IMG/VR virus record: IMGVR_UViG_3300033146_001635
Span: 30,584 to 94,583 of that record
Direction: 5' to 3' (one strand)
DNA from: a virus
DNA: 64,000 bases
Below, piece by piece: positions 1 through 64,000 of the stretch. A program made the translations under genes and the position numbers. The notes under the pieces are model-generated. The model was given only the letters and a program-made list of their open reading frames with translations. It was not told the origin of the DNA and did no database searches. Positions within the stretch are counted from its first letter, which is position 1, and every line of letters begins with the position of its first letter.

Positions 1-2287
1 TTTGCATATCAATTGTATAATTTTCTTTCATTCTAACATCTAAATCAATTTTTAATGGTATTTCATAAATTGGTTCAATCCAATCACATGATGTATATAA
101 ATATTTTTTATTTGTATTTCTTGCATATATAAAATCATCCATTTCTGGTTTAACATATGTCCAATCAATTTCACCTGAAGTTGTATCAATACTAATACAA
201 GTAGCAATATAACCAATTTTATCTTGCCATTCAGGAAATTCTGTTCCATTTATAATATATCTTTCATTAATTTGTGGAACCCAATTAACATATTCTAAAT
301 CAATATAATCCACGGGCAACCGTGTTTCTTTATTTAATAACATATTTCTTAATTCTTTTGATGTATTTGCAAATTTTAAATTTACAAAATCTGTCATCAT
401 TCTTATATCTTCAAAATTAATATTATCAATAATTCGTTGAATGACATAATATTCAAAATCAGCTTTATTAGCAATCAAATCATAATAATCTTTTCTAATA
501 ACAGGAATATCATATATAGAAATACTACCATCTTTATTTATTACCGTATTAGATAACATTGTGTGATTTAAATTTTTTCTAAAAATAAATGATATCGAAT
601 ATTGATTTAATCTTCCTTTTGTTGGATGATAAAATGTAAAATAATATGTTTCTTTGTTTTCAGGTAATAATTCATATGGTGTAAAAGATATTTCAAAAAA
701 TCGACCAACAGTATTAATTGTCATATTCTGATGAACAAGAGTGTTTGTAACTTCTAATAAACATTCAACTTCATCAAAATCAGTTTCAGTTGTTTGAAAA
801 TATACTTTTAAATATACAGTAGTATAATCTGTTTCAACCAACAAACTTGTTGCAAAAAAATTATATTCTTCTAAACTTAATCCAACTGAAATTAAATTTA
901 AATCATATATAACTTCTTTAGAAGTATATTTGTATCTTGTTATTTCTAAATCTTTATCTATTTCAATATTAAATGGTAAAATATATATATCCCCCAAATA
1001 TGAAATTTCTTGATATTTAGGTATTTTTATAATTCCATCATTAAAATCACATTGTATATTTTCACATGCAGTTGAATCAAGTGTTATATGAACATTTTCT
1101 GTTGGAACAATTTCATTTTTATACATTAAGATAGAATAAATTTGCATTTCATTGGTACGAATATCTGATCGTTTTAATACAGGATATGTATTTTTAGCAA
1201 GTGGGGTATCTTCAGCTAATGATCCAACTACCTTATAATCATTTTCAGAAACAAGTCTGTGTAATGCGGTTAAGTTATTAATTGCGTTAGCTTTGATAAC
1301 TTCTAAACTTGGTTCATCTTCTCCACCTTGTGCGGGTGAAGGGTTAGATACAGAATAATTGATTTCAACTCTTTCACCTGTGCCAGTTACACCATAAATA
1401 TTATCTGTTATAATATTCTGACCAGATATAATATTACCTCTTTCACCTAATGTAGTAAAAGCTGTTACATATATAATACTATTAACAGGAGGTTGATAAC
1501 CTATTAATCCATTACCAAAATATATTTTTTGTCCTATATCACTTTTTCTAATTACAAAACCCCTATCATTTGGAGACATGAGATATATTGATGAAAACTG
1601 GTCATAAATATATTCTATATCATTACCAGGTTCCACAACTTTTACTTCTATAGCAGATAATTGACCATCTAATCTTATTTCATATTCTGTAAATTGATAT
1701 TCTAAATGATTTTTATTAACAGAAAATTCAAATTTTTCTACATTATATTGTTTCGCATAAATCATTATATTGAATGTTGTCATTACTTCATTATCATAAT
1801 CAATATAAACTGATAAATTTTCTGAAACATCTTTATCATATTTATAAGCCGTTACTATATTATTACGTTCAACTACAACCTTGACATTATAATCAATAAT
1901 AAAATTTATATTATCTATTTTAAAATTTGAATATTTTGGAATAACAAAAGTAACTAAACCATCTGTGAATCTAAAAGGAAATGACAATATTAAATTAATA
2001 GTTGAATGTTTAGCATTATAAGGAGTGTAGCCAATACTAGCTGCTAAATCCATTACACTATTATTTAATTGAGCTTTTGTTAAGAAAAATTCTTTATAAA
2101 CAGAAATTTGATAAAATAAAATATTAGATGTTAATGTTGATAATATATTTATAATATAAGATAAAAAAGAAGATTTGGTTAAATCAACATCAACAAGATC
2201 TAAATATTGTTTAATCTCTTCTATTAACTGTGTACGGATTGCTTCACGAGATAAAAATATTTCATTTGATAGAGGTGATATTGCCAT
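1..2287 (-). CDS. Baseplate wedge protein, T4 gp6-like (partial, runs off window start)
   Basis: Not in ORF track because truncated. ATG at 2287 (MAISPLSNEIFLSREAIRTQL...EFFLTKAQLNNSVMDLAASIGYTP) and the same frame is open at the window edge. N-terminus resembles gp6/baseplate J; next to a gp25-like gene. Confidence 0.8.
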   Translation of the reverse strand, partial: MAISPLSNEIFLSREAIRTQLIEEIKQYLDLVDVDLTKSSFLSYIINILSTLTSNILFYQISVYKEFFLTKAQLNNSVMDLAASIGYTPYNAKHSTINLILSFPFRFTDGLVTFVIPKYSNFKIDNINFIIDYNVKVVVERNNIVTAYKYDKDVSENLSVYIDYDNEVMTTFNIMIYAKQYNVEKFEFSVNKNHLEYQFTEYEIRLDGQLSAIEVKVVEPGNDIEYIYDQFSSIYLMSPNDRGFVIRKSDIGQKIYFGNGLIGYQPPVNSIIYVTAFTTLGERGNIISGQNIITDNIYGVTGTGERVEINYSVSNPSPAQGGEDEPSLEVIKANAINNLTALHRLVSENDYKVVGSLAEDTPLAKNTYPVLKRSDIRTNEMQIYSILMYKNEIVPTENVHITLDSTACENIQCDFNDGIIKIPKYQEISYLGDIYILPFNIEIDKDLEITRYKYTSKEVIYDLNLISVGLSLEEYNFFATSLLVETDYTTVYLKVYFQTTETDFDEVECLLEVTNTLVHQNMTINTVGRFFEISFTPYELLPENKETYYFTFYHPTKGRLNQYSISFIFRKNLNHTMLSNTVINKDGSISIYDIPVIRKDYYDLIANKADFEYYVIQRIIDNINFEDIRMMTDFVNLKFANTSKELRNMLLNKETRLPVDYIDLEYVNWVPQINERYIINGTEFPEWQDKIGYIATCISIDTTSGEIDWTYVKPEMDDFIYARNTNKKYLYTSCDWIEPIYEIPLKIDLDVRMKENYTIDMQ

Positions 2288-2298
2288 TTTATAAAACC

Positions 2299-2955
2299 TT
2301 ATAATAAATAAAAACCAGAATTAGAATCAAATCTGTTTTTAACACTAGCTTTTAATTTTGAATTCATATCCATTAAATTTAATAATAATGTAGCATTTTC
2401 AATGGTATGAAGTTGTTTGTCATATTCAAAAAACATATATGTGTCATTAGTTTGATTTTCAACTTCTTGTATAGTTCGTGATTGGTCAACTTCTATTTTC
2501 AGTTTCCAAAAACGTCTATCGGTATTGGGCGCAATTTCAACACCTGATACATGATATAGCGGATGTTGATTAGGCTGCATTTGTAAATAATCTTGTTCAA
2601 ATTGAATTATATCATGTGGATATGGTATAAATTTATATTCAGATGGAATAACAAAAAATGATTCAGTTAATTTATTTTGACCAATTTCACTTGCATCAAA
2701 TGAAACTATTGAAACATCTTCAATGAAAAAAATAGGAAGTAATAAAAATTTATCCCATCTAATTCCTGTTAAATCACCAATTTCTTCATATGCACCACCC
2801 ATTACATATTCATTATCCCAAATAGTTTCTTCTTTATTTAGATGATAATATGTAACAAGAAAAGCGACAGCGTCTTTAGCATAATACTCATATACCAAAT
2901 ATTGATATTCATGAATATAATGATAAAGACGCTGCCATAATTGTGGAGAACTCAT
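2299..2955 (-). CDS. Hypothetical protein, probable virion structural protein
   Basis: 218-aa ORF coupled (ATGA overlap) to the gp25-like gene in the baseplate operon. Confidence 0.6.
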   Translation of the reverse strand: MSSPQLWQRLYHYIHEYQYLVYEYYAKDAVAFLVTYYHLNKEETIWDNEYVMGGAYEEIGDLTGIRWDKFLLLPIFFIEDVSIVSFDASEIGQNKLTESFFVIPSEYKFIPYPHDIIQFEQDYLQMQPNQHPLYHVSGVEIAPNTDRRFWKLKIEVDQSRTIQEVENQTNDTYMFFEYDKQLHTIENATLLLNLMDMNSKLKASVKNRFDSNSGFYLL

Positions 2956-3374
2956 TGAGCAGTATCCTTAATTTTTACCGTTAATGTAGATTTTTCACCG
3001 TGATAATTAACTATTATATCAACAATAAATCCTTTTCCCGGTGGTTTAGCAAATTTTACTTTAACATCTTCAATGGAAGCTCTATTATCATAATAATAAA
3101 TGCTATTATAAATTTCTTCCCTGATTTGTGACATTGTTTCAACATCAGCAGGTTGGTATAATAAATCATATAAACCACTTCCATAAGGAGGATCATGGTC
3201 ATATGTTCCTCTTGGAGTTAATAAAATATTATTCCAAGAATTCATAATAACATTTAAATTTTCAATTCTTTTAAAATCACCAATAGGTGATATTGCAGAA
3301 ACATAATCAATGTATTTAACTGACTCAGTTCTGGTTCGTGGAGTTAAATTAAACCGTGATAATGGATTAGCCAT
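2952..3374 (-). CDS. Baseplate wedge / sheath initiator, gp25-like
   Basis: LLTPRGTYDHDPPYGSGLYDLLYQP...YDNRASI matches the GPW/gp25 signature; GGAG RBS. Confidence 0.85.
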   Translation of the reverse strand: MANPLSRFNLTPRTRTESVKYIDYVSAISPIGDFKRIENLNVIMNSWNNILLTPRGTYDHDPPYGSGLYDLLYQPADVETMSQIREEIYNSIYYYDNRASIEDVKVKFAKPPGKGFIVDIIVNYHGEKSTLTVKIKDTAQ

Positions 3375-3388
3375 TTAATATATCTCCT

Positions 3389-3598
3389 TTAAATTGTTAC
3401 CTTATCCTGAGCATCATTCATTAATTTTTCTTTTTCTTTTTCTAAATTAGACTTCCATTTTAAATATTCTGTTAATTTAGATACGGGCATTTTAACAATA
3501 CTTTCATATTGTTGATGCCCCGCTTCCATAGCGGCAAAAATCAATTCATTTTGAGCTTCTATAAACGATTGTCTATATTCACTACTGGTACATTGCAC
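3389..3598 (-). CDS. gp51-like hub/tail assembly chaperone C-terminal segment (possibly made by frameshift)
   Basis: 69-aa frame (YESIVKMPVSKLTEYLKW) overlapping the end of the gp26-like gene; GTG start without RBS. Confidence 0.55.
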   Translation of the reverse strand: MQCTSSEYRQSFIEAQNELIFAAMEAGHQQYESIVKMPVSKLTEYLKWKSNLEKEKEKLMNDAQDKVTI

Positions 3599-4370
3599 GA
3601 AAGAAATTATCGACTAAGTCGATATCTATCACCTCCGTATGCCCACATTTTGTACAAGTGTTTTTCATTTTAAGTGAAATTTGATATTTGCCAAAATTGT
3701 CAATATACGATTTGTTAATAATTTTTTTGTCTTTAGCAGGTAATGACAAATAAGCTCTGATAACTTCATCCCTATCTTCAATTATCATAGGTTCTTTAGC
3801 TTCTTCTGCATGATCCCATATAAATTTATCAATAATAAGTGTTTCAGCAATTAATTCATTTGAATAATTTTGAAAGGTGAATCGTTTCATAGCTTCATTT
3901 TCATCTTTCAAAGTCGGTTGTTTAATAACAACTTTAACTGTTTTAAGAATTTTTAAATCTTCTGTAACTCTTTTTTTAAGAATTTCATTTTCTTTACCAT
4001 CATATAATTCCATTGAAAAGGTATCGGAAGCATTAACAGTGACATCTTGGTTTGCACCACAATTACCACATGTAATAGTGTAATTACGGATTTCTTCATA
4101 TGTTATATGATAAAGACCATATAACAATGCTTCTCTATCTTTAAGGGTAACAGTTGATAAAAATTCATCTAAGGTATATTTTTTATTTTTTTCGGCAATA
4201 GCATCATATATACATTTATTTAAATGATTAAGAATTTTCTTTTCATTTACTAATGATGCTTTCATCTTTTCTTCATCAGCAATTGTTAAACTTTTTAAAA
4301 GAAAAGATTGTTTTGTTTGAGGTGTGATTACTTCATAAGTTGGTAATGCGACGTTAAACGATGTAAACAT
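3582..4370 (-). CDS. Baseplate hub assembly protein, T4 gp26-like
   Basis: LPTYEVITPQTKQSFLLKSLTIADEEKM, two CxxC pairs, C-terminal NFF; AGGAG RBS. Confidence 0.75.
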   Translation of the reverse strand: MFTSFNVALPTYEVITPQTKQSFLLKSLTIADEEKMKASLVNEKKILNHLNKCIYDAIAEKNKKYTLDEFLSTVTLKDREALLYGLYHITYEEIRNYTITCGNCGANQDVTVNASDTFSMELYDGKENEILKKRVTEDLKILKTVKVVIKQPTLKDENEAMKRFTFQNYSNELIAETLIIDKFIWDHAEEAKEPMIIEDRDEVIRAYLSLPAKDKKIINKSYIDNFGKYQISLKMKNTCTKCGHTEVIDIDLVDNFFRAMYQ

Positions 4371-4475
4371 GTTTTTTCTCCTTATCTTTGAGTTTTACAC
4401 TACTATATCTTCTCGAAATATAAAGTGGTATCTATATCGATATTATGTTCCTATCTTAAAAGAAATTTTTATGAT

Positions 4476-4553
4476 TTATTTGTTACGTAATTTAGATATC
4501 TTATTTTGAATCTGTTGTCTACATTTTAATGGATCTGTAGATTTTTTACACAT
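4476..4553 (-). pseudogene. Orphan 25-codon C-terminal module of the Cys-motif family (MCKKSTDPLKCRQQIQNKISKLRNK)
   Basis: Manual translation; closely matches the C-terminus of 5254..6336 (MCKKSSNPIKCRHEIQQKIIKLRNRI). Confidence 0.55.
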
Positions 4554-4560
4554 AATAAAC

Positions 4561-5241
4561 CTATTTTTTGATTTTCTTTTGAATCTTTTTTATTTCACTC
4601 TGTATTTTTTCTCTATATTTAGAAGGATTTTTTGTTTTATTAGATAAATCAAGAGATTTTTTCAAAGTTTTAATTTTCATTTGATATGCTTTATTTTGAT
4701 AATTAGTTATACAAGCCTGTTTTTCATCACCAGTTTTACCTTTACAATATTGTGCAGCTTTTGAAAAATAATTTTTATATATTTTATAAGCACCCGCGAT
4801 AGCAATAGCAGCCAAAACAGTCCAACCTATTTCAGTAGAATGATCTTTAATAACATCTAAAATAGAATGAGGATGATTTACATCGGGTACTATTGAATGT
4901 GAATTAACTGTAGGATGTGGTTTATTTTCAACATAATCTTTATGCAAGTTAGTTGGAACAATTGATTTTGTTCCAGTATCAGTTTTATGGAATTTTTTAG
5001 GAATTATACTTTCTGATAATAAAATATCAAAATCATGTTTCAAATCTTCTATTAAATACGTAACTACAGATGGACCAAAAACATCTATACATTCAAATAA
5101 ATTATTTTGTAAAAATAAAGCAGCTTGCCCTAATTCTGCAATTTCTTCATGAATATTTAACCATTCTAAATCTGGATTAGTTTCAAATATATCTTTTTCA
5201 TTTCTATGAATATAATGCACTGATTCATATAAGATGCCCAT
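4561..5241 (-). CDS. TM + Cys-motif paralog (putative internal virion protein)
   Basis: LxE/IxE-rich leader, hydrophobic helix, YFSKAAQYCKGKTGDEKQAC, basic tail. Confidence 0.7.
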   Translation of the reverse strand: MGILYESVHYIHRNEKDIFETNPDLEWLNIHEEIAELGQAALFLQNNLFECIDVFGPSVVTYLIEDLKHDFDILLSESIIPKKFHKTDTGTKSIVPTNLHKDYVENKPHPTVNSHSIVPDVNHPHSILDVIKDHSTEIGWTVLAAIAIAGAYKIYKNYFSKAAQYCKGKTGDEKQACITNYQNKAYQMKIKTLKKSLDLSNKTKNPSKYREKIQSEIKKIQKKIKK

Positions 5242-5253
5242 CAGTAATCTCCT

Positions 5254-6336
5254 TTAAATCCTATTACGTAATTTAATAATTTTTTGTTGAATTTCATGTC
5301 TACATTTTATAGGATTGGATGATTTTTTACACATTCCTATTGATTTTTGTAATACTTTTATTCTTTCATTAATAGCTTTTCTTTTAAATTGTATTATACA
5401 ATCATTCTTTTCTGCACCACTTTTATTACTACAAGCTTGCCCAGCTTTTGAAAAATATCGTTGATATGCTTTATACGATAAATACCCGGCTACACCAACT
5501 AAAGCAGCTACCCCAATTGTTGTTCCGTGATTTTGAACAAATTGATATACTTTTGGAAAATTATCCTGTAATTTATGTGCTAAATTTGTAAAAAATCCAT
5601 CTGTTTCTTTTGGTTCAAGAACATGTGGGGAAGGTTTTGTTTCTATAATTTTAGGAGTATTTTTGATTTTTTTTGGTTCAGATGGTTTTTCTTTACTTGT
5701 ATCATTATTAGAGCCAGTAGCTAATTTATGTAAATTTTTTAAAAAAGTTTTTCTCGATTCGTCACTTGCCTTAACAGATTGTTCCATTGATGAAGATTCT
5801 TTTGGTTTAAAGCCAACTTTTTCAGGACCCTGACCTATATTAAAAGCCTTTTTAAAATTATCCACCATTTTTTTGTTAGATGGATTTTTCAAATCTTTGT
5901 TAACCAAATTTAAATTTTTTATTTTTTTAAACATTCGTTGATTTGATGGTTTTTTCAAATCAGATTTAATCATATTAGTTATATCAGTAGCTATATCTTC
6001 ATTAAGAATATTTTTACTTGTAATACTTTTTAATGATCCAATTTCATGAATAAAATTATATATAACATCATTATCAATAATTTCAGTTAAATTATAACTA
6101 TAATCAATAATATGATTTTTTAATTTGTTTAATAAAATATTCTCATATAATTCTATATTCACATTTTTAGGAGATTTTTTTCCAATTATAGCATAAGACA
6201 ATACATCTGTATCTGATAAATTATTTATAGATTCAGATATAGTAATATTATTTTTAAAATTTTCTTTTAATGCTAATCGAATAAATTCAATTAATAAAGA
6301 ACTTTCAAAAATATTTATATGTTTATTAATAAACAT
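5254..6336 (-). CDS. TM + Cys-motif paralog (putative internal virion protein)
   Basis: N- and C-terminal similarity to 6421..7539; Cx10C and Cx8C. Confidence 0.7.
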   Translation of the reverse strand: MFINKHINIFESSLLIEFIRLALKENFKNNITISESINNLSDTDVLSYAIIGKKSPKNVNIELYENILLNKLKNHIIDYSYNLTEIIDNDVIYNFIHEIGSLKSITSKNILNEDIATDITNMIKSDLKKPSNQRMFKKIKNLNLVNKDLKNPSNKKMVDNFKKAFNIGQGPEKVGFKPKESSSMEQSVKASDESRKTFLKNLHKLATGSNNDTSKEKPSEPKKIKNTPKIIETKPSPHVLEPKETDGFFTNLAHKLQDNFPKVYQFVQNHGTTIGVAALVGVAGYLSYKAYQRYFSKAGQACSNKSGAEKNDCIIQFKRKAINERIKVLQKSIGMCKKSSNPIKCRHEIQQKIIKLRNRI

Positions 6337-6358
6337 TTTTTAACAAACTCCTAAAATA

Positions 6359-6398
6359 ATATGTGACCCCATATTAAAAATAATATGGGGCCACATAT
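6359..6398. terminator. Intrinsic terminator hairpin
   Basis: ATATGTGACCCCATATTA / TAATATGGGGCCACATAT inverted repeat downstream of 6421..7539. Confidence 0.6.
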
Positions 6399-6420
6399 AA
6401 CCAAAATAATAAATTATAAA

Positions 6421-7539
6421 TTAAGCTAATTTAGCTTGTAATTTAGAAATTTTAGCAGTTAAATCGGTACGACATTTGGCGGGATTGGTTGCAGCTTTAC
6501 AACCAGATAATGATTTTTTCAGCATATTAATCTGTTGTTTAACAGCTTGCTTTTTAGCATTGGCAATACAAGCTGATCTTTCAGCCCCAGATTTACCTGC
6601 ACATGATTTAGCTGCCTGTGAAAAATATCGTTGATAAGCTTTATATCCAAGAAAAGCCGCCATAGCAACAAGAGCAGTAACACCAATGGCCTTAGCATGA
6701 CCACCACTATGTTGATTTACAAATTGTGTAAAACCTGACCATGCTTTGGAAATATTTTGACCCACATTACCAGCAGCAGCTCTTAAACGGTCTAACCATC
6801 CTGTTGCAGCCACTTCTTTAGGTGGATTTTTAGCAATCTCATCACCAACACCGCCCATATCTGAATGATTATTTTGTTTAGCAATATCATCACCAACACC
6901 ACCCATATCTGATTTATTTGCAGCGCCAGTTGTGCCTGCTGAATTGACCCCTTTAAATTCACCTTTATAAGAAGGGGTATAAACTTTGTGGGTTCCTGCT
7001 TGAGTTGGATTGTCAGCAGCCGCAGATGCATTAGACTGCCGCATAGCTGCATCAACTGCATTTTTTGAATATGTATGACTAGTGCCACCACTAGAATTAA
7101 CACCACTAAATTCACCAGCTCTAGAATTTGGATATCTATTACCAGAATCCGCACCAGCTAATTTACTATATTTTTCAGTTAAAATCCCTTCCTGAATTAA
7201 AGTCATGGAATCGGAATCAACCATTGATAATCCACCAATTTCATGAATAAAATTAGAAGGTGTATAGCCATCATCAAAAGGTAATTCACTAACATGCTCT
7301 AATACAAAATCTTTAAGATTTGACATTAAGTATGTTTCAGCCAGAGCAGGATTATCAGTAGGACAAGCCTTGCCATACATAGCAAGTGATAATACTTCAC
7401 AATCCTTAGCATCTTCTGTGATATACTTGATAGTTTCAGCTGGTGCATCTTTTTCCTTTAGATTTTCAACCAGAGCCTGACGCATGAAACCCATGAAAAT
7501 AGCACTATCTTTGACATTAATTGATTCATTTAAAAACAT
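6421..7539 (-). CDS. TM + Cys-motif paralog (putative internal virion protein)
   Basis: MFLNES leader, internal repeats, hydrophobic helix, CAGKSGAERSAC and CKAATNPAKC; AGGAG RBS. Confidence 0.7.
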   Translation of the reverse strand: MFLNESINVKDSAIFMGFMRQALVENLKEKDAPAETIKYITEDAKDCEVLSLAMYGKACPTDNPALAETYLMSNLKDFVLEHVSELPFDDGYTPSNFIHEIGGLSMVDSDSMTLIQEGILTEKYSKLAGADSGNRYPNSRAGEFSGVNSSGGTSHTYSKNAVDAAMRQSNASAAADNPTQAGTHKVYTPSYKGEFKGVNSAGTTGAANKSDMGGVGDDIAKQNNHSDMGGVGDEIAKNPPKEVAATGWLDRLRAAAGNVGQNISKAWSGFTQFVNQHSGGHAKAIGVTALVAMAAFLGYKAYQRYFSQAAKSCAGKSGAERSACIANAKKQAVKQQINMLKKSLSGCKAATNPAKCRTDLTAKISKLQAKLA

Positions 7540-7593
7540 TTTAATTTCTCCTTAATATTAATATTAAATAATATTACTTTTTTTTGTTAAAAG

Positions 7594-8313
7594 TTACTTA
7601 TTTATTTTTTTTTTCAAAGCTTTTTCAAGTTCATTTTTAATTCTATCACCACTATAACTACGGCATTTTTCTAAAACCCAATCTTCATGCCAAACATAAT
7701 CAACATTGAACTCAATTTCTGGTTCAATTTTACCAACATTTTCAACATCTGAAGATAATAAATCTTGTGGATCTTTAGTTGGAAAAACACCGGTATAACA
7801 AGCATAATATTCAACAGTTACTCCATCAGGCGCAGTAGTCCAATAATATAATCTAGCAGCATACTGTTTTTTAGAATAACCAGTTCTATCATTACCAGCA
7901 ATTAATTTAGATGATACACCAGTTCTATAATCACGAATACCTTTAACCCATTCATGAAAAATCTGACAAATAGGAAGACCTGAATATTCAACAAATTTTA
8001 TGGAAATAGAATCTCCATAATCAATGCTACCCGGCACTGCCCATTTTGTACCACCCAAACCTGTAAATGAAATTTTATTTAAAGTTCCACCGGGTGGTGT
8101 AACAGATAAACAACTACCAGCTAATAAAGCTTGAACTTCCTTATCTGTTAAATTACCTGGCACTGTATTGGCATCTACCTTAACAATTTCTGGAAGATAA
8201 TCAAACCATATATGATGATATCCTGTTACATATGGCTCTGCAATGCCAACTAACGTACCACCCATATTTCTGGTAGCAACTTGTTTTGTAACATTAGTAA
8301 ATGAATTTAACAT
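7594..8313 (-). CDS. Tail tube protein (gp19-like)
   Basis: Directly downstream of the sheath gene; SVTPPG...PGSIDYGDSISIKFVE...FHEW...YTGVFP...FNVD pattern. Confidence 0.8.
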   Translation of the reverse strand: MLNSFTNVTKQVATRNMGGTLVGIAEPYVTGYHHIWFDYLPEIVKVDANTVPGNLTDKEVQALLAGSCLSVTPPGGTLNKISFTGLGGTKWAVPGSIDYGDSISIKFVEYSGLPICQIFHEWVKGIRDYRTGVSSKLIAGNDRTGYSKKQYAARLYYWTTAPDGVTVEYYACYTGVFPTKDPQDLLSSDVENVGKIEPEIEFNVDYVWHEDWVLEKCRSYSGDRIKNELEKALKKKINK

Positions 8314-8335
8314 AATTTAAATCTCCTCTATATAG

Positions 8336-8365
8336 GAGTGGGTAGGGAATTACCCCTACCCACTC
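8336..8365. terminator. Strong hairpin between sheath and tube genes
   Basis: GAGTGGGTAGGG-6nt-CCCTACCCACTC perfect 12-bp stem. Confidence 0.6.
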
Positions 8366-8376
8366 TTATTTATAAT

Positions 8377-10332
8377 TTATTTGATATAGAAATTCAATTC
8401 AATCTTTTCAGTTACCCGAGTCGGGGTTAATGTAACATTGACATGAAAAGTTTTTGTTTTCTTTTCATAATCACTTGCACCAACTTCAATTGAATAACTA
8501 TATAATCCACGTCTAGATGAAACATCTTCCAGAAAACTGGTAATATCATTACCAACACTATCCCAAGTTGTATTATCATTTAATTCAAAAATATAAAAAC
8601 GACAATATCTTTCAAGAGCTTCCTTACAATATAATACAAGACGAACAATATTCAGATCTTGCATTGCACTTGGTTTAGCTTGGGTTGTTAGTTGCCCCCA
8701 AACAGCATAACCAATATTAAATTTAACAATTGGATTTAACTGTCTAAGATACATTTGATCTCTTTGTTCAAGACGAGGATTAAATCTCAATTCTTGAATA
8801 GAATCAATAACACCTCTTTGGAATCCAGCAATAGCATACCAGACTTCTGATACATTATCATTTCTCGGAGCTAAATATGACATATGATACAGAGGGGATA
8901 CCCAAATATCTGCGCCCGTAAATGCATCAAAAATCTTATTATATCCTTCATATAAAGCACATAAATAAGTATTGAAATTATGATCAGAATTTCTTTTGGC
9001 CATAGCTGTATTGAAATCAGTATTATCACCATTGTCTAATAAGGCAACACAATCACGACGAGTATTAACTAATTGAGAAATGGATTGTTTTACTGATGTT
9101 GGATAACCAGCATCAAAAACAATAGTATAATACATTTTTTCTCTATCAAGTATTTCCTCATCTAAAATACCAGCATATCCTTGTGCTAATAAAGTTTCGC
9201 ACATAGGCATATTAACATTATGGTTTATATCATATATAGAACCATCTGAACCTTTTCTAAGAGCGATTTCACCACCGATAAAAGGTTCTGTTAAATCTGA
9301 TAAATCTTTACGAATATAATATTCAACACTATAATCAGTATCGTCAAAAATAGCTGTATCACCAATCCATTCTTGACTAGCGGTTGATAAATCTCTATCA
9401 TTAAAAATATTTACAGTTTCATTGTCAACACCAGAAGAAGCACCTAACCACCCATATAATCTATTACCACGTTGGTCAATTGCAACAATAGCATATGTCG
9501 AAAGCCCAGTTTCAGCTTGATTAGCCCATTCACTAAAATCTTGTTTAAGATCTGTAATAGAAGCTAATCCTGGTGTTCTTTCTGTAGTGCTTGTACCAAT
9601 TCTATTATCATAATTTTTAACGCATAACTGATACCCCGGTGAATATTCACCATTTGGAAGCATACATTCCGCTCTTAATAAACTTGAATATTTTTCAAGA
9701 ATATCAGTAATAAAAATAGAATCACCAGATGAATCTCTGGCTTCTGGGTTAAATGAAACAGAAAATGATTCAACAATTACTTCATCCCCATCAGCTTGTT
9801 TTTCATATATATCTATAATATATACACCTTCAAACATTGGATTGGCATGTCTAGTTAATCGAACTGAAACTAGATTATAATAATCACCACGACCAATTGG
9901 GTGTAAAATACAAATTGGATATGTATCACCAACTTGTACTAAATTTGATTGAATTTCTGCTTGTGTTGAAATACCACTAATATAAGTAGTTAAAATATCA
10001 GCTGTAGAATCTGTACCATTCCAAACAGCATCAATCCTTAAATTAGAGAATGTTGCATCATCTGGCATAACACGCATAAACCATAATGAACCAGATTCAC
10101 CAAGATAGTTATAAGCATTATATAAACCTTGCCCATAATGTTTCCCAAAAGTGGTTATATTAGGTTCACCCCATTCACTAATTAATTCATTTCGTGACCC
10201 AACAAAAATAGCCTCGTTATCACGACCTTTTTTTGTTAGAGCACACATAAAACCTGTTGTAGCAGGAACTGCTGAAACGTATGTAGAAAGATCAATTATC
10301 TTCGTATATACGCCCGGTGAAATATGAGCCAT
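8377..10332 (-). CDS. Tail sheath protein (gp18-like)
   Basis: SPGVYTKIIDLS N-terminus; VWYAIAGFQRG, LNPIVKF, VWGQLT, LNIVRL, FIFELND motifs. Confidence 0.95.
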   Translation of the reverse strand: MAHISPGVYTKIIDLSTYVSAVPATTGFMCALTKKGRDNEAIFVGSRNELISEWGEPNITTFGKHYGQGLYNAYNYLGESGSLWFMRVMPDDATFSNLRIDAVWNGTDSTADILTTYISGISTQAEIQSNLVQVGDTYPICILHPIGRGDYYNLVSVRLTRHANPMFEGVYIIDIYEKQADGDEVIVESFSVSFNPEARDSSGDSIFITDILEKYSSLLRAECMLPNGEYSPGYQLCVKNYDNRIGTSTTERTPGLASITDLKQDFSEWANQAETGLSTYAIVAIDQRGNRLYGWLGASSGVDNETVNIFNDRDLSTASQEWIGDTAIFDDTDYSVEYYIRKDLSDLTEPFIGGEIALRKGSDGSIYDINHNVNMPMCETLLAQGYAGILDEEILDREKMYYTIVFDAGYPTSVKQSISQLVNTRRDCVALLDNGDNTDFNTAMAKRNSDHNFNTYLCALYEGYNKIFDAFTGADIWVSPLYHMSYLAPRNDNVSEVWYAIAGFQRGVIDSIQELRFNPRLEQRDQMYLRQLNPIVKFNIGYAVWGQLTTQAKPSAMQDLNIVRLVLYCKEALERYCRFYIFELNDNTTWDSVGNDITSFLEDVSSRRGLYSYSIEVGASDYEKKTKTFHVNVTLTPTRVTEKIELNFYIK

Positions 10333-10387
10333 TTCTGACCTCCATTAAATATAAAAACAAAAATTATCTTTTCTATGTATAAAAATT

Positions 10388-11050
10388 TTAGAAAAATATA
10401 TACCAAATAAACAATAATTGGCGTGTATCTACTTTAACAACGGTGGGAAATGTTATACGAGAAAACATATGGAAAGGGCCGGTATGATTAGGTACAGGGC
10501 CATCAACAGCCGTAAATAACGCTGCTTCTGAAATCTGACTTCCATTTGCATCTCCAAGAGAGACTCTTGATACAGTTTTAACAATTAACCACGAATTGTT
10601 GTTATAACCATCTTGTTCAAATTCAATACTTTCAATAGGTTTTTTAAAATAAAATCCATCATGAAAATCACCACATGTAGAATCAATAGCACTAATGGGT
10701 AATTCATTATATAAATCAATATCCGTAGCCACAGGTGATGACGGATTAAAAGGATCACCTACATTAACACCACCTGAGCCGATACCAAACCATGATATAT
10801 ATTCAGCTGGATCTGTTAATACTTGGGTATTCTTTAAATTAAACATTCTCTGGGCAATTAATTCACGCCCCTGATAAACAACTAGATTGTGTTTACCTAA
10901 TAATTTTTCATTACCATTTTCATCTATTTCGAAAATTTCAACCCATCCTTGGGGTCTTCTCGCACCAGATACCTTATTAGAAAATGCATCGACTAAACAA
11001 TTATCACCATAAAAATCTTTGGCAACAATGTTATTTTTTAAATTTTTCAT
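10388..11050 (-). CDS. Putative baseplate/tail structural protein
   Basis: HNLVVYQGRELIA...FGIGSG...ISEAALF...FSRITFP pattern seen in myovirus baseplate/fibre-attachment proteins. Confidence 0.6.
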   Translation of the reverse strand: MKNLKNNIVAKDFYGDNCLVDAFSNKVSGARRPQGWVEIFEIDENGNEKLLGKHNLVVYQGRELIAQRMFNLKNTQVLTDPAEYISWFGIGSGGVNVGDPFNPSSPVATDIDLYNELPISAIDSTCGDFHDGFYFKKPIESIEFEQDGYNNNSWLIVKTVSRVSLGDANGSQISEAALFTAVDGPVPNHTGPFHMFSRITFPTVVKVDTRQLLFIWYIFF

Positions 11051-11088
11051 ATATTTCCGATACCTTTAGTAAAAATACAAAATAATAT

Positions 11089-11103
11089 TCATTTATATGT
11101 TCT
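11089..11103 (-). promoter_or_regulatory. Candidate late promoter RGAACATAWWAWYGA (one of 9 copies)
   Basis: AGAACATATAAATGA here; also at ~4437-4451, 15702-15716, 23416-23430, 27111-27125, 30429-30443, 47980-47994, 48573-48587, 53525-53539, all upstream of minus-strand genes. Confidence 0.7.
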
Positions 11104-11139
11104 CATTTTTTTTAAAAATTTGTAGTTTATATAATCAAT

Positions 11140-12945
11140 TTAATTATCAATAATTTGTATCATACAAATATCATTGGAATATTGTGTATCAAAACAACCA
11201 CCTTCATCAAAATTAGCAAACCCACCTGATTGAGCTGCAAAAAATTCGTTTGGTAAATTAGTAATCACAGATTCAACATATGCTTCTGGTGGTAAAAAAC
11301 CTTTTCGACATGTTAAAGGATCATATACATTATCTGTAAGATACATTTGAAATGCATCTGGTCTAACATCACATGCGCCCCCAATATCATAAAAAGATCC
11401 ACAATCATATGTATCTCTTGCATAATAAAAATTATCACTTTCATCACATGTTGAATCTATACAACATGGTTTACTATTACAAGTATCCCAATCTAATACA
11501 CATTCTTCAACTGAATCTATACCAAAATCTTCTACTATAATTGATTCTTTGTTTCTATCATCAACAACATATGCAATATCATATGAAAGTAATCTAGCAT
11601 GATATGGTTTAAAAAAATTAATCAAATCACCCAATTGATTCATTAATTCGGTTTTGCCAAACAACAAATATCCAATATTCGGCACACCTATTGAAACATA
11701 ACTCGCTACCCATTTCATCAAATCAGCTAAAATATCACCGATTAAAACAACTGGATCTTGTACCGAATATACTTTATTTAAATCATCATATAAATTTGGA
11801 TTAATAGCTTGTAAAACTTCGCCAGCTGAATTGGCATCAATTAAGAAATTATCCAATCTTAATCGATTAAACATATCATAAAAATAAGATTGATTTTCTA
11901 AAATGTCCTGTCTTGTATGTGGAATATCATTTAGATATTTATTAAATTCATCAACAATATTTAAATAATCTGCATTAGTGCCATCATAACAAGTAAAATA
12001 TTTACCATGATCTCCCAATAAAACAGATGTATCATAAATATCATTACTTGGATGTTTAATCGTTATTTCTTCACCATAATATTTATAATAAATATAAACA
12101 GCTGAAATATATGTTTCAAGAACTGACGCTGATGTAGTTACTGCATTAATATAAATTTCTTTATCAGGAATATTAGATATTGGATCACGCCTCCAATATG
12201 CATATTGATCCTGAATACGACGAGATAAAAATTGAATAAATTTAATATAATCATTTAAATTAATATAATGCCGTAATGAAAAATAAGGACTTTTGGTTGG
12301 TAAATGTAATCGAGAATTATTCTGCCCAAAAACAATAGATTCTTCAGATGTTAAATAATGTGGATCCCACCCAGTTGCTTCTTCATATTTTAAAATATCT
12401 GGTCTCGTACTATACCATTTACCCAAATGAGATGCAGATAATGAATGAAATTCAATTTTTTGAGAAGATATTCTTCTAAAAGTCATATATTCCAATAATT
12501 CTATGTTTTGGAATCCATAATATCTTAAAACATTTAAAAGAGTTCTAGGAGACCCTTTTTTCATATATAAATTAACTAAATCATAATAAAAATTAGCTTT
12601 ATTATAATTTACTCGGCTTCCATAAACACCTAATAATGGTGAAAATTCAAAACCACGGCTTCTAAATAATTCATCTAAATGTGCATCTGGTAATCCATAT
12701 ACATCTGATATATTTTTTTGAACTGATGTTAATGTTTTTAAAGATGAATACCAATCTATAAAAAATTTACGTAATCTCAAATATTCATCATCTGAAAAAC
12801 ATAATTGGTCAATAGTAGATATGAATAAATCATTTGTTTTTGATAAATCAGATTTCGCTATAGCTTGTGTTGTATCATTTAAATCAGAGGAATCACCTGA
12901 TTTAATATATTTAAAAACTTTCCAAAAATCTAAAATTTTCCACAT
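11140..12945 (-). CDS. Putative baseplate wedge protein (gp7/tail protein I-like)
   Basis: LVNLYMKKGSPRTLLNVLRYYG and INFFKPYHARL motifs; structural context. Confidence 0.6.
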   Translation of the reverse strand: MWKILDFWKVFKYIKSGDSSDLNDTTQAIAKSDLSKTNDLFISTIDQLCFSDDEYLRLRKFFIDWYSSLKTLTSVQKNISDVYGLPDAHLDELFRSRGFEFSPLLGVYGSRVNYNKANFYYDLVNLYMKKGSPRTLLNVLRYYGFQNIELLEYMTFRRISSQKIEFHSLSASHLGKWYSTRPDILKYEEATGWDPHYLTSEESIVFGQNNSRLHLPTKSPYFSLRHYINLNDYIKFIQFLSRRIQDQYAYWRRDPISNIPDKEIYINAVTTSASVLETYISAVYIYYKYYGEEITIKHPSNDIYDTSVLLGDHGKYFTCYDGTNADYLNIVDEFNKYLNDIPHTRQDILENQSYFYDMFNRLRLDNFLIDANSAGEVLQAINPNLYDDLNKVYSVQDPVVLIGDILADLMKWVASYVSIGVPNIGYLLFGKTELMNQLGDLINFFKPYHARLLSYDIAYVVDDRNKESIIVEDFGIDSVEECVLDWDTCNSKPCCIDSTCDESDNFYYARDTYDCGSFYDIGGACDVRPDAFQMYLTDNVYDPLTCRKGFLPPEAYVESVITNLPNEFFAAQSGGFANFDEGGCFDTQYSNDICMIQIIDN

Positions 12946-12964
12946 AATATATTATTATCCCCAT

Positions 12965-13723
12965 TTAAAGTTCTACATAATCAGGGCCGATTTCTACCAT
13001 ATATTGAAAAACATTATCAATAACATATATCTCATATAAATACTCAAATAGATATGTACCTATTGGGCCATCTTCCCAAGTATAAAATGAATAATCTAAA
13101 TTAATTTTTAAATTTAAATATATAAAAATAAGTTTTGATAATGATGTTACTAAATTAGAAAAATCAACTGTTAATATCCAATCTTTAGAACCAGGTAATT
13201 GAAATAAATTAGGAGGTTGATTAGAAACTTGTTGTAAAATCTGTACAGATGTTGAATCACATCTATAAATATTTAATGCATCCAACAAAACAAAATCATC
13301 ATGTTGTAATTGAAAAAAATTGGCTGCATTGGTAGAATCATCACAACATAAAGTTTCATCATGACTAATAGTATTTATATAATCAGATGATGTTGCATCA
13401 CATTGTTGATATAATAAATTAAAATTTGTAGAATCACAACATGGTAAAAAATATTTACTATGGGGATAAATTAATAGCCTATCTCTAATAGAAGTAGGCC
13501 ATGAACCCCAATCTTTTATATCTTTATAACAATGAGTATAATTTGGAAAATTCCAATCATCATCAAATAATAATCTTATAAAACTTCTACATTCAAAAAA
13601 ATGGTCATGATATATATCACCGGGAATTGGAACTTCATACCTATCCAACTGATTTGATTTCAAATATTTTGCAAAATATTGTTGCAAATCTGGAAATAAT
13701 TGTGCGGATGCTGGATATGACAT
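12965..13723 (-). CDS. Hypothetical protein, probable structural
   Basis: 252-aa ORF with repeated C-D-S-T-like motifs. Confidence 0.55.
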   Translation of the reverse strand: MSYPASAQLFPDLQQYFAKYLKSNQLDRYEVPIPGDIYHDHFFECRSFIRLLFDDDWNFPNYTHCYKDIKDWGSWPTSIRDRLLIYPHSKYFLPCCDSTNFNLLYQQCDATSSDYINTISHDETLCCDDSTNAANFFQLQHDDFVLLDALNIYRCDSTSVQILQQVSNQPPNLFQLPGSKDWILTVDFSNLVTSLSKLIFIYLNLKINLDYSFYTWEDGPIGTYLFEYLYEIYVIDNVFQYMVEIGPDYVEL

Positions 13724-14082
13724 TATTTTTTATTCTCTTTTCTAGGTAAACATTCTACAACATATTGTGCGCCTTCTGATGATATATTTTCTTGCCCAGG
13801 TTGAACATTTAAATATTCTTCCTGTTTTCTGCCCATACCATCAAAGAAATAAATATCAATAGGAAATTTCATACCAACTGTATGAAATGACATTTCCATT
13901 CACGACGGATATGCAAATATATAAGCTGTATCATATGGAATTGAATCATATTTTAATAAACCTTCGTCAAAATCTTCTAACTCGATAATTTCTATATTAT
14001 CAAATTGTTCAAGAAATTTATCAAAATCTGATACATTTTGTATATGTTTTATATAAGCTTCGAATAAAGAAGTTCGTTTCAT
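13723..14082 (-). pseudogene. DUF192-like gene interrupted by an in-frame TGA (13900-13902)
   Basis: GLLKYDSIPYDTAYIFAYPS*MEMSFHTVGMKFPIDIYFFD...AQYVVE is one continuous frame resembling DUF192. Confidence 0.65.
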
Positions 14083-14083
14083 A

Positions 14084-14956
14084 TTATCCTCTTTTTATTT
14101 TCATAATTTTCTCATCTATCTTCTTTTTAAAAGTATTTGGATCTGTTGTTTTTGTAGCCATTGATTTTGCTCTATTTAATTGACTTATTTGAGCCTGTTT
14201 AGCTTTGTTCACATCCCCTGTTTTGTTTTTCCACATTTTATAAGCTGCATAAGCTAAAGCTGATGCCGCAGCAACACCTAATCCTATTTTTAAATTTTGC
14301 CCATGATTATGCATAAAAAAATCTTTAAAATTATGCATTGCTGTTTGAAATCCACCACTATCAGCTTTGGGATTTTGTTTTGGTTCATCATCTAATTTAC
14401 TCATATCAATTCTGGTTATATTATCAGGTCTGGCTGCATCTTTCATAATTTTTTCATATTCATCTCGTGTTACCGGTGTACCATCTGGGTGTCTAGGAAT
14501 ATTATGTGAACCTTTTTGTGGTGTAAAATATGTTTCCCTATTTTTTGGTGTAAAATATGTTTCTTTTTTTGCAGGTGTAAAATATGTATTTCTATTTTTT
14601 GGTGTAAAATATGTTTCTTTTTTTGCAGGTGTAAAATATGTATTTCTATTTTTTGGTGTAAAAAAAGTTTCACGTTCATATAAATATTTTTTATAACTAT
14701 TACTATCAGATTCTATTATAAAATTTAAATTTTCTTGCATATAATCAGAATATTTAGATATTAAACATTCGACATACAATTGCTTGTTTTTAATTTGTTC
14801 TGGAATTGCTTTACCAGTCATATATAATGATATAACATCACCATCTGACATTTCTAACATAATTTTGTTTATAAGTGTATCATTTAATTTTTCTTTTAAA
14901 ATATTACATAAATTCAATCTCAATTCTGATATAAAATACATAGATATGGTATCCAT
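14084..14956 (-). CDS. TM paralog without Cys pairs, with internal 9-aa repeats
   Basis: N-terminal similarity to 5254/6421 (SDGDVISLYMTGK), hydrophobic helix, KTTDPNTFKKKI tail. Confidence 0.7.
   Translation of the reverse strand: MDTISMYFISELRLNLCNILKEKLNDTLINKIMLEMSDGDVISLYMTGKAIPEQIKNKQLYVECLISKYSDYMQENLNFIIESDSNSYKKYLYERETFFTPKNRNTYFTPAKKETYFTPKNRNTYFTPAKKETYFTPKNRETYFTPQKGSHNIPRHPDGTPVTRDEYEKIMKDAARPDNITRIDMSKLDDEPKQNPKADSGGFQTAMHNFKDFFMHNHGQNLKIGLGVAAASALAYAAYKMWKNKTGDVNKAKQAQISQLNRAKSMATKTTDPNTFKKKIDEKIMKIKRG
14510..14671 (-). repeat. Coding tandem repeat, 6 x 27 bp ((E/N)T(Y/F)FTPxxx)
   Basis: GGTGTAAAATATGT core repeated every 27 bp. Confidence 0.9.
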
Positions 14957-14972
14957 AATAAAATCCTTATAT

Positions 14973-15668
14973 TTAAATTGCCAAAACTTTTGTAATTTCT
15001 TCTATAGATTTACAATATGCTGCTATAAGAGCAGCTTCATTAATTGGATCTAAAAAATATTCCAGCTCATTTGAATTATCAATAAAAAACGGTTCTGCAA
15101 TAACACAAGGAGCCTTTGTATATTTTAGTAAATATCCACCTCTATCTTCAACAGTCAACGGAACAATACCTCTATCCCTAGATTCAATTGAATCTGGTTT
15201 AATTGATAAAAGATTTTTTTGAAGTATTGTTGCCATTGTTAAACCCAACCACGATTTATAATAATATAAAACCTCGCACCCTTTAGCTTTGGTATTAAAA
15301 GCATTACAATGTAAACTAATAATAAAATCTGGATTCAATTCATTAATATCATTTGGCAATGATTTATATGTCCGACGATAAATTCTTTGAATTATAATAT
15401 CACTATCATAAAATCTTTTTTCTATTCCCAAAGCAATTTTTTCATTAAATTCGAATTCATATATGTCATGATCTATATTATATGCACCGGGTGATGTTTT
15501 TTTATGACCAATTACCAAAGCGCAAGTTATCAATTCTTTATCTGTTTGATTTTTTGAATCGACCATTTTTTTCATTTCCTCTTGTATAGCAACTGTTTTT
15601 ATTTTTTCTTGCCACCACAATGATGTAAAATTATTAAAAAGTGTTTTAATAAAACTAAACATATTCAA
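14973..15668 (-). CDS. N-acetylmuramoyl-L-alanine amidase (Amidase_3), probable endolysin
   Basis: IGH...E...ISLHCNA...VIAEPFFIDN Zn-amidase motifs. Confidence 0.9.
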   Translation of the reverse strand: MNMFSFIKTLFNNFTSLWWQEKIKTVAIQEEMKKMVDSKNQTDKELITCALVIGHKKTSPGAYNIDHDIYEFEFNEKIALGIEKRFYDSDIIIQRIYRRTYKSLPNDINELNPDFIISLHCNAFNTKAKGCEVLYYYKSWLGLTMATILQKNLLSIKPDSIESRDRGIVPLTVEDRGGYLLKYTKAPCVIAEPFFIDNSNELEYFLDPINEAALIAAYCKSIEEITKVLAI

Positions 15669-15797
15669 CGTACCTCGATTAATTTAATAAATTATATTAC
15701 TTCAATAATATGTTCCCATATTTATAATAAAATACGAAGATTATATATATTATATATTAGAATAAAATAACTTTTAATTTTACACAGGAGGAATGAA

Positions 15798-16451
15798 ATG
15801 GAAAAAAAACAAGAAGAAGAAAAACCGTTTTTTACACATGATTGTAAAAAATGTATCTTTCTTGGAAATTTAATTCATAAAGACAAATATAGAAATTTAA
15901 ATGAGGCTCAGTTTGATTTATATTTTTGCCCATCAAATCATAGAAATAGTTTGGGTAATACCCTAATTGCTAGATATGATAATGATGGCCCAGAATATAT
16001 GTCAGGATTTGAATTTGCATTATCTGGTGTGAATCCAATTTTAATAGAAGCTTTTAATAGAGCTTCAAAAAGAAATTTATTAAATAAACCAATAATATAT
16101 GTAAATCCTGTATTATTGAATTTATATTTAGATGATTTAGCAAATGATTCAATTAAACAAAAAATACCAACTGTGAAACAAGCAATTCTAAAATATTACA
16201 AATATATATATAATATATTCTATCCTGATTTATGGGATAGAATTGATAATTTAATTGGATGCCCTGTGGGAGAAATTGAAGTTGTAACAAAATTTAATAA
16301 TTTTATAAAAAATACATATCAAGATATTACATCATCTACAGATATTATTATGTCTTTAATAAATTATGGAATGAAACAATCAACTGATACTACAGAATTA
16401 AAAAATAATGAAATTCAGTTGGCTTTATTTACATTGAAACAAAAAGAATAA
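15798..16451 (+). CDS. Hypothetical protein
   Basis: 217-aa ORF, AGGAGG RBS. Confidence 0.7.
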   Translation: MEKKQEEEKPFFTHDCKKCIFLGNLIHKDKYRNLNEAQFDLYFCPSNHRNSLGNTLIARYDNDGPEYMSGFEFALSGVNPILIEAFNRASKRNLLNKPIIYVNPVLLNLYLDDLANDSIKQKIPTVKQAILKYYKYIYNIFYPDLWDRIDNLIGCPVGEIEVVTKFNNFIKNTYQDITSSTDIIMSLINYGMKQSTDTTELKNNEIQLALFTLKQKE

Positions 16452-16464
16452 TTTCATCATCGTC

Positions 16465-16962
16465 ATGAATATTTTAGAAGATTATGAAATTATATCAGAA
16501 GTAGAATTACAATATTTTTTAAAAGATTATAGTGCTGTAATTAAACTAGTTAAACCAGTTGCTATAAAACAAAATATAAAATATTTTTCTACTAATGATA
16601 TTAAAACAATCCAAAATAAAATTGAAGGGAGTGTTAAACCACCTCTTATTAATAAAGAGGATCTTAAAAATATATATCGGGAATTAGCAAAACCACAATA
16701 CAACTTCAAGTTTAAAAATTTTAATTTAAAAAAAGTACGTCGAAAAGCAATTCAATATTTAAATAAAAGAACAAATATAAAAAGAAAAAATGAAGGAATT
16801 ATACGAACATTTGTTATTAATAGAATTCGTCATAAGTATACAAATTATGATGAATTAGTAACTCTTATATCAAAAAATAATAATATTAATGCTATTTTAA
16901 AAAATGAAATGATAAAAATTTTAAAAAAAAGAATCAATACATATATAACAAGGCAATTATAA
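16465..16962 (+). CDS. Basic protein with DUF2293-like motif
   Basis: IRHKYTNYDEL matches RHxxTxYDxL. Confidence 0.55.
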   Translation: MNILEDYEIISEVELQYFLKDYSAVIKLVKPVAIKQNIKYFSTNDIKTIQNKIEGSVKPPLINKEDLKNIYRELAKPQYNFKFKNFNLKKVRRKAIQYLNKRTNIKRKNEGIIRTFVINRIRHKYTNYDELVTLISKNNNINAILKNEMIKILKKRINTYITRQL

Positions 16963-17012
16963 AAATTTCCTCTCTATATTACATTGAAAAAAATATAGAG
17001 AGGAAATTTTTT
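16963..17012. terminator. Bidirectional intrinsic terminator
   Basis: AAAATTTCCTCTCTATATT / AATATAGAGAGGAAATTTT between convergent genes. Confidence 0.8.
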
Positions 17013-17801
17013 TCAACTTAATCCAAATAAAGCAATTGTATTAAAAGACATATGTAATAAAACGGCAACAACATAACCAAGAAACGAATGATCGATTTTA
17101 ATAAATTCAGTTTGTATTTTTGCCAAACCCATATGAAGTATAACCCAAATTATTCGAGCAATTAATAAACAAACTGTTAAATTACCATGAATAACCCAAT
17201 TCATTATATAATAAAAAAATTCAGCAGATGCAAATATAAATGTATATGTCAAACCAGCTTTAATATTGGATTCTAAAAACCAATGTTTAGCATATTCTTC
17301 TATTATGGGACCTATTAATAACACAGCTATATATGTAGCCAAAGGAGGATTTTTGGTTAAAATTGTTATCACTACAAAAGCTAAAGTATTTAAATAAAAT
17401 ATTAAAACGAATACTGCAATTGATGCACCAAAAGTATCTGCAAATGTATTAAATGATTCACCAACAGCATCATCTAAATTTTTAAAAATTTTATTTTTAA
17501 TATTTTCAGAAAATTTTGATGGTGGTATTTTTTGTTTATACGCTTTTTTTAAATCAATTGATATAGTTTTACCAATTTTTTTAGCTTGTAAAGAAATCCT
17601 ATTTATATTAATATTATTCTTTTTTAAATAAGATTTTATAAGATTATTATATTGTTTATATTCTGTAATTGCTTTTTTAACATTAATTTCTTTAATTATT
17701 TTTTTTATTTTATCTGGTAATTCAATTGAATCTTCTATTTTATTTAAAAAATCAAACTCTAATAAATCTATTTCATTTTTATTAATAAATATAAAACTCA
17801 T
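17013..17801 (-). CDS. PrsW/CPBP-family intramembrane metalloprotease with soluble N-terminal extension
   Basis: GPIIEEYAK, FASAE, LHMG, LLHMSFN motifs in a multi-TM domain. Confidence 0.7.
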   Translation of the reverse strand: MSFIFINKNEIDLLEFDFLNKIEDSIELPDKIKKIIKEINVKKAITEYKQYNNLIKSYLKKNNININRISLQAKKIGKTISIDLKKAYKQKIPPSKFSENIKNKIFKNLDDAVGESFNTFADTFGASIAVFVLIFYLNTLAFVVITILTKNPPLATYIAVLLIGPIIEEYAKHWFLESNIKAGLTYTFIFASAEFFYYIMNWVIHGNLTVCLLIARIIWVILHMGLAKIQTEFIKIDHSFLGYVVAVLLHMSFNTIALFGLS

Positions 17802-17808
17802 TATTAAT

Positions 17809-18279
17809 CTACCTTATATATAACTTTTTTAAAATTTGAATTTTTTCATTATTATTTTTAATATTTTCTTTTAAATCATTAATTTTTTTATCAATTTGTT
17901 TTGTATTTTTACCTTTTTTTTGATATTCCTTTTTTATTTGTAAAAGTATTTTTATTTTTTTATTAGTAAAATCAATTTTGCTTTGTAAAATACATATATC
18001 TCTATCATTTGATATAGTAAAAATACCACATTTTTTCTGGTGTTCACTAAATGCTGCTAAAGCTATCCTCCAAGCAACCCATATATAAGGTTGAAAAATA
18101 AAAAAACCTAATATATTACCCGCCACACCTGCCTCTTGAATATATTTATCAAGATTTAGTCTCTTACATAACAAATCTATTTTAGAATCAGGTAAATTTT
18201 TAATTAATTCTGGTTTAATTTTTTTTGAATATGATTCACATAAATTTATTAAAATAAATCTTTTTCTATCAATATCCAT
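17809..18279 (-). CDS. TM + Cys-motif paralog
   Basis: YIQE, hydrophobic segment, CGIFTISNDRDIC, basic coiled coil. Confidence 0.65.
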   Translation of the reverse strand: MDIDRKRFILINLCESYSKKIKPELIKNLPDSKIDLLCKRLNLDKYIQEAGVAGNILGFFIFQPYIWVAWRIALAAFSEHQKKCGIFTISNDRDICILQSKIDFTNKKIKILLQIKKEYQKKGKNTKQIDKKINDLKENIKNNNEKIQILKKLYIR

Positions 18280-18293
18280 TTTATAAAATTCCC

Positions 18294-18824
18294 TTATAGG
18301 TCATATTCATATTCGTTAATATATTTTTGAGTTATTAATTGATAAGTAACCAAAATGAAAAACCAAAAAAGAGGTATTAATAAAATACCTTTAATTGTAA
18401 TAATTAATAATAATGTACCCATAAAAGCTATAATAAAAAGAGCTATAACTGATAAAATTAATTTACCTTCACTAAAACGGTTTTTTATATCATATTGTGA
18501 TAATTCTTTTTTAATATCATTGCCAATTGATTTAATAAATTTTTTAGCATTATTCATATTAGCATCTGATAATTTTTCTATTTTTATTTTATTTTTATAT
18601 TTGTTAACAATTTTATTAATTATTTTATCTATTGTTTGTTGATTAAATCCATTTCTTTTTAATTTATCAATAGCTTTATCTTTATTTGATAACAATTTAT
18701 TTTTCATATCTACCATTGACATTGAAGCTAATTTATTTTGAAATGATGATATTAAATTTTCATGAAATAATATATTTACATCTTCTGATAAATAAATATA
18801 TTCTTCAATTAAGTATATATTCAT
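18294..18824 (-). CDS. Membrane protein with (I/L)xE-rich leader
   Basis: YLIEE, YLSE, LFHE leader; two C-terminal TM helices. Confidence 0.65.
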   Translation of the reverse strand: MNIYLIEEYIYLSEDVNILFHENLISSFQNKLASMSMVDMKNKLLSNKDKAIDKLKRNGFNQQTIDKIINKIVNKYKNKIKIEKLSDANMNNAKKFIKSIGNDIKKELSQYDIKNRFSEGKLILSVIALFIIAFMGTLLLIITIKGILLIPLFWFFILVTYQLITQKYINEYEYDL

Positions 18825-19231
18825 ACTTCAACACCTTTTATTTCTCTATTGATAAAATTTATACATGATTCTACATCTTTAAATATATAATCTGAATTAC
18901 CAATGATCCAAGGATCATTTGAAACTATTGGATTATTTGAAATAATTAAAACATGTTTGTTATTATCAAAAGCATAACACACTTCCATAATTGTGCCAGC
19001 TGTGAATTTTTCTATTTTAGCAACTAATACATCACATGATAATATTAATAATTTATCAGTTTCTACTAATCTATCTGGACGTAATTTCTGATTAACTAAT
19101 TCAAAAGGATTAATTAATTCTACGTGTATAGACCCTTTATAATGATTTTTAAAAATTTCTCGATATTCAGATTCAATAATATTACCAGCTAAATAAATTC
19201 GTTTAGACAATCTCAATTGCATATCTCCCAT
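18821..19231 (-). CDS. Nucleoside 2-deoxyribosyltransferase-like protein
   Basis: IYLAG...INPF...DKLLILSCD...GTIMEVCYA. Confidence 0.75.
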   Translation of the reverse strand: MGDMQLRLSKRIYLAGNIIESEYREIFKNHYKGSIHVELINPFELVNQKLRPDRLVETDKLLILSCDVLVAKIEKFTAGTIMEVCYAFDNNKHVLIISNNPIVSNDPWIIGNSDYIFKDVESCINFINREIKGVEV

Positions 19232-19760
19232 AGCTATCTAATGTAGAATCCTGTAAATTATTAATATTTAAATTATTTTCAGTACAATAATTAATGACAC
19301 TATTATGATATTCTATATTATGCATATCATCTACAATCATAACACCATTTTTTCTTTTATATGTTAATATTTCAGGGAAGCGTGAAAATCTATTAGAAGT
19401 AGCATCCATATCATATAAAATTAAATCTTGTTTATATTTTTTTAATTCTATAAAATCATCAAAAAGATATAAATTATCCGTATTCAATTTTGATCTTTCT
19501 AAAAATAATTTTGTAGTATCCAACCATGTTTTTGAAGTATCAACAGTTGTTATAATAGCATTTTGATTAATTTCTTTTTGATAAAAACGAAATAACCATG
19601 AACTAAATCCACTTCCTAAATCCAAAATTTTAGTAGGCTTGTTATTAACTAAATAATACCATAAATAATTAGTTAATTCACTTGATATAGCCATTACTTT
19701 ATTTGAATATATAGATGTATAAATTTTATGTTTTTTTCGTATTTTTTTAGATGCTTTCAT
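19203..19760 (-). CDS. Class I SAM-dependent methyltransferase
   Basis: ILDLGSGFSS, DLILYD, GVMIVDD. Confidence 0.8.
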   Translation of the reverse strand: MKASKKIRKKHKIYTSIYSNKVMAISSELTNYLWYYLVNNKPTKILDLGSGFSSWLFRFYQKEINQNAIITTVDTSKTWLDTTKLFLERSKLNTDNLYLFDDFIELKKYKQDLILYDMDATSNRFSRFPEILTYKRKNGVMIVDDMHNIEYHNSVINYCTENNLNINNLQDSTLDSYGRYAIEIV

Positions 19761-19762
19761 AA

Positions 19763-19936
19763 TTATATAGTCTCACTTAAAATAGTTCTACCATCCGTTG
19801 ATTTTGGGGTATATTGATTATTTTCATTGATATTTTGTTTAACACAATCACATTCTTTAACATATGGAGAATTAACTTTTCCACATAAAGGGCATTGCCA
19901 TCCTTTATTATTTTCTGATAAATTATTTTTATCCAT
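19763..19936 (-). CDS. Small Zn-ribbon protein (57 aa)
   Basis: Manual translation, below ORF-track cutoff: GWQCPLCGKVNSPYVKECDC; GGAG RBS. Confidence 0.65.
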   Translation of the reverse strand: MDKNNLSENNKGWQCPLCGKVNSPYVKECDCVKQNINENNQYTPKSTDGRTILSETI

Positions 19937-19952
19937 AACAAAACTCCATTGA

Positions 19953-19989
19953 AAGGGGTTGGGTTAAATAAAAATTAACCCAACCCCTT
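19953..19989 (-). terminator. Intrinsic terminator
   Basis: AAGGGGTTGGGTTAA / TTAACCCAACCCCTT. Confidence 0.75.
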
Positions 19990-19994
19990 ATACA

Positions 19995-20960
19995 TTAATA
20001 TCGTCTACCAATATAACTAGAAAACCCATTATTATTTCCAAAGAAACATATACCATCCATCGGAAAATTACCAATTACTTTAATCCAACAAGATCCTTTA
20101 TAATTTTCATTACTCATTAATTCATCAATTGTAAACGTATATACCCCACCACCAACAACAATTTTTTGAAAACTATATGTATTTGTGGGAGTTACAATCT
20201 CAACAGTACATGTTCCAACAACATCAGATAAATTAGCAATTGCAACACCAGTCCACCAATCCATCTGTCCACATAACGCATATGGGAATATAGTTTTAAA
20301 AGATTCGGTGCATGATAATTTACCAACATCTTTAATGTTACAACATATTACACTACCACAATCAGGGCATATTGAATTTCCATCCAAAACACCAACTGAT
20401 AATAATGCATGTTTTGTTGGATCTACTTCTGATTTATCATATGTAAATGGAGGCACTTCCACTAAATAATATGAATATCCAGCTTGCACCAAATCAGTAT
20501 CTATATTTGAAATTAATTGCTGTGTATCGGGTCCATGTGCATATGTAAATACAACTGATAATTCAATACCATTAATTCCATTATTTAAATCTTCTTCAGA
20601 TGCAAACATTTTTACAGAATAACTAACTGGTGTAGCTGACGTAGCGGGATCTAAAAATTCAAATCCATCTGACCACAATTTTAAACCAATTCTATATTTA
20701 TTACCCGGAATTAATTTATCTTTGTTAGAACATTTTGTAACATCTAACGAAAGTCCACATAAATTAGTGGGGGGAATACAATACCCTTCACCAGTTTGAA
20801 TATCAATTTTCGGTGGAGGTGGTGCAGCTGCTTCATAGAAAATACTACCACTTGAAAATCTTTGGCATGTACATGCTTTTTGACATGCATAACTAGTAAC
20901 AGTAAAAAATACTAAACTAATAAAAATAGCTAAACTTACATACAATATGTTCTTCTTCAT
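19995..20960 (-). CDS. Secreted Cys-rich protein, host-like surface protein
   Basis: Signal peptide MKKNILYVSLAIFISLVFFTVTSYA; C-terminal WWTGVAIAN beta-domain; ATG 20960 follows GAGGTG. Confidence 0.65.
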   Translation of the reverse strand: MKKNILYVSLAIFISLVFFTVTSYACQKACTCQRFSSGSIFYEAAAPPPPKIDIQTGEGYCIPPTNLCGLSLDVTKCSNKDKLIPGNKYRIGLKLWSDGFEFLDPATSATPVSYSVKMFASEEDLNNGINGIELSVVFTYAHGPDTQQLISNIDTDLVQAGYSYYLVEVPPFTYDKSEVDPTKHALLSVGVLDGNSICPDCGSVICCNIKDVGKLSCTESFKTIFPYALCGQMDWWTGVAIANLSDVVGTCTVEIVTPTNTYSFQKIVVGGGVYTFTIDELMSNENYKGSCWIKVIGNFPMDGICFFGNNNGFSSYIGRRY

Positions 20961-20981
20961 GATTCTCACCTCTTAATAGTT

Positions 20982-21980
20982 TTACTTATCAGTTCGTTTT
21001 GCAAAAAATTCCATTTGCTGTTGATAAGTATCTTGCTCAGTTAATTGTTGTGGATACAACATTTGTTTTAAAGTATCAAAAATTTCCTCATCTGACTTCG
21101 CGCCTTTGTTGATTGCATGATTAATCATTCTTTCATGTGTAGCCTCCGATGTCATTCCAACTGATTCCATCAACATTTTAATAGTTGTCCTGTTAATTTC
21201 CTTAACATTATCAATATCAAATTTAGATGATGAATCAGTTTCTTGAATAAATTGTTGTTGTGATTGTTTTTTATCCCATGCTTCTTGTAAAATTTTTCTA
21301 ACTTTAGTTCTCAATTTTAATTGTTCTGGATTATCATGTTTACCTGTTTCTGAAATAGGAATACTATTTTTAACAGCATCTTCTTCAATTTTAGTTATTT
21401 CTTTTATAAATTTTCTTTTATCAAAAGTTACTTTTGGTTTAGAAACAATTTTCTTTTTAACAGATGGTTTTTTAACCACTTGTTTTTTTGTTTCTTCTAA
21501 TAAAATTTGATCATTTTTAGTTTCTGTAAATCCATGTATTTCATCATTAGTTTGTAATTGATTTTTTAATTTTTTCAAATATTGTAAATCTTCATCTAAT
21601 AAAAATTTATTTTCTTTTTTAGTATCTTCTGCAATAATATCATTTTTATGTTCATCTGTATCTTCAACAATTGGATTCGATGCATCTACATATGCACTAC
21701 GTTCAACTGTTATTTTTGTTGTCCAAGGTTCTAAATGAAAACCTTCACCAACAAGTTCTAATGAACAAGAAATTTCATCTGATTCTGATATTCGTTTTTT
21801 AATAACACTTTGTAAAGCTGGGATTTCAACTTCAACACGATCTTTATATATTTTTGTAGGAAAGCCATATGATACGCCTTCATACACAAATTCTAGACGT
21901 CCTTTTAAAGTACGATAATCAATCCCATCAATATTTACATTAAATTGAAAATATTTTGGTTTGGTTACATCTACATTCAT
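20982..21980 (-). CDS. Hypothetical protein rich in (I/L)xE sites (possible head protein)
   Basis: 332 aa; IVE, IAE, LLE, ISE, LQE, IQE, LME, LTE. Confidence 0.6.
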   Translation of the reverse strand: MNVDVTKPKYFQFNVNIDGIDYRTLKGRLEFVYEGVSYGFPTKIYKDRVEVEIPALQSVIKKRISESDEISCSLELVGEGFHLEPWTTKITVERSAYVDASNPIVEDTDEHKNDIIAEDTKKENKFLLDEDLQYLKKLKNQLQTNDEIHGFTETKNDQILLEETKKQVVKKPSVKKKIVSKPKVTFDKRKFIKEITKIEEDAVKNSIPISETGKHDNPEQLKLRTKVRKILQEAWDKKQSQQQFIQETDSSSKFDIDNVKEINRTTIKMLMESVGMTSEATHERMINHAINKGAKSDEEIFDTLKQMLYPQQLTEQDTYQQQMEFFAKRTDK

Positions 21981-22002
21981 ATTTTATTCCTTACAAAAAT
22001 AT

Positions 22003-22215
22003 TTAATTCGACGTTATGACTTTTGTAATTTTAATTGAAATATCATCTGATTCATTTAAACCTGATTTAGAATCACTTGTTTTAACTTTAATTACATTAA
22101 TCTTTGGTTTTTCTAATTGTATGTCCCTTTCATGGTATCCACCACCACCACCAGATACAATTGTGGTTGTGCCAGTACATAACATACCTCTTGTAACTAA
22201 AGATAAACTAGACAT
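22003..22215 (-). CDS. Hypothetical protein
   Basis: 70-aa ORF in operon. Confidence 0.55.
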   Translation of the reverse strand: MSSLSLVTRGMLCTGTTTIVSGGGGGYHERDIQLEKPKINVIKVKTSDSKSGLNESDDISIKITKVITSN

Positions 22216-22218
22216 AAA

Positions 22219-22719
22219 TTAAACCTTTTCTACATTATATGATGTCATTTGATTACCAGAATATGTGGCTATCATATTATATGTTGCAACAACACCATTA
22301 TTAGATCCCACATTAGATGCAACATCATACACTCTAATACGAGATGAAATTAGATTGCCATCAACATCATATGTAGTTTGGTCAACAGAATAATTTTCCT
22401 GCATTAATCCAATCATTCTAGATAATATATTTAAATCACTTGTATATATTAAAGCTGAATTTGATTTACCATATGGAAAATAAACAGGGTGTGTGACAGT
22501 TATAAACCATGTTCCTATTGTATCCGGTGTAAATTCACACCGATATGCACCATTTCCCATTTCATAAAAATTTATCGTTCCATTATATAAATTTCTATCA
22601 TTATCATAAATAAATGCTGAAAATTCAGTTAAATCTATTCCAGTAACAAATCCTGCACCCGTTGAATCAATTACAATAAAATCTTCATATACGGGTTGAT
22701 GGACTGTGCCTAAAATCAT
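22219..22719 (-). CDS. Hypothetical virion protein (Ig-like N-terminus)
   Basis: EMGNGAYRCEFTPDTIGTWFITV beta-sandwich pattern. Confidence 0.55.
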   Translation of the reverse strand: MILGTVHQPVYEDFIVIDSTGAGFVTGIDLTEFSAFIYDNDRNLYNGTINFYEMGNGAYRCEFTPDTIGTWFITVTHPVYFPYGKSNSALIYTSDLNILSRMIGLMQENYSVDQTTYDVDGNLISSRIRVYDVASNVGSNNGVVATYNMIATYSGNQMTSYNVEKV

Positions 22720-22753
22720 AATAATAAAACCTTATTATAAAACTATATACAAT

Positions 22754-22966
22754 TTATTTTTCAAAATAAGTAGAAGGTTTAGGGACTCTGTTTTTCAATT
22801 CTAAAATATCTTCTAATGTAGGTTCGCCCTCTATATTCCAATCTTTAACTAATTGCATAGCCATTGGAATACCATGCCTCAGAATTAATTCTGAAATTGT
22901 TAATACCAAAGTTAATTCCATTTGTTGACCGTCCTTCTTAATTGGGGTTTCTGTATCATTACTCAT
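22754..22966 (-). CDS. Hypothetical protein
   Basis: 70-aa ORF coupled to the lipoprotein gene. Confidence 0.6.
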   Translation of the reverse strand: MSNDTETPIKKDGQQMELTLVLTISELILRHGIPMAMQLVKDWNIEGEPTLEDILELKNRVPKPSTYFEK

Positions 22967-22978
22967 CTTAACACCTAT

Positions 22979-23374
22979 TTACTTATTTAAATTTTCTTGA
23001 CTAATTTCTAAAAATTCAACCAAAGCATTGTCCATACTTTTCACTATTGTATCTAATCTATCTTTATTAGCGGTTGTTTTTTGTCTCATATATATTTCAT
23101 ATGCTAAAACAGCAGAATGATATGTTTTCCAATAAATATCAGCTTTTTGAATAATTTTTTCTTTTGTTTTTTCATCAATCAAACCTTTTTTATAAGCTTC
23201 ACCAATTGTTTCCATTGTACTTTCATATGTTGTTGCAGCCATATTTAAACCTTTATAAACATTTTGTTCATAAGTCGCTGTATTGACTGCACAACTAATT
23301 AATAAACAAGAAGCAATGGTTGTAATAACAAGATAAAAATAGATTGATGTAAAATATGATTTGATTTTATACAT
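22979..23374 (-). CDS. Putative lipoprotein (possible lysis accessory)
   Basis: Hydrophobic signal ending in LLISC lipobox; helical body. Confidence 0.6.
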   Translation of the reverse strand: MYKIKSYFTSIYFYLVITTIASCLLISCAVNTATYEQNVYKGLNMAATTYESTMETIGEAYKKGLIDEKTKEKIIQKADIYWKTYHSAVLAYEIYMRQKTTANKDRLDTIVKSMDNALVEFLEISQENLNK

Positions 23375-23445
23375 GACTTGAACCTCGACTAATCCTTATA
23401 AATTAAAAATTAACTTCATTATTATGTTCTTAAAATTAAAAAAAA

Positions 23446-23485
23446 CCCCGACCATATACAATCTTAATAGTATATGGTCGGGGTA
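23446..23485 (-). terminator. Intrinsic terminator
   Basis: ACCCCGACCATATAC / GTATATGGTCGGGGT with poly-U tail on minus strand. Confidence 0.8.
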
Positions 23486-23571
23486 TAAGAAAATTAAAAA
23501 TCAATCCCTTAATTTTTTTAGTTTCCACTCCCTGATTGAGTGCATGGTGTAATATTGGAATTGATTTTTAA

Positions 23572-24033
23572 TTAATCTTTAAAAAAAACAAACCAAGACA
23601 TAATAGCTGTTACTATAGCTATTACAGCATTAACTGCTGAAATAGTTACAAAATATTTAAAAATTTTATCTTTAATAGCTAATAAATCTTTGCCTATCTC
23701 AGATAAAGAAGTCTTGGTCGAAGTATAATGGCGAGTATTTTCATCTCCCTTTATTTTTAATACTTCAATATTTGATTTTAAAAATTCTATTATTTTTTGA
23801 TTATTTGAGGAAATATCTTTCTGAAGGTCTTCTATAATAGCTTCTAAATTTTCTTGTTTTTCCGAATTTAAAATGGCAACTTTACTCATCTCTTGTACTA
23901 GTTTTTCTGTTCTATTTAATCCATCTTTCATATGCTCGAATAAACTATTCAGAAGTCTTTCAGATAAAACGAGGGTTGTATCCTCATCCAAATCAACCCT
24001 CGAATATCGCTGAAAATCTTTATTATCCGACAT
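23572..24033 (-). CDS. Coiled-coil protein with C-terminal TM helix (possibly holin-like)
   Basis: Heptad-rich body and single C-terminal TM. Confidence 0.55.
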   Translation of the reverse strand: MSDNKDFQRYSRVDLDEDTTLVLSERLLNSLFEHMKDGLNRTEKLVQEMSKVAILNSEKQENLEAIIEDLQKDISSNNQKIIEFLKSNIEVLKIKGDENTRHYTSTKTSLSEIGKDLLAIKDKIFKYFVTISAVNAVIAIVTAIMSWFVFFKD

Positions 24034-25288
24034 TTTGTGGTTTCCTTTTCTGTAGATAAGATGATAAAATTGTATCCATCTTTCCTTTTAATCTGTTAAA
24101 TATTTTATTATTTTCTTCATTTTCATGTTGCCATTCTAAAATCTTATCTAATATATATGCTTCCTTTTCTTTTGTGGCTTTGTATGGCTGATACCTTTTT
24201 ATTGCCTCTGCTATATAGCATGACAACACTGTAAGTGTTTCAATTAAATCTTTTTTAAATGAGGAATATTCAAAAATTTGTGAAAATCCTAATACACCTA
24301 TAGTAATATTATTATCTTTAAAATTATCAATAATAGGTATTAATAAAATAGATTTAATTTTTTTAACATTTTTTAAATAATCAATCTGTTGTTTTAATGT
24401 TAAATATAAATCACTATCCTTTTCTATATTTACTTTGTCTGCTAATATTTCTAATTCCTCCCCCACATTTTCTATATGAATAGGCACAACTTCATCATTG
24501 AATTTATAAATAATATGGTTCCACGGAAATAAATTTATATCAGCTTCTTTATCTTGTAATAATAATGAATCAACTCCATCTGCACACCATTCGTTTGTTT
24601 TAATCATTTTTTGATTTTCATAATCAACAATGAATAAATAACCCCTATCAATTCCCCACAATTTACAAGTTATTTCCAAACATTTATCAATATATGAAAG
24701 CATTTCTGAATTTTTTGTTTTATATAGCAAAGATGATAAATCATTTAAATTTTTTCTAAAAATATGTATTTTTTTTAATTTTTGTTTCATACGTTTAGAT
24801 TTTTCTTGTGAGGCGATAATATTAGCAGCTAATTCATAATAATGAATATCTACCTCACTAAATAATTTATATCCTAACGAATTATATAAATACAAACCAA
24901 CTAAACAACCTATGAATTTATCTTTTAATTTTACACGAACTATAATTACAAATGACCCATCCTCACATTGAAAAATTTGATTTAATTCTTTATCCCTATA
25001 TATAATTTCACTTTTAGTTAATTTATCAGCATATTTAATTAATTTTTCATATGTTCCATTTGTAGATAATACATCTCTTGTTTTTTCTAAAGGAGCAATA
25101 ACATTGGATTCAGTGTTTAATTTCTTTTCTTTTTGAACATAAACAACTGCATCACATTTACAAATTTTATGTATTTGTTTTAATAATTTCTCAACATTAG
25201 GTAATTCATCTTCCCCAAATTCAGCATAAATCTCTGTTATTTTTAGAGCTTTATCTAAATTAATACAAACAGGCCTTTCTTCTAACAT
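24023..25288 (-). CDS. Tandem GAF-domain protein
   Basis: GIDRGYLF...TNEWCADG...FPW...IKSILLIPI...IGVLGF typical sensor GAF; second GAF-like region N-terminal. Confidence 0.75.
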   Translation of the reverse strand: MLEERPVCINLDKALKITEIYAEFGEDELPNVEKLLKQIHKICKCDAVVYVQKEKKLNTESNVIAPLEKTRDVLSTNGTYEKLIKYADKLTKSEIIYRDKELNQIFQCEDGSFVIIVRVKLKDKFIGCLVGLYLYNSLGYKLFSEVDIHYYELAANIIASQEKSKRMKQKLKKIHIFRKNLNDLSSLLYKTKNSEMLSYIDKCLEITCKLWGIDRGYLFIVDYENQKMIKTNEWCADGVDSLLLQDKEADINLFPWNHIIYKFNDEVVPIHIENVGEELEILADKVNIEKDSDLYLTLKQQIDYLKNVKKIKSILLIPIIDNFKDNNITIGVLGFSQIFEYSSFKKDLIETLTVLSCYIAEAIKRYQPYKATKEKEAYILDKILEWQHENEENNKIFNRLKGKMDTILSSYLQKRKPQNVG

Positions 25289-25302
25289 GATAAATTCCTT
25301 TA

Positions 25303-26388
25303 TTATTTTGTCATGCTCTGTAAATTCTTAATCAAGTTAAAACTATCAGATGCAACTTGCTTCGACTCTTGTTCCCATTTTCGCAATTTACCTTTTAACA
25401 ATCTTTCGATAGCCTTATTTTTTTTATACATCGCTTTTTGACAAATAATTTCATAAAGAATATGAAAAATTATTTCTATTCTAACTAATGCTATATCATC
25501 TAAATCTATATTTTCATGATTATTTGACATTGTAAATAATATATTTATATCTCTATATTCCAACGGTAATGCATAAACAGTTTTGGGCATATTATCATTT
25601 ATAAAATATTTAGAAAATTTTTCTGGTACGTCATATAAATAAACATAATTAGTATGTGATTGATTTAATATAGTGTGTATGGTAGGCCACGGTCCATATG
25701 GATCCGAAATTTCAAAATCATATAAACCATATAAACATTGTGCATTTTCAGTAGCATATGAAACAAATGGATAATATCGATTATTTCTATTTTCACTAAT
25801 ATGAGCACAAGTCATATTAAAATAAGTACACATTATTCCTAATACTTTTTGTAAAAAATCATCTGTATCATCATCTGATTTATAAAAATCGTTATTAAAA
25901 ACGTCATTAATAGTTTTATTAAAACTTTCAATAATATGTACTTTTTTTCTATATAAAAAATAATTTATTTTTAATTCAAATAATTTTGTAAAATCATCAA
26001 TATTTTTAATATTTTTTTGTGGTTCTTTTTCAAAAACAAAAATTAGATAATTACAATATTTATGTTTTAATTCAATATTTACCTTTTTATATATAGTAAA
26101 ATATTTATGCCCCAATGACATAAAAAAATTATCATCTGTATACAGATGATTTAAAATAATATTTTTAATATCTAATTCACCAATTTTTTCAATCCATTTT
26201 TTCGGAATGTTTTTGGTGTGATATATTTCAGAAAAATTATCCATAATATAAATACAATCTATATTATGAAGTAATTCAAAATTATCGATTAATGCTTTAG
26301 GAAGGGATGAATTATCAGTGATATTTAAGATTTCATTAACACTAATCATGGCAATATCAATAATACGAAGATAAAGATTGTTTTTCAA
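25303..26388 (-). CDS. GAF-like domain protein
   Basis: Architecture parallel to neighbour (PWP...KTVYALPL...; KLRKWEQE vs KILEWQHE). Confidence 0.55.
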   Translation of the reverse strand: MKNNLYLRIIDIAMISVNEILNITDNSSLPKALIDNFELLHNIDCIYIMDNFSEIYHTKNIPKKWIEKIGELDIKNIILNHLYTDDNFFMSLGHKYFTIYKKVNIELKHKYCNYLIFVFEKEPQKNIKNIDDFTKLFELKINYFLYRKKVHIIESFNKTINDVFNNDFYKSDDDTDDFLQKVLGIMCTYFNMTCAHISENRNNRYYPFVSYATENAQCLYGLYDFEISDPYGPWPTIHTILNQSHTNYVYLYDVPEKFSKYFINDNMPKTVYALPLEYRDINILFTMSNNHENIDLDDIALVRIEIIFHILYEIICQKAMYKKNKAIERLLKGKLRKWEQESKQVASDSFNLIKNLQSMTK

Positions 26389-26647
26389 ATAGTTCTGACA
26401 GTTTAGATCCGTTTGTTACTATTGATTCACCTTGATTATATTTTTCTAAATTCGTTTTTAATATATTTAAACTTTCTTGAACTTTATATATATTTTCTAA
26501 AATATATAATTCATTTTGAGAAGGATCTATTTTATTTTCCAACATTTCAGATAAATTTTTTAATCGATCCATGAAATCGTGGCCATTTTGTCCACTCATT
26601 TCTAATAATGTTGCACGAATACGATTTTTTATTTTTTCTTCACTCAT
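26357..26647 (-). CDS. Hypothetical protein
   Basis: 96-aa ORF in operon. Confidence 0.55.
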   Translation of the reverse strand: MSEEKIKNRIRATLLEMSGQNGHDFMDRLKNLSEMLENKIDPSQNELYILENIYKVQESLNILKTNLEKYNQGESIVTNGSKLSELFEKQSLSSYY

Positions 26648-26670
26648 AATAAAATAGATCCTACCAAAAG

Positions 26671-27069
26671 TTATTTTACAGGTTTCTGGTTATCATCTTG
26701 AAAGACAAATGCTTTCTTAGATGGTTCAAACTTATATCCATCTGGAATATTATATGTTTCTACGATTCTTTGAATAAGAGCATTAACTTCATTAATTTCT
26801 TGTTGATACTGTTTAATAAATTCTTTGTATTGAATTTCTAATTGTTGTTTTTTTAATTGTTGTACTTCTAATTTGAGTAAATGATTTTCTAAATTTAAAC
26901 TAGCAACATCATCAATTTTATATTCATCTTTTTTAACTTGATCAGTTTTTATTTCTTCTTTTTCAATCGTTCCAAAATCTTGTACAGGCGCAATACTTTC
27001 TTTTTGTTCTTGCCCGTTTAAGGTTTCCATAGTAGTTAAATCTTGCATGGTAGTTAAAACTTCTTCCAT
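26671..27069 (-). CDS. Coiled-coil hypothetical protein
   Basis: 132 aa; AGGAG RBS. Confidence 0.65.
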   Translation of the reverse strand: MEEVLTTMQDLTTMETLNGQEQKESIAPVQDFGTIEKEEIKTDQVKKDEYKIDDVASLNLENHLLKLEVQQLKKQQLEIQYKEFIKQYQQEINEVNALIQRIVETYNIPDGYKFEPSKKAFVFQDDNQKPVK

Positions 27070-27151
27070 TTCAGCTCTCCTTAATTTGGTTTTTTAAAAG
27101 TAAAAATTGTTCATTTTTATGTTCTTATTATTTTATAAATAATTGACTTTA

Positions 27152-27691
27152 TTATTCAATGACAAAAATTTCAGGTCGTGAATCAACAAAATTTTCTAAT
27201 TGTTCTCTTGTCATAGTAGATAATGAATCTTTTATTGCTCTACCTTCTGCTAACTTAGTTGCAGTCCAATACATAAATTCATTAAATAATGTTTCAAAAT
27301 AAGTAGCATCTTCCATTACTAAATATTGTGTTACACCATCTTTTGTTTCACTTGCTTTTAAATAATAAGGATATGGTAAATTGCCTCTAATTGCAGATAA
27401 TTGTGAAACATTAAATTGCCATTCTTGTGTTGCCCAAATATCAGTTGTTGAATCAATTGATGTATGAAAACCATACTGAATTAATATAGAAGTTCTATAA
27501 TTAATTTCCACAATAATTTCACGAATAACCCATACTAAACATTCTGTTTCAACTTCTTCCCATGTAGGTTTAGGTCTATCATCTAACCACACTAAATTAT
27601 TATATTCATCTTCGGTGTGATTAATAAATCCACCTTTGAATAAAGGACCCTCCACTAATGAATTAAGTCCTGTATAAATATTAAATCTCAT
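27152..27691 (-). CDS. Putative tail fibre assembly/accessory protein
   Basis: WLDDRPKPTWEEV motif; downstream of fibre genes. Confidence 0.5.
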   Translation of the reverse strand: MRFNIYTGLNSLVEGPLFKGGFINHTEDEYNNLVWLDDRPKPTWEEVETECLVWVIREIIVEINYRTSILIQYGFHTSIDSTTDIWATQEWQFNVSQLSAIRGNLPYPYYLKASETKDGVTQYLVMEDATYFETLFNEFMYWTATKLAEGRAIKDSLSTMTREQLENFVDSRPEIFVIE

Positions 27692-27701
27692 AAATCGCCT
27701 C

Positions 27702-28769
27702 TTAGATTGTTTCTATTAAAATATTGGATTGTCTCCATATTGTAGAAACTTTTTTTGTATATCCAAATTTTGAAGAATTATAAGCAATTTTAGTGTGTAG
27801 TCTAATTTCATCACCATCTGTTACATTCAATAAAATACCGGGGCATGTTACTGCACCATTTTGTCCATATTTATAACTTCTGGTATATGCAAATGAAATA
27901 CTATCAGTTACTTCATTCCAATTTTTACTTAACAATGCTTGCATTTGAATTCGATTATATTCAGAATTTATAAAATTAACTTTATATGATATTTTAATCA
28001 TACCAGAATAATTATTAATTAATATTACATCATACCCTATTTCATCTTTTATATCAGCTTTTTTCATAGAGAAAATATCATCTGATTTAATAAAATCATC
28101 CCATATAATAACTAATTCTTTTTGACGTTGATGGCTCTGCCATGTTTCATTAATAGCATATAAATATTTAATTTGAGTTGGTTTAATTGGAGCAGGAATT
28201 TCTGAAAAAACTTCCTGTAAAGAATGTGGTATCTCACCACAAGAATTATATTCATAATCATAATATTTTGCATCATTCATTGCCTGTACTTTATCAAAAT
28301 ATAAACTTCGTATACTATTCAACCAATTTAAAATATCTATTGCTTTTTTATTATTTGCAGAAGATAAAGAATATAAAGCAGTAACATCAGATGGTGTTAT
28401 TCCAAAATGCTGCTCATAATCAACACGTTTTTCTAATAAATATTTTTCTTGATCTAAATTATTATAAGCATATAAAAAATCTCTATTTATATCAACTGGA
28501 TATACATCACCACGATAATAAATTATCATTGTTTCTTGAGATTTATATTTAATAAAAGTTTGAAAAATTTCAAGAATACATGGTTCACATTGCATTGACA
28601 AAATAAAAATTGGTGAATTGCTTATTACAAACCCCAATAATTTATTAGTATCTTTATCTATAATTTTTAAATCAACATTATCTGTTATTTCTTTAATTTG
28701 ATCTTGATGTAAAATAGCTTGATTATCAAGAGCTTCTTGTTTATTTGAATCTTGAAATAATATATTCAT
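27702..28769 (-). CDS. Tail fibre-associated protein with C1q/TNF-like C-terminal domain
   Basis: C-terminus (SISFAYTRSYKYG...GDEIRL) parallels the C-terminus of the upstream fibre. Confidence 0.55.
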   Translation of the reverse strand: MNILFQDSNKQEALDNQAILHQDQIKEITDNVDLKIIDKDTNKLLGFVISNSPIFILSMQCEPCILEIFQTFIKYKSQETMIIYYRGDVYPVDINRDFLYAYNNLDQEKYLLEKRVDYEQHFGITPSDVTALYSLSSANNKKAIDILNWLNSIRSLYFDKVQAMNDAKYYDYEYNSCGEIPHSLQEVFSEIPAPIKPTQIKYLYAINETWQSHQRQKELVIIWDDFIKSDDIFSMKKADIKDEIGYDVILINNYSGMIKISYKVNFINSEYNRIQMQALLSKNWNEVTDSISFAYTRSYKYGQNGAVTCPGILLNVTDGDEIRLHTKIAYNSSKFGYTKKVSTIWRQSNILIETI

Positions 28770-30382
28770 GTTACTGTCCTAGGAACTTGTTGTATTAATA
28801 TCCAAGTTTGTGAACTACCAATAACAGGTGCTTGTATATCATCATCTCTTACATATGCAACTTCTATATAATCACCATTATCTAATTCAACATAAGTCAA
28901 TGGGCATGAACAATTGCCATATTTATTATAATTATATCCTCTAGTATAGGCAGCGGTTTGAGAATAATCAATTTTTGTACCATTTACTTGAAGCCATGCT
29001 GTTATTGTGTTTCTAGCATTATCACCCGAATCAAGTGTCATAAAAATATTATACGCAATTAATAATTTCAAATCATCATTAGCTGTTATTCTACCAGTTG
29101 ATGTATTTAATGATAATTTAGAATGTGATTTAATCACATCATCAAAAGGCACAACTCTAATAGTTGAATCAACTACTTGTGTACCAGTCATACCATATGA
29201 AACAGTAAATGGAGGTTTTGGAACTCTGATTCTAGCAACACCACCACCTCTATCATCTGCAACTATATCACCAGTAAAATTCAATGTACTATGTGGGGTA
29301 TTTGATAAATTAACACCATCTTCCTGAATTGTAATTGATGTGCCTGAACCATCCGCACCTTTTTGTGCAACTAAATCCCAATTAGATGAAGGTGGTTGGT
29401 CATTTAAAGTATTATTCGTTTTGCACACATAACAAGATCCATCTGATTCAACAGTATCATTTATATTGTAGGTAGTAGATGATGAATAAGCACCTTTCCA
29501 ATCTAAATCACCAGATGGGCCAGTTGGTCCCGTTGCACCAGTATCACCTTTAGATGCCATTAAACTCCAATATGTTGAATTAGATGGATTTTGATTTGTT
29601 GTTGTATCTTGAATACATACATAAGCAGACCCATTATATTCAACAGCTTGGTTTTCAGTATAATTTTGATTTTGCCACGCACCGTGCCATGTTATATCAC
29701 CATCACTACCTTTAGGACCCTGACTTCCTTGTGTATTAAAAAGTGTTACTACACATTTATTAGCAATTGTTGTAAGAGTATTAGACCCATTATATCGAAT
29801 AATTTGAACTCTTATTTTGTCACCAGTTTGAAATTTAATTGGATATATATGTGAACCAGATAATCTACCATTGTTTTCAGTTCTGTGGTACATACTAATT
29901 TCAAAATTATTTACATCAGCATAACCACTTCCACTATCAAGTTGTAAATATGCGGTGCTTCCACTTCTTGTAGTACCGGAATCAACATCTACATTTAAAG
30001 AAACACCTACCAATAAAGTTATATTTTTATTAATTGTAATTTCATTTGAACTTAAAGATGCAAATGTTGATGAAATATCAGTTGTATTTAACGCAATAGA
30101 AATTCTAGAATTGGTAAATGTTTGTGCAGTTGATGCATAACATGAAAAAAGAACATCTTCTTTATTTTCAGTCCAATATGTTGTAGCTATATCAGGTGTT
30201 TTTGATAAATCACCTTCGGTACTTCCTGTTACAGCAGATATGCATCTATATGTTTTTGCTTTCCAAATAACAATATCACCAATTGCATAATTTGCAGTTT
30301 CATCATATAATCCCAATGATGAAATAAAACTAGCTCCAGTTAAATTATGATCTGCTATTTGGTGTTTCTTTATTTGTGTCAT
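28766..30382 (-). CDS. Tail fibre / receptor-binding protein (CBM5/12-like repeats, collagen-like linkers, C1q-like domains)
   Basis: W-x-G-A-(W/Y)...Y...V...G.xY.C repeats, G-x-x triplets; likely ATG 30382 after GGAG (track start 30409). Confidence 0.7.
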   Translation of the reverse strand: MTQIKKHQIADHNLTGASFISSLGLYDETANYAIGDIVIWKAKTYRCISAVTGSTEGDLSKTPDIATTYWTENKEDVLFSCYASTAQTFTNSRISIALNTTDISSTFASLSSNEITINKNITLLVGVSLNVDVDSGTTRSGSTAYLQLDSGSGYADVNNFEISMYHRTENNGRLSGSHIYPIKFQTGDKIRVQIIRYNGSNTLTTIANKCVVTLFNTQGSQGPKGSDGDITWHGAWQNQNYTENQAVEYNGSAYVCIQDTTTNQNPSNSTYWSLMASKGDTGATGPTGPSGDLDWKGAYSSSTTYNINDTVESDGSCYVCKTNNTLNDQPPSSNWDLVAQKGADGSGTSITIQEDGVNLSNTPHSTLNFTGDIVADDRGGGVARIRVPKPPFTVSYGMTGTQVVDSTIRVVPFDDVIKSHSKLSLNTSTGRITANDDLKLLIAYNIFMTLDSGDNARNTITAWLQVNGTKIDYSQTAAYTRGYNYNKYGNCSCPLTYVELDNGDYIEVAYVRDDDIQAPVIGSSQTWILIQQVPRTVT

Positions 30383-30428
30383 AAAAATAAACTCCGATGA
30401 TACCAACACAATAATAGAATAGAATAAT

Positions 30429-30443
30429 TCATTTATATGTTCT
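30429..30443 (-). promoter_or_regulatory. Candidate late promoter (AGAACATATAAATGA)
   Basis: Identical to copies at 11089 and 53525; upstream of fibre gene. Confidence 0.7.
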
Positions 30444-30557
30444 TATATTTTCATAGAAAATTACATTATTGAGTTTATAATAAAATTCCAAAGTTATATA
30501 TATTCAATTATAATTTATACTAGATATTATTATTTTTTATGGAGGATAATTTTAACA

Positions 30558-31082
30558 ATGATAGAAGCAGCAGATTATATAACAATTACAGAATGTTCAA
30601 AATTATTTAATTTGAATCCATCTACTGTTAAAACATATATAGGTGGACCTGATTATCCAGGTTTTAGATGGAGTAAAAAAAGAGTATATAAAGTCTTAAA
30701 AACATATCAACGAAATTGTGCTAAATGTGGAAAACCATTTATTCTACATAAAAATAATACTAAACATTCAACACTTTGTGCAGAATGTAGAATAATAAAA
30801 AAAGTAAAAGTATACAAACGAATATGTCCCAAATGCAAACAACCATTCACAACAAAAATAAAAGAAAATAAAATCTGTTTCCAATGTTTGTCTAATCCTT
30901 CTATTAACAAAAAAAATGATCCATTTGGTGTAATGAGAAAACCAACTTATCGTGGGAGAACATGCCCTTGTGGAAGTGGTATTCCATTACCAACTGGTAT
31001 ATATAGATGCAATGAATGTAATGACAAATTTCAATATGAAAGAAATGAGTATGTAGATGATTTTGTTTATTATTTTAACTAA
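30558..31082 (+). CDS. HTH plus multi-CxxC Zn-finger protein (putative regulator)
   Basis: ITITECSKLFNLNPSTVKTY HTH; several CxxC pairs; GGAGG RBS. Confidence 0.65.
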   Translation: MIEAADYITITECSKLFNLNPSTVKTYIGGPDYPGFRWSKKRVYKVLKTYQRNCAKCGKPFILHKNNTKHSTLCAECRIIKKVKVYKRICPKCKQPFTTKIKENKICFQCLSNPSINKKNDPFGVMRKPTYRGRTCPCGSGIPLPTGIYRCNECNDKFQYERNEYVDDFVYYFN

Positions 31083-31091
31083 GAGGAAATA

Positions 31092-31616
31092 ATGTTAAAT
31101 TTAGCTATTGAATACGCAACTGAAAAACACAAAAATCAAAAAAGAAAATATATTAATTTACCATATATTATACATCCATTAACTGTTATGGAAATTATCC
31201 GAGGTACAGTTGAGAATCACACAGAAGAAATGCTATGTGCAGCTGTATTACATGATGTAGTTGAAGATACAGATACCACAATTATAGATATTAAAAATAA
31301 TTTTGGTGAAGATGTTGCGGAATATGTATATTATTTAACAGATATTTCCAAACCATCTGATGGTAATAGAAAAATTAGAAAAGAATTAGATAGACAGCAT
31401 ATAGCAAAAGCGGGATATGAAGCACAAACAATTAAATTAGCTGATTTAATTGACAATTCTGCTTCTATTCTTTTATATGATAAAAATTTCTCTGTAGTAT
31501 ATATTAAAGAAAAAATGAAACTTTTAGAAGTTTTAACAAAAGGTGACAAAAGACTTTTAGAAGTTGCTAATCAAATTGTAATGGATTATTATTTACAAAA
31601 AAATATAATTACATAA
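31092..31616 (+). CDS. HD-domain small alarmone ((p)ppGpp) hydrolase, Mesh1/SAH-like
   Basis: H..QKRK...PYIIHP...AAVLHDVVEDT...IKLADLIDN. Confidence 0.85.
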   Translation: MLNLAIEYATEKHKNQKRKYINLPYIIHPLTVMEIIRGTVENHTEEMLCAAVLHDVVEDTDTTIIDIKNNFGEDVAEYVYYLTDISKPSDGNRKIRKELDRQHIAKAGYEAQTIKLADLIDNSASILLYDKNFSVVYIKEKMKLLEVLTKGDKRLLEVANQIVMDYYLQKNIIT

Positions 31617-31693
31617 CAAGGGAGGGTGATGCCATGTACCTTTATTTTCATCCCATCTGACGTATTAACCTTTAAAAAAAAAGGAGTTTTTGG

Positions 31694-32011
31694 ATGGGTA
31701 AAACAATTAGAAGGAAGAATTCTAAACCGGATTATCTGCTCAATTACCATGACCCCATGTTCGACCACAATGAGGCGAAGTGGTATTGGAGAAATCATCA
31801 GATTAAATATATGGGCAAAGAGCATCAGCGCCGTATTGCCCGATATTTTTCTGATGCCGGAACTACGATGAATCAGGCCCCTAGTTGGTATAGGAAAATG
31901 TTGAATCGTAAATTCCGTCGCAAGAATTCGCATATTCTTGTGAAAATCCAGAAAGGGCATGATAAAGAATTCATCCCGTTTAAGAAAAATCTTCTGTGGT
32001 TGTGGTGGTAA
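31694..32011 (+). CDS. Small basic hypothetical protein
   Basis: 105 aa, AAGGAG RBS, followed by terminator. Confidence 0.7.
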   Translation: MGKTIRRKNSKPDYLLNYHDPMFDHNEAKWYWRNHQIKYMGKEHQRRIARYFSDAGTTMNQAPSWYRKMLNRKFRRKNSHILVKIQKGHDKEFIPFKKNLLWLWW

Positions 32012-32027
32012 GTATTGTTTACCACCA

Positions 32028-32080
32028 GAAATCTCCCCATTATTCTATTAATTTAGAATGATGGGGAGATTTTCTTTTTT
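32028..32080 (+). terminator. Intrinsic terminator
   Basis: AAATCTCCCCAT...ATGGGGAGATTT followed by T-run. Confidence 0.75.
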
Positions 32081-32089
32081 GGAGGTTAA

Positions 32090-33031
32090 ATGTATACAAC
32101 AATTGATAGTATCAATAATGTGCTTACATCATATAAAAATGGAAACTACAATGTTATTATTTTAAAAGATGGTACTAAAATTAGACAAACAATTGATAAT
32201 GAATTTCAACCAGATTTTCCAGAATCAATGGATGTTAAAATAACAAATAGATGTGATTTAAATTGTAATTATTGCCATGAAAATTCTGTAGAAAATGGTC
32301 GGCATTGTAATATTGAACAATTAATTTCAGTTTTAAAAAATTTTCCAGTACCCGGTGTTGAATTAGCCATTGGTGGTGGTAATCCATTGGAACATCCATA
32401 TCTTATTGATTTTTTACAATGGGCTAAATCTAATGGATTTATTTGTAATTTAACAATAAATGGTAAACACATAAATCATATTTTAAATAAAATTATAGAA
32501 AAAAATCTAATTCATGGATTAGGTATTTCATATACAAATGAAACAGAAAAATTAATTGAATATCCCCACACAGTCTGTCATTTAATTGCAGGTATTCATT
32601 CTATTAAGAATATTCAACATGCATTAGATATATATGGAAAAGTTTTAATTCTTGGATATAAAAATGTAGGGAGAGGATCTACTTTTGGAGTTAAAAACAA
32701 TAAAGAAATAAATAATAATATTCTACAATTATCAAATAATTTATGGAAATTATTTCAACACGAAGGTATTATAAGTTTTGATTGTTTAGCAATTGACCAA
32801 TTACATTTAAAAAAATATTTTACTAACCATGAATGGGAAACATTTTATATGGGCGATGATGGAAAGTTTTCTATGTATTTTGATGCTGTTAATATGATAT
32901 ATGGTAGAAGTTCAACATTACAACACAGAGAAATGGAATTTTGTAAAGATATTCATATATTTAACTTTTTTAAAAAAATATCCAATATAAAAAGAGACAT
33001 AGATGAGGTGATTAATAATGTTAATAAATAA
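32090..33031 (+). CDS. Radical SAM protein
   Basis: CDLNCNYCHE (CxxxCxxC), ELAIGGGNP, NLTING. Confidence 0.9.
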   Translation: MYTTIDSINNVLTSYKNGNYNVIILKDGTKIRQTIDNEFQPDFPESMDVKITNRCDLNCNYCHENSVENGRHCNIEQLISVLKNFPVPGVELAIGGGNPLEHPYLIDFLQWAKSNGFICNLTINGKHINHILNKIIEKNLIHGLGISYTNETEKLIEYPHTVCHLIAGIHSIKNIQHALDIYGKVLILGYKNVGRGSTFGVKNNKEINNNILQLSNNLWKLFQHEGIISFDCLAIDQLHLKKYFTNHEWETFYMGDDGKFSMYFDAVNMIYGRSSTLQHREMEFCKDIHIFNFFKKISNIKRDIDEVINNVNK

Positions 33032-33575
33032 ACGTATTGGTATATTTGAAACAAATTCATCTTCTTCTCATTCAGTATCTGTTTCTATAAACAATAATAA
33101 TTTAAAATGTTGTTTAAAAAAATATGATGAAGATGGTTTTATAGTTATCCGTACTGAGGGTGGTGAATTTGGATGGGAGGTTGATTACTTTCAAGACGCT
33201 GAAACAAAATTATCATATTTGATTACATATATTTTTAGAAATTTTGATATATCAGATATAGATGAAGATATAAATAAAATGACACCTAGTGAACAATGTA
33301 AGATATTAAACAGTTTAAATTTACCAAAATACCTAAATAAATCAGATTATGAATTATATCAGAAATTAGAAAAAATAATTTGTAAATTTTGCACATGTGA
33401 TAAATTACGAGTAGAAATAAAATCTAAATTTTATCTTTTTGGATATATCGACCATCAGAGCACAAATATAGCATATGATATATTACAATCTAATGAAGAA
33501 TATATTTTAAATTTTATTTTTAATCCAGAATCTATCTTAAAAACTGACAATGATAATCGATGGGATATACAATGA
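33018..33575 (+). CDS. Hypothetical protein with FETNSSSSHS motif (radical SAM partner)
   Basis: RIGIFETNSSSSHS...GEFGWE...KLSYL...GYIDHQS; overlaps radical SAM gene. Confidence 0.65.
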   Translation: MLINKRIGIFETNSSSSHSVSVSINNNNLKCCLKKYDEDGFIVIRTEGGEFGWEVDYFQDAETKLSYLITYIFRNFDISDIDEDINKMTPSEQCKILNSLNLPKYLNKSDYELYQKLEKIICKFCTCDKLRVEIKSKFYLFGYIDHQSTNIAYDILQSNEEYILNFIFNPESILKTDNDNRWDIQ

Positions 33576-34336
33576 ATAAAATATATTGTAATAAATGTAA
33601 AATTGCAATGAAACCTGGTATTGCATTAGAAGAAAATATATCAGCAGGAATACCAGATTTTATTGGTGATGACCAAATTGATAATCTTGATTTACGGGGT
33701 CAGACCTTATCACCAGATGGAACAGCGCATATTATAAACTGTTGGAAATGTCCATCTTGTGGGCATAGTATTTTGATTGGAAGAGATAAAATATTAGAAC
33801 TAAAATATGATAAAATTGCTATATGTGGATATGCATGTGCTGGAAAATCCGAAGTATATAAATTTTTAAAATCTATTACAAAAGATTCTATTCATATTCA
33901 TCTTCTTAAATTTGCTGAACCTCATTATCAAGTTTTAAATATATTACAACAAGAAACTAAAAATAGATTATTTCTACAAGATTTTAGTGATTTGGCTAAA
34001 AAATATTTTGGAAAAGATATTTTTGTTAAAATATTTCTTCAAAAAGCAAAACATGATATGTATATTCAATATACAGTATGTGATGACCTAAGATATAAAA
34101 TAGAATTTGATGCTGTTAAAGAAAATGGGTGGTTTACTATTTTTGTAGATGCAGATGAAAATCTAAGAAAACAAAGAAGTGATGAATTGGGTTATGTATG
34201 GAATCCTAATCATAATTCTGAAAAAGAATTACATTTATTTAAAAACCAATGTGATGCTATTTTTGATAATAATTCATCTTTTCAACATTTATATAATCAA
34301 ATTATGCAAACTTGTGTTAAGGAAGGATATGTGTAA
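33560..34336 (+). CDS. Deoxynucleoside monophosphate kinase with N-terminal Zn-ribbon-like insert
   Basis: IAICGYACAGKS, KFAEP, DDLRYKIE, HNSE; alternative start 33572. Confidence 0.8.
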   Translation: MGYTMNKIYCNKCKIAMKPGIALEENISAGIPDFIGDDQIDNLDLRGQTLSPDGTAHIINCWKCPSCGHSILIGRDKILELKYDKIAICGYACAGKSEVYKFLKSITKDSIHIHLLKFAEPHYQVLNILQQETKNRLFLQDFSDLAKKYFGKDIFVKIFLQKAKHDMYIQYTVCDDLRYKIEFDAVKENGWFTIFVDADENLRKQRSDELGYVWNPNHNSEKELHLFKNQCDAIFDNNSSFQHLYNQIMQTCVKEGYV

Positions 34337-34521
34337 TGGCTAAAACTAAAAAAAATGAAAAAAAAGAATTTAAAAGTTTGGCTGAAAAAATGAAAGAAGA
34401 TAAAAATTTTTTAGATTTATGTAACAAAGCAGAATATGAACCTAATAAAAGACAATATTCCAAATATTTAATGAAAAAAGGACTTGTGTATAAAACACAA
34501 GTCCTCAAAGTAGAACTGTAA
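34336..34521 (+). CDS. Small basic hypothetical protein
   Basis: 61 aa, coupled to upstream stop. Confidence 0.6.
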   Translation: MAKTKKNEKKEFKSLAEKMKEDKNFLDLCNKAEYEPNKRQYSKYLMKKGLVYKTQVLKVEL

Positions 34522-34563
34522 GAAACTGGCCCCTATATATCTTTCTTTATAGGGGCCAGTTTC
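34521..34563. terminator. Bidirectional intrinsic terminator
   Basis: AGAAACTGGCCCCTATA / TATAGGGGCCAGTTTCT between convergent genes. Confidence 0.8.
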
Positions 34564-34564
34564 T

Positions 34565-34984
34565 CTAAGTTAGCTTACCGGGAATGATAGTAATCTCCCC
34601 AGAATAATTCTCCCACGTATCTTTCATTCTTTGAATTACGTCCGATGGGACGTTATGAATTGATTCAAATTCCCCCTGGATGCTATATATATAGCATGGT
34701 ATATGTAGCTTATTAGCTAAATCTACATATTTAAAAACCTCCCAACACTTTACAAAAGTATTGGCAACAACAACACCAAAACCATTATTCAAATAAATTT
34801 CGGTTGTTTTAAAACACCAATCATGTGCTGACACTATGTTTTCTGGTTTATACTGATACACCCCACATACCATGTGATACATATCAGCTTCCAGTAACAT
34901 ATGATCAGAAAAATGATTTTTAGCATAAGTTGACTTACCAGATCCAGGAATTCCCCTAAGTAAAACCAATTCTGTGCGTTTCAT
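34565..34984 (-). CDS. AAA_33 / polynucleotide kinase-like P-loop protein
   Basis: LLRGIPGSGKST, EAD, VVANT, HNVP. Confidence 0.85.
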   Translation of the reverse strand: MKRTELVLLRGIPGSGKSTYAKNHFSDHMLLEADMYHMVCGVYQYKPENIVSAHDWCFKTTEIYLNNGFGVVVANTFVKCWEVFKYVDLANKLHIPCYIYSIQGEFESIHNVPSDVIQRMKDTWENYSGEITIIPGKLT

Positions 34985-35067
34985 AAAACCTCCTTGTTAA
35001 AGTTAAATCAAAGATTATTTTTAAAAATAAATATATATAGCTAAACAGTTTAAATAAGGAAATAATT

Positions 35068-35358
35068 ATGGATGTAAATGAATTTGTCGAATGTATAAAT
35101 TGGATTGATAGATGTTTATTTCCTGAAGATTTTATTAATGATTTAGTATCTTTGGGAATGGATATAGATCTAGCTAATCATATTATATGGAATTTATATA
35201 AAACTAAACAATTATCTATTATGAACTGCTATAAATATTTTCGAAGTGATATGGGAGATAAAAATATTATTCTTAAATATATAACAAATAATTACAAAAA
35301 CTTCCAATTATATAAATCAGGAGATAACAAGGATGGATCTCAATATACCAAATCCTAA
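35068..35358 (+). CDS. Hypothetical protein
   Basis: 96-aa ORF with AAGGA RBS. Confidence 0.6.
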   Translation: MDVNEFVECINWIDRCLFPEDFINDLVSLGMDIDLANHIIWNLYKTKQLSIMNCYKYFRSDMGDKNIILKYITNNYKNFQLYKSGDNKDGSQYTKS

Positions 35359-35890
35359 TATGGAATATGCCTCTGTTATAATGGATTTAAAAATTAAAGT
35401 TTTAAAAGATGTATTTAAAATGGATAAAGAAATATTAGACAAATATTATCCATCACAATTGCCAAAAAACGAAAATGAAATATTGCCAAAAGATGTATGG
35501 CAAAATTATATGTTGGAGTCTTTTTATATGCAGTTTACTCCAACATTTTATAAACAAGATAAACCATGTGTATACACAGATTGTATGATTTTTGATGCTT
35601 TCTGTACAACATATGATAGTTGCCCTTTTTGTATAGCAAATCGAATTAGAAATATTAAATATCCGGGAGAGGGAAAGGGAATTTGTTATACATGTTCATA
35701 TGGTAAAAATTTCGGAATTTGTACCAAGATGTATTCATCATATAATTCCGCAATATATATAAAAAATGATAAAAAAAAATCAATCGATTCAAAAATTATA
35801 TTTGATAAATTTATCGAATCAATTGATTTAACTCGTAACCACGAAATTGTTAAACAATTCTGTAAACAATATGGACTAGAAAAATTTTAA
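35333..35890 (+). CDS. Cys-rich hypothetical protein
   Basis: CPFC, CYTC, GIC motifs; AGGAG upstream. Confidence 0.6.
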   Translation: MDLNIPNPNMEYASVIMDLKIKVLKDVFKMDKEILDKYYPSQLPKNENEILPKDVWQNYMLESFYMQFTPTFYKQDKPCVYTDCMIFDAFCTTYDSCPFCIANRIRNIKYPGEGKGICYTCSYGKNFGICTKMYSSYNSAIYIKNDKKKSIDSKIIFDKFIESIDLTRNHEIVKQFCKQYGLEKF

Positions 35891-35915
35891 CATTATATAA
35901 TAGGGAGTATATTTC

Positions 35916-36401
35916 ATGGCTACTTGTGATGTACCCGGGGCCAACCCCAATAACAATGACGAATTACATCCCGGATGTTGGGCTGAAGCTGATGACAACT
36001 CTTTAATTTATGTCGAAGGAGTATCAGAAACTGAGAATATTGTTATTTATTCGATATTTGATTTAACTGACCCAAACAACCCTCTGGAATTTAGAGATTC
36101 AATGCCGATAGATGGTTTTGAACAAATATTTAAAAACAGTCCCGATACTTGGACATGGCATGACAAAACAGCTTTTCCGTGGCAAAAAATCATGTCCATT
36201 TTTAAAGATGGTTCCAAAGTACCAAGTGCTGACCAATTGATCAGTGCAGCCCAAAGGATTGTTAAAACAAGAAAAATATATAAATCAAATAAAATAAAAA
36301 AAGATGATATTAAAGAAAAAATTGATAATAGCTACATAACAAAAACAGGCCATGTGATTATTGATAAAATTCAAAGGGCTTTAAATGAATTAAGGAAATA
36401 A
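35916..36401 (+). CDS. Hypothetical protein
   Basis: 161 aa; GGGAG RBS. Confidence 0.7.
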   Translation: MATCDVPGANPNNNDELHPGCWAEADDNSLIYVEGVSETENIVIYSIFDLTDPNNPLEFRDSMPIDGFEQIFKNSPDTWTWHDKTAFPWQKIMSIFKDGSKVPSADQLISAAQRIVKTRKIYKSNKIKKDDIKEKIDNSYITKTGHVIIDKIQRALNELRK

Positions 36402-36404
36402 TCT

Positions 36405-36722
36405 ATGGAAGAACTAATAAGTGGAAAATCAATTCAACGTACAGATATGGAATGCACTGAATGTTATAAAAATTTCATAGCAGAACTTGATTATTCAATT
36501 AATGGTAATCATGTTATCGAATGTCCTTTATGTGGACACGAACATTGTAGAGTTATAGAAAATGGAAAAATAACTAGCGATAGATGGGATTCTCGTAAGC
36601 AACGAGTAAATGCCAAAACAAGAAGAGTTTGGAAAGATTCAGTTTTACAAATTAAAACATCTGCGGCATCTGCATTTATACGTAATAGATGGCTGAATCT
36701 TAATGAAGAAGGTTCATTATGA
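36405..36722 (+). CDS. Zn-ribbon protein
   Basis: CTEC...CPLCGHEHC. Confidence 0.65.
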   Translation: MEELISGKSIQRTDMECTECYKNFIAELDYSINGNHVIECPLCGHEHCRVIENGKITSDRWDSRKQRVNAKTRRVWKDSVLQIKTSAASAFIRNRWLNLNEEGSL

Positions 36723-37312
36723 GCAACACTCAGATAAGAATACCATACCAAGTGCCAATAAATTATTCTATTACATCTTCCACAGATACAAATTTGACAA
36801 CAACATCAACATCAACATATCCATACATCACTATTGATACAGATACATATAATTATATCACCAATGTAATAGGATTAAATAAAAATAATTCATATAAATT
36901 ACCTAATGGTGGTACATTAAAAATTGATGAATTAGGTAATTTCAAAATTATAGAAAATAACAATATTACTTACAAATCTTGTAATATAAGAGAATTTAAT
37001 AAATACATTAATGCCAGTGATCTTTTGGAAGGATTTATCAATTTTCTCGGAGAGCAAGGCATGAAACAAATAGATGTATTGAAAACTCCGATTGAGATTT
37101 TTATAACTTGGTTAATATTTAAAGCAGCAGAACAAGATAAGATAGATGAAGAAACAACCTTAAAAGAATTGGAAGATAAAACAAAACAATTAAAACATTC
37201 AAATAGATGCTTGTTTTGTGGAAAATTTATTTCTAAAAAGTTTAAAAAATTAGGAATAAATTTTTGCAATACATTGCACTTAGAACGATATATGGAAAAG
37301 GTTCACATATGA
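36719..37312 (+). CDS. Hypothetical protein with C-terminal Zn finger
   Basis: CLFCGKF...FCNTLH; ATGA overlap. Confidence 0.65.
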   Translation: MSNTQIRIPYQVPINYSITSSTDTNLTTTSTSTYPYITIDTDTYNYITNVIGLNKNNSYKLPNGGTLKIDELGNFKIIENNNITYKSCNIREFNKYINASDLLEGFINFLGEQGMKQIDVLKTPIEIFITWLIFKAAEQDKIDEETTLKELEDKTKQLKHSNRCLFCGKFISKKFKKLGINFCNTLHLERYMEKVHI

Positions 37313-37629
37313 TTTTCGATTTGAAAATAACATTTGTTTTAGAACATAATAATGATCCTCCTTTTATAAGAGGTGATTATCATATATGTATTTCAAATAT
37401 ACGCAATAACAATGGAGTTATTATGGATAATGGCCATGTGCATGCTTATTATGAACATGGTATTCAATTATTTAAAGATGAAAACTGCACTATATCTGAT
37501 ACATTATTTAATAAATTAAAAAACTATTTAGAAGAAGATCCATTTAAATATGATTCAATTTTTGAAAAAGCTATTGAAAAATTTAATAATCAATTTCAAT
37601 TGTTTTATGAAGAAAACAATATAAACTAA
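37309..37629 (+). CDS. Hypothetical protein
   Basis: ATG 37309 overlaps upstream TGA (track start 37264). Confidence 0.6.
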   Translation: MIFDLKITFVLEHNNDPPFIRGDYHICISNIRNNNGVIMDNGHVHAYYEHGIQLFKDENCTISDTLFNKLKNYLEEDPFKYDSIFEKAIEKFNNQFQLFYEENNIN

Positions 37630-37675
37630 AATAAACAAAAAAATATAATTTGATTATCGAATGTTAAATTTATTA

Positions 37676-47223: not shown

Positions 47224-47943
47224 TTAATAATAATATTTCACAACTATAGCATCACCTATAGTCAAATTAACATTAGAAGTAAAAGTAACTCTTACCCCTG
47301 ATATAGTATAATCATAAGTAGAACCTTCCATTAATACAACACCATTTAAAATAACGAAATTATGCATTGACAAATTAATAGTTTGGCTTAAATCAACATA
47401 TCCATTTGAAACAATTGCTGAATCCACTATATAATTATCTATTTGTTTATTAGCTGAAAATCCACCTGATGAAACACCTTTACTTCCAATGTATTTATAA
47501 AAAGAAATTTGAGGTGGCATATAAGAAGGGACATTTGAATAGAATGTTAACACACCAGCTTCAGTATCAACAATCCAATCTCCCATTCCAAATGGGATTT
47601 GATCTCCATGTGAATTTTTTAAAAAATAATTATATGAACCATCTCCAAAATTAAAAGGTATCGCATCTTTTAAATTATCATGATAAAATGCATTATTCAA
47701 ACCAGGTACTGGAATCAAAGATAAATCTTCAAAGTATTGAACAACTCCATCTGTTTGACCATCTGATAAAGATGGTGCTGGTAATGGAATTAAATCTGAT
47801 TGGTTCCATATTTGTTCATTATGAAATACCGCCACTCTCCCTAGATATGCTTCCTCAAAAAATTGTTTAATCAAAGTTGTTTCAGCTACACCTTGTAATT
47901 TTTTGAAAAGCTTGCTAGCTTTTTGGTCGGTATTTAATGCCAT
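47224..47943 (-). CDS. Virion structural protein
   Basis: DWIVDTEAGVLTF...FYKYIG; C-terminal VILNGV...DYTISG domain shared with the 1158-aa protein. Confidence 0.65.
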   Translation of the reverse strand: MALNTDQKASKLFKKLQGVAETTLIKQFFEEAYLGRVAVFHNEQIWNQSDLIPLPAPSLSDGQTDGVVQYFEDLSLIPVPGLNNAFYHDNLKDAIPFNFGDGSYNYFLKNSHGDQIPFGMGDWIVDTEAGVLTFYSNVPSYMPPQISFYKYIGSKGVSSGGFSANKQIDNYIVDSAIVSNGYVDLSQTINLSMHNFVILNGVVLMEGSTYDYTISGVRVTFTSNVNLTIGDAIVVKYYY

Positions 47944-48003
47944 AATTTCTTTCCGCTATTTAAAAAAATTTAAATTATATCAATAATATGTTCCCATAAA
48001 TTC

Positions 48004-48543
48004 CTAAATTGAGATTTTAACTTCTTCCTTTTTTGTTAATGCTAATAATGCTTTCAATGCATCATATAGACACCACGCTCCTATCACAATATCAAGAGCA
48101 ATCATATTAGTATTTTCTTCTTGAATATCAGATACAAGAAAATTCATCATTACTAAAAATAAAATACCATTGAATAAAAGATTTATTTTGTGAGTAGAAG
48201 AATCTTTTTCTAAATTATATTTTTTAGAAACATGATCTTTTGCAATTTTCATTAACAAATCTTTTTGTTGGATCCTATTGGATGTTTTATATTTTTCAGA
48301 TTCAAATTTTTCACCAATTGCTTTAGAATCAGATAATGCATTTTTCATAACTTGTTTAACTTTGTTGGCACCAATTAATTTAGAAACAAACGGAACAAAT
48401 TTATCTTTTACTTTTTTTATGGCCCTTTTTGGATCCTTTAAAAATGACATTTTAAAAAGTTTTTCTTTATATGAATCTGATTCATATAAATGTTGTTGAA
48501 TAGCATAAGTTTCTAATAATTCATTTCTATAATCATAGTTCAT
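48004..48543 (-). CDS. Membrane protein with (I/L)xE leader
   Basis: LLE, LYE leader; two C-terminal TMs; likely ATG 48543. Confidence 0.65.
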   Translation of the reverse strand: MNYDYRNELLETYAIQQHLYESDSYKEKLFKMSFLKDPKRAIKKVKDKFVPFVSKLIGANKVKQVMKNALSDSKAIGEKFESEKYKTSNRIQQKDLLMKIAKDHVSKKYNLEKDSSTHKINLLFNGILFLVMMNFLVSDIQEENTNMIALDIVIGAWCLYDALKALLALTKKEEVKISI

Positions 48544-48633
48544 TTCAAACCCCCTATAACAAAGATTATTATTCAATTATATGTTCTTTATTTTATTTTA
48601 ATATCATCAATTCTATTATATATATATTAATTA

Positions 48634-48805
48634 ATGATACCACAAAAATTAAGTTTTGTGGTATCATCTCCACAAAGGAGAGAACGCTAGCTGGTGCGTT
48701 AAATAAAATTCGGTATTCGGTATCAATCTCCGAATTAAAAAACAAGATTGACCAGAATCAAGTCAGTTTGCAGCTCTGACTTAAAACAAAAGCTGCTTTT
48801 TTTTT
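48634..48805 (+). ncRNA. Candidate structured RNA: three hairpins, two tandem H-type pseudoknots, U-tract
   Basis: Pairings read directly from sequence (see findings); no ORF; no known family recognised. Confidence 0.55.
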
Positions 48806-48933
48806 AAGATATAAATACAACTATATATATTATTTTTTGATTAATAAATTTATCTTTAATAAAAGGAGGTTTAACTGAATACTTTAAATCTGTGATTGTT
48901 TTTTATTTAACTTATTAAAAAGGATTTGAGATT

Positions 48934-49257
48934 ATGGAAAAATTTAGTAACACACTTGTTGTAGAAGTATTCGATGCAGAAAATGAATACGATTATATCT
49001 TCACGAATATTGTTGATGATAATAAAGAATTTCAAAAACTTTCGAGGGATGAACAAAAAGAAATAATTGTTGATAAAATTGAAGCAATTAATGCACAGGG
49101 ATGTTTTATCGAAGTTGAAAAAAATACTCGCTTTGATAAAATGAGAATAGGTAACAGTCCCCTTGAAAGTGATTATATTGAAATTCAAGAAGGGGATATT
49201 ATTTTTTATTCGTCAGCATCAATTCAAAGAATATTTGCACCATCCAATAAAAAATAA
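48934..49257 (+). CDS. Hypothetical acidic protein
   Basis: 107-aa ORF. Confidence 0.65.
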   Translation: MEKFSNTLVVEVFDAENEYDYIFTNIVDDNKEFQKLSRDEQKEIIVDKIEAINAQGCFIEVEKNTRFDKMRIGNSPLESDYIEIQEGDIIFYSSASIQRIFAPSNKK

Positions 49258-49283
49258 CTTTGTATCAACAACGGAGGCTTTTT

Positions 49284-50051
49284 ATGAGTATAAGAAAAGT
49301 TGAATACAAATCTGACGAATGGCAATATATAGTAGAACATTATAACATTGATACCTCTGTAACAAAAACAAATGATATTAATGTTTATATACACAAATTG
49401 TATAAAGATAAAGATAAAGATAAAGATTTGACTAATATCTATCTTTTGAAAAAAACAAAAGAATATCATGAATTATTTTATATTGGATATAATGACAAAA
49501 AACTTAAAAAAATATTTCATGCCCAACATATATCAGACGATAAAAATTCTGGATTCTTTTCAGGATTAAGTAAATATGTAAAAATAAAACATATGAATAA
49601 ATGGGCGTTGATTGAAATAAATCCTATGATGCCCACTGACATAATATATCCCATAACAAATTGGTATGATGATATAAAAAATATGGGATGTCTTGTTTCC
49701 ATGAAAAATAATATTATCGTTGGTGAAACTAATGGATATATTGTTTTTGCCAATATATATAATCAATTAACCGAACGATATATTTATTCATCTACATATA
49801 ATACAATTCATGATTGCCGTGGATTAATATATGATGATGAATATTTTATTATTTTAAAAACATTAAATAAATCACCTGTTAAATATAGAATATATACTAA
49901 ATATGGTTATTTATTAGTTGATAAATATTTTGAACATATTCAAATCAATCATAACAAATTTATAATAAGAGAAGATGGTAAATCATTTTATTATTGGGTT
50001 GATAGTAATTATAACATCCACCAAGAATCAGCTCTAAAAAATAATAAGTAA
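49284..50051 (+). CDS. Hypothetical protein
   Basis: ATG 49284 after GGAGG. Confidence 0.65.
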   Translation: MSIRKVEYKSDEWQYIVEHYNIDTSVTKTNDINVYIHKLYKDKDKDKDLTNIYLLKKTKEYHELFYIGYNDKKLKKIFHAQHISDDKNSGFFSGLSKYVKIKHMNKWALIEINPMMPTDIIYPITNWYDDIKNMGCLVSMKNNIIVGETNGYIVFANIYNQLTERYIYSSTYNTIHDCRGLIYDDEYFIILKTLNKSPVKYRIYTKYGYLLVDKYFEHIQINHNKFIIREDGKSFYYWVDSNYNIHQESALKNNK

Positions 50052-50062
50052 ATTATCCCCAA

Positions 50063-50287
50063 ATGAGTATTGGTATGAATTTATTAGATTTTAAAACATT
50101 TGAAAATGAATTTAAAAAAATAACACCACATGAATATTGTTGTTCATGTGGTAAAAAATTAAATAATAATAACAAAAGTAATAAATTTATAAAACCTATA
50201 AACAAATCAATACCCCAACATTGTTGTATTCAATGTGAGAAAGATGTTGATGAAAATGGATTTTTTGTTGAGGAAATTTTAACTTAA
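50063..50287 (+). CDS. Small Zn-finger-like protein
   Basis: CCSCG...CCIQC. Confidence 0.55.
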   Translation: MSIGMNLLDFKTFENEFKKITPHEYCCSCGKKLNNNNKSNKFIKPINKSIPQHCCIQCEKDVDENGFFVEEILT

Positions 50288-50308
50288 ACTTTTGAGGAAT
50301 TTATTATT

Positions 50309-50593
50309 ATGAAAGGTTTTCCCATAACTCTGAAAATTACCCTGATTGATGGAATATCTACTGAGATCCAATGGAAACTACCACAATATGTTTATGTAGA
50401 TAAACAATACAAACAAGAAAGATACATTAGAAATGCAATGATTAAAATAGCCTCTGATGGTTTCACAGTTAGTGAGCCAGATAATGATTTCCATGATATT
50501 CTAAGATATTATCCACCTAACCAAATTAAAAATATTGATTTTGATTTTACTGAATTTTATGCATCAAAATCTAAAGAATCTTTAGAAGAATAG
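50309..50593 (+). CDS. Hypothetical protein
   Basis: 94 aa, GAGG RBS. Confidence 0.6.
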   Translation: MKGFPITLKITLIDGISTEIQWKLPQYVYVDKQYKQERYIRNAMIKIASDGFTVSEPDNDFHDILRYYPPNQIKNIDFDFTEFYASKSKESLEE

Positions 50594-50607
50594 GATAATA
50601 AAATATC

Positions 50608-50811
50608 ATGCCTAATATGGATTATTGTAGATTTCAAAATACTTTTTATGATTTACAAGAATGTTATAAACACATGGATGATACAGATTTATCATCATCA
50701 GAAAAAAATTTTCGAAGAAAAATTATTGAATTATCATCTGCGATTGTCAATGAATATATAGACGAACTGGATGAACCTTTTGAAAGGGGTGATTTTGATA
50801 ATGAATGTTAA
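50608..50811 (+). CDS. Small hypothetical protein (NMDYCRFQNT motif)
   Basis: 67 aa; motif type common in phage small ORFs. Confidence 0.6.
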   Translation: MPNMDYCRFQNTFYDLQECYKHMDDTDLSSSEKNFRRKIIELSSAIVNEYIDELDEPFERGDFDNEC

Positions 50812-51145
50812 TGATTATATAAACGAATCAGCTAGAACCATGGCTCCCAATATATACCATGAAAGTGTAAATGTAGAAACTTTACATGGTATTATTGGAA
50901 TATCTGGTGAAGCTGGTGAATTAATAGATGCTGCTAAAAAAGCATTATTCTATGGACATGATTTAGATAAGAAAAATATTAAGGAAGAATTGGGTGATAT
51001 ACTCTGGTATATTGCCGCAGTTATTCGAAGTGAAGGATGGACTTTTGAAGAGATCATGGAAGAAAATATTGATAAATTAAAAAAGAGATATCCAGAACAA
51101 TTCACATCTGAATTGGCTAAAGAACGTCTGGATAAAAAAGGTTAA
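50801..51145 (+). CDS. MazG-like nucleotide pyrophosphohydrolase
   Basis: GISGEAGELID..KK...EELGDILWY...NIDKLKKRYP. Confidence 0.9.
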   Translation: MNVNDYINESARTMAPNIYHESVNVETLHGIIGISGEAGELIDAAKKALFYGHDLDKKNIKEELGDILWYIAAVIRSEGWTFEEIMEENIDKLKKRYPEQFTSELAKERLDKKG

Positions 51146-51150
51146 AATAA

Positions 51151-51200
51151 AAAATCTCTCGCCTATTAGTATGCACTAAATTAGGCGAGAGATTTTTTTT
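51151..51200. terminator. Bidirectional intrinsic terminator
   Basis: AAAATCTCTCGCCTA / TAGGCGAGAGATTTT between convergent genes. Confidence 0.8.
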
Positions 51201-51203
51201 TGT

Positions 51204-51854
51204 TTATAAATCTTCTTTTGTAATACCAACACCATCAATATCAAATTTTTTATTTAAAGGATCTGGATCACCATTATAATTCATAAGAACATCTTCTAAT
51301 TTTTTATTTATAAAATCAATCTTATTAGCTAATTCTTTTTTTGGATCTACGTTATCACATGGTTGCGGATTTAAATCTACAGGATCAGACATAAATTCAT
51401 CTTCGGTTAATGCTTTTATTTCAGCCGGTTTTAAACTTCTATATAACAATTTAATACCATTATAGATTGCTTGTAATACTATCCGTGTCATTATATATAA
51501 AGGTGCTATTAGAAAATATCTAATTAAAACTAATATAACAGCTATAACAATTCCTATTTTAACACCTCTCCAAAAATCATCTTTAATACTATTTTGTAAA
51601 ATACTTTTCACACCATTAAATAATTCATCACCTGATTTAGCATTTTTCATTAAAGACATTATTTTCGATTTATTCTTATCAGCTACTTTATATATCTCTT
51701 TAACATTTATCTGTTTATCAGATAAATATTTTTCCATTTTACCTTTCATTTTTTGAAGTTTATTTTTATCTACTTCGACATCATCTTTTTTTGTTTCTGT
51801 TAAAATAGGTTTGTGAATCAATTGTTCTTTTAATAATTGTTTATAATCAGCCAT
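51204..51854 (-). CDS. Membrane protein with (I/L)xE leader
   Basis: LLKE, ILTE leader; central TM segment. Confidence 0.65.
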   Translation of the reverse strand: MADYKQLLKEQLIHKPILTETKKDDVEVDKNKLQKMKGKMEKYLSDKQINVKEIYKVADKNKSKIMSLMKNAKSGDELFNGVKSILQNSIKDDFWRGVKIGIVIAVILVLIRYFLIAPLYIMTRIVLQAIYNGIKLLYRSLKPAEIKALTEDEFMSDPVDLNPQPCDNVDPKKELANKIDFINKKLEDVLMNYNGDPDPLNKKFDIDGVGITKEDL

Positions 51855-51866
51855 AATAATATTCCT

Positions 51867-52301
51867 TTATAATTTAATTTTCTTTTGAATTTTATACATT
51901 TTATTTTTTAATATTGTTTTACATTTTTTTGGATTATCAGTTCTATTACACAATGACATTTTCTGTTTTATATAATGAACTTGTTTTTCATGCATTTTCC
52001 TAGTTAATTCATCAATACATTTTTTCTTGTCAATACCAATAAAATGTCCACAATGTTTTTCTAATTCTTTTGCTTCTTCTTTAATTTTTTTATAATGTTT
52101 AGCTATCAAAGCAATTATAAAAGAAATCAACAAAATAACAAATTCATTTAAATAAACTTTCTCATAAGTTCTTTCAATATAATCATCTGAAAATTCATTA
52201 AGAAATTTATCAGCATTTTTATAAACCTCTTCTATTTCAGATGATTGACAAAGTTCATATAAAAAAATTCTTTTATCACCTATCGATGTGTGCATAAACA
52301 A
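51867..52301 (-). CDS. TM + Cys-motif paralog
   Basis: YLNE then FVILLISFIIALIA; CGHFIGIDKKKC; CNRTDNPKKC. Confidence 0.7.
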   Translation of the reverse strand: MFMHTSIGDKRIFLYELCQSSEIEEVYKNADKFLNEFSDDYIERTYEKVYLNEFVILLISFIIALIAKHYKKIKEEAKELEKHCGHFIGIDKKKCIDELTRKMHEKQVHYIKQKMSLCNRTDNPKKCKTILKNKMYKIQKKIKL

Positions 52302-52615
52302 CCTTCTTCAATTTGATTTAAAGATTCTTTTAACATTGCTAATTGATAAGGTTTCATTCTTACATATTTATTATTTATATTAAAATCTATTTCATATTCA
52401 GTATGTTCAGATAAATCGTCTATGTTAGAAATAATACTATCAATATCATGTATGATAGTATTAAAATGTTCTTTTAAAAATATTACTTTATTATCATAAT
52501 CATCTTCCAAAATATATTGCCCCATTGAATAATCTTCACGGGTTCCATCAGAAAAATCAATAAACAATTCTGGACAACAACCCTGTCCCCTACATAATGT
52601 CATAATCTTTTTCAT
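52280..52615 (-). CDS. Hypothetical protein (CRGQGCCP)
   Basis: 111 aa; AAGGAG RBS. Confidence 0.6.
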   Translation of the reverse strand: MKKIMTLCRGQGCCPELFIDFSDGTREDYSMGQYILEDDYDNKVIFLKEHFNTIIHDIDSIISNIDDLSEHTEYEIDFNINNKYVRMKPYQLAMLKESLNQIEEGCLCTHR

Positions 52616-53058
52616 CTATTTTTACTCCTTTCTAACTCAGCTATTTCTTTTTGAAGATTTTCAATTTTACGTTTATATTCCTCTATTTGATTACTATAAT
52701 ATTGCCCTTCACTTTTATTTCCTTGTTGAAATGCTTTTACAGCCCTTCCTCGTTTCAATCCTATCTTATAATGTAAATCTTGAATAGATTCTTTTTTTAT
52801 ACATATTTTCTTTTCGATAGGTGTAAGAGATGGACTATAACATCTATTATTTTTAGCATTTGATGCATATACATGTCTTGCATGAACTGCATCTTTTATA
52901 TTACTTACACCATGTTTAATAGATGAAATAAATCCTTCATATATAATATCAATCTGCTTGTCACTAAATTTATCCAAATATGTTGGTTGAAACTTATCAG
53001 AAAATTCCAATAGGTTTTTTAATAATTCCTTTTTGTTATGTTTCATTGTCATCCCCAT
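52612..53058 (-). CDS. Divergent Cys-motif paralog
   Basis: LLE, IYE leader; CYSPSLTPIEKKIC; coiled-coil tail. Confidence 0.6.
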   Translation of the reverse strand: MGMTMKHNKKELLKNLLEFSDKFQPTYLDKFSDKQIDIIYEGFISSIKHGVSNIKDAVHARHVYASNAKNNRCYSPSLTPIEKKICIKKESIQDLHYKIGLKRGRAVKAFQQGNKSEGQYYSNQIEEYKRKIENLQKEIAELERSKNR

Positions 53059-53347
53059 ATCGAAGATAATAAATATAATCTTCTATAATATGAATTAAAT
53101 ATGATACTCCACCACCGTACAAAGCAAATAAAAAACAATACACCATCGGTAAATCATATTGATATAATATATAAGGGGATAGTAATAAAGAAATCCAAAA
53201 TCCAGAACAATGATAACATTTAATAACTTTCTCTGAAAATTTAGATTTAATATATTCCCTTATTCCTTTAATTAAAATATGTGGACTTTCAATAAATCCA
53301 AAAGTTAATGAATAACATGCTATTGAATATATAATCAATTCTTTCAT
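53036..53347 (-). CDS. DUF1360-like membrane protein
   Basis: IKCYHCSGFWIS within TM helices. Confidence 0.55.
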   Translation of the reverse strand: MKELIIYSIACYSLTFGFIESPHILIKGIREYIKSKFSEKVIKCYHCSGFWISLLLSPYILYQYDLPMVYCFLFALYGGGVSYLIHIIEDYIYYLRYGDDNET

Positions 53348-53354
53348 ATCTTAT

Positions 53355-53504
53355 CTATTCCTTTATCAACAATGTTTTCTTATCAGGAATAAATCCCAAC
53401 TGTCTAATTTTTGTATGTTCAGTTATATTAATTTCTAACGTATCTAAATTAAAAGTTTTCTTTTTATATTTGGTCTTAACTTCAATTGGCTTTCTTTTTC
53501 TCAT
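53355..53504 (-). CDS. Small basic hypothetical protein (49 aa)
   Basis: Manual translation MRKKKPIEVKTK...; AGGAG RBS and promoter motif upstream. Confidence 0.45.
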   Translation of the reverse strand: MRKRKPIEVKTKYKKKTFNLDTLEINITEHTKIRQLGFIPDKKTLLIKE

Positions 53505-53667
53505 GTCATCTCCTATTTATATATTCATTTATATGTTCTTTGTTTTTATATTTTTAAAATAAAAAAAAAGACTGGATATAATCACCCAGTCTTTTTTTAA
53601 ATCCCATTTTTTAATTTAAAATGGGAACATCATATTGGAAAGAATTTCTTTTTTAAGGAGTTTAATT

Positions 53668-53901
53668 ATGTCTAATTATTTAAACATTGAAAAAATAAAA
53701 ATAAGATTACAATCTATTACATATGAACCATTCACTAGTTTAATTTCATTTCTCTGTAATATACAAGATAAAGAGAGATTTATTGATAAACAAAAATATA
53801 TTAAACAATATTTAAAAGAAAATGAAATTGATGTAAAATTATTAAGAGATGAAGTAATTCGATTAAGAGCTCGTCTTAAAGAATTGTTAGCTAAGTTATA
53901 A
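53668..53901 (+). CDS. Hypothetical protein
   Basis: ATG 53668 after AAGGAG. Confidence 0.6.
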   Translation: MSNYLNIEKIKIRLQSITYEPFTSLISFLCNIQDKERFIDKQKYIKQYLKENEIDVKLLRDEVIRLRARLKELLAKL

Positions 53902-54481
53902 TATTTTTATATTGTATGTTTTCTTGGTTCATCAATTCTTTAAATTTAGCCCCAAGTAATTCTATCTCTCTACTATATTGTTGACCAGTAAAAGAAAAGT
54001 TTCGACTAGTATATTGTTTACCAATAATAAACTTTTCAGGATTGTTGCCATTAACATATAACAATCCTTCAAAATGTAATGTAGAAATAGCTTCCTCTAA
54101 TTCATCTGAAAAAGGTGCAGCTGGTGAGCCTTTAAATCTAAACATATCTAATACATCTTTACAATGTAAATCTCTATTAAATCTAAGATAATACATTATT
54201 TTGTGTAGCCTATGTCTAGTAATAACAAATGTATCTAAACCAGAAGCTTGTAAAATTAAATAAAACATTTGAGTAGCTAATTCATTTCTATGATATTCAC
54301 GTGTCCATTCAGCTTTTTGCTTTAAATTTTTTAAACGCTCATTCATATTATGTTCTTCTATTTTTTTTCTTTGTATATTTTCTTTAAATTTCTTTATGCC
54401 ACTATATATAACATAACAGCTTATAAACAACACAACAAAGGTAAATACTATATTCATAACATCATTCATCATAACCACCAT
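53891..54481 (-). CDS. Hypothetical membrane-anchored protein
   Basis: N-terminal TM; LHKIMYY...PFSDELEEAI winged-helix-like region. Confidence 0.55.
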   Translation of the reverse strand: MVVMMNDVMNIVFTFVVLFISCYVIYSGIKKFKENIQRKKIEEHNMNERLKNLKQKAEWTREYHRNELATQMFYLILQASGLDTFVITRHRLHKIMYYLRFNRDLHCKDVLDMFRFKGSPAAPFSDELEEAISTLHFEGLLYVNGNNPEKFIIGKQYTSRNFSFTGQQYSREIELLGAKFKELMNQENIQYKNIIT

Positions 54482-54506
54482 TAATCTTCTGTATAGTACC
54501 GTATAT

Positions 54507-54926
54507 TTACGATTTGGGTACAGCTAATAAATCTATTTTATCTTTACCATCTTTTATTAATATATCATATCCAAAACAACTATGAAATAATAAATCACCT
54601 TCGTTTTCTTTTGTGTCGATAATCATTTTATTAGGTAAATAAGGATTGGTTATCATATCACAAATTGATTTATCAGTTATCATAGATTTAATAAATTCAT
54701 TAAACTCTTCTACATCTGACTCAGATATACGCCCTGAAATACATTCATTATCATCAATATCAAAACCAGCTAACTCTTCTGCTACAAATGCATCTTCAAA
54801 ATCTTCTCTACGCATATCTTCATCAAAATCATACTTACTTCTTAATTGATTAGATATTAAATTATTAATATCCTGTTTATTTTTATCAATCAACAGTTGT
54901 AATATATTATCATTGAAATCCGACAT
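54507..54926 (-). CDS. Hypothetical acidic protein
   Basis: 139 aa; GGGAG RBS. Confidence 0.6.
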   Translation of the reverse strand: MSDFNDNILQLLIDKNKQDINNLISNQLRSKYDFDEDMRREDFEDAFVAEELAGFDIDDNECISGRISESDVEEFNEFIKSMITDKSICDMITNPYLPNKMIIDTKENEGDLLFHSCFGYDILIKDGKDKIDLLAVPKS

Positions 54927-54948
54927 ACTAATCTCCCTTAAATAATAA

Positions 54949-55269
54949 TTAATCAGATTGTTTATTATTGTTAATTATTTTATTAAACATTTTTAAATGT
55001 ACATTACGTCGATGTTGTACATCAGGATTGTCTGGGTTATATTCTGGACCTAAATAATCAACAGGAGTTTTCCCTAATGCATTTTTAAACCTATTAAAAA
55101 ATTTCTGATAATTATTCCAATCATCTTTACTTTTATCACTTATATTTGATAATCTAATATTCTCTAATACTAATAAACTATCTAATACACATACAGCTAA
55201 TCTAGCTTCATCTAATGTTGGTAATTTACCTTGTTTACAAATATCAATAATTTCAGATAATGTTTTCAT
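54949..55269 (-). CDS. Hypothetical protein
   Basis: 106 aa; AAGGAG RBS. Confidence 0.65.
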   Translation of the reverse strand: MKTLSEIIDICKQGKLPTLDEARLAVCVLDSLLVLENIRLSNISDKSKDDWNNYQKFFNRFKNALGKTPVDYLGPEYNPDNPDVQHRRNVHLKMFNKIINNNKQSD

Positions 55270-55640
55270 TACAAAACTCCTTCACTTCATAGATAGAAAA
55301 ACATGTAAAGAAAAAATTTATTCTTATTCATATTAAAACCAATATCTAAACTCTTCTCTTATATAAGCCATGAAATCTTTATGTTGTTTTAATTTATCAT
55401 CATCAATATCATTATTATTATTATCAAATAATACATCATATGCCTTTGCTTCTGAATTATCATTCTTAGATATTATTGTATTATCATTATATTTCTTCTT
55501 TAACATATTATTTATATCAAAAGATTATTTATTATTATTTGTCATAAAATCATCCCCACTTATTTCAATTCCAAATAATACTTAGAATCTTTTTTAATAG
55601 TATCTTTCTTTTTCAACAACAGACATAAATAATTAACCTC

Positions 55641-55985
55641 CTAAGTATAATCATCTTGTGTTGTCAAACTTATATTTACAATCCAATTTTTTAATAAGGT
55701 GTTATCATATGATGAAAAAAAACCATTATCCATAATATGTTTCATATCATCTATTATTTTATATGTTGCACTTTCTTTCTTCTCATTAATTATAGAAATA
55801 TTATTTTGCAAATATTTAGTATTATTATATATTGGTATATTCCCAATAAAAGAATTCATTTCATTTAATTCACTAAGATCCTTCTTCAATAATAATTTAT
55901 AATCCTCATATGAAATTTTCTCTACAATATGATAATACTTTTTCATAAGCATATCTTTTAAATTAAAGGTATTATCATCTGCCAT
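55641..55985 (-). CDS. Hypothetical protein
   Basis: 114 aa; AGGAG RBS. Confidence 0.55.
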   Translation of the reverse strand: MADDNTFNLKDMLMKKYYHIVEKISYEDYKLLLKKDLSELNEMNSFIGNIPIYNNTKYLQNNISIINEKKESATYKIIDDMKHIMDNGFFSSYDNTLLKNWIVNISLTTQDDYT

Positions 55986-55999
55986 AATACTACAATCTC

Positions 56000-56389
56000 C
56001 TATTTATAATTTCCCTCTTTTTCTTTTATTGCAGTTATAATATCTTCAAATTTAGCATGAGTTGCATAATTATAATTAACTTTAATAGATTTATCTAAAT
56101 CAAATTTAGATTTGAAAGTATTAGCGAGTATATCTAATTGTGCATGTAGATATTGTTCTAATAAACCATTCCTATGTGAAATCTTATTTTCAAGAGCAGT
56201 AGATAATAATGCACTAACAATTCTTCTTTCTGTATATGAGATTTGTAAAATTTCCAATAATTCCTCAATAACAATTTTCAAAAAATTTTTTTCATATTCT
56301 AAGTTGATAATTTCATTAATTGAATTATTATTATTATTACCTCTAATTATCCCACCACCATTACCTGTCACATGTAAAAGATCCATCAT
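56000..56389 (-). CDS. Hypothetical protein
   Basis: 129 aa; GGAGG RBS. Confidence 0.6.
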   Translation of the reverse strand: MMDLLHVTGNGGGIIRGNNNNNSINEIINLEYEKNFLKIVIEELLEILQISYTERRIVSALLSTALENKISHRNGLLEQYLHAQLDILANTFKSKFDLDKSIKVNYNYATHAKFEDIITAIKEKEGNYK

Positions 56390-56616
56390 ATTCCTCCATC
56401 CTCTTTGCTGTTATAAGAATTGATAATAAACAAAGTTTATATTATTATTACATATATATAGCATAACCCATATACTATATATTACTATGTTGGAATTTTA
56501 TATTATAACAAACTCATATTATAATAAAATAAAACAATTCAATAAATTAAAAAATAGATAGAGTAGAAGGAAAATCAGAAAGGATGAAAATTACAAAATA
56601 GAGTAGAAATCAATCA

Positions 56617-58122
56617 TCAAACAGCAGTCACATTTATACTTCCAAATCTCTTATTGCTATTACTCGGCAATGCAATTCTAAGATAAACATCACCCGTTCT
56701 AACAGTAGATCCAAATGTAATTCTCTTAGAGGTAGCTGATGACATACTATATACCATAGCATAATCACCATTGTTAGAAGGTGAACCAACACCCGGATAT
56801 GCATGATTGCAATCCAACCATCCAGTCACTCCAAGTACCTGTATATAGATTTGAATACCACTTGTTTCAACACCATTCCATGTGCCAGAAGTATTTGAAA
56901 ATACTAGATTTAATCCAGATTTATTATCTATATGAATAGTCTTGAAGGCAACCCATCTATCATCATTCCCCATACCAGATGAATAATCTGGACCTGCTGT
57001 TGGTAAGTTGCTTGAATAGTTTCCATGTGGGAATTGATATTGCCCATTAAGTAATTGAAGCTCATGGTAATATGAGGAATCTTTGAGAGATATAGTTGAG
57101 TCGTATGTATCACCATATTCATTATCGGAGATTCCGAAGGAGGGATATTGTGTGTTGCCGGAGCGGACTCGGTTTTCTTGGGATATGGTATCTACTCGGG
57201 AGTGAGATTCTATCTCAGAGGATGGCGACTGACCCTTTGAATTATATGGCACACAAACGACACTAACATTCTCATTATACCTATTATTCTGAATAGTTAG
57301 TGTAGTTGCCACATTTATCACATCGCCTTCTGATGGAGGTGTGAGTGGATCGAAATAAACAATATCGGTGTCAACTGAATAAACTCTTGCCACATAATTA
57401 TTATGATAATGTTTTCCCACGGCATTATTCAAATCAGCATGGAATCCCAATGAATCACCAACTTCAAGTGAGGGAACACCGGAAATCCATCTATTGCAAT
57501 TATTTGGAAGAATAACTTGTGCAGATGTAATTGTTGCAGTTTGAGGATTATCAACCCATATTGAATTAATGGAACTTCCTGATTGGGAATGTGTCAGAGC
57601 AAATTCATGTTTATCATATGATAATGGTGAAGTTGGAAGAATCTCAGCTGACAATTGTTTCCATATCCCTTCTTTACCTGATTGTCCAGCATATGGATCT
57701 GAATCATCTATGATAGTTAAATAATCATCATGTTTTCCAGTATCATCATCAGGGGTGATTGTTATAACACCATGAGAGACAGAATCTATTTCACAAGTGA
57801 GAATTCCATCATCACCATTGAAAAAGTTTTCAGCTGTTGCTTTTGGTGTGGTATCATCTGTGCAATTATGAACATCAGATGTTGATTCTTGTCTTGCGGT
57901 ATATATTGATTCGAATACTAATGGAGTTGTTGATAAATCATCTGGCTTTGGTGGCAGCAATTTCAAAAGTAATTCGTTTAAATCATCAAATGCATTTGAG
58001 CATTTATATGCTGGATTCCAATTATTAAAGAATCCATCAGAATAAGTTCCATCATCGGGAGTGCCAATATTACCAGTTCCCGATGATGGACTTTGATTTG
58101 GAGGTAAATTATCGTATAGCAT
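56617..58122 (-). CDS. Virion structural protein
   Basis: 501 aa, S/T/G/D-rich beta protein in fibre operon. Confidence 0.65.
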   Translation of the reverse strand: MLYDNLPPNQSPSSGTGNIGTPDDGTYSDGFFNNWNPAYKCSNAFDDLNELLLKLLPPKPDDLSTTPLVFESIYTARQESTSDVHNCTDDTTPKATAENFFNGDDGILTCEIDSVSHGVITITPDDDTGKHDDYLTIIDDSDPYAGQSGKEGIWKQLSAEILPTSPLSYDKHEFALTHSQSGSSINSIWVDNPQTATITSAQVILPNNCNRWISGVPSLEVGDSLGFHADLNNAVGKHYHNNYVARVYSVDTDIVYFDPLTPPSEGDVINVATTLTIQNNRYNENVSVVCVPYNSKGQSPSSEIESHSRVDTISQENRVRSGNTQYPSFGISDNEYGDTYDSTISLKDSSYYHELQLLNGQYQFPHGNYSSNLPTAGPDYSSGMGNDDRWVAFKTIHIDNKSGLNLVFSNTSGTWNGVETSGIQIYIQVLGVTGWLDCNHAYPGVGSPSNNGDYAMVYSMSSATSKRITFGSTVRTGDVYLRIALPSNSNKRFGSINVTAV

Positions 58123-58139
58123 ATTTTATAATCTTTATA

Positions 58140-58916
58140 TTAATAATAAATTATACATTTGCCATCTGATGCAATTTGCCCTTGATGGCTATACCAGTGG
58201 TTATCATATGTTTTTAACCAATCACCACCGCCACCTCCAGCACCAGTATTTGCACCCGGTGGCACATTACCACCACCTCCACTATCCCAGTTCATGTGGC
58301 CATTACCACCATTTCCATATGATGCACCTCCACCACCACCCCATATAGTATAAGTACCCGGCGCACCACCGAAACCAAAACCTGGCACTGATTCACCACC
58401 TTCAGCTGGTAATGCAGAAGAGCTAGAAGGTGCTGCTGTTGATATAGGTGTGAATCCTTTGCCACCACGCCCACCATTTAAATACCATGCAATTGATCCA
58501 GAAGATTGAATATCAGTGGATATATTCTTAACAGTGAATGTTTTAAATAATCCTTGTATTTCACTATCACCACCAACTAAATAATCATCCCAAGCATTAG
58601 GAGCAGCAGCACCAATTGTAATAGATAGATTAGCGTCAATATAAATATTGGTGATAAATATAATATCTCCACCAGCACCACCATTTCCACCATAATTAAA
58701 ACCCTCACTGTTTGTACCAGCATCTTGCCCATGTTGACCAGCAGCAACTAAAACAAATCCTATATTGGTTACACCAGATGGCACAGTAAATGTACCAGAT
58801 GCATTGAATTCTTGTTGGTGTTCATATATAGATAAATCACCCAATCCACCAGTTAGTCCACCCGGCATTTTAGAATAGCCACCACTACTACCACCACATA
58901 AATCTGATAATCTCAT
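58140..58916 (-). CDS. Glycine-rich tail fibre tip / adhesin-like protein
   Basis: SGTFTVPSGVT and multiple GGxGG motifs. Confidence 0.7.
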   Translation of the reverse strand: MRLSDLCGGSSGGYSKMPGGLTGGLGDLSIYEHQQEFNASGTFTVPSGVTNIGFVLVAAGQHGQDAGTNSEGFNYGGNGGAGGDIIFITNIYIDANLSITIGAAAPNAWDDYLVGGDSEIQGLFKTFTVKNISTDIQSSGSIAWYLNGGRGGKGFTPISTAAPSSSSALPAEGGESVPGFGFGGAPGTYTIWGGGGGASYGNGGNGHMNWDSGGGGNVPPGANTGAGGGGGDWLKTYDNHWYSHQGQIASDGKCIIYY

Positions 58917-58928
58917 TTTATATTCCTC

Positions 58929-59399
58929 TTATATATGTGAAAATATATTTTGTTTGTAATAAACATTCCAACCAATTTCTTTATTTATATATTTCAATAA
59001 AACATATTGGTCTTTAACATCACAAATCAAATCTTCTATTTTTGATAATATTCTATTTCCATTGGAATTAATAATTAGATTATTTCTATTCCAAGAACTA
59101 GCAAAATCTCTTATTTCAATTGTTTGATCTATTTTAGGAAATTGAGGTAATGTTAAAGTTAAACTTCTTAAAAATGTATTATATAAAAAATAATAATTGT
59201 TCTGTGTATTGATTGTATAATCCACAGACATTGTTATCCATGTTTTTTTATCATATTGAAATTTCTCAAATAAGCCATCTTTCTTATAATCAGATATTAA
59301 TTTATTATGCGCATTTGAAAAAGTTGTTTTATCCAACATATGATTAGATGGCATTTTTTCATAATATTTGGTAAATATTTGTTCTTTTAAATTATTCAT
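58929..59399 (-). CDS. Tail fibre-associated protein
   Basis: LTLPQFPKIDQTIEIRD..SW..NNLII..NGN domain, paralogous to 59676..60290. Confidence 0.6.
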   Translation of the reverse strand: MNNLKEQIFTKYYEKMPSNHMLDKTTFSNAHNKLISDYKKDGLFEKFQYDKKTWITMSVDYTINTQNNYYFLYNTFLRSLTLTLPQFPKIDQTIEIRDFASSWNRNNLIINSNGNRILSKIEDLICDVKDQYVLLKYINKEIGWNVYYKQNIFSHI

Positions 59400-59404
59400 T
59401 ATAA

Positions 59405-59656
59405 TTATATTGTCTTATGTAATGTAACATATATTGGGTTTATATTTTTTATTATTTTTACCAATTTACCTTTTTCATTTAATATATGAGTTTTTTCAAT
59501 TTTATTATATAAAAGATAATCTGGAAATTTTTCATCAATTACACATTGACTAATTACCACATCATCATCTATATAAAAAACATTAATATGTGTATTTAAA
59601 AAATCAGAATCAGCTATTATAGGATTTATTTTATTACCTCTGATTTGAATAATCAT
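59405..59656 (-). CDS. Hypothetical protein
   Basis: 83 aa; GAGG RBS. Confidence 0.55.
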   Translation of the reverse strand: MIIQIRGNKINPIIADSDFLNTHINVFYIDDDVVISQCVIDEKFPDYLLYNKIEKTHILNEKGKLVKIIKNINPIYVTLHKTI

Positions 59657-59675
59657 AATATATTAAACCTCTAAT

Positions 59676-60290
59676 TTATAAAATTTTCCATCCAACTGTT
59701 GAATTACCTGTATATACCAAAGTTATATGACAATTGTTAATATCACAAATTAATGTGCCATCCCCATTTATATTATTTCCATTACCATTAATGGTTAAAT
59801 TGTGTGTTCCCCACGTACCACGTAAATCAGAAAATATAACTGTGTCTCCAACTGTGGGAGAACTATTTAAAGTGAATGTCCAAGCTCCACCAGATGTATC
59901 TGCAAATATTCCATGTGTATGTTCTGTCCATCCAGATGTATTACTATTATTTGATTTCGTTAACCAAGTAATAAGACTATTGGCAACTTTGGAATGTGCT
60001 GATGACCATACTTTTGTAGTTGATAGAACAGTATCATCAATAAATGCAAATTCCTGACTTAGCTTATTAATTGACCAAACTTGAGTAGTTGATGAAATAG
60101 GAGCTTGGTCATTAACTTCTGTGATACCTCCACCTCCACCTCCAATATTAGCATGTAACCAATTTGTTCTTTTAACCAGCTGTTCAATTGGAATATTAGC
60201 TACACCACCAGCATCACCTTCAACTTTGTCACCTTTGCTGACACCTCTTATTGTTGCTACCCATTCAGACAAATTAGGAATATCGTACAT
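59676..60290 (-). CDS. Tail fibre protein
   Basis: GGVANIPIEQLVKRTNWL fibre N-terminus; ADTSGGAWTFTL...GWK domain. Confidence 0.65.
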   Translation of the reverse strand: MYDIPNLSEWVATIRGVSKGDKVEGDAGGVANIPIEQLVKRTNWLHANIGGGGGGITEVNDQAPISSTTQVWSINKLSQEFAFIDDTVLSTTKVWSSAHSKVANSLITWLTKSNNSNTSGWTEHTHGIFADTSGGAWTFTLNSSPTVGDTVIFSDLRGTWGTHNLTINGNGNNINGDGTLICDINNCHITLVYTGNSTVGWKIL

Positions 60291-60322
60291 AATTAAATAC
60301 CTATATATTTTTTATTTGTTAT

Positions 60323-60796
60323 TTAAACATATCTTATATCATCAAGTTGTGATTGTAAATTATCAATTTGATTTTGTAAATCATTTCGTAAATTATTTAA
60401 CATTGTATCAACTTCTGTTTTTGTATAATAGAAAGTTGGATTAAATGAAGACTGCCCAATACCTGTTGGTGTATATATTCCCCATGCTTTTCCTATACAG
60501 ACACATTGACAAATTTGGTTACTTCGTACAATTGATAATATTCCACCACCAACATTATCATATATTTGTAATGCACCAACTCCAATTGTAGAATTGATTA
60601 TCCAAAACATCATTCCATCAGCTTCATTTGGGTCGGGTAATATAACATCTATCACGCCATCACATGGATTCAATTTTTGTAAGCACGCATCAGATTTTGT
60701 TAAAGTCTTTGTATTTGTTAATTCTTCTTCATTCGGATTTAAACAATATAAAGATTTAATATATGAGCGTGTTAAATTATATGCTCTACCTGCCAT
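60323..60796 (-). CDS. Tail fibre-associated protein
   Basis: N-terminal domain paralogous to 60826..61845; YTKTEVD motif. Confidence 0.6.
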   Translation of the reverse strand: MAGRAYNLTRSYIKSLYCLNPNEEELTNTKTLTKSDACLQKLNPCDGVIDVILPDPNEADGMMFWIINSTIGVGALQIYDNVGGGILSIVRSNQICQCVCIGKAWGIYTPTGIGQSSFNPTFYYTKTEVDTMLNNLRNDLQNQIDNLQSQLDDIRYV

Positions 60797-60825
60797 TTTA
60801 TTATATTCTCCCTAATATATATTTT

Positions 60826-61845
60826 TTATGAAAATACATTTCCACCTTGATTTTGACCAATTCCTAATTCTGCTGATGTTGTGCCAGCCATAACAATTGT
60901 TCCACCATTATCTAAATAATATGCATAATCAGATGGCATCGGTTGTGGATTACTACTTTCAGTTAAAGCTTTTTTACAATCATCCATCATTACATGATAA
61001 TCACCTGATACATATACACAATTTTCTAAATTACCAAAAGATGTATTGATGATATTTATATTATTATGACTTGATAAATTTTTTTCACAATAAATTCCAT
61101 TTCCATGTGTATTTGGAATTGTATTAATTAATCTCGAATCTCGAACATGTAATACAGAATTGATATTACCAACAAAGTGTATATTTGTCGATTCTGATTC
61201 AATATTAAATTTTTCTATAGTAAAACTAATATTTTTATTATCTGATAGATATATGGGGTAAATTGTTGCAGATGTTATCTTGGGCCTACATGTTGGAGTT
61301 GTTGGTAAAATATTAATTAACCCTCCACCATAAAATCCATTTAGTTGAATTCCATAATTAATAAAGTCACCATCAAAATAAAAATTGATTGTTTTATTTA
61401 TATGCACATATCTTTGAATATTCTGAATAACATTATTAATATCAGCAGGAGTCATTGATGGAGTAAATGAATAATTTTCAGTTTCAAATGGTAATGATTG
61501 ATATGATGAATCAAAAGTATTATATGATTGCCATACTTGTCCAAGACAAATAAATTGTCGACTTACACCAGGTCGTAAATCAAACAATTTATTTGTTTGA
61601 TTAAAATCATAAATCTCTAAAATCCCATTTAATGCAGAAGAATTAATTATATTGAATATCATTCCATCACAATATATTTCCTCTGGCAAAATAACTTTAT
61701 AAGTATTATTACCAGGATTTAAACATTGTAATGAAGAATCCAAAGGAATTAAATTTTTATCAGCTGATATAACTTCTACATTTGGATTTAAATATTGTAT
61801 ATTTCCTAAAATAGTTTTAGGTTGTACATATGCTCTAGTTGCCAT
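60826..61845 (-). CDS. Tail fibre/spike protein with beta-helix-like region
   Basis: GFYGGG and repetitive N/I-rich beta segments. Confidence 0.6.
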   Translation of the reverse strand: MATRAYVQPKTILGNIQYLNPNVEVISADKNLIPLDSSLQCLNPGNNTYKVILPEEIYCDGMIFNIINSSALNGILEIYDFNQTNKLFDLRPGVSRQFICLGQVWQSYNTFDSSYQSLPFETENYSFTPSMTPADINNVIQNIQRYVHINKTINFYFDGDFINYGIQLNGFYGGGLINILPTTPTCRPKITSATIYPIYLSDNKNISFTIEKFNIESESTNIHFVGNINSVLHVRDSRLINTIPNTHGNGIYCEKNLSSHNNINIINTSFGNLENCVYVSGDYHVMMDDCKKALTESSNPQPMPSDYAYYLDNGGTIVMAGTTSAELGIGQNQGGNVFS

Positions 61846-61868
61846 TGTATGTATTTCCTTTATTTATA

Positions 61869-62930
61869 TTATGAATAGATTCTTCCACCGTTTTCATAAT
61901 ATGCATTATCAATAATACCAGAAGGTGAATGATTATCCCATAAATTGATTTCAGATCCATTTAATGAACCAATACCATATTGGGGTTTTGTTGTATCATT
62001 GGCATAACAATCAGTAATAGATATTCTTGACATATTAGTTGCCAATATTCCAAATGCACCTTTATTTGTAAAAGTAGATGTTATAATACCAGATGATTTA
62101 GAATAATAAATATCATTTCCATATTCATCATCACTTCTTATATTGCAATATGATATATCAGTATATTTGGAATTCATAACCACTATTCCACCAAAATTAT
62201 TATTTGATGGATTTGGTAAACTTCCATAATAACAATTTAATCCCTTTATAGAAATATCAATATCACAATTATTTATTTTGAATACTGGGACTTTACTTGA
62301 ATGACTATCTATATTGACATTATATATTTCCGTTGGAAATGTAGGATAGTTGATAGAACTTATTTCAATTGTTCCATCACCATTAAATCTATTAAATTCT
62401 AAAGGTGCATCTAAAGTATATCCACCATCTTCAAATATAAAATGAACTTTTGACTGATAAACAATATTTGGTTTAACTTGATCGATTAAAACTTGCATAT
62501 CAGCTCTGGTCATTGCTGGATTAAAAATAATTGTTAAATCAGATGTAGTTGCACCAATGACTTGTAATTCCTGTTGAATGATTGCAATTTGATTTTTGAT
62601 ATTATTTATTTCATTTAAGATATATCCACTATCTAATGTATAATCATTTAATGAACCACCTGCATATAATGGATTTAGACTTCTTGATATTTCAAGCCAT
62701 TCCATACCATCATATAATAATACAAGTGTATCACCAACTTTTCCTTGAAAATCAACCCCAGCTTGTAATTTAATATCATTGTTAGATTTGAATATAGAAT
62801 CATTTGCAAAGATAAAATATCTTACATCATCAGGATGACCACCAGATAAATTTTCAATAGGTATTGTTGTATCAACAATATAAACATCATCATGAGATAT
62901 ATCTGGATTGGGAACAGGATCTAAAATCAT
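61869..62930 (-). CDS. Tail spike-like protein with beta-helix-like region
   Basis: C-terminal half parallels 60826..61845. Confidence 0.6.
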   Translation of the reverse strand: MILDPVPNPDISHDDVYIVDTTIPIENLSGGHPDDVRYFIFANDSIFKSNNDIKLQAGVDFQGKVGDTLVLLYDGMEWLEISRSLNPLYAGGSLNDYTLDSGYILNEINNIKNQIAIIQQELQVIGATTSDLTIIFNPAMTRADMQVLIDQVKPNIVYQSKVHFIFEDGGYTLDAPLEFNRFNGDGTIEISSINYPTFPTEIYNVNIDSHSSKVPVFKINNCDIDISIKGLNCYYGSLPNPSNNNFGGIVVMNSKYTDISYCNIRSDDEYGNDIYYSKSSGIITSTFTNKGAFGILATNMSRISITDCYANDTTKPQYGIGSLNGSEINLWDNHSPSGIIDNAYYENGGRIYS

Positions 62931-63029
62931 TTTATTATTTTACCTCTATTTTTATTTTTTAAATAAATATTTATATAGTGAATATTTATCAATATTATGT
63001 TCTTTAAATTTCTTTATTTTCGATATTGT

Positions 63030-63563
63030 TTATGGAGCATCATCTTGCCAGTTTGATGGAACTGTTGATGGTGAATACCAATTTTTAGATCCATCTGAAA
63101 ATGTAATTAAATACCAACCTGATGTTATACTATTTGGATTATTATCTTGTGTTCGAGAAACAGCTTTTCCATGACCTCTAACATAACTCCAGAATGAAGC
63201 ATATGGGTCACTATGACCACTTCCACCACCAGATGAACCTGAACTACTTCCTGAACTACTTGATGAACTAGAAGCGGTTAAATCACCGAAATAATGGAAA
63301 TCATATACATACACTTCACTTACTTTCTTTTCTAATACATTTGATGTAATATCTTTTGTTGGGTCTTTATCTGGATATTCTGTTTCTTCTGTATATACTC
63401 TAACCCATTTAGTCATTTGTAATTCAATTATTAAATTTCTGAAATCAACAGTTACACCATCATCTTCTGGAAATTTTAAAATTTCTTTTATACATTTTAA
63501 ATCATTACTTGTTTGATATGTTTCGACTATTTTTAAAAATGGTTGATAATTTGAATTTCCCAT
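63030..63563 (-). CDS. Hypothetical protein with Ser/Gly linker
   Basis: 177 aa. Confidence 0.6.
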   Translation of the reverse strand: MGNSNYQPFLKIVETYQTSNDLKCIKEILKFPEDDGVTVDFRNLIIELQMTKWVRVYTEETEYPDKDPTKDITSNVLEKKVSEVYVYDFHYFGDLTASSSSSSSGSSSGSSGGGSGHSDPYASFWSYVRGHGKAVSRTQDNNPNSITSGWYLITFSDGSKNWYSPSTVPSNWQDDAP

Positions 63564-63574
63564 ATTATTATTCT

Positions 63575-64000
63575 CTATGCATGATTATTAATAAAATCGC
63601 CAAAACCGGGTAATTGTGATGCACCATTTGAATAAACTTGTTTTGCTGATGCAGTATCATCTTTTATTACTTCACCACCATAAACTTGCTTATCTAATTG
63701 TTTATCATAAAACCAAACTTTATAAGAAGTTCCATTTTGTTTGACATACATTAAATATCTATCTTGATCTCCCCACATTTCAAACCATCCTCTTCCCACA
63801 GCCGCATCTATATTAGATGCAGTTTGTTCAGCTATCAAATCATTGATTTCTGGATTGTTTGGATCTGAGGTTATATTGTGAGGTCCGGTTGCACCATTAG
63901 AAGTTGAATTGGGATCTATTTCAGAATCATCAATTGATATTTTTCTACCAGCATTTACTTTAATACATTTATCATATTTTAAATATTCATCAGAATCTTT
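63575..64000 (-). CDS. Hypothetical protein (partial, starts beyond window end)
   Basis: Frame of the 63575..63838 ORF is open to position 64000. Confidence 0.65.
   Translation of the reverse strand, partial: KDSDEYLKYDKCIKVNAGRKISIDDSEIDPNSTSNGATGPHNITSDPNNPEINDLIAEQTASNIDAAVGRGWFEMWGDQDRYLMYVKQNGTSYKVWFYDKQLDKQVYGGEVIKDDTASAKQVYSNGASQLPGFGDFINNHA

Follow-up and report, generated by a model that had tools for sequence, protein, structure and literature searches.

The uncultured giant phage analysed here encodes eight members of a protein family that has not been described before. Across a large clade of uncultured jumbo myoviruses, the founding copy belongs to the core genes for the contractile tail and always occupies the slot between the tail tube and baseplate hub genes. 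Our preferred reading, to which we assign a probability of about 0.4, is that these are virion-borne, tail-associated proteins that use a shielded hydrophobic helix to act on the membrane of the host, beside a separate 2045-aa tape-measure-like protein.

Members and reach of the family

In the window (the whole stretch of 64 000 nucleotides that was analysed), the first-pass annotation had described a dispersed family of nine ORFs. All nine are present on the − strand and are named here by their lower coordinate:

6421..7539, −: long member, first gene past the tail tube (372 aa), with both Cys pairs; N-domain at ~aa 1–120 (nt 7180–7539, −); Gly/Ser/Asn-rich spacer with two copies of SDMGGVGD[DE]IAK; hydrophobic helix and stapled module at aa 281–372 (nt 6424–6699, −)
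5254..6336, −: second long member (360 aa), with Cys 302/313 and 336/345; N-domain at aa 1–126 (nt 5959–6336, −); module at aa 272–360 (nt 5257–5523, −)
4561..5241, −: third member (226 aa), with a partial N-domain; Cys pair 1 kept, pair 2 replaced by S...Y
14084..14956, −: long member just downstream of the amidase gene (290 aa), with an N-domain, a spacer of tandem TYFTP repeats and a module lacking the first Cys loop and both Cys pairs
17809..18279, −: divergent short member (156 aa); pair 1 is C-x11-C, pair 2 is lost
41254..41679, −: short member (141 aa) with both Cys pairs, the second widened to C-x11-C; a paralogue of 41704 (35% identity)
41704..42228, −: short member (174 aa) with an acidic N-tail, helix, module with both Cys pairs and a C-terminal tail bearing an AGF..QPSY motif; comes after a 1158-aa fibre-like gene and a hairpin
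51867..52301, −: short member (144 aa) with both Cys pairs
52612..53058, −: rejected ORF; no hydrophobic helix found, profile score within the shuffle range

An expanded, dispersed paralogue family was borne out by BLAST, HMM and leave-one-out comparisons against shuffled sequences, its membership comprising seven clear homologues (4561, 5254, 6421, 14084, 41254, 41704 and 51867) and the divergent 17809, but not 52612. The seven were linked by in-window BLASTP with composition correction (E 1e-45 to ~3e-7), and an HMM built from them scored its own members at 74–140 bits. When each was left out of the model in turn, scores were still 17–93 bits, against a maximum of 11 bits among 300 composition-preserving shuffles per ORF. 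The same procedure gave 16.4 bits for 17809 (shuffle maximum 7.5), which also matched a 160-sequence HMM at E = 3.4e-5 with Cys pair 1 in register. Its orthologue in a related contig (L063:7897-8289) matched the family at 6e-13 and has both Cys pairs, and through this sequence link 17809 is placed as a real but divergent member. The remaining ORF, 52612, obtained 2.6 bits, a score equalled or bettered by 30 of 300 shuffles, and E = 0.58–1.8 against the family HMMs, with no bridging orthologue found.

The notion that there is no real family, and that the resemblance is one of Lys-rich helical composition beside a hydrophobic stretch, has a negligible probability. The proteins are indeed Lys-rich, with HMMER bias terms of 2–15 bits, and 52612 does resemble the others in composition only; for the other eight ORFs, however, profile comparison rules out this caveat of the original annotation. 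In addition to the leave-one-out scores, the Cys columns, an NP turn and a YK.YKR.FSKAAKAC block stand in register and are near-invariant across 160 sequences, and there are hundreds of full-length homologues.

A profile search placed 1573 clusters (50% identity) in the family at E ≤ 1e-3 and 174 representatives at E ≤ 1e-30, nearly all of the representatives aligning with the profile end to end. The family is confined to phages. No match was found in Pfam, PHROGs, NCBIfam, PDB sequences, GTDB genomes or GenBank phages; in Pfam, PHROG and NCBIfam this was true of every member and of 123 homologues, and the family is thus no known tape-measure family. The cultured jumbo phages nearest to this one (phiR1-37 and Machias) have nothing at the family's tube–hub position.

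The Cys-paired module and the N-domain

The defining unit spans ~90 residues and consists of an Ala/Gly-rich, marginally hydrophobic helix, an aromatic/basic stretch (consensus Y-K-x-Y-K-R-F-F-S-K-A-A-K-A-C) and two basic amphipathic helices, with each of the two helix–helix turns bracketed by a conserved Cys pair (C-x8-10-C and C-x8-C). Pair 1 is spaced C-x10-C in 113 sequences, x8 in 21 and x9 in four, and is followed by x22 and then C-x8-C. The Cys motifs quoted at first sight are correct: C-x4-G-x5-C occurs in six ORFs, and a second pair in 5254, 6421 and 51867, plus 41704 (C-x5-C) and 41254 (C-x11-C). The remark that Cys residues are lost in pairs (4561 without pair 2, 14084 without both) extends to the wider family, in which 146 of the 160 homologues are CCCC, 10 are CCxx and four are xxxx, with no odd pattern; joint loss of C1+C4 or C2+C3 never occurs among these 160. 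Pair 2 is absent from several separate paralogue lineages. The Cys state of 4561 is shared by its orthologue in a related contig (L009), and the Cys-less state of 14084 is conserved in L009 and L050. The Cys residues behave as two local pairs that are independent of each other, in keeping with disulfides, which are suggested by Cys conservation only. An AF2 model of 5254 (residues 272–360) predicts a three-helix bundle with the hydrophobic helix as helix 1 and the Cys at the turns: C302/C313 and C336/C345 each straddle one helix–helix turn, while C2 and C3 sit at opposite ends of a ~30-residue helix.

The layout had been compared to twin-CX9C hairpins, an analogy that fails, as each pair brackets a turn, with spacings of x10/x9/x8 and x8, rather than forming CX9C within each hairpin helix. 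CHCH proteins have a single hairpin with a CX9C motif in both of its helices, which are joined to one another by the disulfides (C1–C4, C2–C3). The two groups are alike in being small helical units apparently stabilised by two Cys pairs that are kept or lost pairwise, but the present family has C-x8-10-C ... x22 ... C-x8-C in a three-helix zigzag and no homology to CHCH proteins. Disulfides of the C1–C4/C2–C3 type were rejected on the loss of pair 2 with pair 1 kept in 10/160 sequences.

The maximum Kyte–Doolittle value of the hydrophobic helix over 19 residues has a median of 1.43 and reaches 1.6 in 32% of sequences (the most hydrophobic of the set, in 51867, has 2.43); the helix is thus only marginally hydrophobic, which makes membrane insertion uncertain. 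The acidic leader described earlier is true in part only, net charge before the helix ranging from −12 to +10. Past the helix, net charge has a median of +15, and in 133/155 sequences the C-side flank is more positive than the N-side one. The helix starts at residues 17–284 and is followed by 48–113 residues. Five homologues carry two to three modules in tandem, each with its own helix, and therefore fit poorly with a permanent transmembrane anchor.

Long forms have a ~120-aa helical N-domain, a hypervariable spacer and then the unit, whereas short forms consist of the unit only. The N-domain is confidently modelled as all-helical; the model found no structural match above Z 3.4 and none better than Foldseek E 0.7, and its predicted fold appears to be novel, with no known counterpart. 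Two conserved [ILV]-x-E motifs mark the end of the domain (E100 in 97/123, E117 in 107/123; aliphatic at −2) and are directly followed by the disordered spacer, which in some homologues is long, Ala/Lys-rich and histone-tail-like.

The tail locus and its neighbours

The genes surrounding family members in this phage are as follows:

2–2287: gp6-like wedge gene, after the gp25-like gene
2952..3374, −: gp25-like baseplate wedge / sheath initiator gene
3582..4370, −: PF12322 T4_baseplate / PHROG 150 baseplate-hub gene, directly after the family trio
7594..8313, −: tail tube gene, distant kin of AR9/S6/phiR1-37-type jumbo phage tube proteins
8377..10332, −: tail sheath gene
14973..15668, −: Amidase_3 lysin gene, directly upstream of 14084
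17013..17801, −: PrsW-family intramembrane protease-like gene, directly downstream of 17809, which is also near other small membrane-protein genes

Three members (6421, 5254 and 4561) lie directly behind the tube gene, as had been noticed at the outset. The order tube, one to four family genes, PF12322 hub, gp25, p218, gp6 recurs in ~30 distinct IMG/VR contigs, and many of them have a single family copy at the tube–hub position. The presence of one to four copies between tube and hub in these ~30 related contigs supports a tie between the family and the tail. At the tail locus, the family genes have short intergenic gaps and strong ribosome-binding sites, with a hairpin after the first copy.

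The 2045-aa tape-measure-like ORF is located away from the tube–hub slot, with a 317-aa gene directly upstream of it. An SDMG..G..IA peptide is present in four copies in this protein and in two in the 6421 spacer, a weak link; the motif was not found in the tape-measure orthologues of two relatives. Tape-measure identity was rejected for the family itself, whose homologues are 113–659 aa in length with the giant ORF existing separately: the proteins are short (141–372 aa in the present phage) and their spacer varies freely, and they therefore cannot set tail length.

The T4 tape measure, with its TM segment and helical bundle, nevertheless offers the closest analogy. In T4 gp29 the TM segment is shielded by an amphipathic helical bundle and an inner-membrane pore has been proposed; TM helices are frequently predicted in tape measures (bioRxiv 10.64898/2026.03.06.709160). 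Like gp29, the family has its genes among those for tail and hub, and its proteins are all-helical, with a hydrophobic helix predicted to be shielded by amphipathic helices. Unlike gp29, it has two Cys staples and a distinct N-domain, in a phage with its own tape-measure-like protein, and no sequence or fold relation was detected. It is proposed that gp29 leaves the tube lumen and then acts on the inner membrane, and the family would do likewise.

Possible roles

If the proteins are virion-borne and tail-associated, as we favour, the two Cys pairs would form local disulfide staples, and the resting unit would be a bundle of three helices, or several such bundles in an oligomer, with its hydrophobic helix hidden. 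The proteins would become part of the virion along with the tail, located in or at the lumen of the tube or hub, and after contraction would be expelled together with the tape-measure-like protein. The hydrophobic helix would then be exposed and engage the host inner membrane, the strongly basic helices would bind anionic lipid or DNA, and a genome-delivery conduit would be formed or stabilised with the module's help, the extra paralogues being diversified accessory versions of it. Both virion location and membrane insertion are plausible, and the family probably assists the passage of the genome through the host envelope; should the staples be disulfides, the virion would be the oxidising location that remains. 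It is possible, if doubtful, that these proteins represent a new type of disulfide-stapled module for membrane insertion, carried in the phage tail and delivered by the virion, and that they work with the tape measure on the conduit or on host-membrane remodelling around the genome, in which case paralogue expansion and hypervariable spacers would tune delivery to hosts or envelope states. Counting against a virion-borne role, the N-terminal part tolerates a single free Cys (odd Cys total in 57/155 sequences), several paralogues lie beside non-tail genes (amidase, PrsW-like protease, small membrane proteins), and the presence of a separate giant tape-measure-like protein may make a conduit role redundant.

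The helix could instead be a true anchor in the inner membrane of the producer cell late in infection, with the proteins serving in hub or tail-assembly tethering, lysis timing or superinfection exclusion, and the PrsW-like protease might then process or release them. We regard this as rather unlikely, even though every member has a single hydrophobic helix with an interfacial stretch of aromatic and basic residues, and the short forms, with their acidic N-tail, helix and basic C-part, are similar to small N-out/C-in membrane proteins such as Pf3 coat. Holins and i-spanins likewise share the single helix with a basic C-flank, and some family copies lie beside a lysin gene. In the long forms, however, the helix is far from the N-terminus and a folded 130–280-aa N-part would have to be exported without a signal peptide, while tandem chains, a misfit to any fixed topology, would end up with identical modules on both sides of the membrane; most helices also fall short of the Kyte–Doolittle threshold. 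Conserved disulfides of phage proteins are typically periplasmic (T4 holin T, Rz spanins), which would suit an inner-membrane location, but the charge bias predicts the Cys module to be in the reducing cytoplasm, leaving the conserved pairs unexplained. As for the neighbourhood, 14084 follows the amidase gene and 17809 abuts the PrsW-like protease and small membrane-protein genes; yet the amidase-adjacent copy is missing from one relative (L018), and the PrsW neighbourhood represents shared synteny among relatives, not independent co-occurrence. An Rz-type i-spanin, which has an N-terminal signal-anchor and then a long periplasmic coiled coil, was rejected: the C-part is too short to span the periplasm and the variable helix start gives no N-terminal signal-anchor layout. 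The match of 4561 to PHROG 1152 (Rz-like) was weak and non-significant (E = 0.054).

The slot directly after the tube gene is the classical position of tail assembly chaperones (lambda G/GT, P2 E/E'), and its occupation by the family in ~30 contigs would suit non-virion chaperones of the tape-measure-like protein, the helical N-domain or hydrophobic helix coating its hydrophobic segments and recruiting tube protein. The N-domain has the small, all-helical character of gpG/GT and gpE/E', the tape-measure-like gene has moved elsewhere and left the slot free, and in this genome it shares a peptide motif with 6421. We nevertheless consider such a role improbable: Pfam, PHROG, structural and Foldseek searches gave no match to a Phage_TAC family or fold, no frameshift pair is evident, the paralogues being separate genes, and the short ones wholly lack the N-domain. 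Known chaperones have no counterpart to the hydrophobic helix and stapled basic module, conserved paired Cys would be needless in a cytoplasmic chaperone, and the real chaperone could be the 317-aa gene product. We give similarly little credence to internal head proteins ejected with the DNA, in which the N-domain would be a capsid-targeting prodomain cut at [ILV]-x-E by a prohead protease, the basic spacer and module staying with the DNA. Processed paralogue families of this kind are known among T4 internal and phiKZ inner-body proteins; like them, the present family is multi-copy and fast-evolving, with a conserved N-part, candidate [ILV]-x-E sites followed by disordered, sometimes histone-tail-like spacers, and strongly basic bodies. 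Unlike them, it has its core copy inside the tail operon, not the head module, and no homology links them; its short paralogues have no N-domain to remove, and the conserved Glu could be merely structural. The T4-type prohead protease PF03420 was not found in five partial genomes; the control genomes gave no match either.

Inner-membrane crossing by contractile-tailed phages is still being worked out; in T4 itself, the proposal that part of the tape measure forms a pore is very recent. The present family is conserved in the tail operon of a widespread clade. Were it virion-borne and membrane-active, it would constitute a distinct, modular and expandable component for penetration in addition to the tape measure, whereas action in the producer cell would point to membrane-tethered tail assembly. 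The Cys pattern gives a clear, testable structural prediction. All family genes are at present annotated as hypothetical, and the family deserves its own profile in phage annotation libraries whichever reading holds.

Tail-gene setting and distribution

The window represents bases 30584–94583 of a 94.6-kb IMG/VR viral contig that is 26% complete according to CheckV, which points to a genome of at least roughly 300 kb, and has a GC content of 21–32%. Its sheath and tube proteins share only 24–32% identity with their counterparts in AR9, the S6-like Staphylococcus phages and phiR1-37, so the source phage is an uncultured, distant relative of this jumbo myovirus group. Three of the ORFs studied here (all named by their start in the window) lie within a run of tail genes:

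8377–10332, minus strand: sheath gene, the first of the run
7594–8313, minus strand: tube gene
6421, 5254 and 4561, minus strand: three family genes, in this order, between the tube and baseplate-hub genes
3582–4370, minus strand: baseplate-hub gene (PF12322/PHROG 150)
2952–3374, minus strand: gp25-like gene
2–2287, minus strand: gp6-like wedge gene

The tube-adjacent family genes have short gaps and strong ribosome-binding sites. Scanning IMG/VR yielded 37 loci. About 30 distinct contigs have the family between their tube and PF12322 hub genes, many with a single copy there, others with two or three, and one with four. As a single copy is common in this slot, it is likely to be the founder and the other copies expansions. 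Larger relatives also carry six to seven dispersed copies, short forms in varied neighbourhoods among them. In the related IMG/VR contigs L028, L039 and L041/L042 an additional copy lies between the gp25-like gene and the next baseplate gene (p218), indicating that expansion has also occurred inside the baseplate operon. No cultured analogue was found in phiR1-37 or Staphylococcus phage Machias, where the operon stops at the gene matching the tube.

The first-pass annotation had proposed a family of at least nine dispersed proteins; its description was largely right, the function that it suggested is reasonable as a hypothesis, and membership held for eight (4561, 5254, 6421, 14084, 17809, 41254, 41704 and 51867). 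Using composition-corrected BLASTP within the window, 4561, 5254 and 6421 were mutually linked (E 1e-17 to 1e-45), 51867 was linked to these three (1e-9) and to 41254/41704 (1e-5 to 1e-7), and 14084 to 5254/6421 (E 3e-7 and 1e-4). A profile of the C-terminal part scored 74–140 bits against seven ORFs (all of the eight except 17809), each of which retained 17–93 bits when left out of the profile, against a maximum of 11 bits from 300 shuffles with the same residues. The similarity is thus more than compositional, which answers a refuting condition set in the first-pass annotation; for eight of the nine ORFs, an artefact of composition alone can be dismissed. ORF 17809 is a weaker member: it scores 16.4 bits where its shuffles reach at most 7.5, and it matches a 160-sequence profile at E = 3.4e-5, Cys pair 1 being in register. 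Its orthologue in a related contig (L063:7897–8289; phmmer 7e-14) is a clear family match (6e-13) that retains both Cys pairs, one of them a canonical C-x8-C with NP turn; through this bridging sequence 17809 is recognised as a genuine member whose pair 2 has been lost. The ninth ORF, 52612, was rejected as it failed all tests (2.6 bits, a score equalled or bettered by 30 of 300 shuffles; E = 0.58–1.8), having neither a hydrophobic helix nor a bridging relative. The remaining 30 kb of the contig, beyond the window, contain no further member. Other small late-strand ORFs (18294–18824, 48004–48576, 51204–51854 and 53036–53347, all minus strand) encode a charged N-terminal part followed by at least one hydrophobic helix, with no detectable family membership.

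Among 1.84 billion cluster representatives, profile searching revealed a large family: 1573 proteins matched with E <= 1e-3, of which 921 reached 1e-10 and 174 reached 1e-30, and almost all of the matches ran from the N-domain through to the C-terminus. Pfam, PHROGs and NCBIfam gave no significant match to any of the nine ORFs, PHROGs gave one stray match among 123 homologues, and Pfam detected no extra domains in the longest or odd homologues. There was likewise no match in a PDB sequence profile search or to the 6421 protein among GenBank phages (tblastn), no relative in a pattern scan of 185k prokaryote genomes and no informative neighbour in the ESM Atlas. Structural comparison, by Foldseek with BFVD and by VIA with the PDB, returned only generic helical-bundle likeness for the full-length model (Z <= 4.8) and for the N-domain model (Z <= 3.4). 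The family is therefore real, large, phage-specific and undescribed across all libraries searched.

The shared unit and its paired cysteines

An alignment of 160 sequences defines a unit that starts with an Ala/Gly-rich helix, [ILV]-G-[AG]-A-A-L-A-A-L-A-x-Y-[AG]-[AG]-Y, leading directly to K-x-Y-K-R-F-F-S-K-A-A-K-A-C and the loop G-x-S-G-x-x-K-x-x-C. An amphipathic basic helix of ~22 residues follows, with a Cys at its end, then the turn x-K-x-K-[ND]-P-x-K-C and a final basic helix that is usually the C-terminus of the protein. Of the 155 best homologues, 113 space their cysteines as C-x10-C-x22-C-x8-C, and 25 more have x8 or x9 in the first pair. Cysteines occur strictly in pairs: 146 of the 160 sequences have all four, 10 only the first pair and four none, while not one has one or three. 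Sequences without pair 2 belong to several separate lineages: 17809, the 4561 type, the second copy next to the tube in relative L009 together with homologue P0008, and the 14084 type, where pair 1 is missing as well.

AF2 models the C-terminal part of 5254 (pLDDT about 80–90) as an antiparallel three-helix bundle of helices 276–302, 307–338 and 342–359, in which C302/C313 and C336/C345 each span one turn; the structural neighbours of residues 272–360 are only generic three-helix bundles (Z 3.8–4.6). The C-terminal unit is thus a simple bundle of three helices, unusual in its double staple, which is strictly paired. Alignment and model support two independent local staples, C1–C2 and C3–C4, one at each turn, whereas a twin-CX9C domain is a cross-linked hairpin, so the likeness to that domain drawn in the first-pass annotation fails. 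Disulfides are the best explanation for conserved, pairwise-dependent cysteines at helix turns, and would need an oxidising place. A phage-encoded thiol oxidase or DsbA was not found in five partial genomes; of these searches, the one for Erv1 is uninformative, as it matched no control genome either.

Five metagenomic homologues, each a single ORF (P0135, 659 aa; P0047; P0111; P0058; P0098), repeat the whole unit, hydrophobic helix and stapled module, two to three times per chain; some of them may be fusions of neighbouring paralogues. The fibre-adjacent short paralogues 41254–41679 and 41704–42228 (minus strand) have in common an extra C-terminal tail, [IV]-A-G-[FI]-x(0,2)-Q-P-S-[FY], that is absent from the remaining members.

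N-domain, spacer and tape-measure-like protein

The long forms (6421, 5254 and 14084) carry an extra N-domain of ~120 residues. Modelled alone from 123 sequences (pLDDT 85.6, pTM 0.76), it is predicted to be a domain without recognisable fold, with no PDB match above Z 3.4 and no BFVD match below a Foldseek E of 0.7. C47 and C59 were rejected as a Cys pair in this domain, their pairing being inconsistent. Two [ILV]-x-E motifs are conserved at its boundary with the spacer, which is low-complexity or disordered and freely variable: Gly/Ser/Asn-rich with SDMG repeats in 6421, built on TYFTP repeats in 14084, and Ala/Lys-rich in some homologues, where such stretches reach about 250 residues. In 14084–14956 (minus strand) the TYFTP repeats are tandem, of ~11 aa, at about aa 95–150 (NRNTYFTPAKKETYFTPK...).

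A separate ORF of 2045 aa outside the window (G000:C1:20704–26841, plus strand; L053:6705–12842) looks like the tape measure: it is rich in Lys, has hydrophobic Gly-zipper segments and ends in a duplicated domain of ~190 aa at the C-terminus. It has no family match, and with such a protein present the family would be accessory rather than the ruler itself. The peptide SDMG..G..IA occurs four times in this ORF and twice in the 6421 spacer (window 6421–7539), a weak hint from sequence at a joint partner or location. We give it little weight because the tape-measure orthologues of two relatives (G001 and G006) contain neither SDMG nor GPG motifs; the idea that spacer motifs co-vary with the tape measure was dropped on the same grounds.

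A possible virion-borne role

As homology provides no function, our argument is built on gene context and physical chemistry. A late-tail-operon gene fixed between tube and hub normally encodes either a component of the tail or a factor in its assembly. A chaperone-like factor for assembly of the giant tape measure would fit this position and the helical N-domain, but leaves unexplained both the Cys staples and the short forms without an N-domain, and we consider it improbable. Equally doubtful are protease-processed internal head proteins, to which the [ILV]-x-E motifs and histone-tail-like spacers would be suited, since the core copy sits in the tail operon; a T4-type prohead protease was not found in the partial genomes, although control genomes were unmatched too, making this uninformative.

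The hydrophobic helix, together with an adjoining amidase, PrsW-like protease and other small membrane-protein genes, would also suit membrane proteins of the producer cell that anchor assembly or take part in lysis or exclusion. This is unlikely, however, in view of the charge bias, the marginal hydrophobicity and the tandem modules. Of 155 sequences, 133 are more positive on the C-side flank of the helix than on the other (median net charge of the post-helix part +15), so that insertion from the producer's cytoplasm should keep the Cys module in that reducing compartment, and its export would oppose the positive-inside rule. The N-terminal parts of long forms have no signal peptide. The helix itself is marginal (median Kyte–Doolittle score 1.43; 32% reach 1.6) and is packed inside the bundle in the AF2 model, and tandem units, if fixed membrane spans, would place identical modules on opposite sides of the membrane.

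Taken together with the tail-slot position and the paired cysteines, these properties favour a unit that would rest, soluble or oligomeric, in the virion and become membrane-active only upon release. We tentatively regard the family as virion-borne, tail-associated and conditionally membrane-active (probability roughly 0.4). Its homology, architecture, Cys pairing and synteny stand as findings; disulfides, residence in the virion and action on membranes are inferred. Among general kinds already known, it most resembles the helical, hydrophobic tail-operon proteins that act at the membrane. According to a recent preprint, the T4 tape measure follows the same logic: its TM segment is concealed in the hydrophobic patch of an amphipathic helical bundle and it stays in the tube until lipid is present, the authors proposing an inner-membrane pore (10.64898/2026.03.06.709160).

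The PrsW-family intramembrane metalloprotease-like gene (17013–17801, minus strand; PF13367, E = 3.9e-6; EEYAKHW motif) adjoins the small membrane-protein genes 18294–18824 and 17809. A weak PrsW-like counterpart occurs near family genes in two relatives (G006 and L024), and co-occurrence with the family was dropped as shared synteny only. Perfect GC-rich hairpins stand out in the AT-rich DNA at about 8320–8370, 6340–6420 and 42230–42280, just 3′ of the sheath gene, of the first family gene (6421) and of a gene for a 1158-aa fibre-like protein, respectively, and look like attenuators or terminators setting expression steps within the late operons.

What the first reader, a model, noticed from the sequence alone, without database searches (positions are those of the whole stretch)
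48634..48805. Candidate ncRNA with two tandem H-type pseudoknots and a U-tail
Seen on the + strand after a TATATATATT motif: a 14-bp hairpin (48634-48667), then CTCC/GGAG and AACGC/GCGTT hairpins. Pseudoknot 1: AATTCGG 48707-13 pairs with CCGAATT 48730-36, and TCAATCT 48723-29 with AGATTGA 48745-51, with an 8-nt A-rich loop. Pseudoknot 2: AAGTCAG 48760-66 pairs with CTGACTT 48776-82, and GCAGCT 48770-75 with AGCTGC 48791-96, with loops UUU and AAAACAAA. Nine Ts follow. The two knots share geometry but not sequence. Known: type III antitoxins (ToxI) are ~35-nt pseudoknots that phages can mimic, and tmRNA has serial pseudoknots, but no tRNA-like ends are visible. Inference: an undescribed small RNA or structured leader, possibly anti-defence.
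Basis: partly seen in the sequence, partly recalled or inferred. Interest (0 to 1): 0.75.

Follow-up and report, generated by a model that had tools for sequence, protein, structure and literature searches.

The report
Jumbo-phage early RNA with twin pseudoknots
A giant bacteriophage carries what looks like a small non-coding RNA gene of about 170 bases with its own early promoter and terminator. Its body is a duplicated 37-base unit predicted to fold into the same pseudoknot twice, but no transcript data or relatives exist to prove it or show what it does.

Summary
The window is part of a 94.6-kb, 27% GC jumbo-phage contig of the AR9/phiR1-37 type, which encodes its own multisubunit RNA polymerase.

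The "TATATATATT" motif is this phage family's early promoter. It fits the AR9 virion-RNAP consensus and recurs upstream of genes in related contigs. It would start transcription at about 48636, the base of the 14-bp hairpin. The T9 run ends the unit, and a second early promoter for the downstream operon follows. The unit is therefore a self-contained, roughly 168-nt non-coding transcription unit. It is a GC island (37% against 16% flanks) with a fold z-score of -5.8.

The two knots are a diverged 46-nt tandem duplication, 23/37 identical in register. All stem differences are compensatory: 5 double changes and 0 single ones.

Two tandem knots never arose in 5000 shuffles. A nested alternative fold is about isoenergetic.

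No Rfam family matches; PreQ1 scores 13.7 bits against the 39 needed. No toxin gene, orthologue or RNA data was found.

Verdict: probably a real orphan phage small RNA. The pseudoknots are plausible but unproven. Function is unknown.

The parts
48574..48586 (-). Late-type promoter of the leftward gene 48004-48543: GAACATATAATTG, that is AACA-N6-TG with predicted start G48574.
   Evidence: The motif recurs 30-50 nt upstream of many minus-strand (structural) genes. It fits the AR9 late consensus AACA-(6N)-T-A/G (PMC5312081).
48619..48638 (+). P1, an early (virion-RNAP type) promoter: TATATATATTAATTAATGAT. Predicted start G48636 or A48637.
   Evidence: It fits the AR9 early consensus AAATATATATTAT-(6N)-G. 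It also fits the family-wide TATATATATTAATWANTGA found upstream of genes in related contigs. It sits back-to-back with the late promoter, as at 15715/15741 and 30442/30494.
48636..48805 (+). Predicted non-coding transcript of about 168-170 nt.
   Evidence: Bounded by P1 and T9. GC is 36.8% against 16% in the flanks. Fold z-score -5.8. No ORF with an RBS. No Rfam family.
48634..48667 (+). A 14-bp perfect hairpin; 12 bp if the RNA starts at G48636, flush with the 5' end.
   Evidence: stacking about -21.6 kcal/mol. 5'-terminal hairpins also follow early promoters in relatives.
48668..48700 (+). Two small hairpins: CUCC/GGAG, and AACGC/GCGUU with the loop UAGCUGGU.
   Evidence: They are short and not significant on their own.
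48707..48751 (+). Pseudoknot unit 1. Stem 1 is ATTCGG 48715-20 (or AATTCGG 48707-13) with CCGAAT(T) 48730-36. Stem 2 is TCAATCT 48723-29 with AGATTGA 48745-51. L2 is 0 nt and L3 is (U)AAAAAACA.
48752..48759 (+). Linker CCAGAAUC between the units. Part of the competing helix 48745-52 with 48762-69.
48760..48796 (+). Pseudoknot unit 2. Stem 1 is AAGUCAG with CUGACUU. L1 is UUU. Stem 2 is GCAGCU with AGCUGC, which is also the terminator stem. L2 is 0 nt and L3 is AAAACAAA.
48797..48805 (+). U9 tract, the proposed intrinsic termination site.
   Evidence: The contig has four T runs of 9 or more on the + strand. Two follow canonical 11-14-bp terminator stems, including the end of the downstream operon at 51157-51201.
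48821..48841 (+). P2, a second early promoter (CTATATATATTATTTTTTGAT) serving the operon that starts at 48934.
   Evidence: The stretch T9 + about 15 nt + promoter + UTR + RBS (48797-48870) is paralogous to G000 15329-15420: alignment score 101 against 63 +/- 7 for shuffles.
48934..51145 (+). Downstream early operon: the 107-aa acidic orphan, the 263-aa basic protein, three small ORFs and a MazG-like pyrophosphatase. It ends at a strong bidirectional terminator.

Best explanation
The element is a stand-alone early gene for a structured small RNA of about 168 nt in an AR9/phiR1-37-like jumbo phage.

Proposed mechanism, all inferred:
1. The injected virion RNA polymerase starts at P1, around G48636. 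The RNA therefore begins with a 12-14-bp clamp hairpin.
2. Two small hairpins follow. Then come two copies of a duplicated 37-nt module, 46 nt apart.
3. As each module emerges it folds into the same H-type pseudoknot: stem 1 of 6-7 bp, no nucleotide between the stems, stem 2 of 6-7 bp, and an 8-9-nt A-rich loop 3 lying along stem 1.
4. In the second module, stem 2 abuts U9. Stacked on stem 1 it gives a 13-bp quasi-continuous helix, about the length of this phage's ordinary terminator stems. Most P1 transcripts would therefore end there as a free RNA closed at both ends.
5. The downstream operon has its own promoter, P2.

The most likely mode of action is as a trans-acting, protein-binding RNA (decoy or sequestering RNA) made at the start of infection. 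It is less likely to act as an antisense regulator.

Shown here: the pairings, the promoter and terminator motifs, the duplication with compensatory changes, and the absence of any known family. Inferred: transcription, simultaneous formation of both stems, termination, and any function.
For: Promoters and terminator:
- Early and late promoter motifs of this contig match the AR9 consensus sequences (against PMC5312081).
- P1 matches the extended family consensus seen upstream of genes in six related records.
- AR9 polymerases stop at predicted intrinsic terminators.
- T9 resembles the contig's proven-style terminator tails and is followed by a promoter at the same spacing as at G000 15329.

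RNA-like properties:
- GC island, 36.8% against 16% flanks, the highest of all non-coding segments.
- Fold z-score -5.8.

Pseudoknots:
- Two tandem knot-compatible stem pairs occurred in 0 of 5000 shuffles. They are unique in about 0.83 Mb of natural phage DNA.
- The units are 23/37 identical. Of 13 pairs, 7 are invariant, 5 changed on both sides, and none changed on one side only.
- Both loop 3 sequences are 7/8 A.
- Stem stacking energies are -10.5, -10.0, -11.3 and -12.6 kcal/mol. With a roughly 9.6 kcal knot penalty (recalled from memory) the double knot comes to about -22, against -20.2 for the nested minimum-energy fold.

Precedent and targets:
- Small transcription units with a start site followed closely by a terminator are documented in jumbo phage 201phi2-1 (PMC11512511).
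- Complementarity to the rest of the contig does not exceed chance, which argues against an antisense role within the available 26% of the genome.
Against: - There is no direct evidence of a transcript.
- No orthologue was found, so covariation rests on two paralogous units that were themselves picked for perfect stems.
- The repeat is only moderately significant: p = 0.002 against shuffles, but 4.7% of natural windows score as high.
- A competing 8-bp helix (48745-52 with 48762-69) gives a nested fold of nearly equal energy.
- The terminator stem alone is 6 bp with a 15-nt loop, far weaker than the contig's 11-14-bp terminators. The terminator scan did not call it, so read-through into the operon is possible.
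- All stems are perfect Watson-Crick, so they fold equally well on the minus strand (z-score -5.5).
- The function is a guess.
Confidence: 0.5

Rival explanations
1. The element is a cis-acting leader or attenuator of the early operon 48934-51145. P1 transcripts either stop at stem 2 + U9 or read through. The chain of overlapping pairings would act as a switch, possibly set by a ligand or a protein in the manner of a riboswitch. The chain is: 48723-29 with 48745-51; 48745-52 with 48762-69; 48760-66 with 48776-82; 48770-75 with 48791-96.
For: - The mutually exclusive linker helix exists and is part of the minimum-energy fold.
- The terminator stem is weak.
- The element lies upstream of and co-oriented with an operon.
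- Knot 1 shows a faint PreQ1-I resemblance: hairpin, UAAAAAAC, then a 3' tail pairing into the loop.
- Relatives have long structured leaders after early promoters, for example L040 and G003 306942 with a hairpin and T-run at +49.
- Eight of the 11 sRNAs in 201phi2-1 derive from 5'UTRs by premature termination.
Against: - P2, a full early promoter, lies between T9 and the gene, so the operon does not depend on P1.
- In both the knotted and the nested fold the terminator stem still forms. No antiterminator that sequesters 48770-75 or 48791-96 is evident beyond a 5-bp loop match.
- PreQ1 scores 13.7 bits against the 39-bit gathering threshold.
- No queuosine genes lie nearby.
- L2 is 0 nt, which leaves no junction pocket.
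Confidence: 0.22
2. The element is a type III antitoxin-like RNA. Either it is a phage-borne mimic that neutralises a host ToxN/AbiQ/CptN/TenpN-type abortive-infection toxin, or it is the RNA half of a new phage type III-like pair with a downstream protein.
For: - The layout matches the locus criteria of Blower et al. 2012: a promoter, tandem repeats that form pseudoknots, a terminator and then an ORF. ToxI repeats are 31-46 nt, and gaps of up to 340 bp are tolerated (PMC3401426).
- Here there are two repeats of 46-nt period, then T9, then an ORF 128 nt further on.
- TenpI repeats can be non-identical (PMC12283969 abstract).
- The element sits behind an early promoter, which would suit a counter-defence role.
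Against: - No ToxN/CptN/TenpN-like protein follows. The 107-aa protein is an acidic orphan (pI 4.46) and the 263-aa protein resembles WG-repeat proteins. Neither hits Pfam, PHROGs or PADLOC.
- There are only two units and they are 62% identical, whereas toxin-processed repeats are usually near-identical.
- A promoter intervenes before the ORF.
- The host and its defences are unknown.
Confidence: 0.1
3. The element has no RNA function. The inverted repeats would be DNA-level sites (operators, a recombination or replication element) or a decayed remnant left between a duplicated promoter cassette and the original promoter.
For: - All helices are perfect Watson-Crick palindromes that fold equally on both strands.
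- The 14-bp palindrome overlaps the predicted start site, as an operator would.
- The P2 cassette is a paralogous copy of another locus, which shows rearrangement here.
- The locus lies in an accessory region absent from all relatives.
Against: - Compensatory changes between the units preserve intra-strand pairing of interleaved arms, which a dimeric-protein operator does not need.
- The strand-specific features are all on the + strand: A-rich loop 3, U9, promoter orientation, and the G-U pairs of the linker helix.
- The sharp GC island argues against decay in a 16% GC spacer.
- There is no GC-skew turning point beyond what the local switch of gene strand explains.
Confidence: 0.13

Closest known systems
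Small non-coding transcription units of jumbo phages (for example the 11 sRNAs of Pseudomonas phage 201phi2-1, three intergenic and eight from premature termination in 5'UTRs; PMC11512511)
   Same: Short (under 250 nt), a phage promoter followed closely by an intrinsic terminator, no ORF, in a phiKZ-related phage with its own RNA polymerases.
   Different: Those RNAs were mapped experimentally. This one is only predicted. There is no sequence or model similarity, and none of them is described as built from tandem pseudoknots.
Type III toxin-antitoxin antitoxin arrays (ToxI, CptI, TenpI) and the phage PhiTE pseudo-ToxI mimic
   Same: Tandem repeats of about 31-46 nt, each predicted to fold as a hairpin-type pseudoknot, followed by a terminator and then an ORF. 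Phages are known (from memory, Blower et al. 2012 PLoS Genet) to carry mimics.
   Different: There is no cognate endoribonuclease gene. There are only two units at 62% identity. These units are classical H-type knots with long stems rather than the compact triplex core with two single-stranded tails of ToxI.
PreQ1-I riboswitch (Rfam RF00522)
   Same: A small H-type pseudoknot: a stem 1 ending GGU...CC, an A-rich loop 3 (UAAAAAAC), and a 3' tail that pairs into the hairpin loop. It can control a terminator.
   Different: It scores 13.7 bits against the gathering score of 39. Stem 2 is 7 bp instead of 3-4. There is no L2 and so no ligand-pairing C. No queuosine genes are nearby.
AR9 early transcription units (virion-RNAP promoter AAATATATATTAT-(6N)-G; PMC5312081)
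   Same: The promoter sequence, the back-to-back arrangement with an AACA-(6N)-T-A/G late promoter, tandem early promoters, and ends at intrinsic terminators.
   Different: The AR9 units described encode proteins or a tRNA. No comparable structured non-coding unit is reported in that paper.

Membership tests
PreQ1-I riboswitch (RF00522) | Covariance-model score at or above Rfam's gathering score (39 bits) | tested here: not met
   13.7 bits, E about 1 on a 109-nt search, at 48704-48751. Nothing at gathering threshold.
PreQ1-I riboswitch (RF00522) | Short P2 (3-4 bp) with an L2 segment carrying the C that pairs with the ligand | tested here: not met
   Stem 2 is 7 bp and abuts stem 1 with L2 = 0. 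The feature definition is from my own knowledge of the family.
PreQ1-I riboswitch (RF00522) | Association with queuosine/preQ1 synthesis or transport genes | tested here: not met
   The downstream operon and other + strand genes give only MazG, HD, dNMP kinase, radical SAM or no family.
Type III toxin-antitoxin locus (toxIN/cptIN/tenpIN) | Tandem nucleotide repeats upstream of a terminator | tested here: met
   Two units, 46-nt period, 70% identity over 30 nt and 23/37 over the knot, followed by stem + T9. Weak point: only two diverged copies, and repeat significance is modest.
Type III toxin-antitoxin locus (toxIN/cptIN/tenpIN) | Repeats fold as pseudoknots | tested here: inconclusive
   Both stems are present in both units with 5 compensatory double changes. 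There is no probing and no orthologues, and the nested alternative is isoenergetic.
Type III toxin-antitoxin locus (toxIN/cptIN/tenpIN) | Downstream toxin of the ToxN/CptN/TenpN (Kid/MazF-like endoribonuclease) families | tested here: not met
   No Pfam, PHROGs or PADLOC match for the six downstream ORFs. The 107-aa protein has pI 4.46. The 263-aa protein's Atlas model resembles WG-repeat proteins. The AF2 model of the 107-aa protein is too poor to use.
tmRNA | tRNA-like domain and tag reading frame | tested here: not met
   ARAGORN finds no tRNA or tmRNA in the window. Rfam finds nothing.
AR9-type early (virion RNAP) promoter | AT-rich consensus AAATATATATTAT followed about 6 nt later by the start purine | tested here: met
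   P1 is ATATATATATTAA-TTAAT-G/A, matching 11/13 of the AR9 consensus. It matches the family-wide TATATATATTAATWANTGA found before genes in G001-G005, G010 and L011-L027. Promoter activity itself cannot be tested here.
Intrinsic (Rho-independent) terminator | Stable G+C-rich hairpin immediately followed by a U-tract | tested here: inconclusive
   The U9 is present and abuts the GCAGCU/AGCUGC stem. The stem is only 6 bp with a 15-nt loop, about -8 kcal/mol, and was not called by the scan. The contig's clear terminators have 11-14-bp stems.
Phage small-RNA transcription unit (start site then terminator within 250 nt) | Mapped 5' and 3' ends of a discrete transcript | not testable with these tools
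   No RNA run holds the sequence. Only low-depth DNA contigs could be laid.

The most novel reading that the evidence does not exclude
The RNA is an early-expressed, phage-encoded array of two diverged pseudoknot modules. It acts as a protein trap, for instance a mimic of a type III antitoxin that disarms a host abortive-infection endoribonuclease. Its last pseudoknot also serves as the transcription terminator, through coaxial stacking of the two stems. Neither an RNA counter-defence gene in a jumbo phage nor a pseudoknot-type intrinsic terminator has, to my knowledge, been described.
Probability: 0.1. Interest if true: 0.8.

Novelty: new member of a known kind. Interest (0 to 1): 0.5.

Why it matters
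Non-coding RNAs of jumbo phages are only beginning to be mapped, and none has an assigned mechanism. This is a compact, synthesisable candidate of about 170 nt with clear and falsifiable structural predictions: two paralogous H-type knots, one fused to the terminator.

If the fold is real, it would be a clean natural example of module duplication with compensatory drift in an RNA. It would also be a lead for RNA-based counter-defence or early host takeover in the AR9/phiR1-37 group.

The work also defines the early and late promoter consensus for an uncultured branch of that group, which helps annotate these contigs.

The limits are serious. The element is an orphan in a metagenomic contig with an unknown host, so biological tests need a surrogate system.

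Tried and rejected
- Rfam at gathering and permissive thresholds found no family.
- ARAGORN found none.
- blastn of the spacer against 50,697 phage records found no match.
- Flanking proteins:
  - The 180-aa and 107-aa neighbours have no relatives in IMG/VR or in cultured phages.
  - The 107-aa protein is unique among 5.8 billion proteins.
  - The 180-aa protein has two distant homologues, P0003 and P0004.
  - Profile scans of viral and metagenome contigs for them found nothing.
- The 239-aa neighbour hits a 636-kb uncultured phage, but without synteny.
- Relatives found through the tail sheath lack the neighbouring genes and the element.
- A covariance model of the element found nothing below E = 0.05 in about 0.88 Mb of related DNA.
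- My knot finder found no tandem analogue in the relatives.
- Exact-pattern scans of viral and metagenome contigs returned 0 hits.
- The 1158-aa neighbour has no IMG/VR relatives.
- Sequencing runs: no RNA holder is listed. Laying three DNA runs gave only short low-depth contigs and nothing usable on variation.
- The AF2 model of the 107-aa protein has pLDDT 48.5 and is unusable, so no fold search was made.
- Antisense targets within the contig: the longest complementarity is 13 nt, the same as for shuffles.
- Replication-origin idea: the GC-skew change at 48-51 kb merely follows the local switch of gene strand.
- Coding idea: there is only an 18-codon frame without an RBS on the + strand and a 50-aa TTG frame without an RBS on the - strand.
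- Earlier scan notes for this genome concern other loci, and the look-alike search returned nothing relevant.

Full report
**Setting.** The window is bases 30584-94583 of a 94.6-kb IMG/VR virus contig. CheckV rates it 26% complete, so the phage is of jumbo size. GC is 27%.
- The contig encodes the NADFDGD motif of a multisubunit RNA polymerase beta' subunit (sequence context).
- It also encodes a contractile tail sheath. The nearest cultured relatives of the sheath are Yersinia phage phiR1-37 (31% identity) and Bacillus phages AR9/PBS1 (28%). This places it as a deep, uncultured branch of the phiKZ-related group.
- The finding lies in a 390-bp spacer between divergent genes: 48004-48543 on the - strand and 48934-49257 on the + strand.

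**Observation.**
- The 177-nt stretch folds far better than shuffles. The minimum free energy is -49.1 kcal/mol against -29.1 +/- 3.5, z-score -5.8, and 0 of 200 shuffles do as well.
- The minus strand folds almost as well, z-score -5.5. This is expected because every helix is perfect Watson-Crick.

**Promoters and terminator.** Two motifs recur in the contig.
- GAACATATAA(T/A)TG lies 30-50 nt upstream of many minus-strand, mostly structural, genes, including 48574-48586 in front of the leftward neighbour.
- (C/T)TATATATATT lies upstream of + strand gene blocks. It occurs twice in this spacer, at 48619-28 (P1) and 48821-31 (P2).
- They match the mapped promoters of AR9: early (virion RNAP) AAATATATATTAT-(6N)-G+1 and late AACA-(6N)-T-A/G (PMC5312081).
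- In contigs related through the sheath gene, the extended form TATATATATTAAT(A/T)AnTGA recurs upstream of genes. In the complete 312-kb relative G003, 20 sites share it, and each has a gene start within about 20-185 nt, mostly 45-90 nt.
- P1 (TATATATATTAATTAATGAT) fits this family consensus better than any other site in the contig. It is nearly identical to a promoter in G001.
- P1 sits back-to-back with the late promoter, as in two other divergent spacers of the window. The predicted start is G48636 or A48637, the base of the 14-bp hairpin.
- The contig has four T runs of 9 or more on the + strand. Two follow textbook 11-14-bp terminator stems, one of which closes the downstream operon at 51157-51201.
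- AR9 polymerases terminate at predicted intrinsic terminators.
- The segment T9 + about 15 nt + P2 + UTR + RBS (48797-48870) is a paralogue of a terminator-promoter-UTR junction elsewhere in the genome (G000 15329-15420). The alignment score is 101 against 63 +/- 7 for shuffles.
- The region from 48636 to 48805 is therefore bracketed as a unit of its own, and the operon has its own promoter.

**Non-coding, RNA-like character.**
- The unit is a GC island: 36.8% against 15.9% and 16.4% in the two flanking parts of the same spacer. This is the highest value among all non-coding segments of the contig.
- It has no ORF with a ribosome-binding site.
- It matches no Rfam family. On a 109-nt search the best hit is PreQ1 at 13.7 bits against a gathering score of 39.

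**Are the pseudoknots more than chance?**
- I scanned for two interleaved perfect stems of at least 6 bp with L1 1-10, L2 0-2 and L3 3-12.
- Of 5000 dinucleotide shuffles of 48700-48806, 28 had one such pair and none had two.
- In natural sequence, the contig has 11 other candidates per strand, mostly AT-only stems.
- Requiring at least 2 G/C in both stems leaves about 6 other loci in 0.83 Mb of this phage and its relatives. None of them is tandem or followed by a T-run.
- These criteria were set after seeing the element, so the figures are indicative only.

**The two knots are a duplicated module.**
- The repeat finder reports 48717-46 and 48763-92 as a 30-nt direct repeat of 70% identity at a spacing of 46.
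- In that register, the 37-nt units 48715-51 and 48761-97 are 23/37 identical. Stem 1, stem 2 and the A-rich loop 3 of one unit fall on those of the other.
- Of 13 pairs, 7 are invariant, 5 differ on both sides while staying paired (U-A/G-C, G-C/A-U, C-G/G-C, A-U/C-G, U-A/G-C), none differs on one side only, and one terminal pair is lost. Sliding the partners by 1-3 columns drops pairing from 96% to 9-46%.
It also identifies the proximal ATTCGG (48715-20) as the homologous stem-1 arm. The distal AATTCGG is an extra copy from a 7-nt tandem duplication (D3).
- Caveats: there are only two sequences, both were chosen for perfect stems, and the repeat is of modest significance (p = 0.002 against shuffles, but 4.7% of natural windows reach 23/37).

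**Energetics.**
- Stem stacking energies are -10.5, -10.0, -11.3 and -12.6 kcal/mol.
- With a knot penalty of about 9.6 kcal plus small loop terms (Dirks-Pierce values, recalled from memory), the double knot comes to roughly -22 kcal/mol. The nested minimum-energy fold of 48700-48806 is -20.2. That nested fold uses stem 1 of unit 1, a competing 8-bp helix (48745-52 with 48762-69, which has two G-U pairs) and the terminator stem.
- The two folds are therefore about equal in energy.
- Order of synthesis favours the knots. Each stem-2 partner is available before the competing strand has been made. This is inference.
- With L2 = 0, the two stems of unit 2 would stack into a 13-bp helix ending at U9. 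That is about the length of the phage's ordinary terminator stems (inference).

**Search for relatives and expression.** No homologue of the element or of its immediate neighbours could be obtained.
- The locus lies in an accessory region absent even from a relative with 70% sheath identity.
- No RNA run is listed for the sequence, and laying the DNA runs gave nothing useful.
- Orthologous covariation and transcription therefore remain untested.

**Function.**
- Within the available contig the RNA has no complementarity above chance. This argues mildly against an antisense role inside the phage.
- The riboswitch reading fails the PreQ1 membership tests and lacks a gene context.
[quoted passage not shown] The downstream proteins are not ToxN-like, however. 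One is an acidic 107-aa orphan. The other is a basic 263-aa protein whose Atlas model resembles WG-repeat proteins. Neither hits a defence or toxin family.
- A decoy or antitoxin-mimic role is possible but unsupported.
- Small start-then-terminator units are documented in jumbo phage 201phi2-1 (PMC11512511). The kind of element is therefore known, but this particular architecture is not.

**Verdict.**
- The best reading is an orphan, early-expressed, structured small RNA of about 168 nt. Its core is a duplicated H-type pseudoknot module, and its second knot carries the terminator. I put confidence at about 0.5 for this package, and higher, about 0.7, for "a functional + strand RNA element of some sort".
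- A cis-acting attenuator of the downstream operon is the main rival.
- The function is unknown. I favour a protein-binding, trans-acting role, with low confidence.

Noticed in passing
window 15715/15741, 30442/30494, 35040(-), 48574-48638, 48821-48841; relatives L011-L027 and G001-G005: This uncultured phage group uses AR9-like promoter signals. The early form is cTATATATATTAAT(A/T)AnTGA and the late form is AACA-N6-T(G/A). They are often placed back-to-back in divergent spacers. In the complete 312-kb relative G003, all 20 extended early sites are on one strand.
   Followed up: partly
window 48797-48870 against G000:C1:15329-15420 (outside the window): A terminator T-run, early promoter, 5'UTR (shared AAATTTATCTTTAAT) and RBS are duplicated between two loci. 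In the copy at 48864-48880 the RBS is followed by CTG and a 6-codon frame instead of a gene start, so it looks like a decayed gene head.
   Followed up: partly
G004 (IMGVR_UViG_3300029267_002357), minus strand from 12182; L073:11900-12190: In a relative, an early promoter is followed by a GC-rich (48%), strongly folding non-coding stretch of about 207 nt that ends in a long-stem terminator with a T7 run. It has no Rfam match. It is another candidate phage small RNA, unrelated in sequence to the one studied.
   Followed up: partly
L040 (G006:C1:3800-5100), minus strand 1125-960: An early promoter is followed by a long imperfect hairpin leader of about 110 nt (TTCAGAGCAGAGGA...TCTTCTGCTCTGAA) in front of a small Gly/Lys-rich ORF. 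It has no Rfam match.
   Followed up: no
L053:12381-12452 (G003 near 250,000), minus strand: A tRNA-Glu(UUC) gene sits directly downstream of an early promoter in the complete relative. No tRNA is present in the 64-kb window.
   Followed up: yes
window 38894-39242 (minus strand), inside the hairpin array 37676-40610: Each unit of about 82-92 bp in this block of the hairpin array carries TTAGATATATT, a one-mismatch version of the early-promoter core, on the minus strand. The array units may therefore each have a promoter-like site.
   Followed up: no
window 51157-51201: A strong bidirectional terminator, A-run + TCTCTCGCCTA...TAGGCGAGAGA + T9, closes the + strand early operon and the converging minus-strand late genes.
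   Followed up: no
window 30558-34336 and 50771-51145 (+ strand): Genes behind early-type promoters include an HD-domain protein, a dNMP-kinase-like protein, a radical SAM enzyme and a MazG-like pyrophosphatase. This nucleotide-metabolism set would fit a modified-base genome, as in the dU-DNA relatives AR9/PBS1/phiR1-37. That link is my inference only.
   Followed up: no
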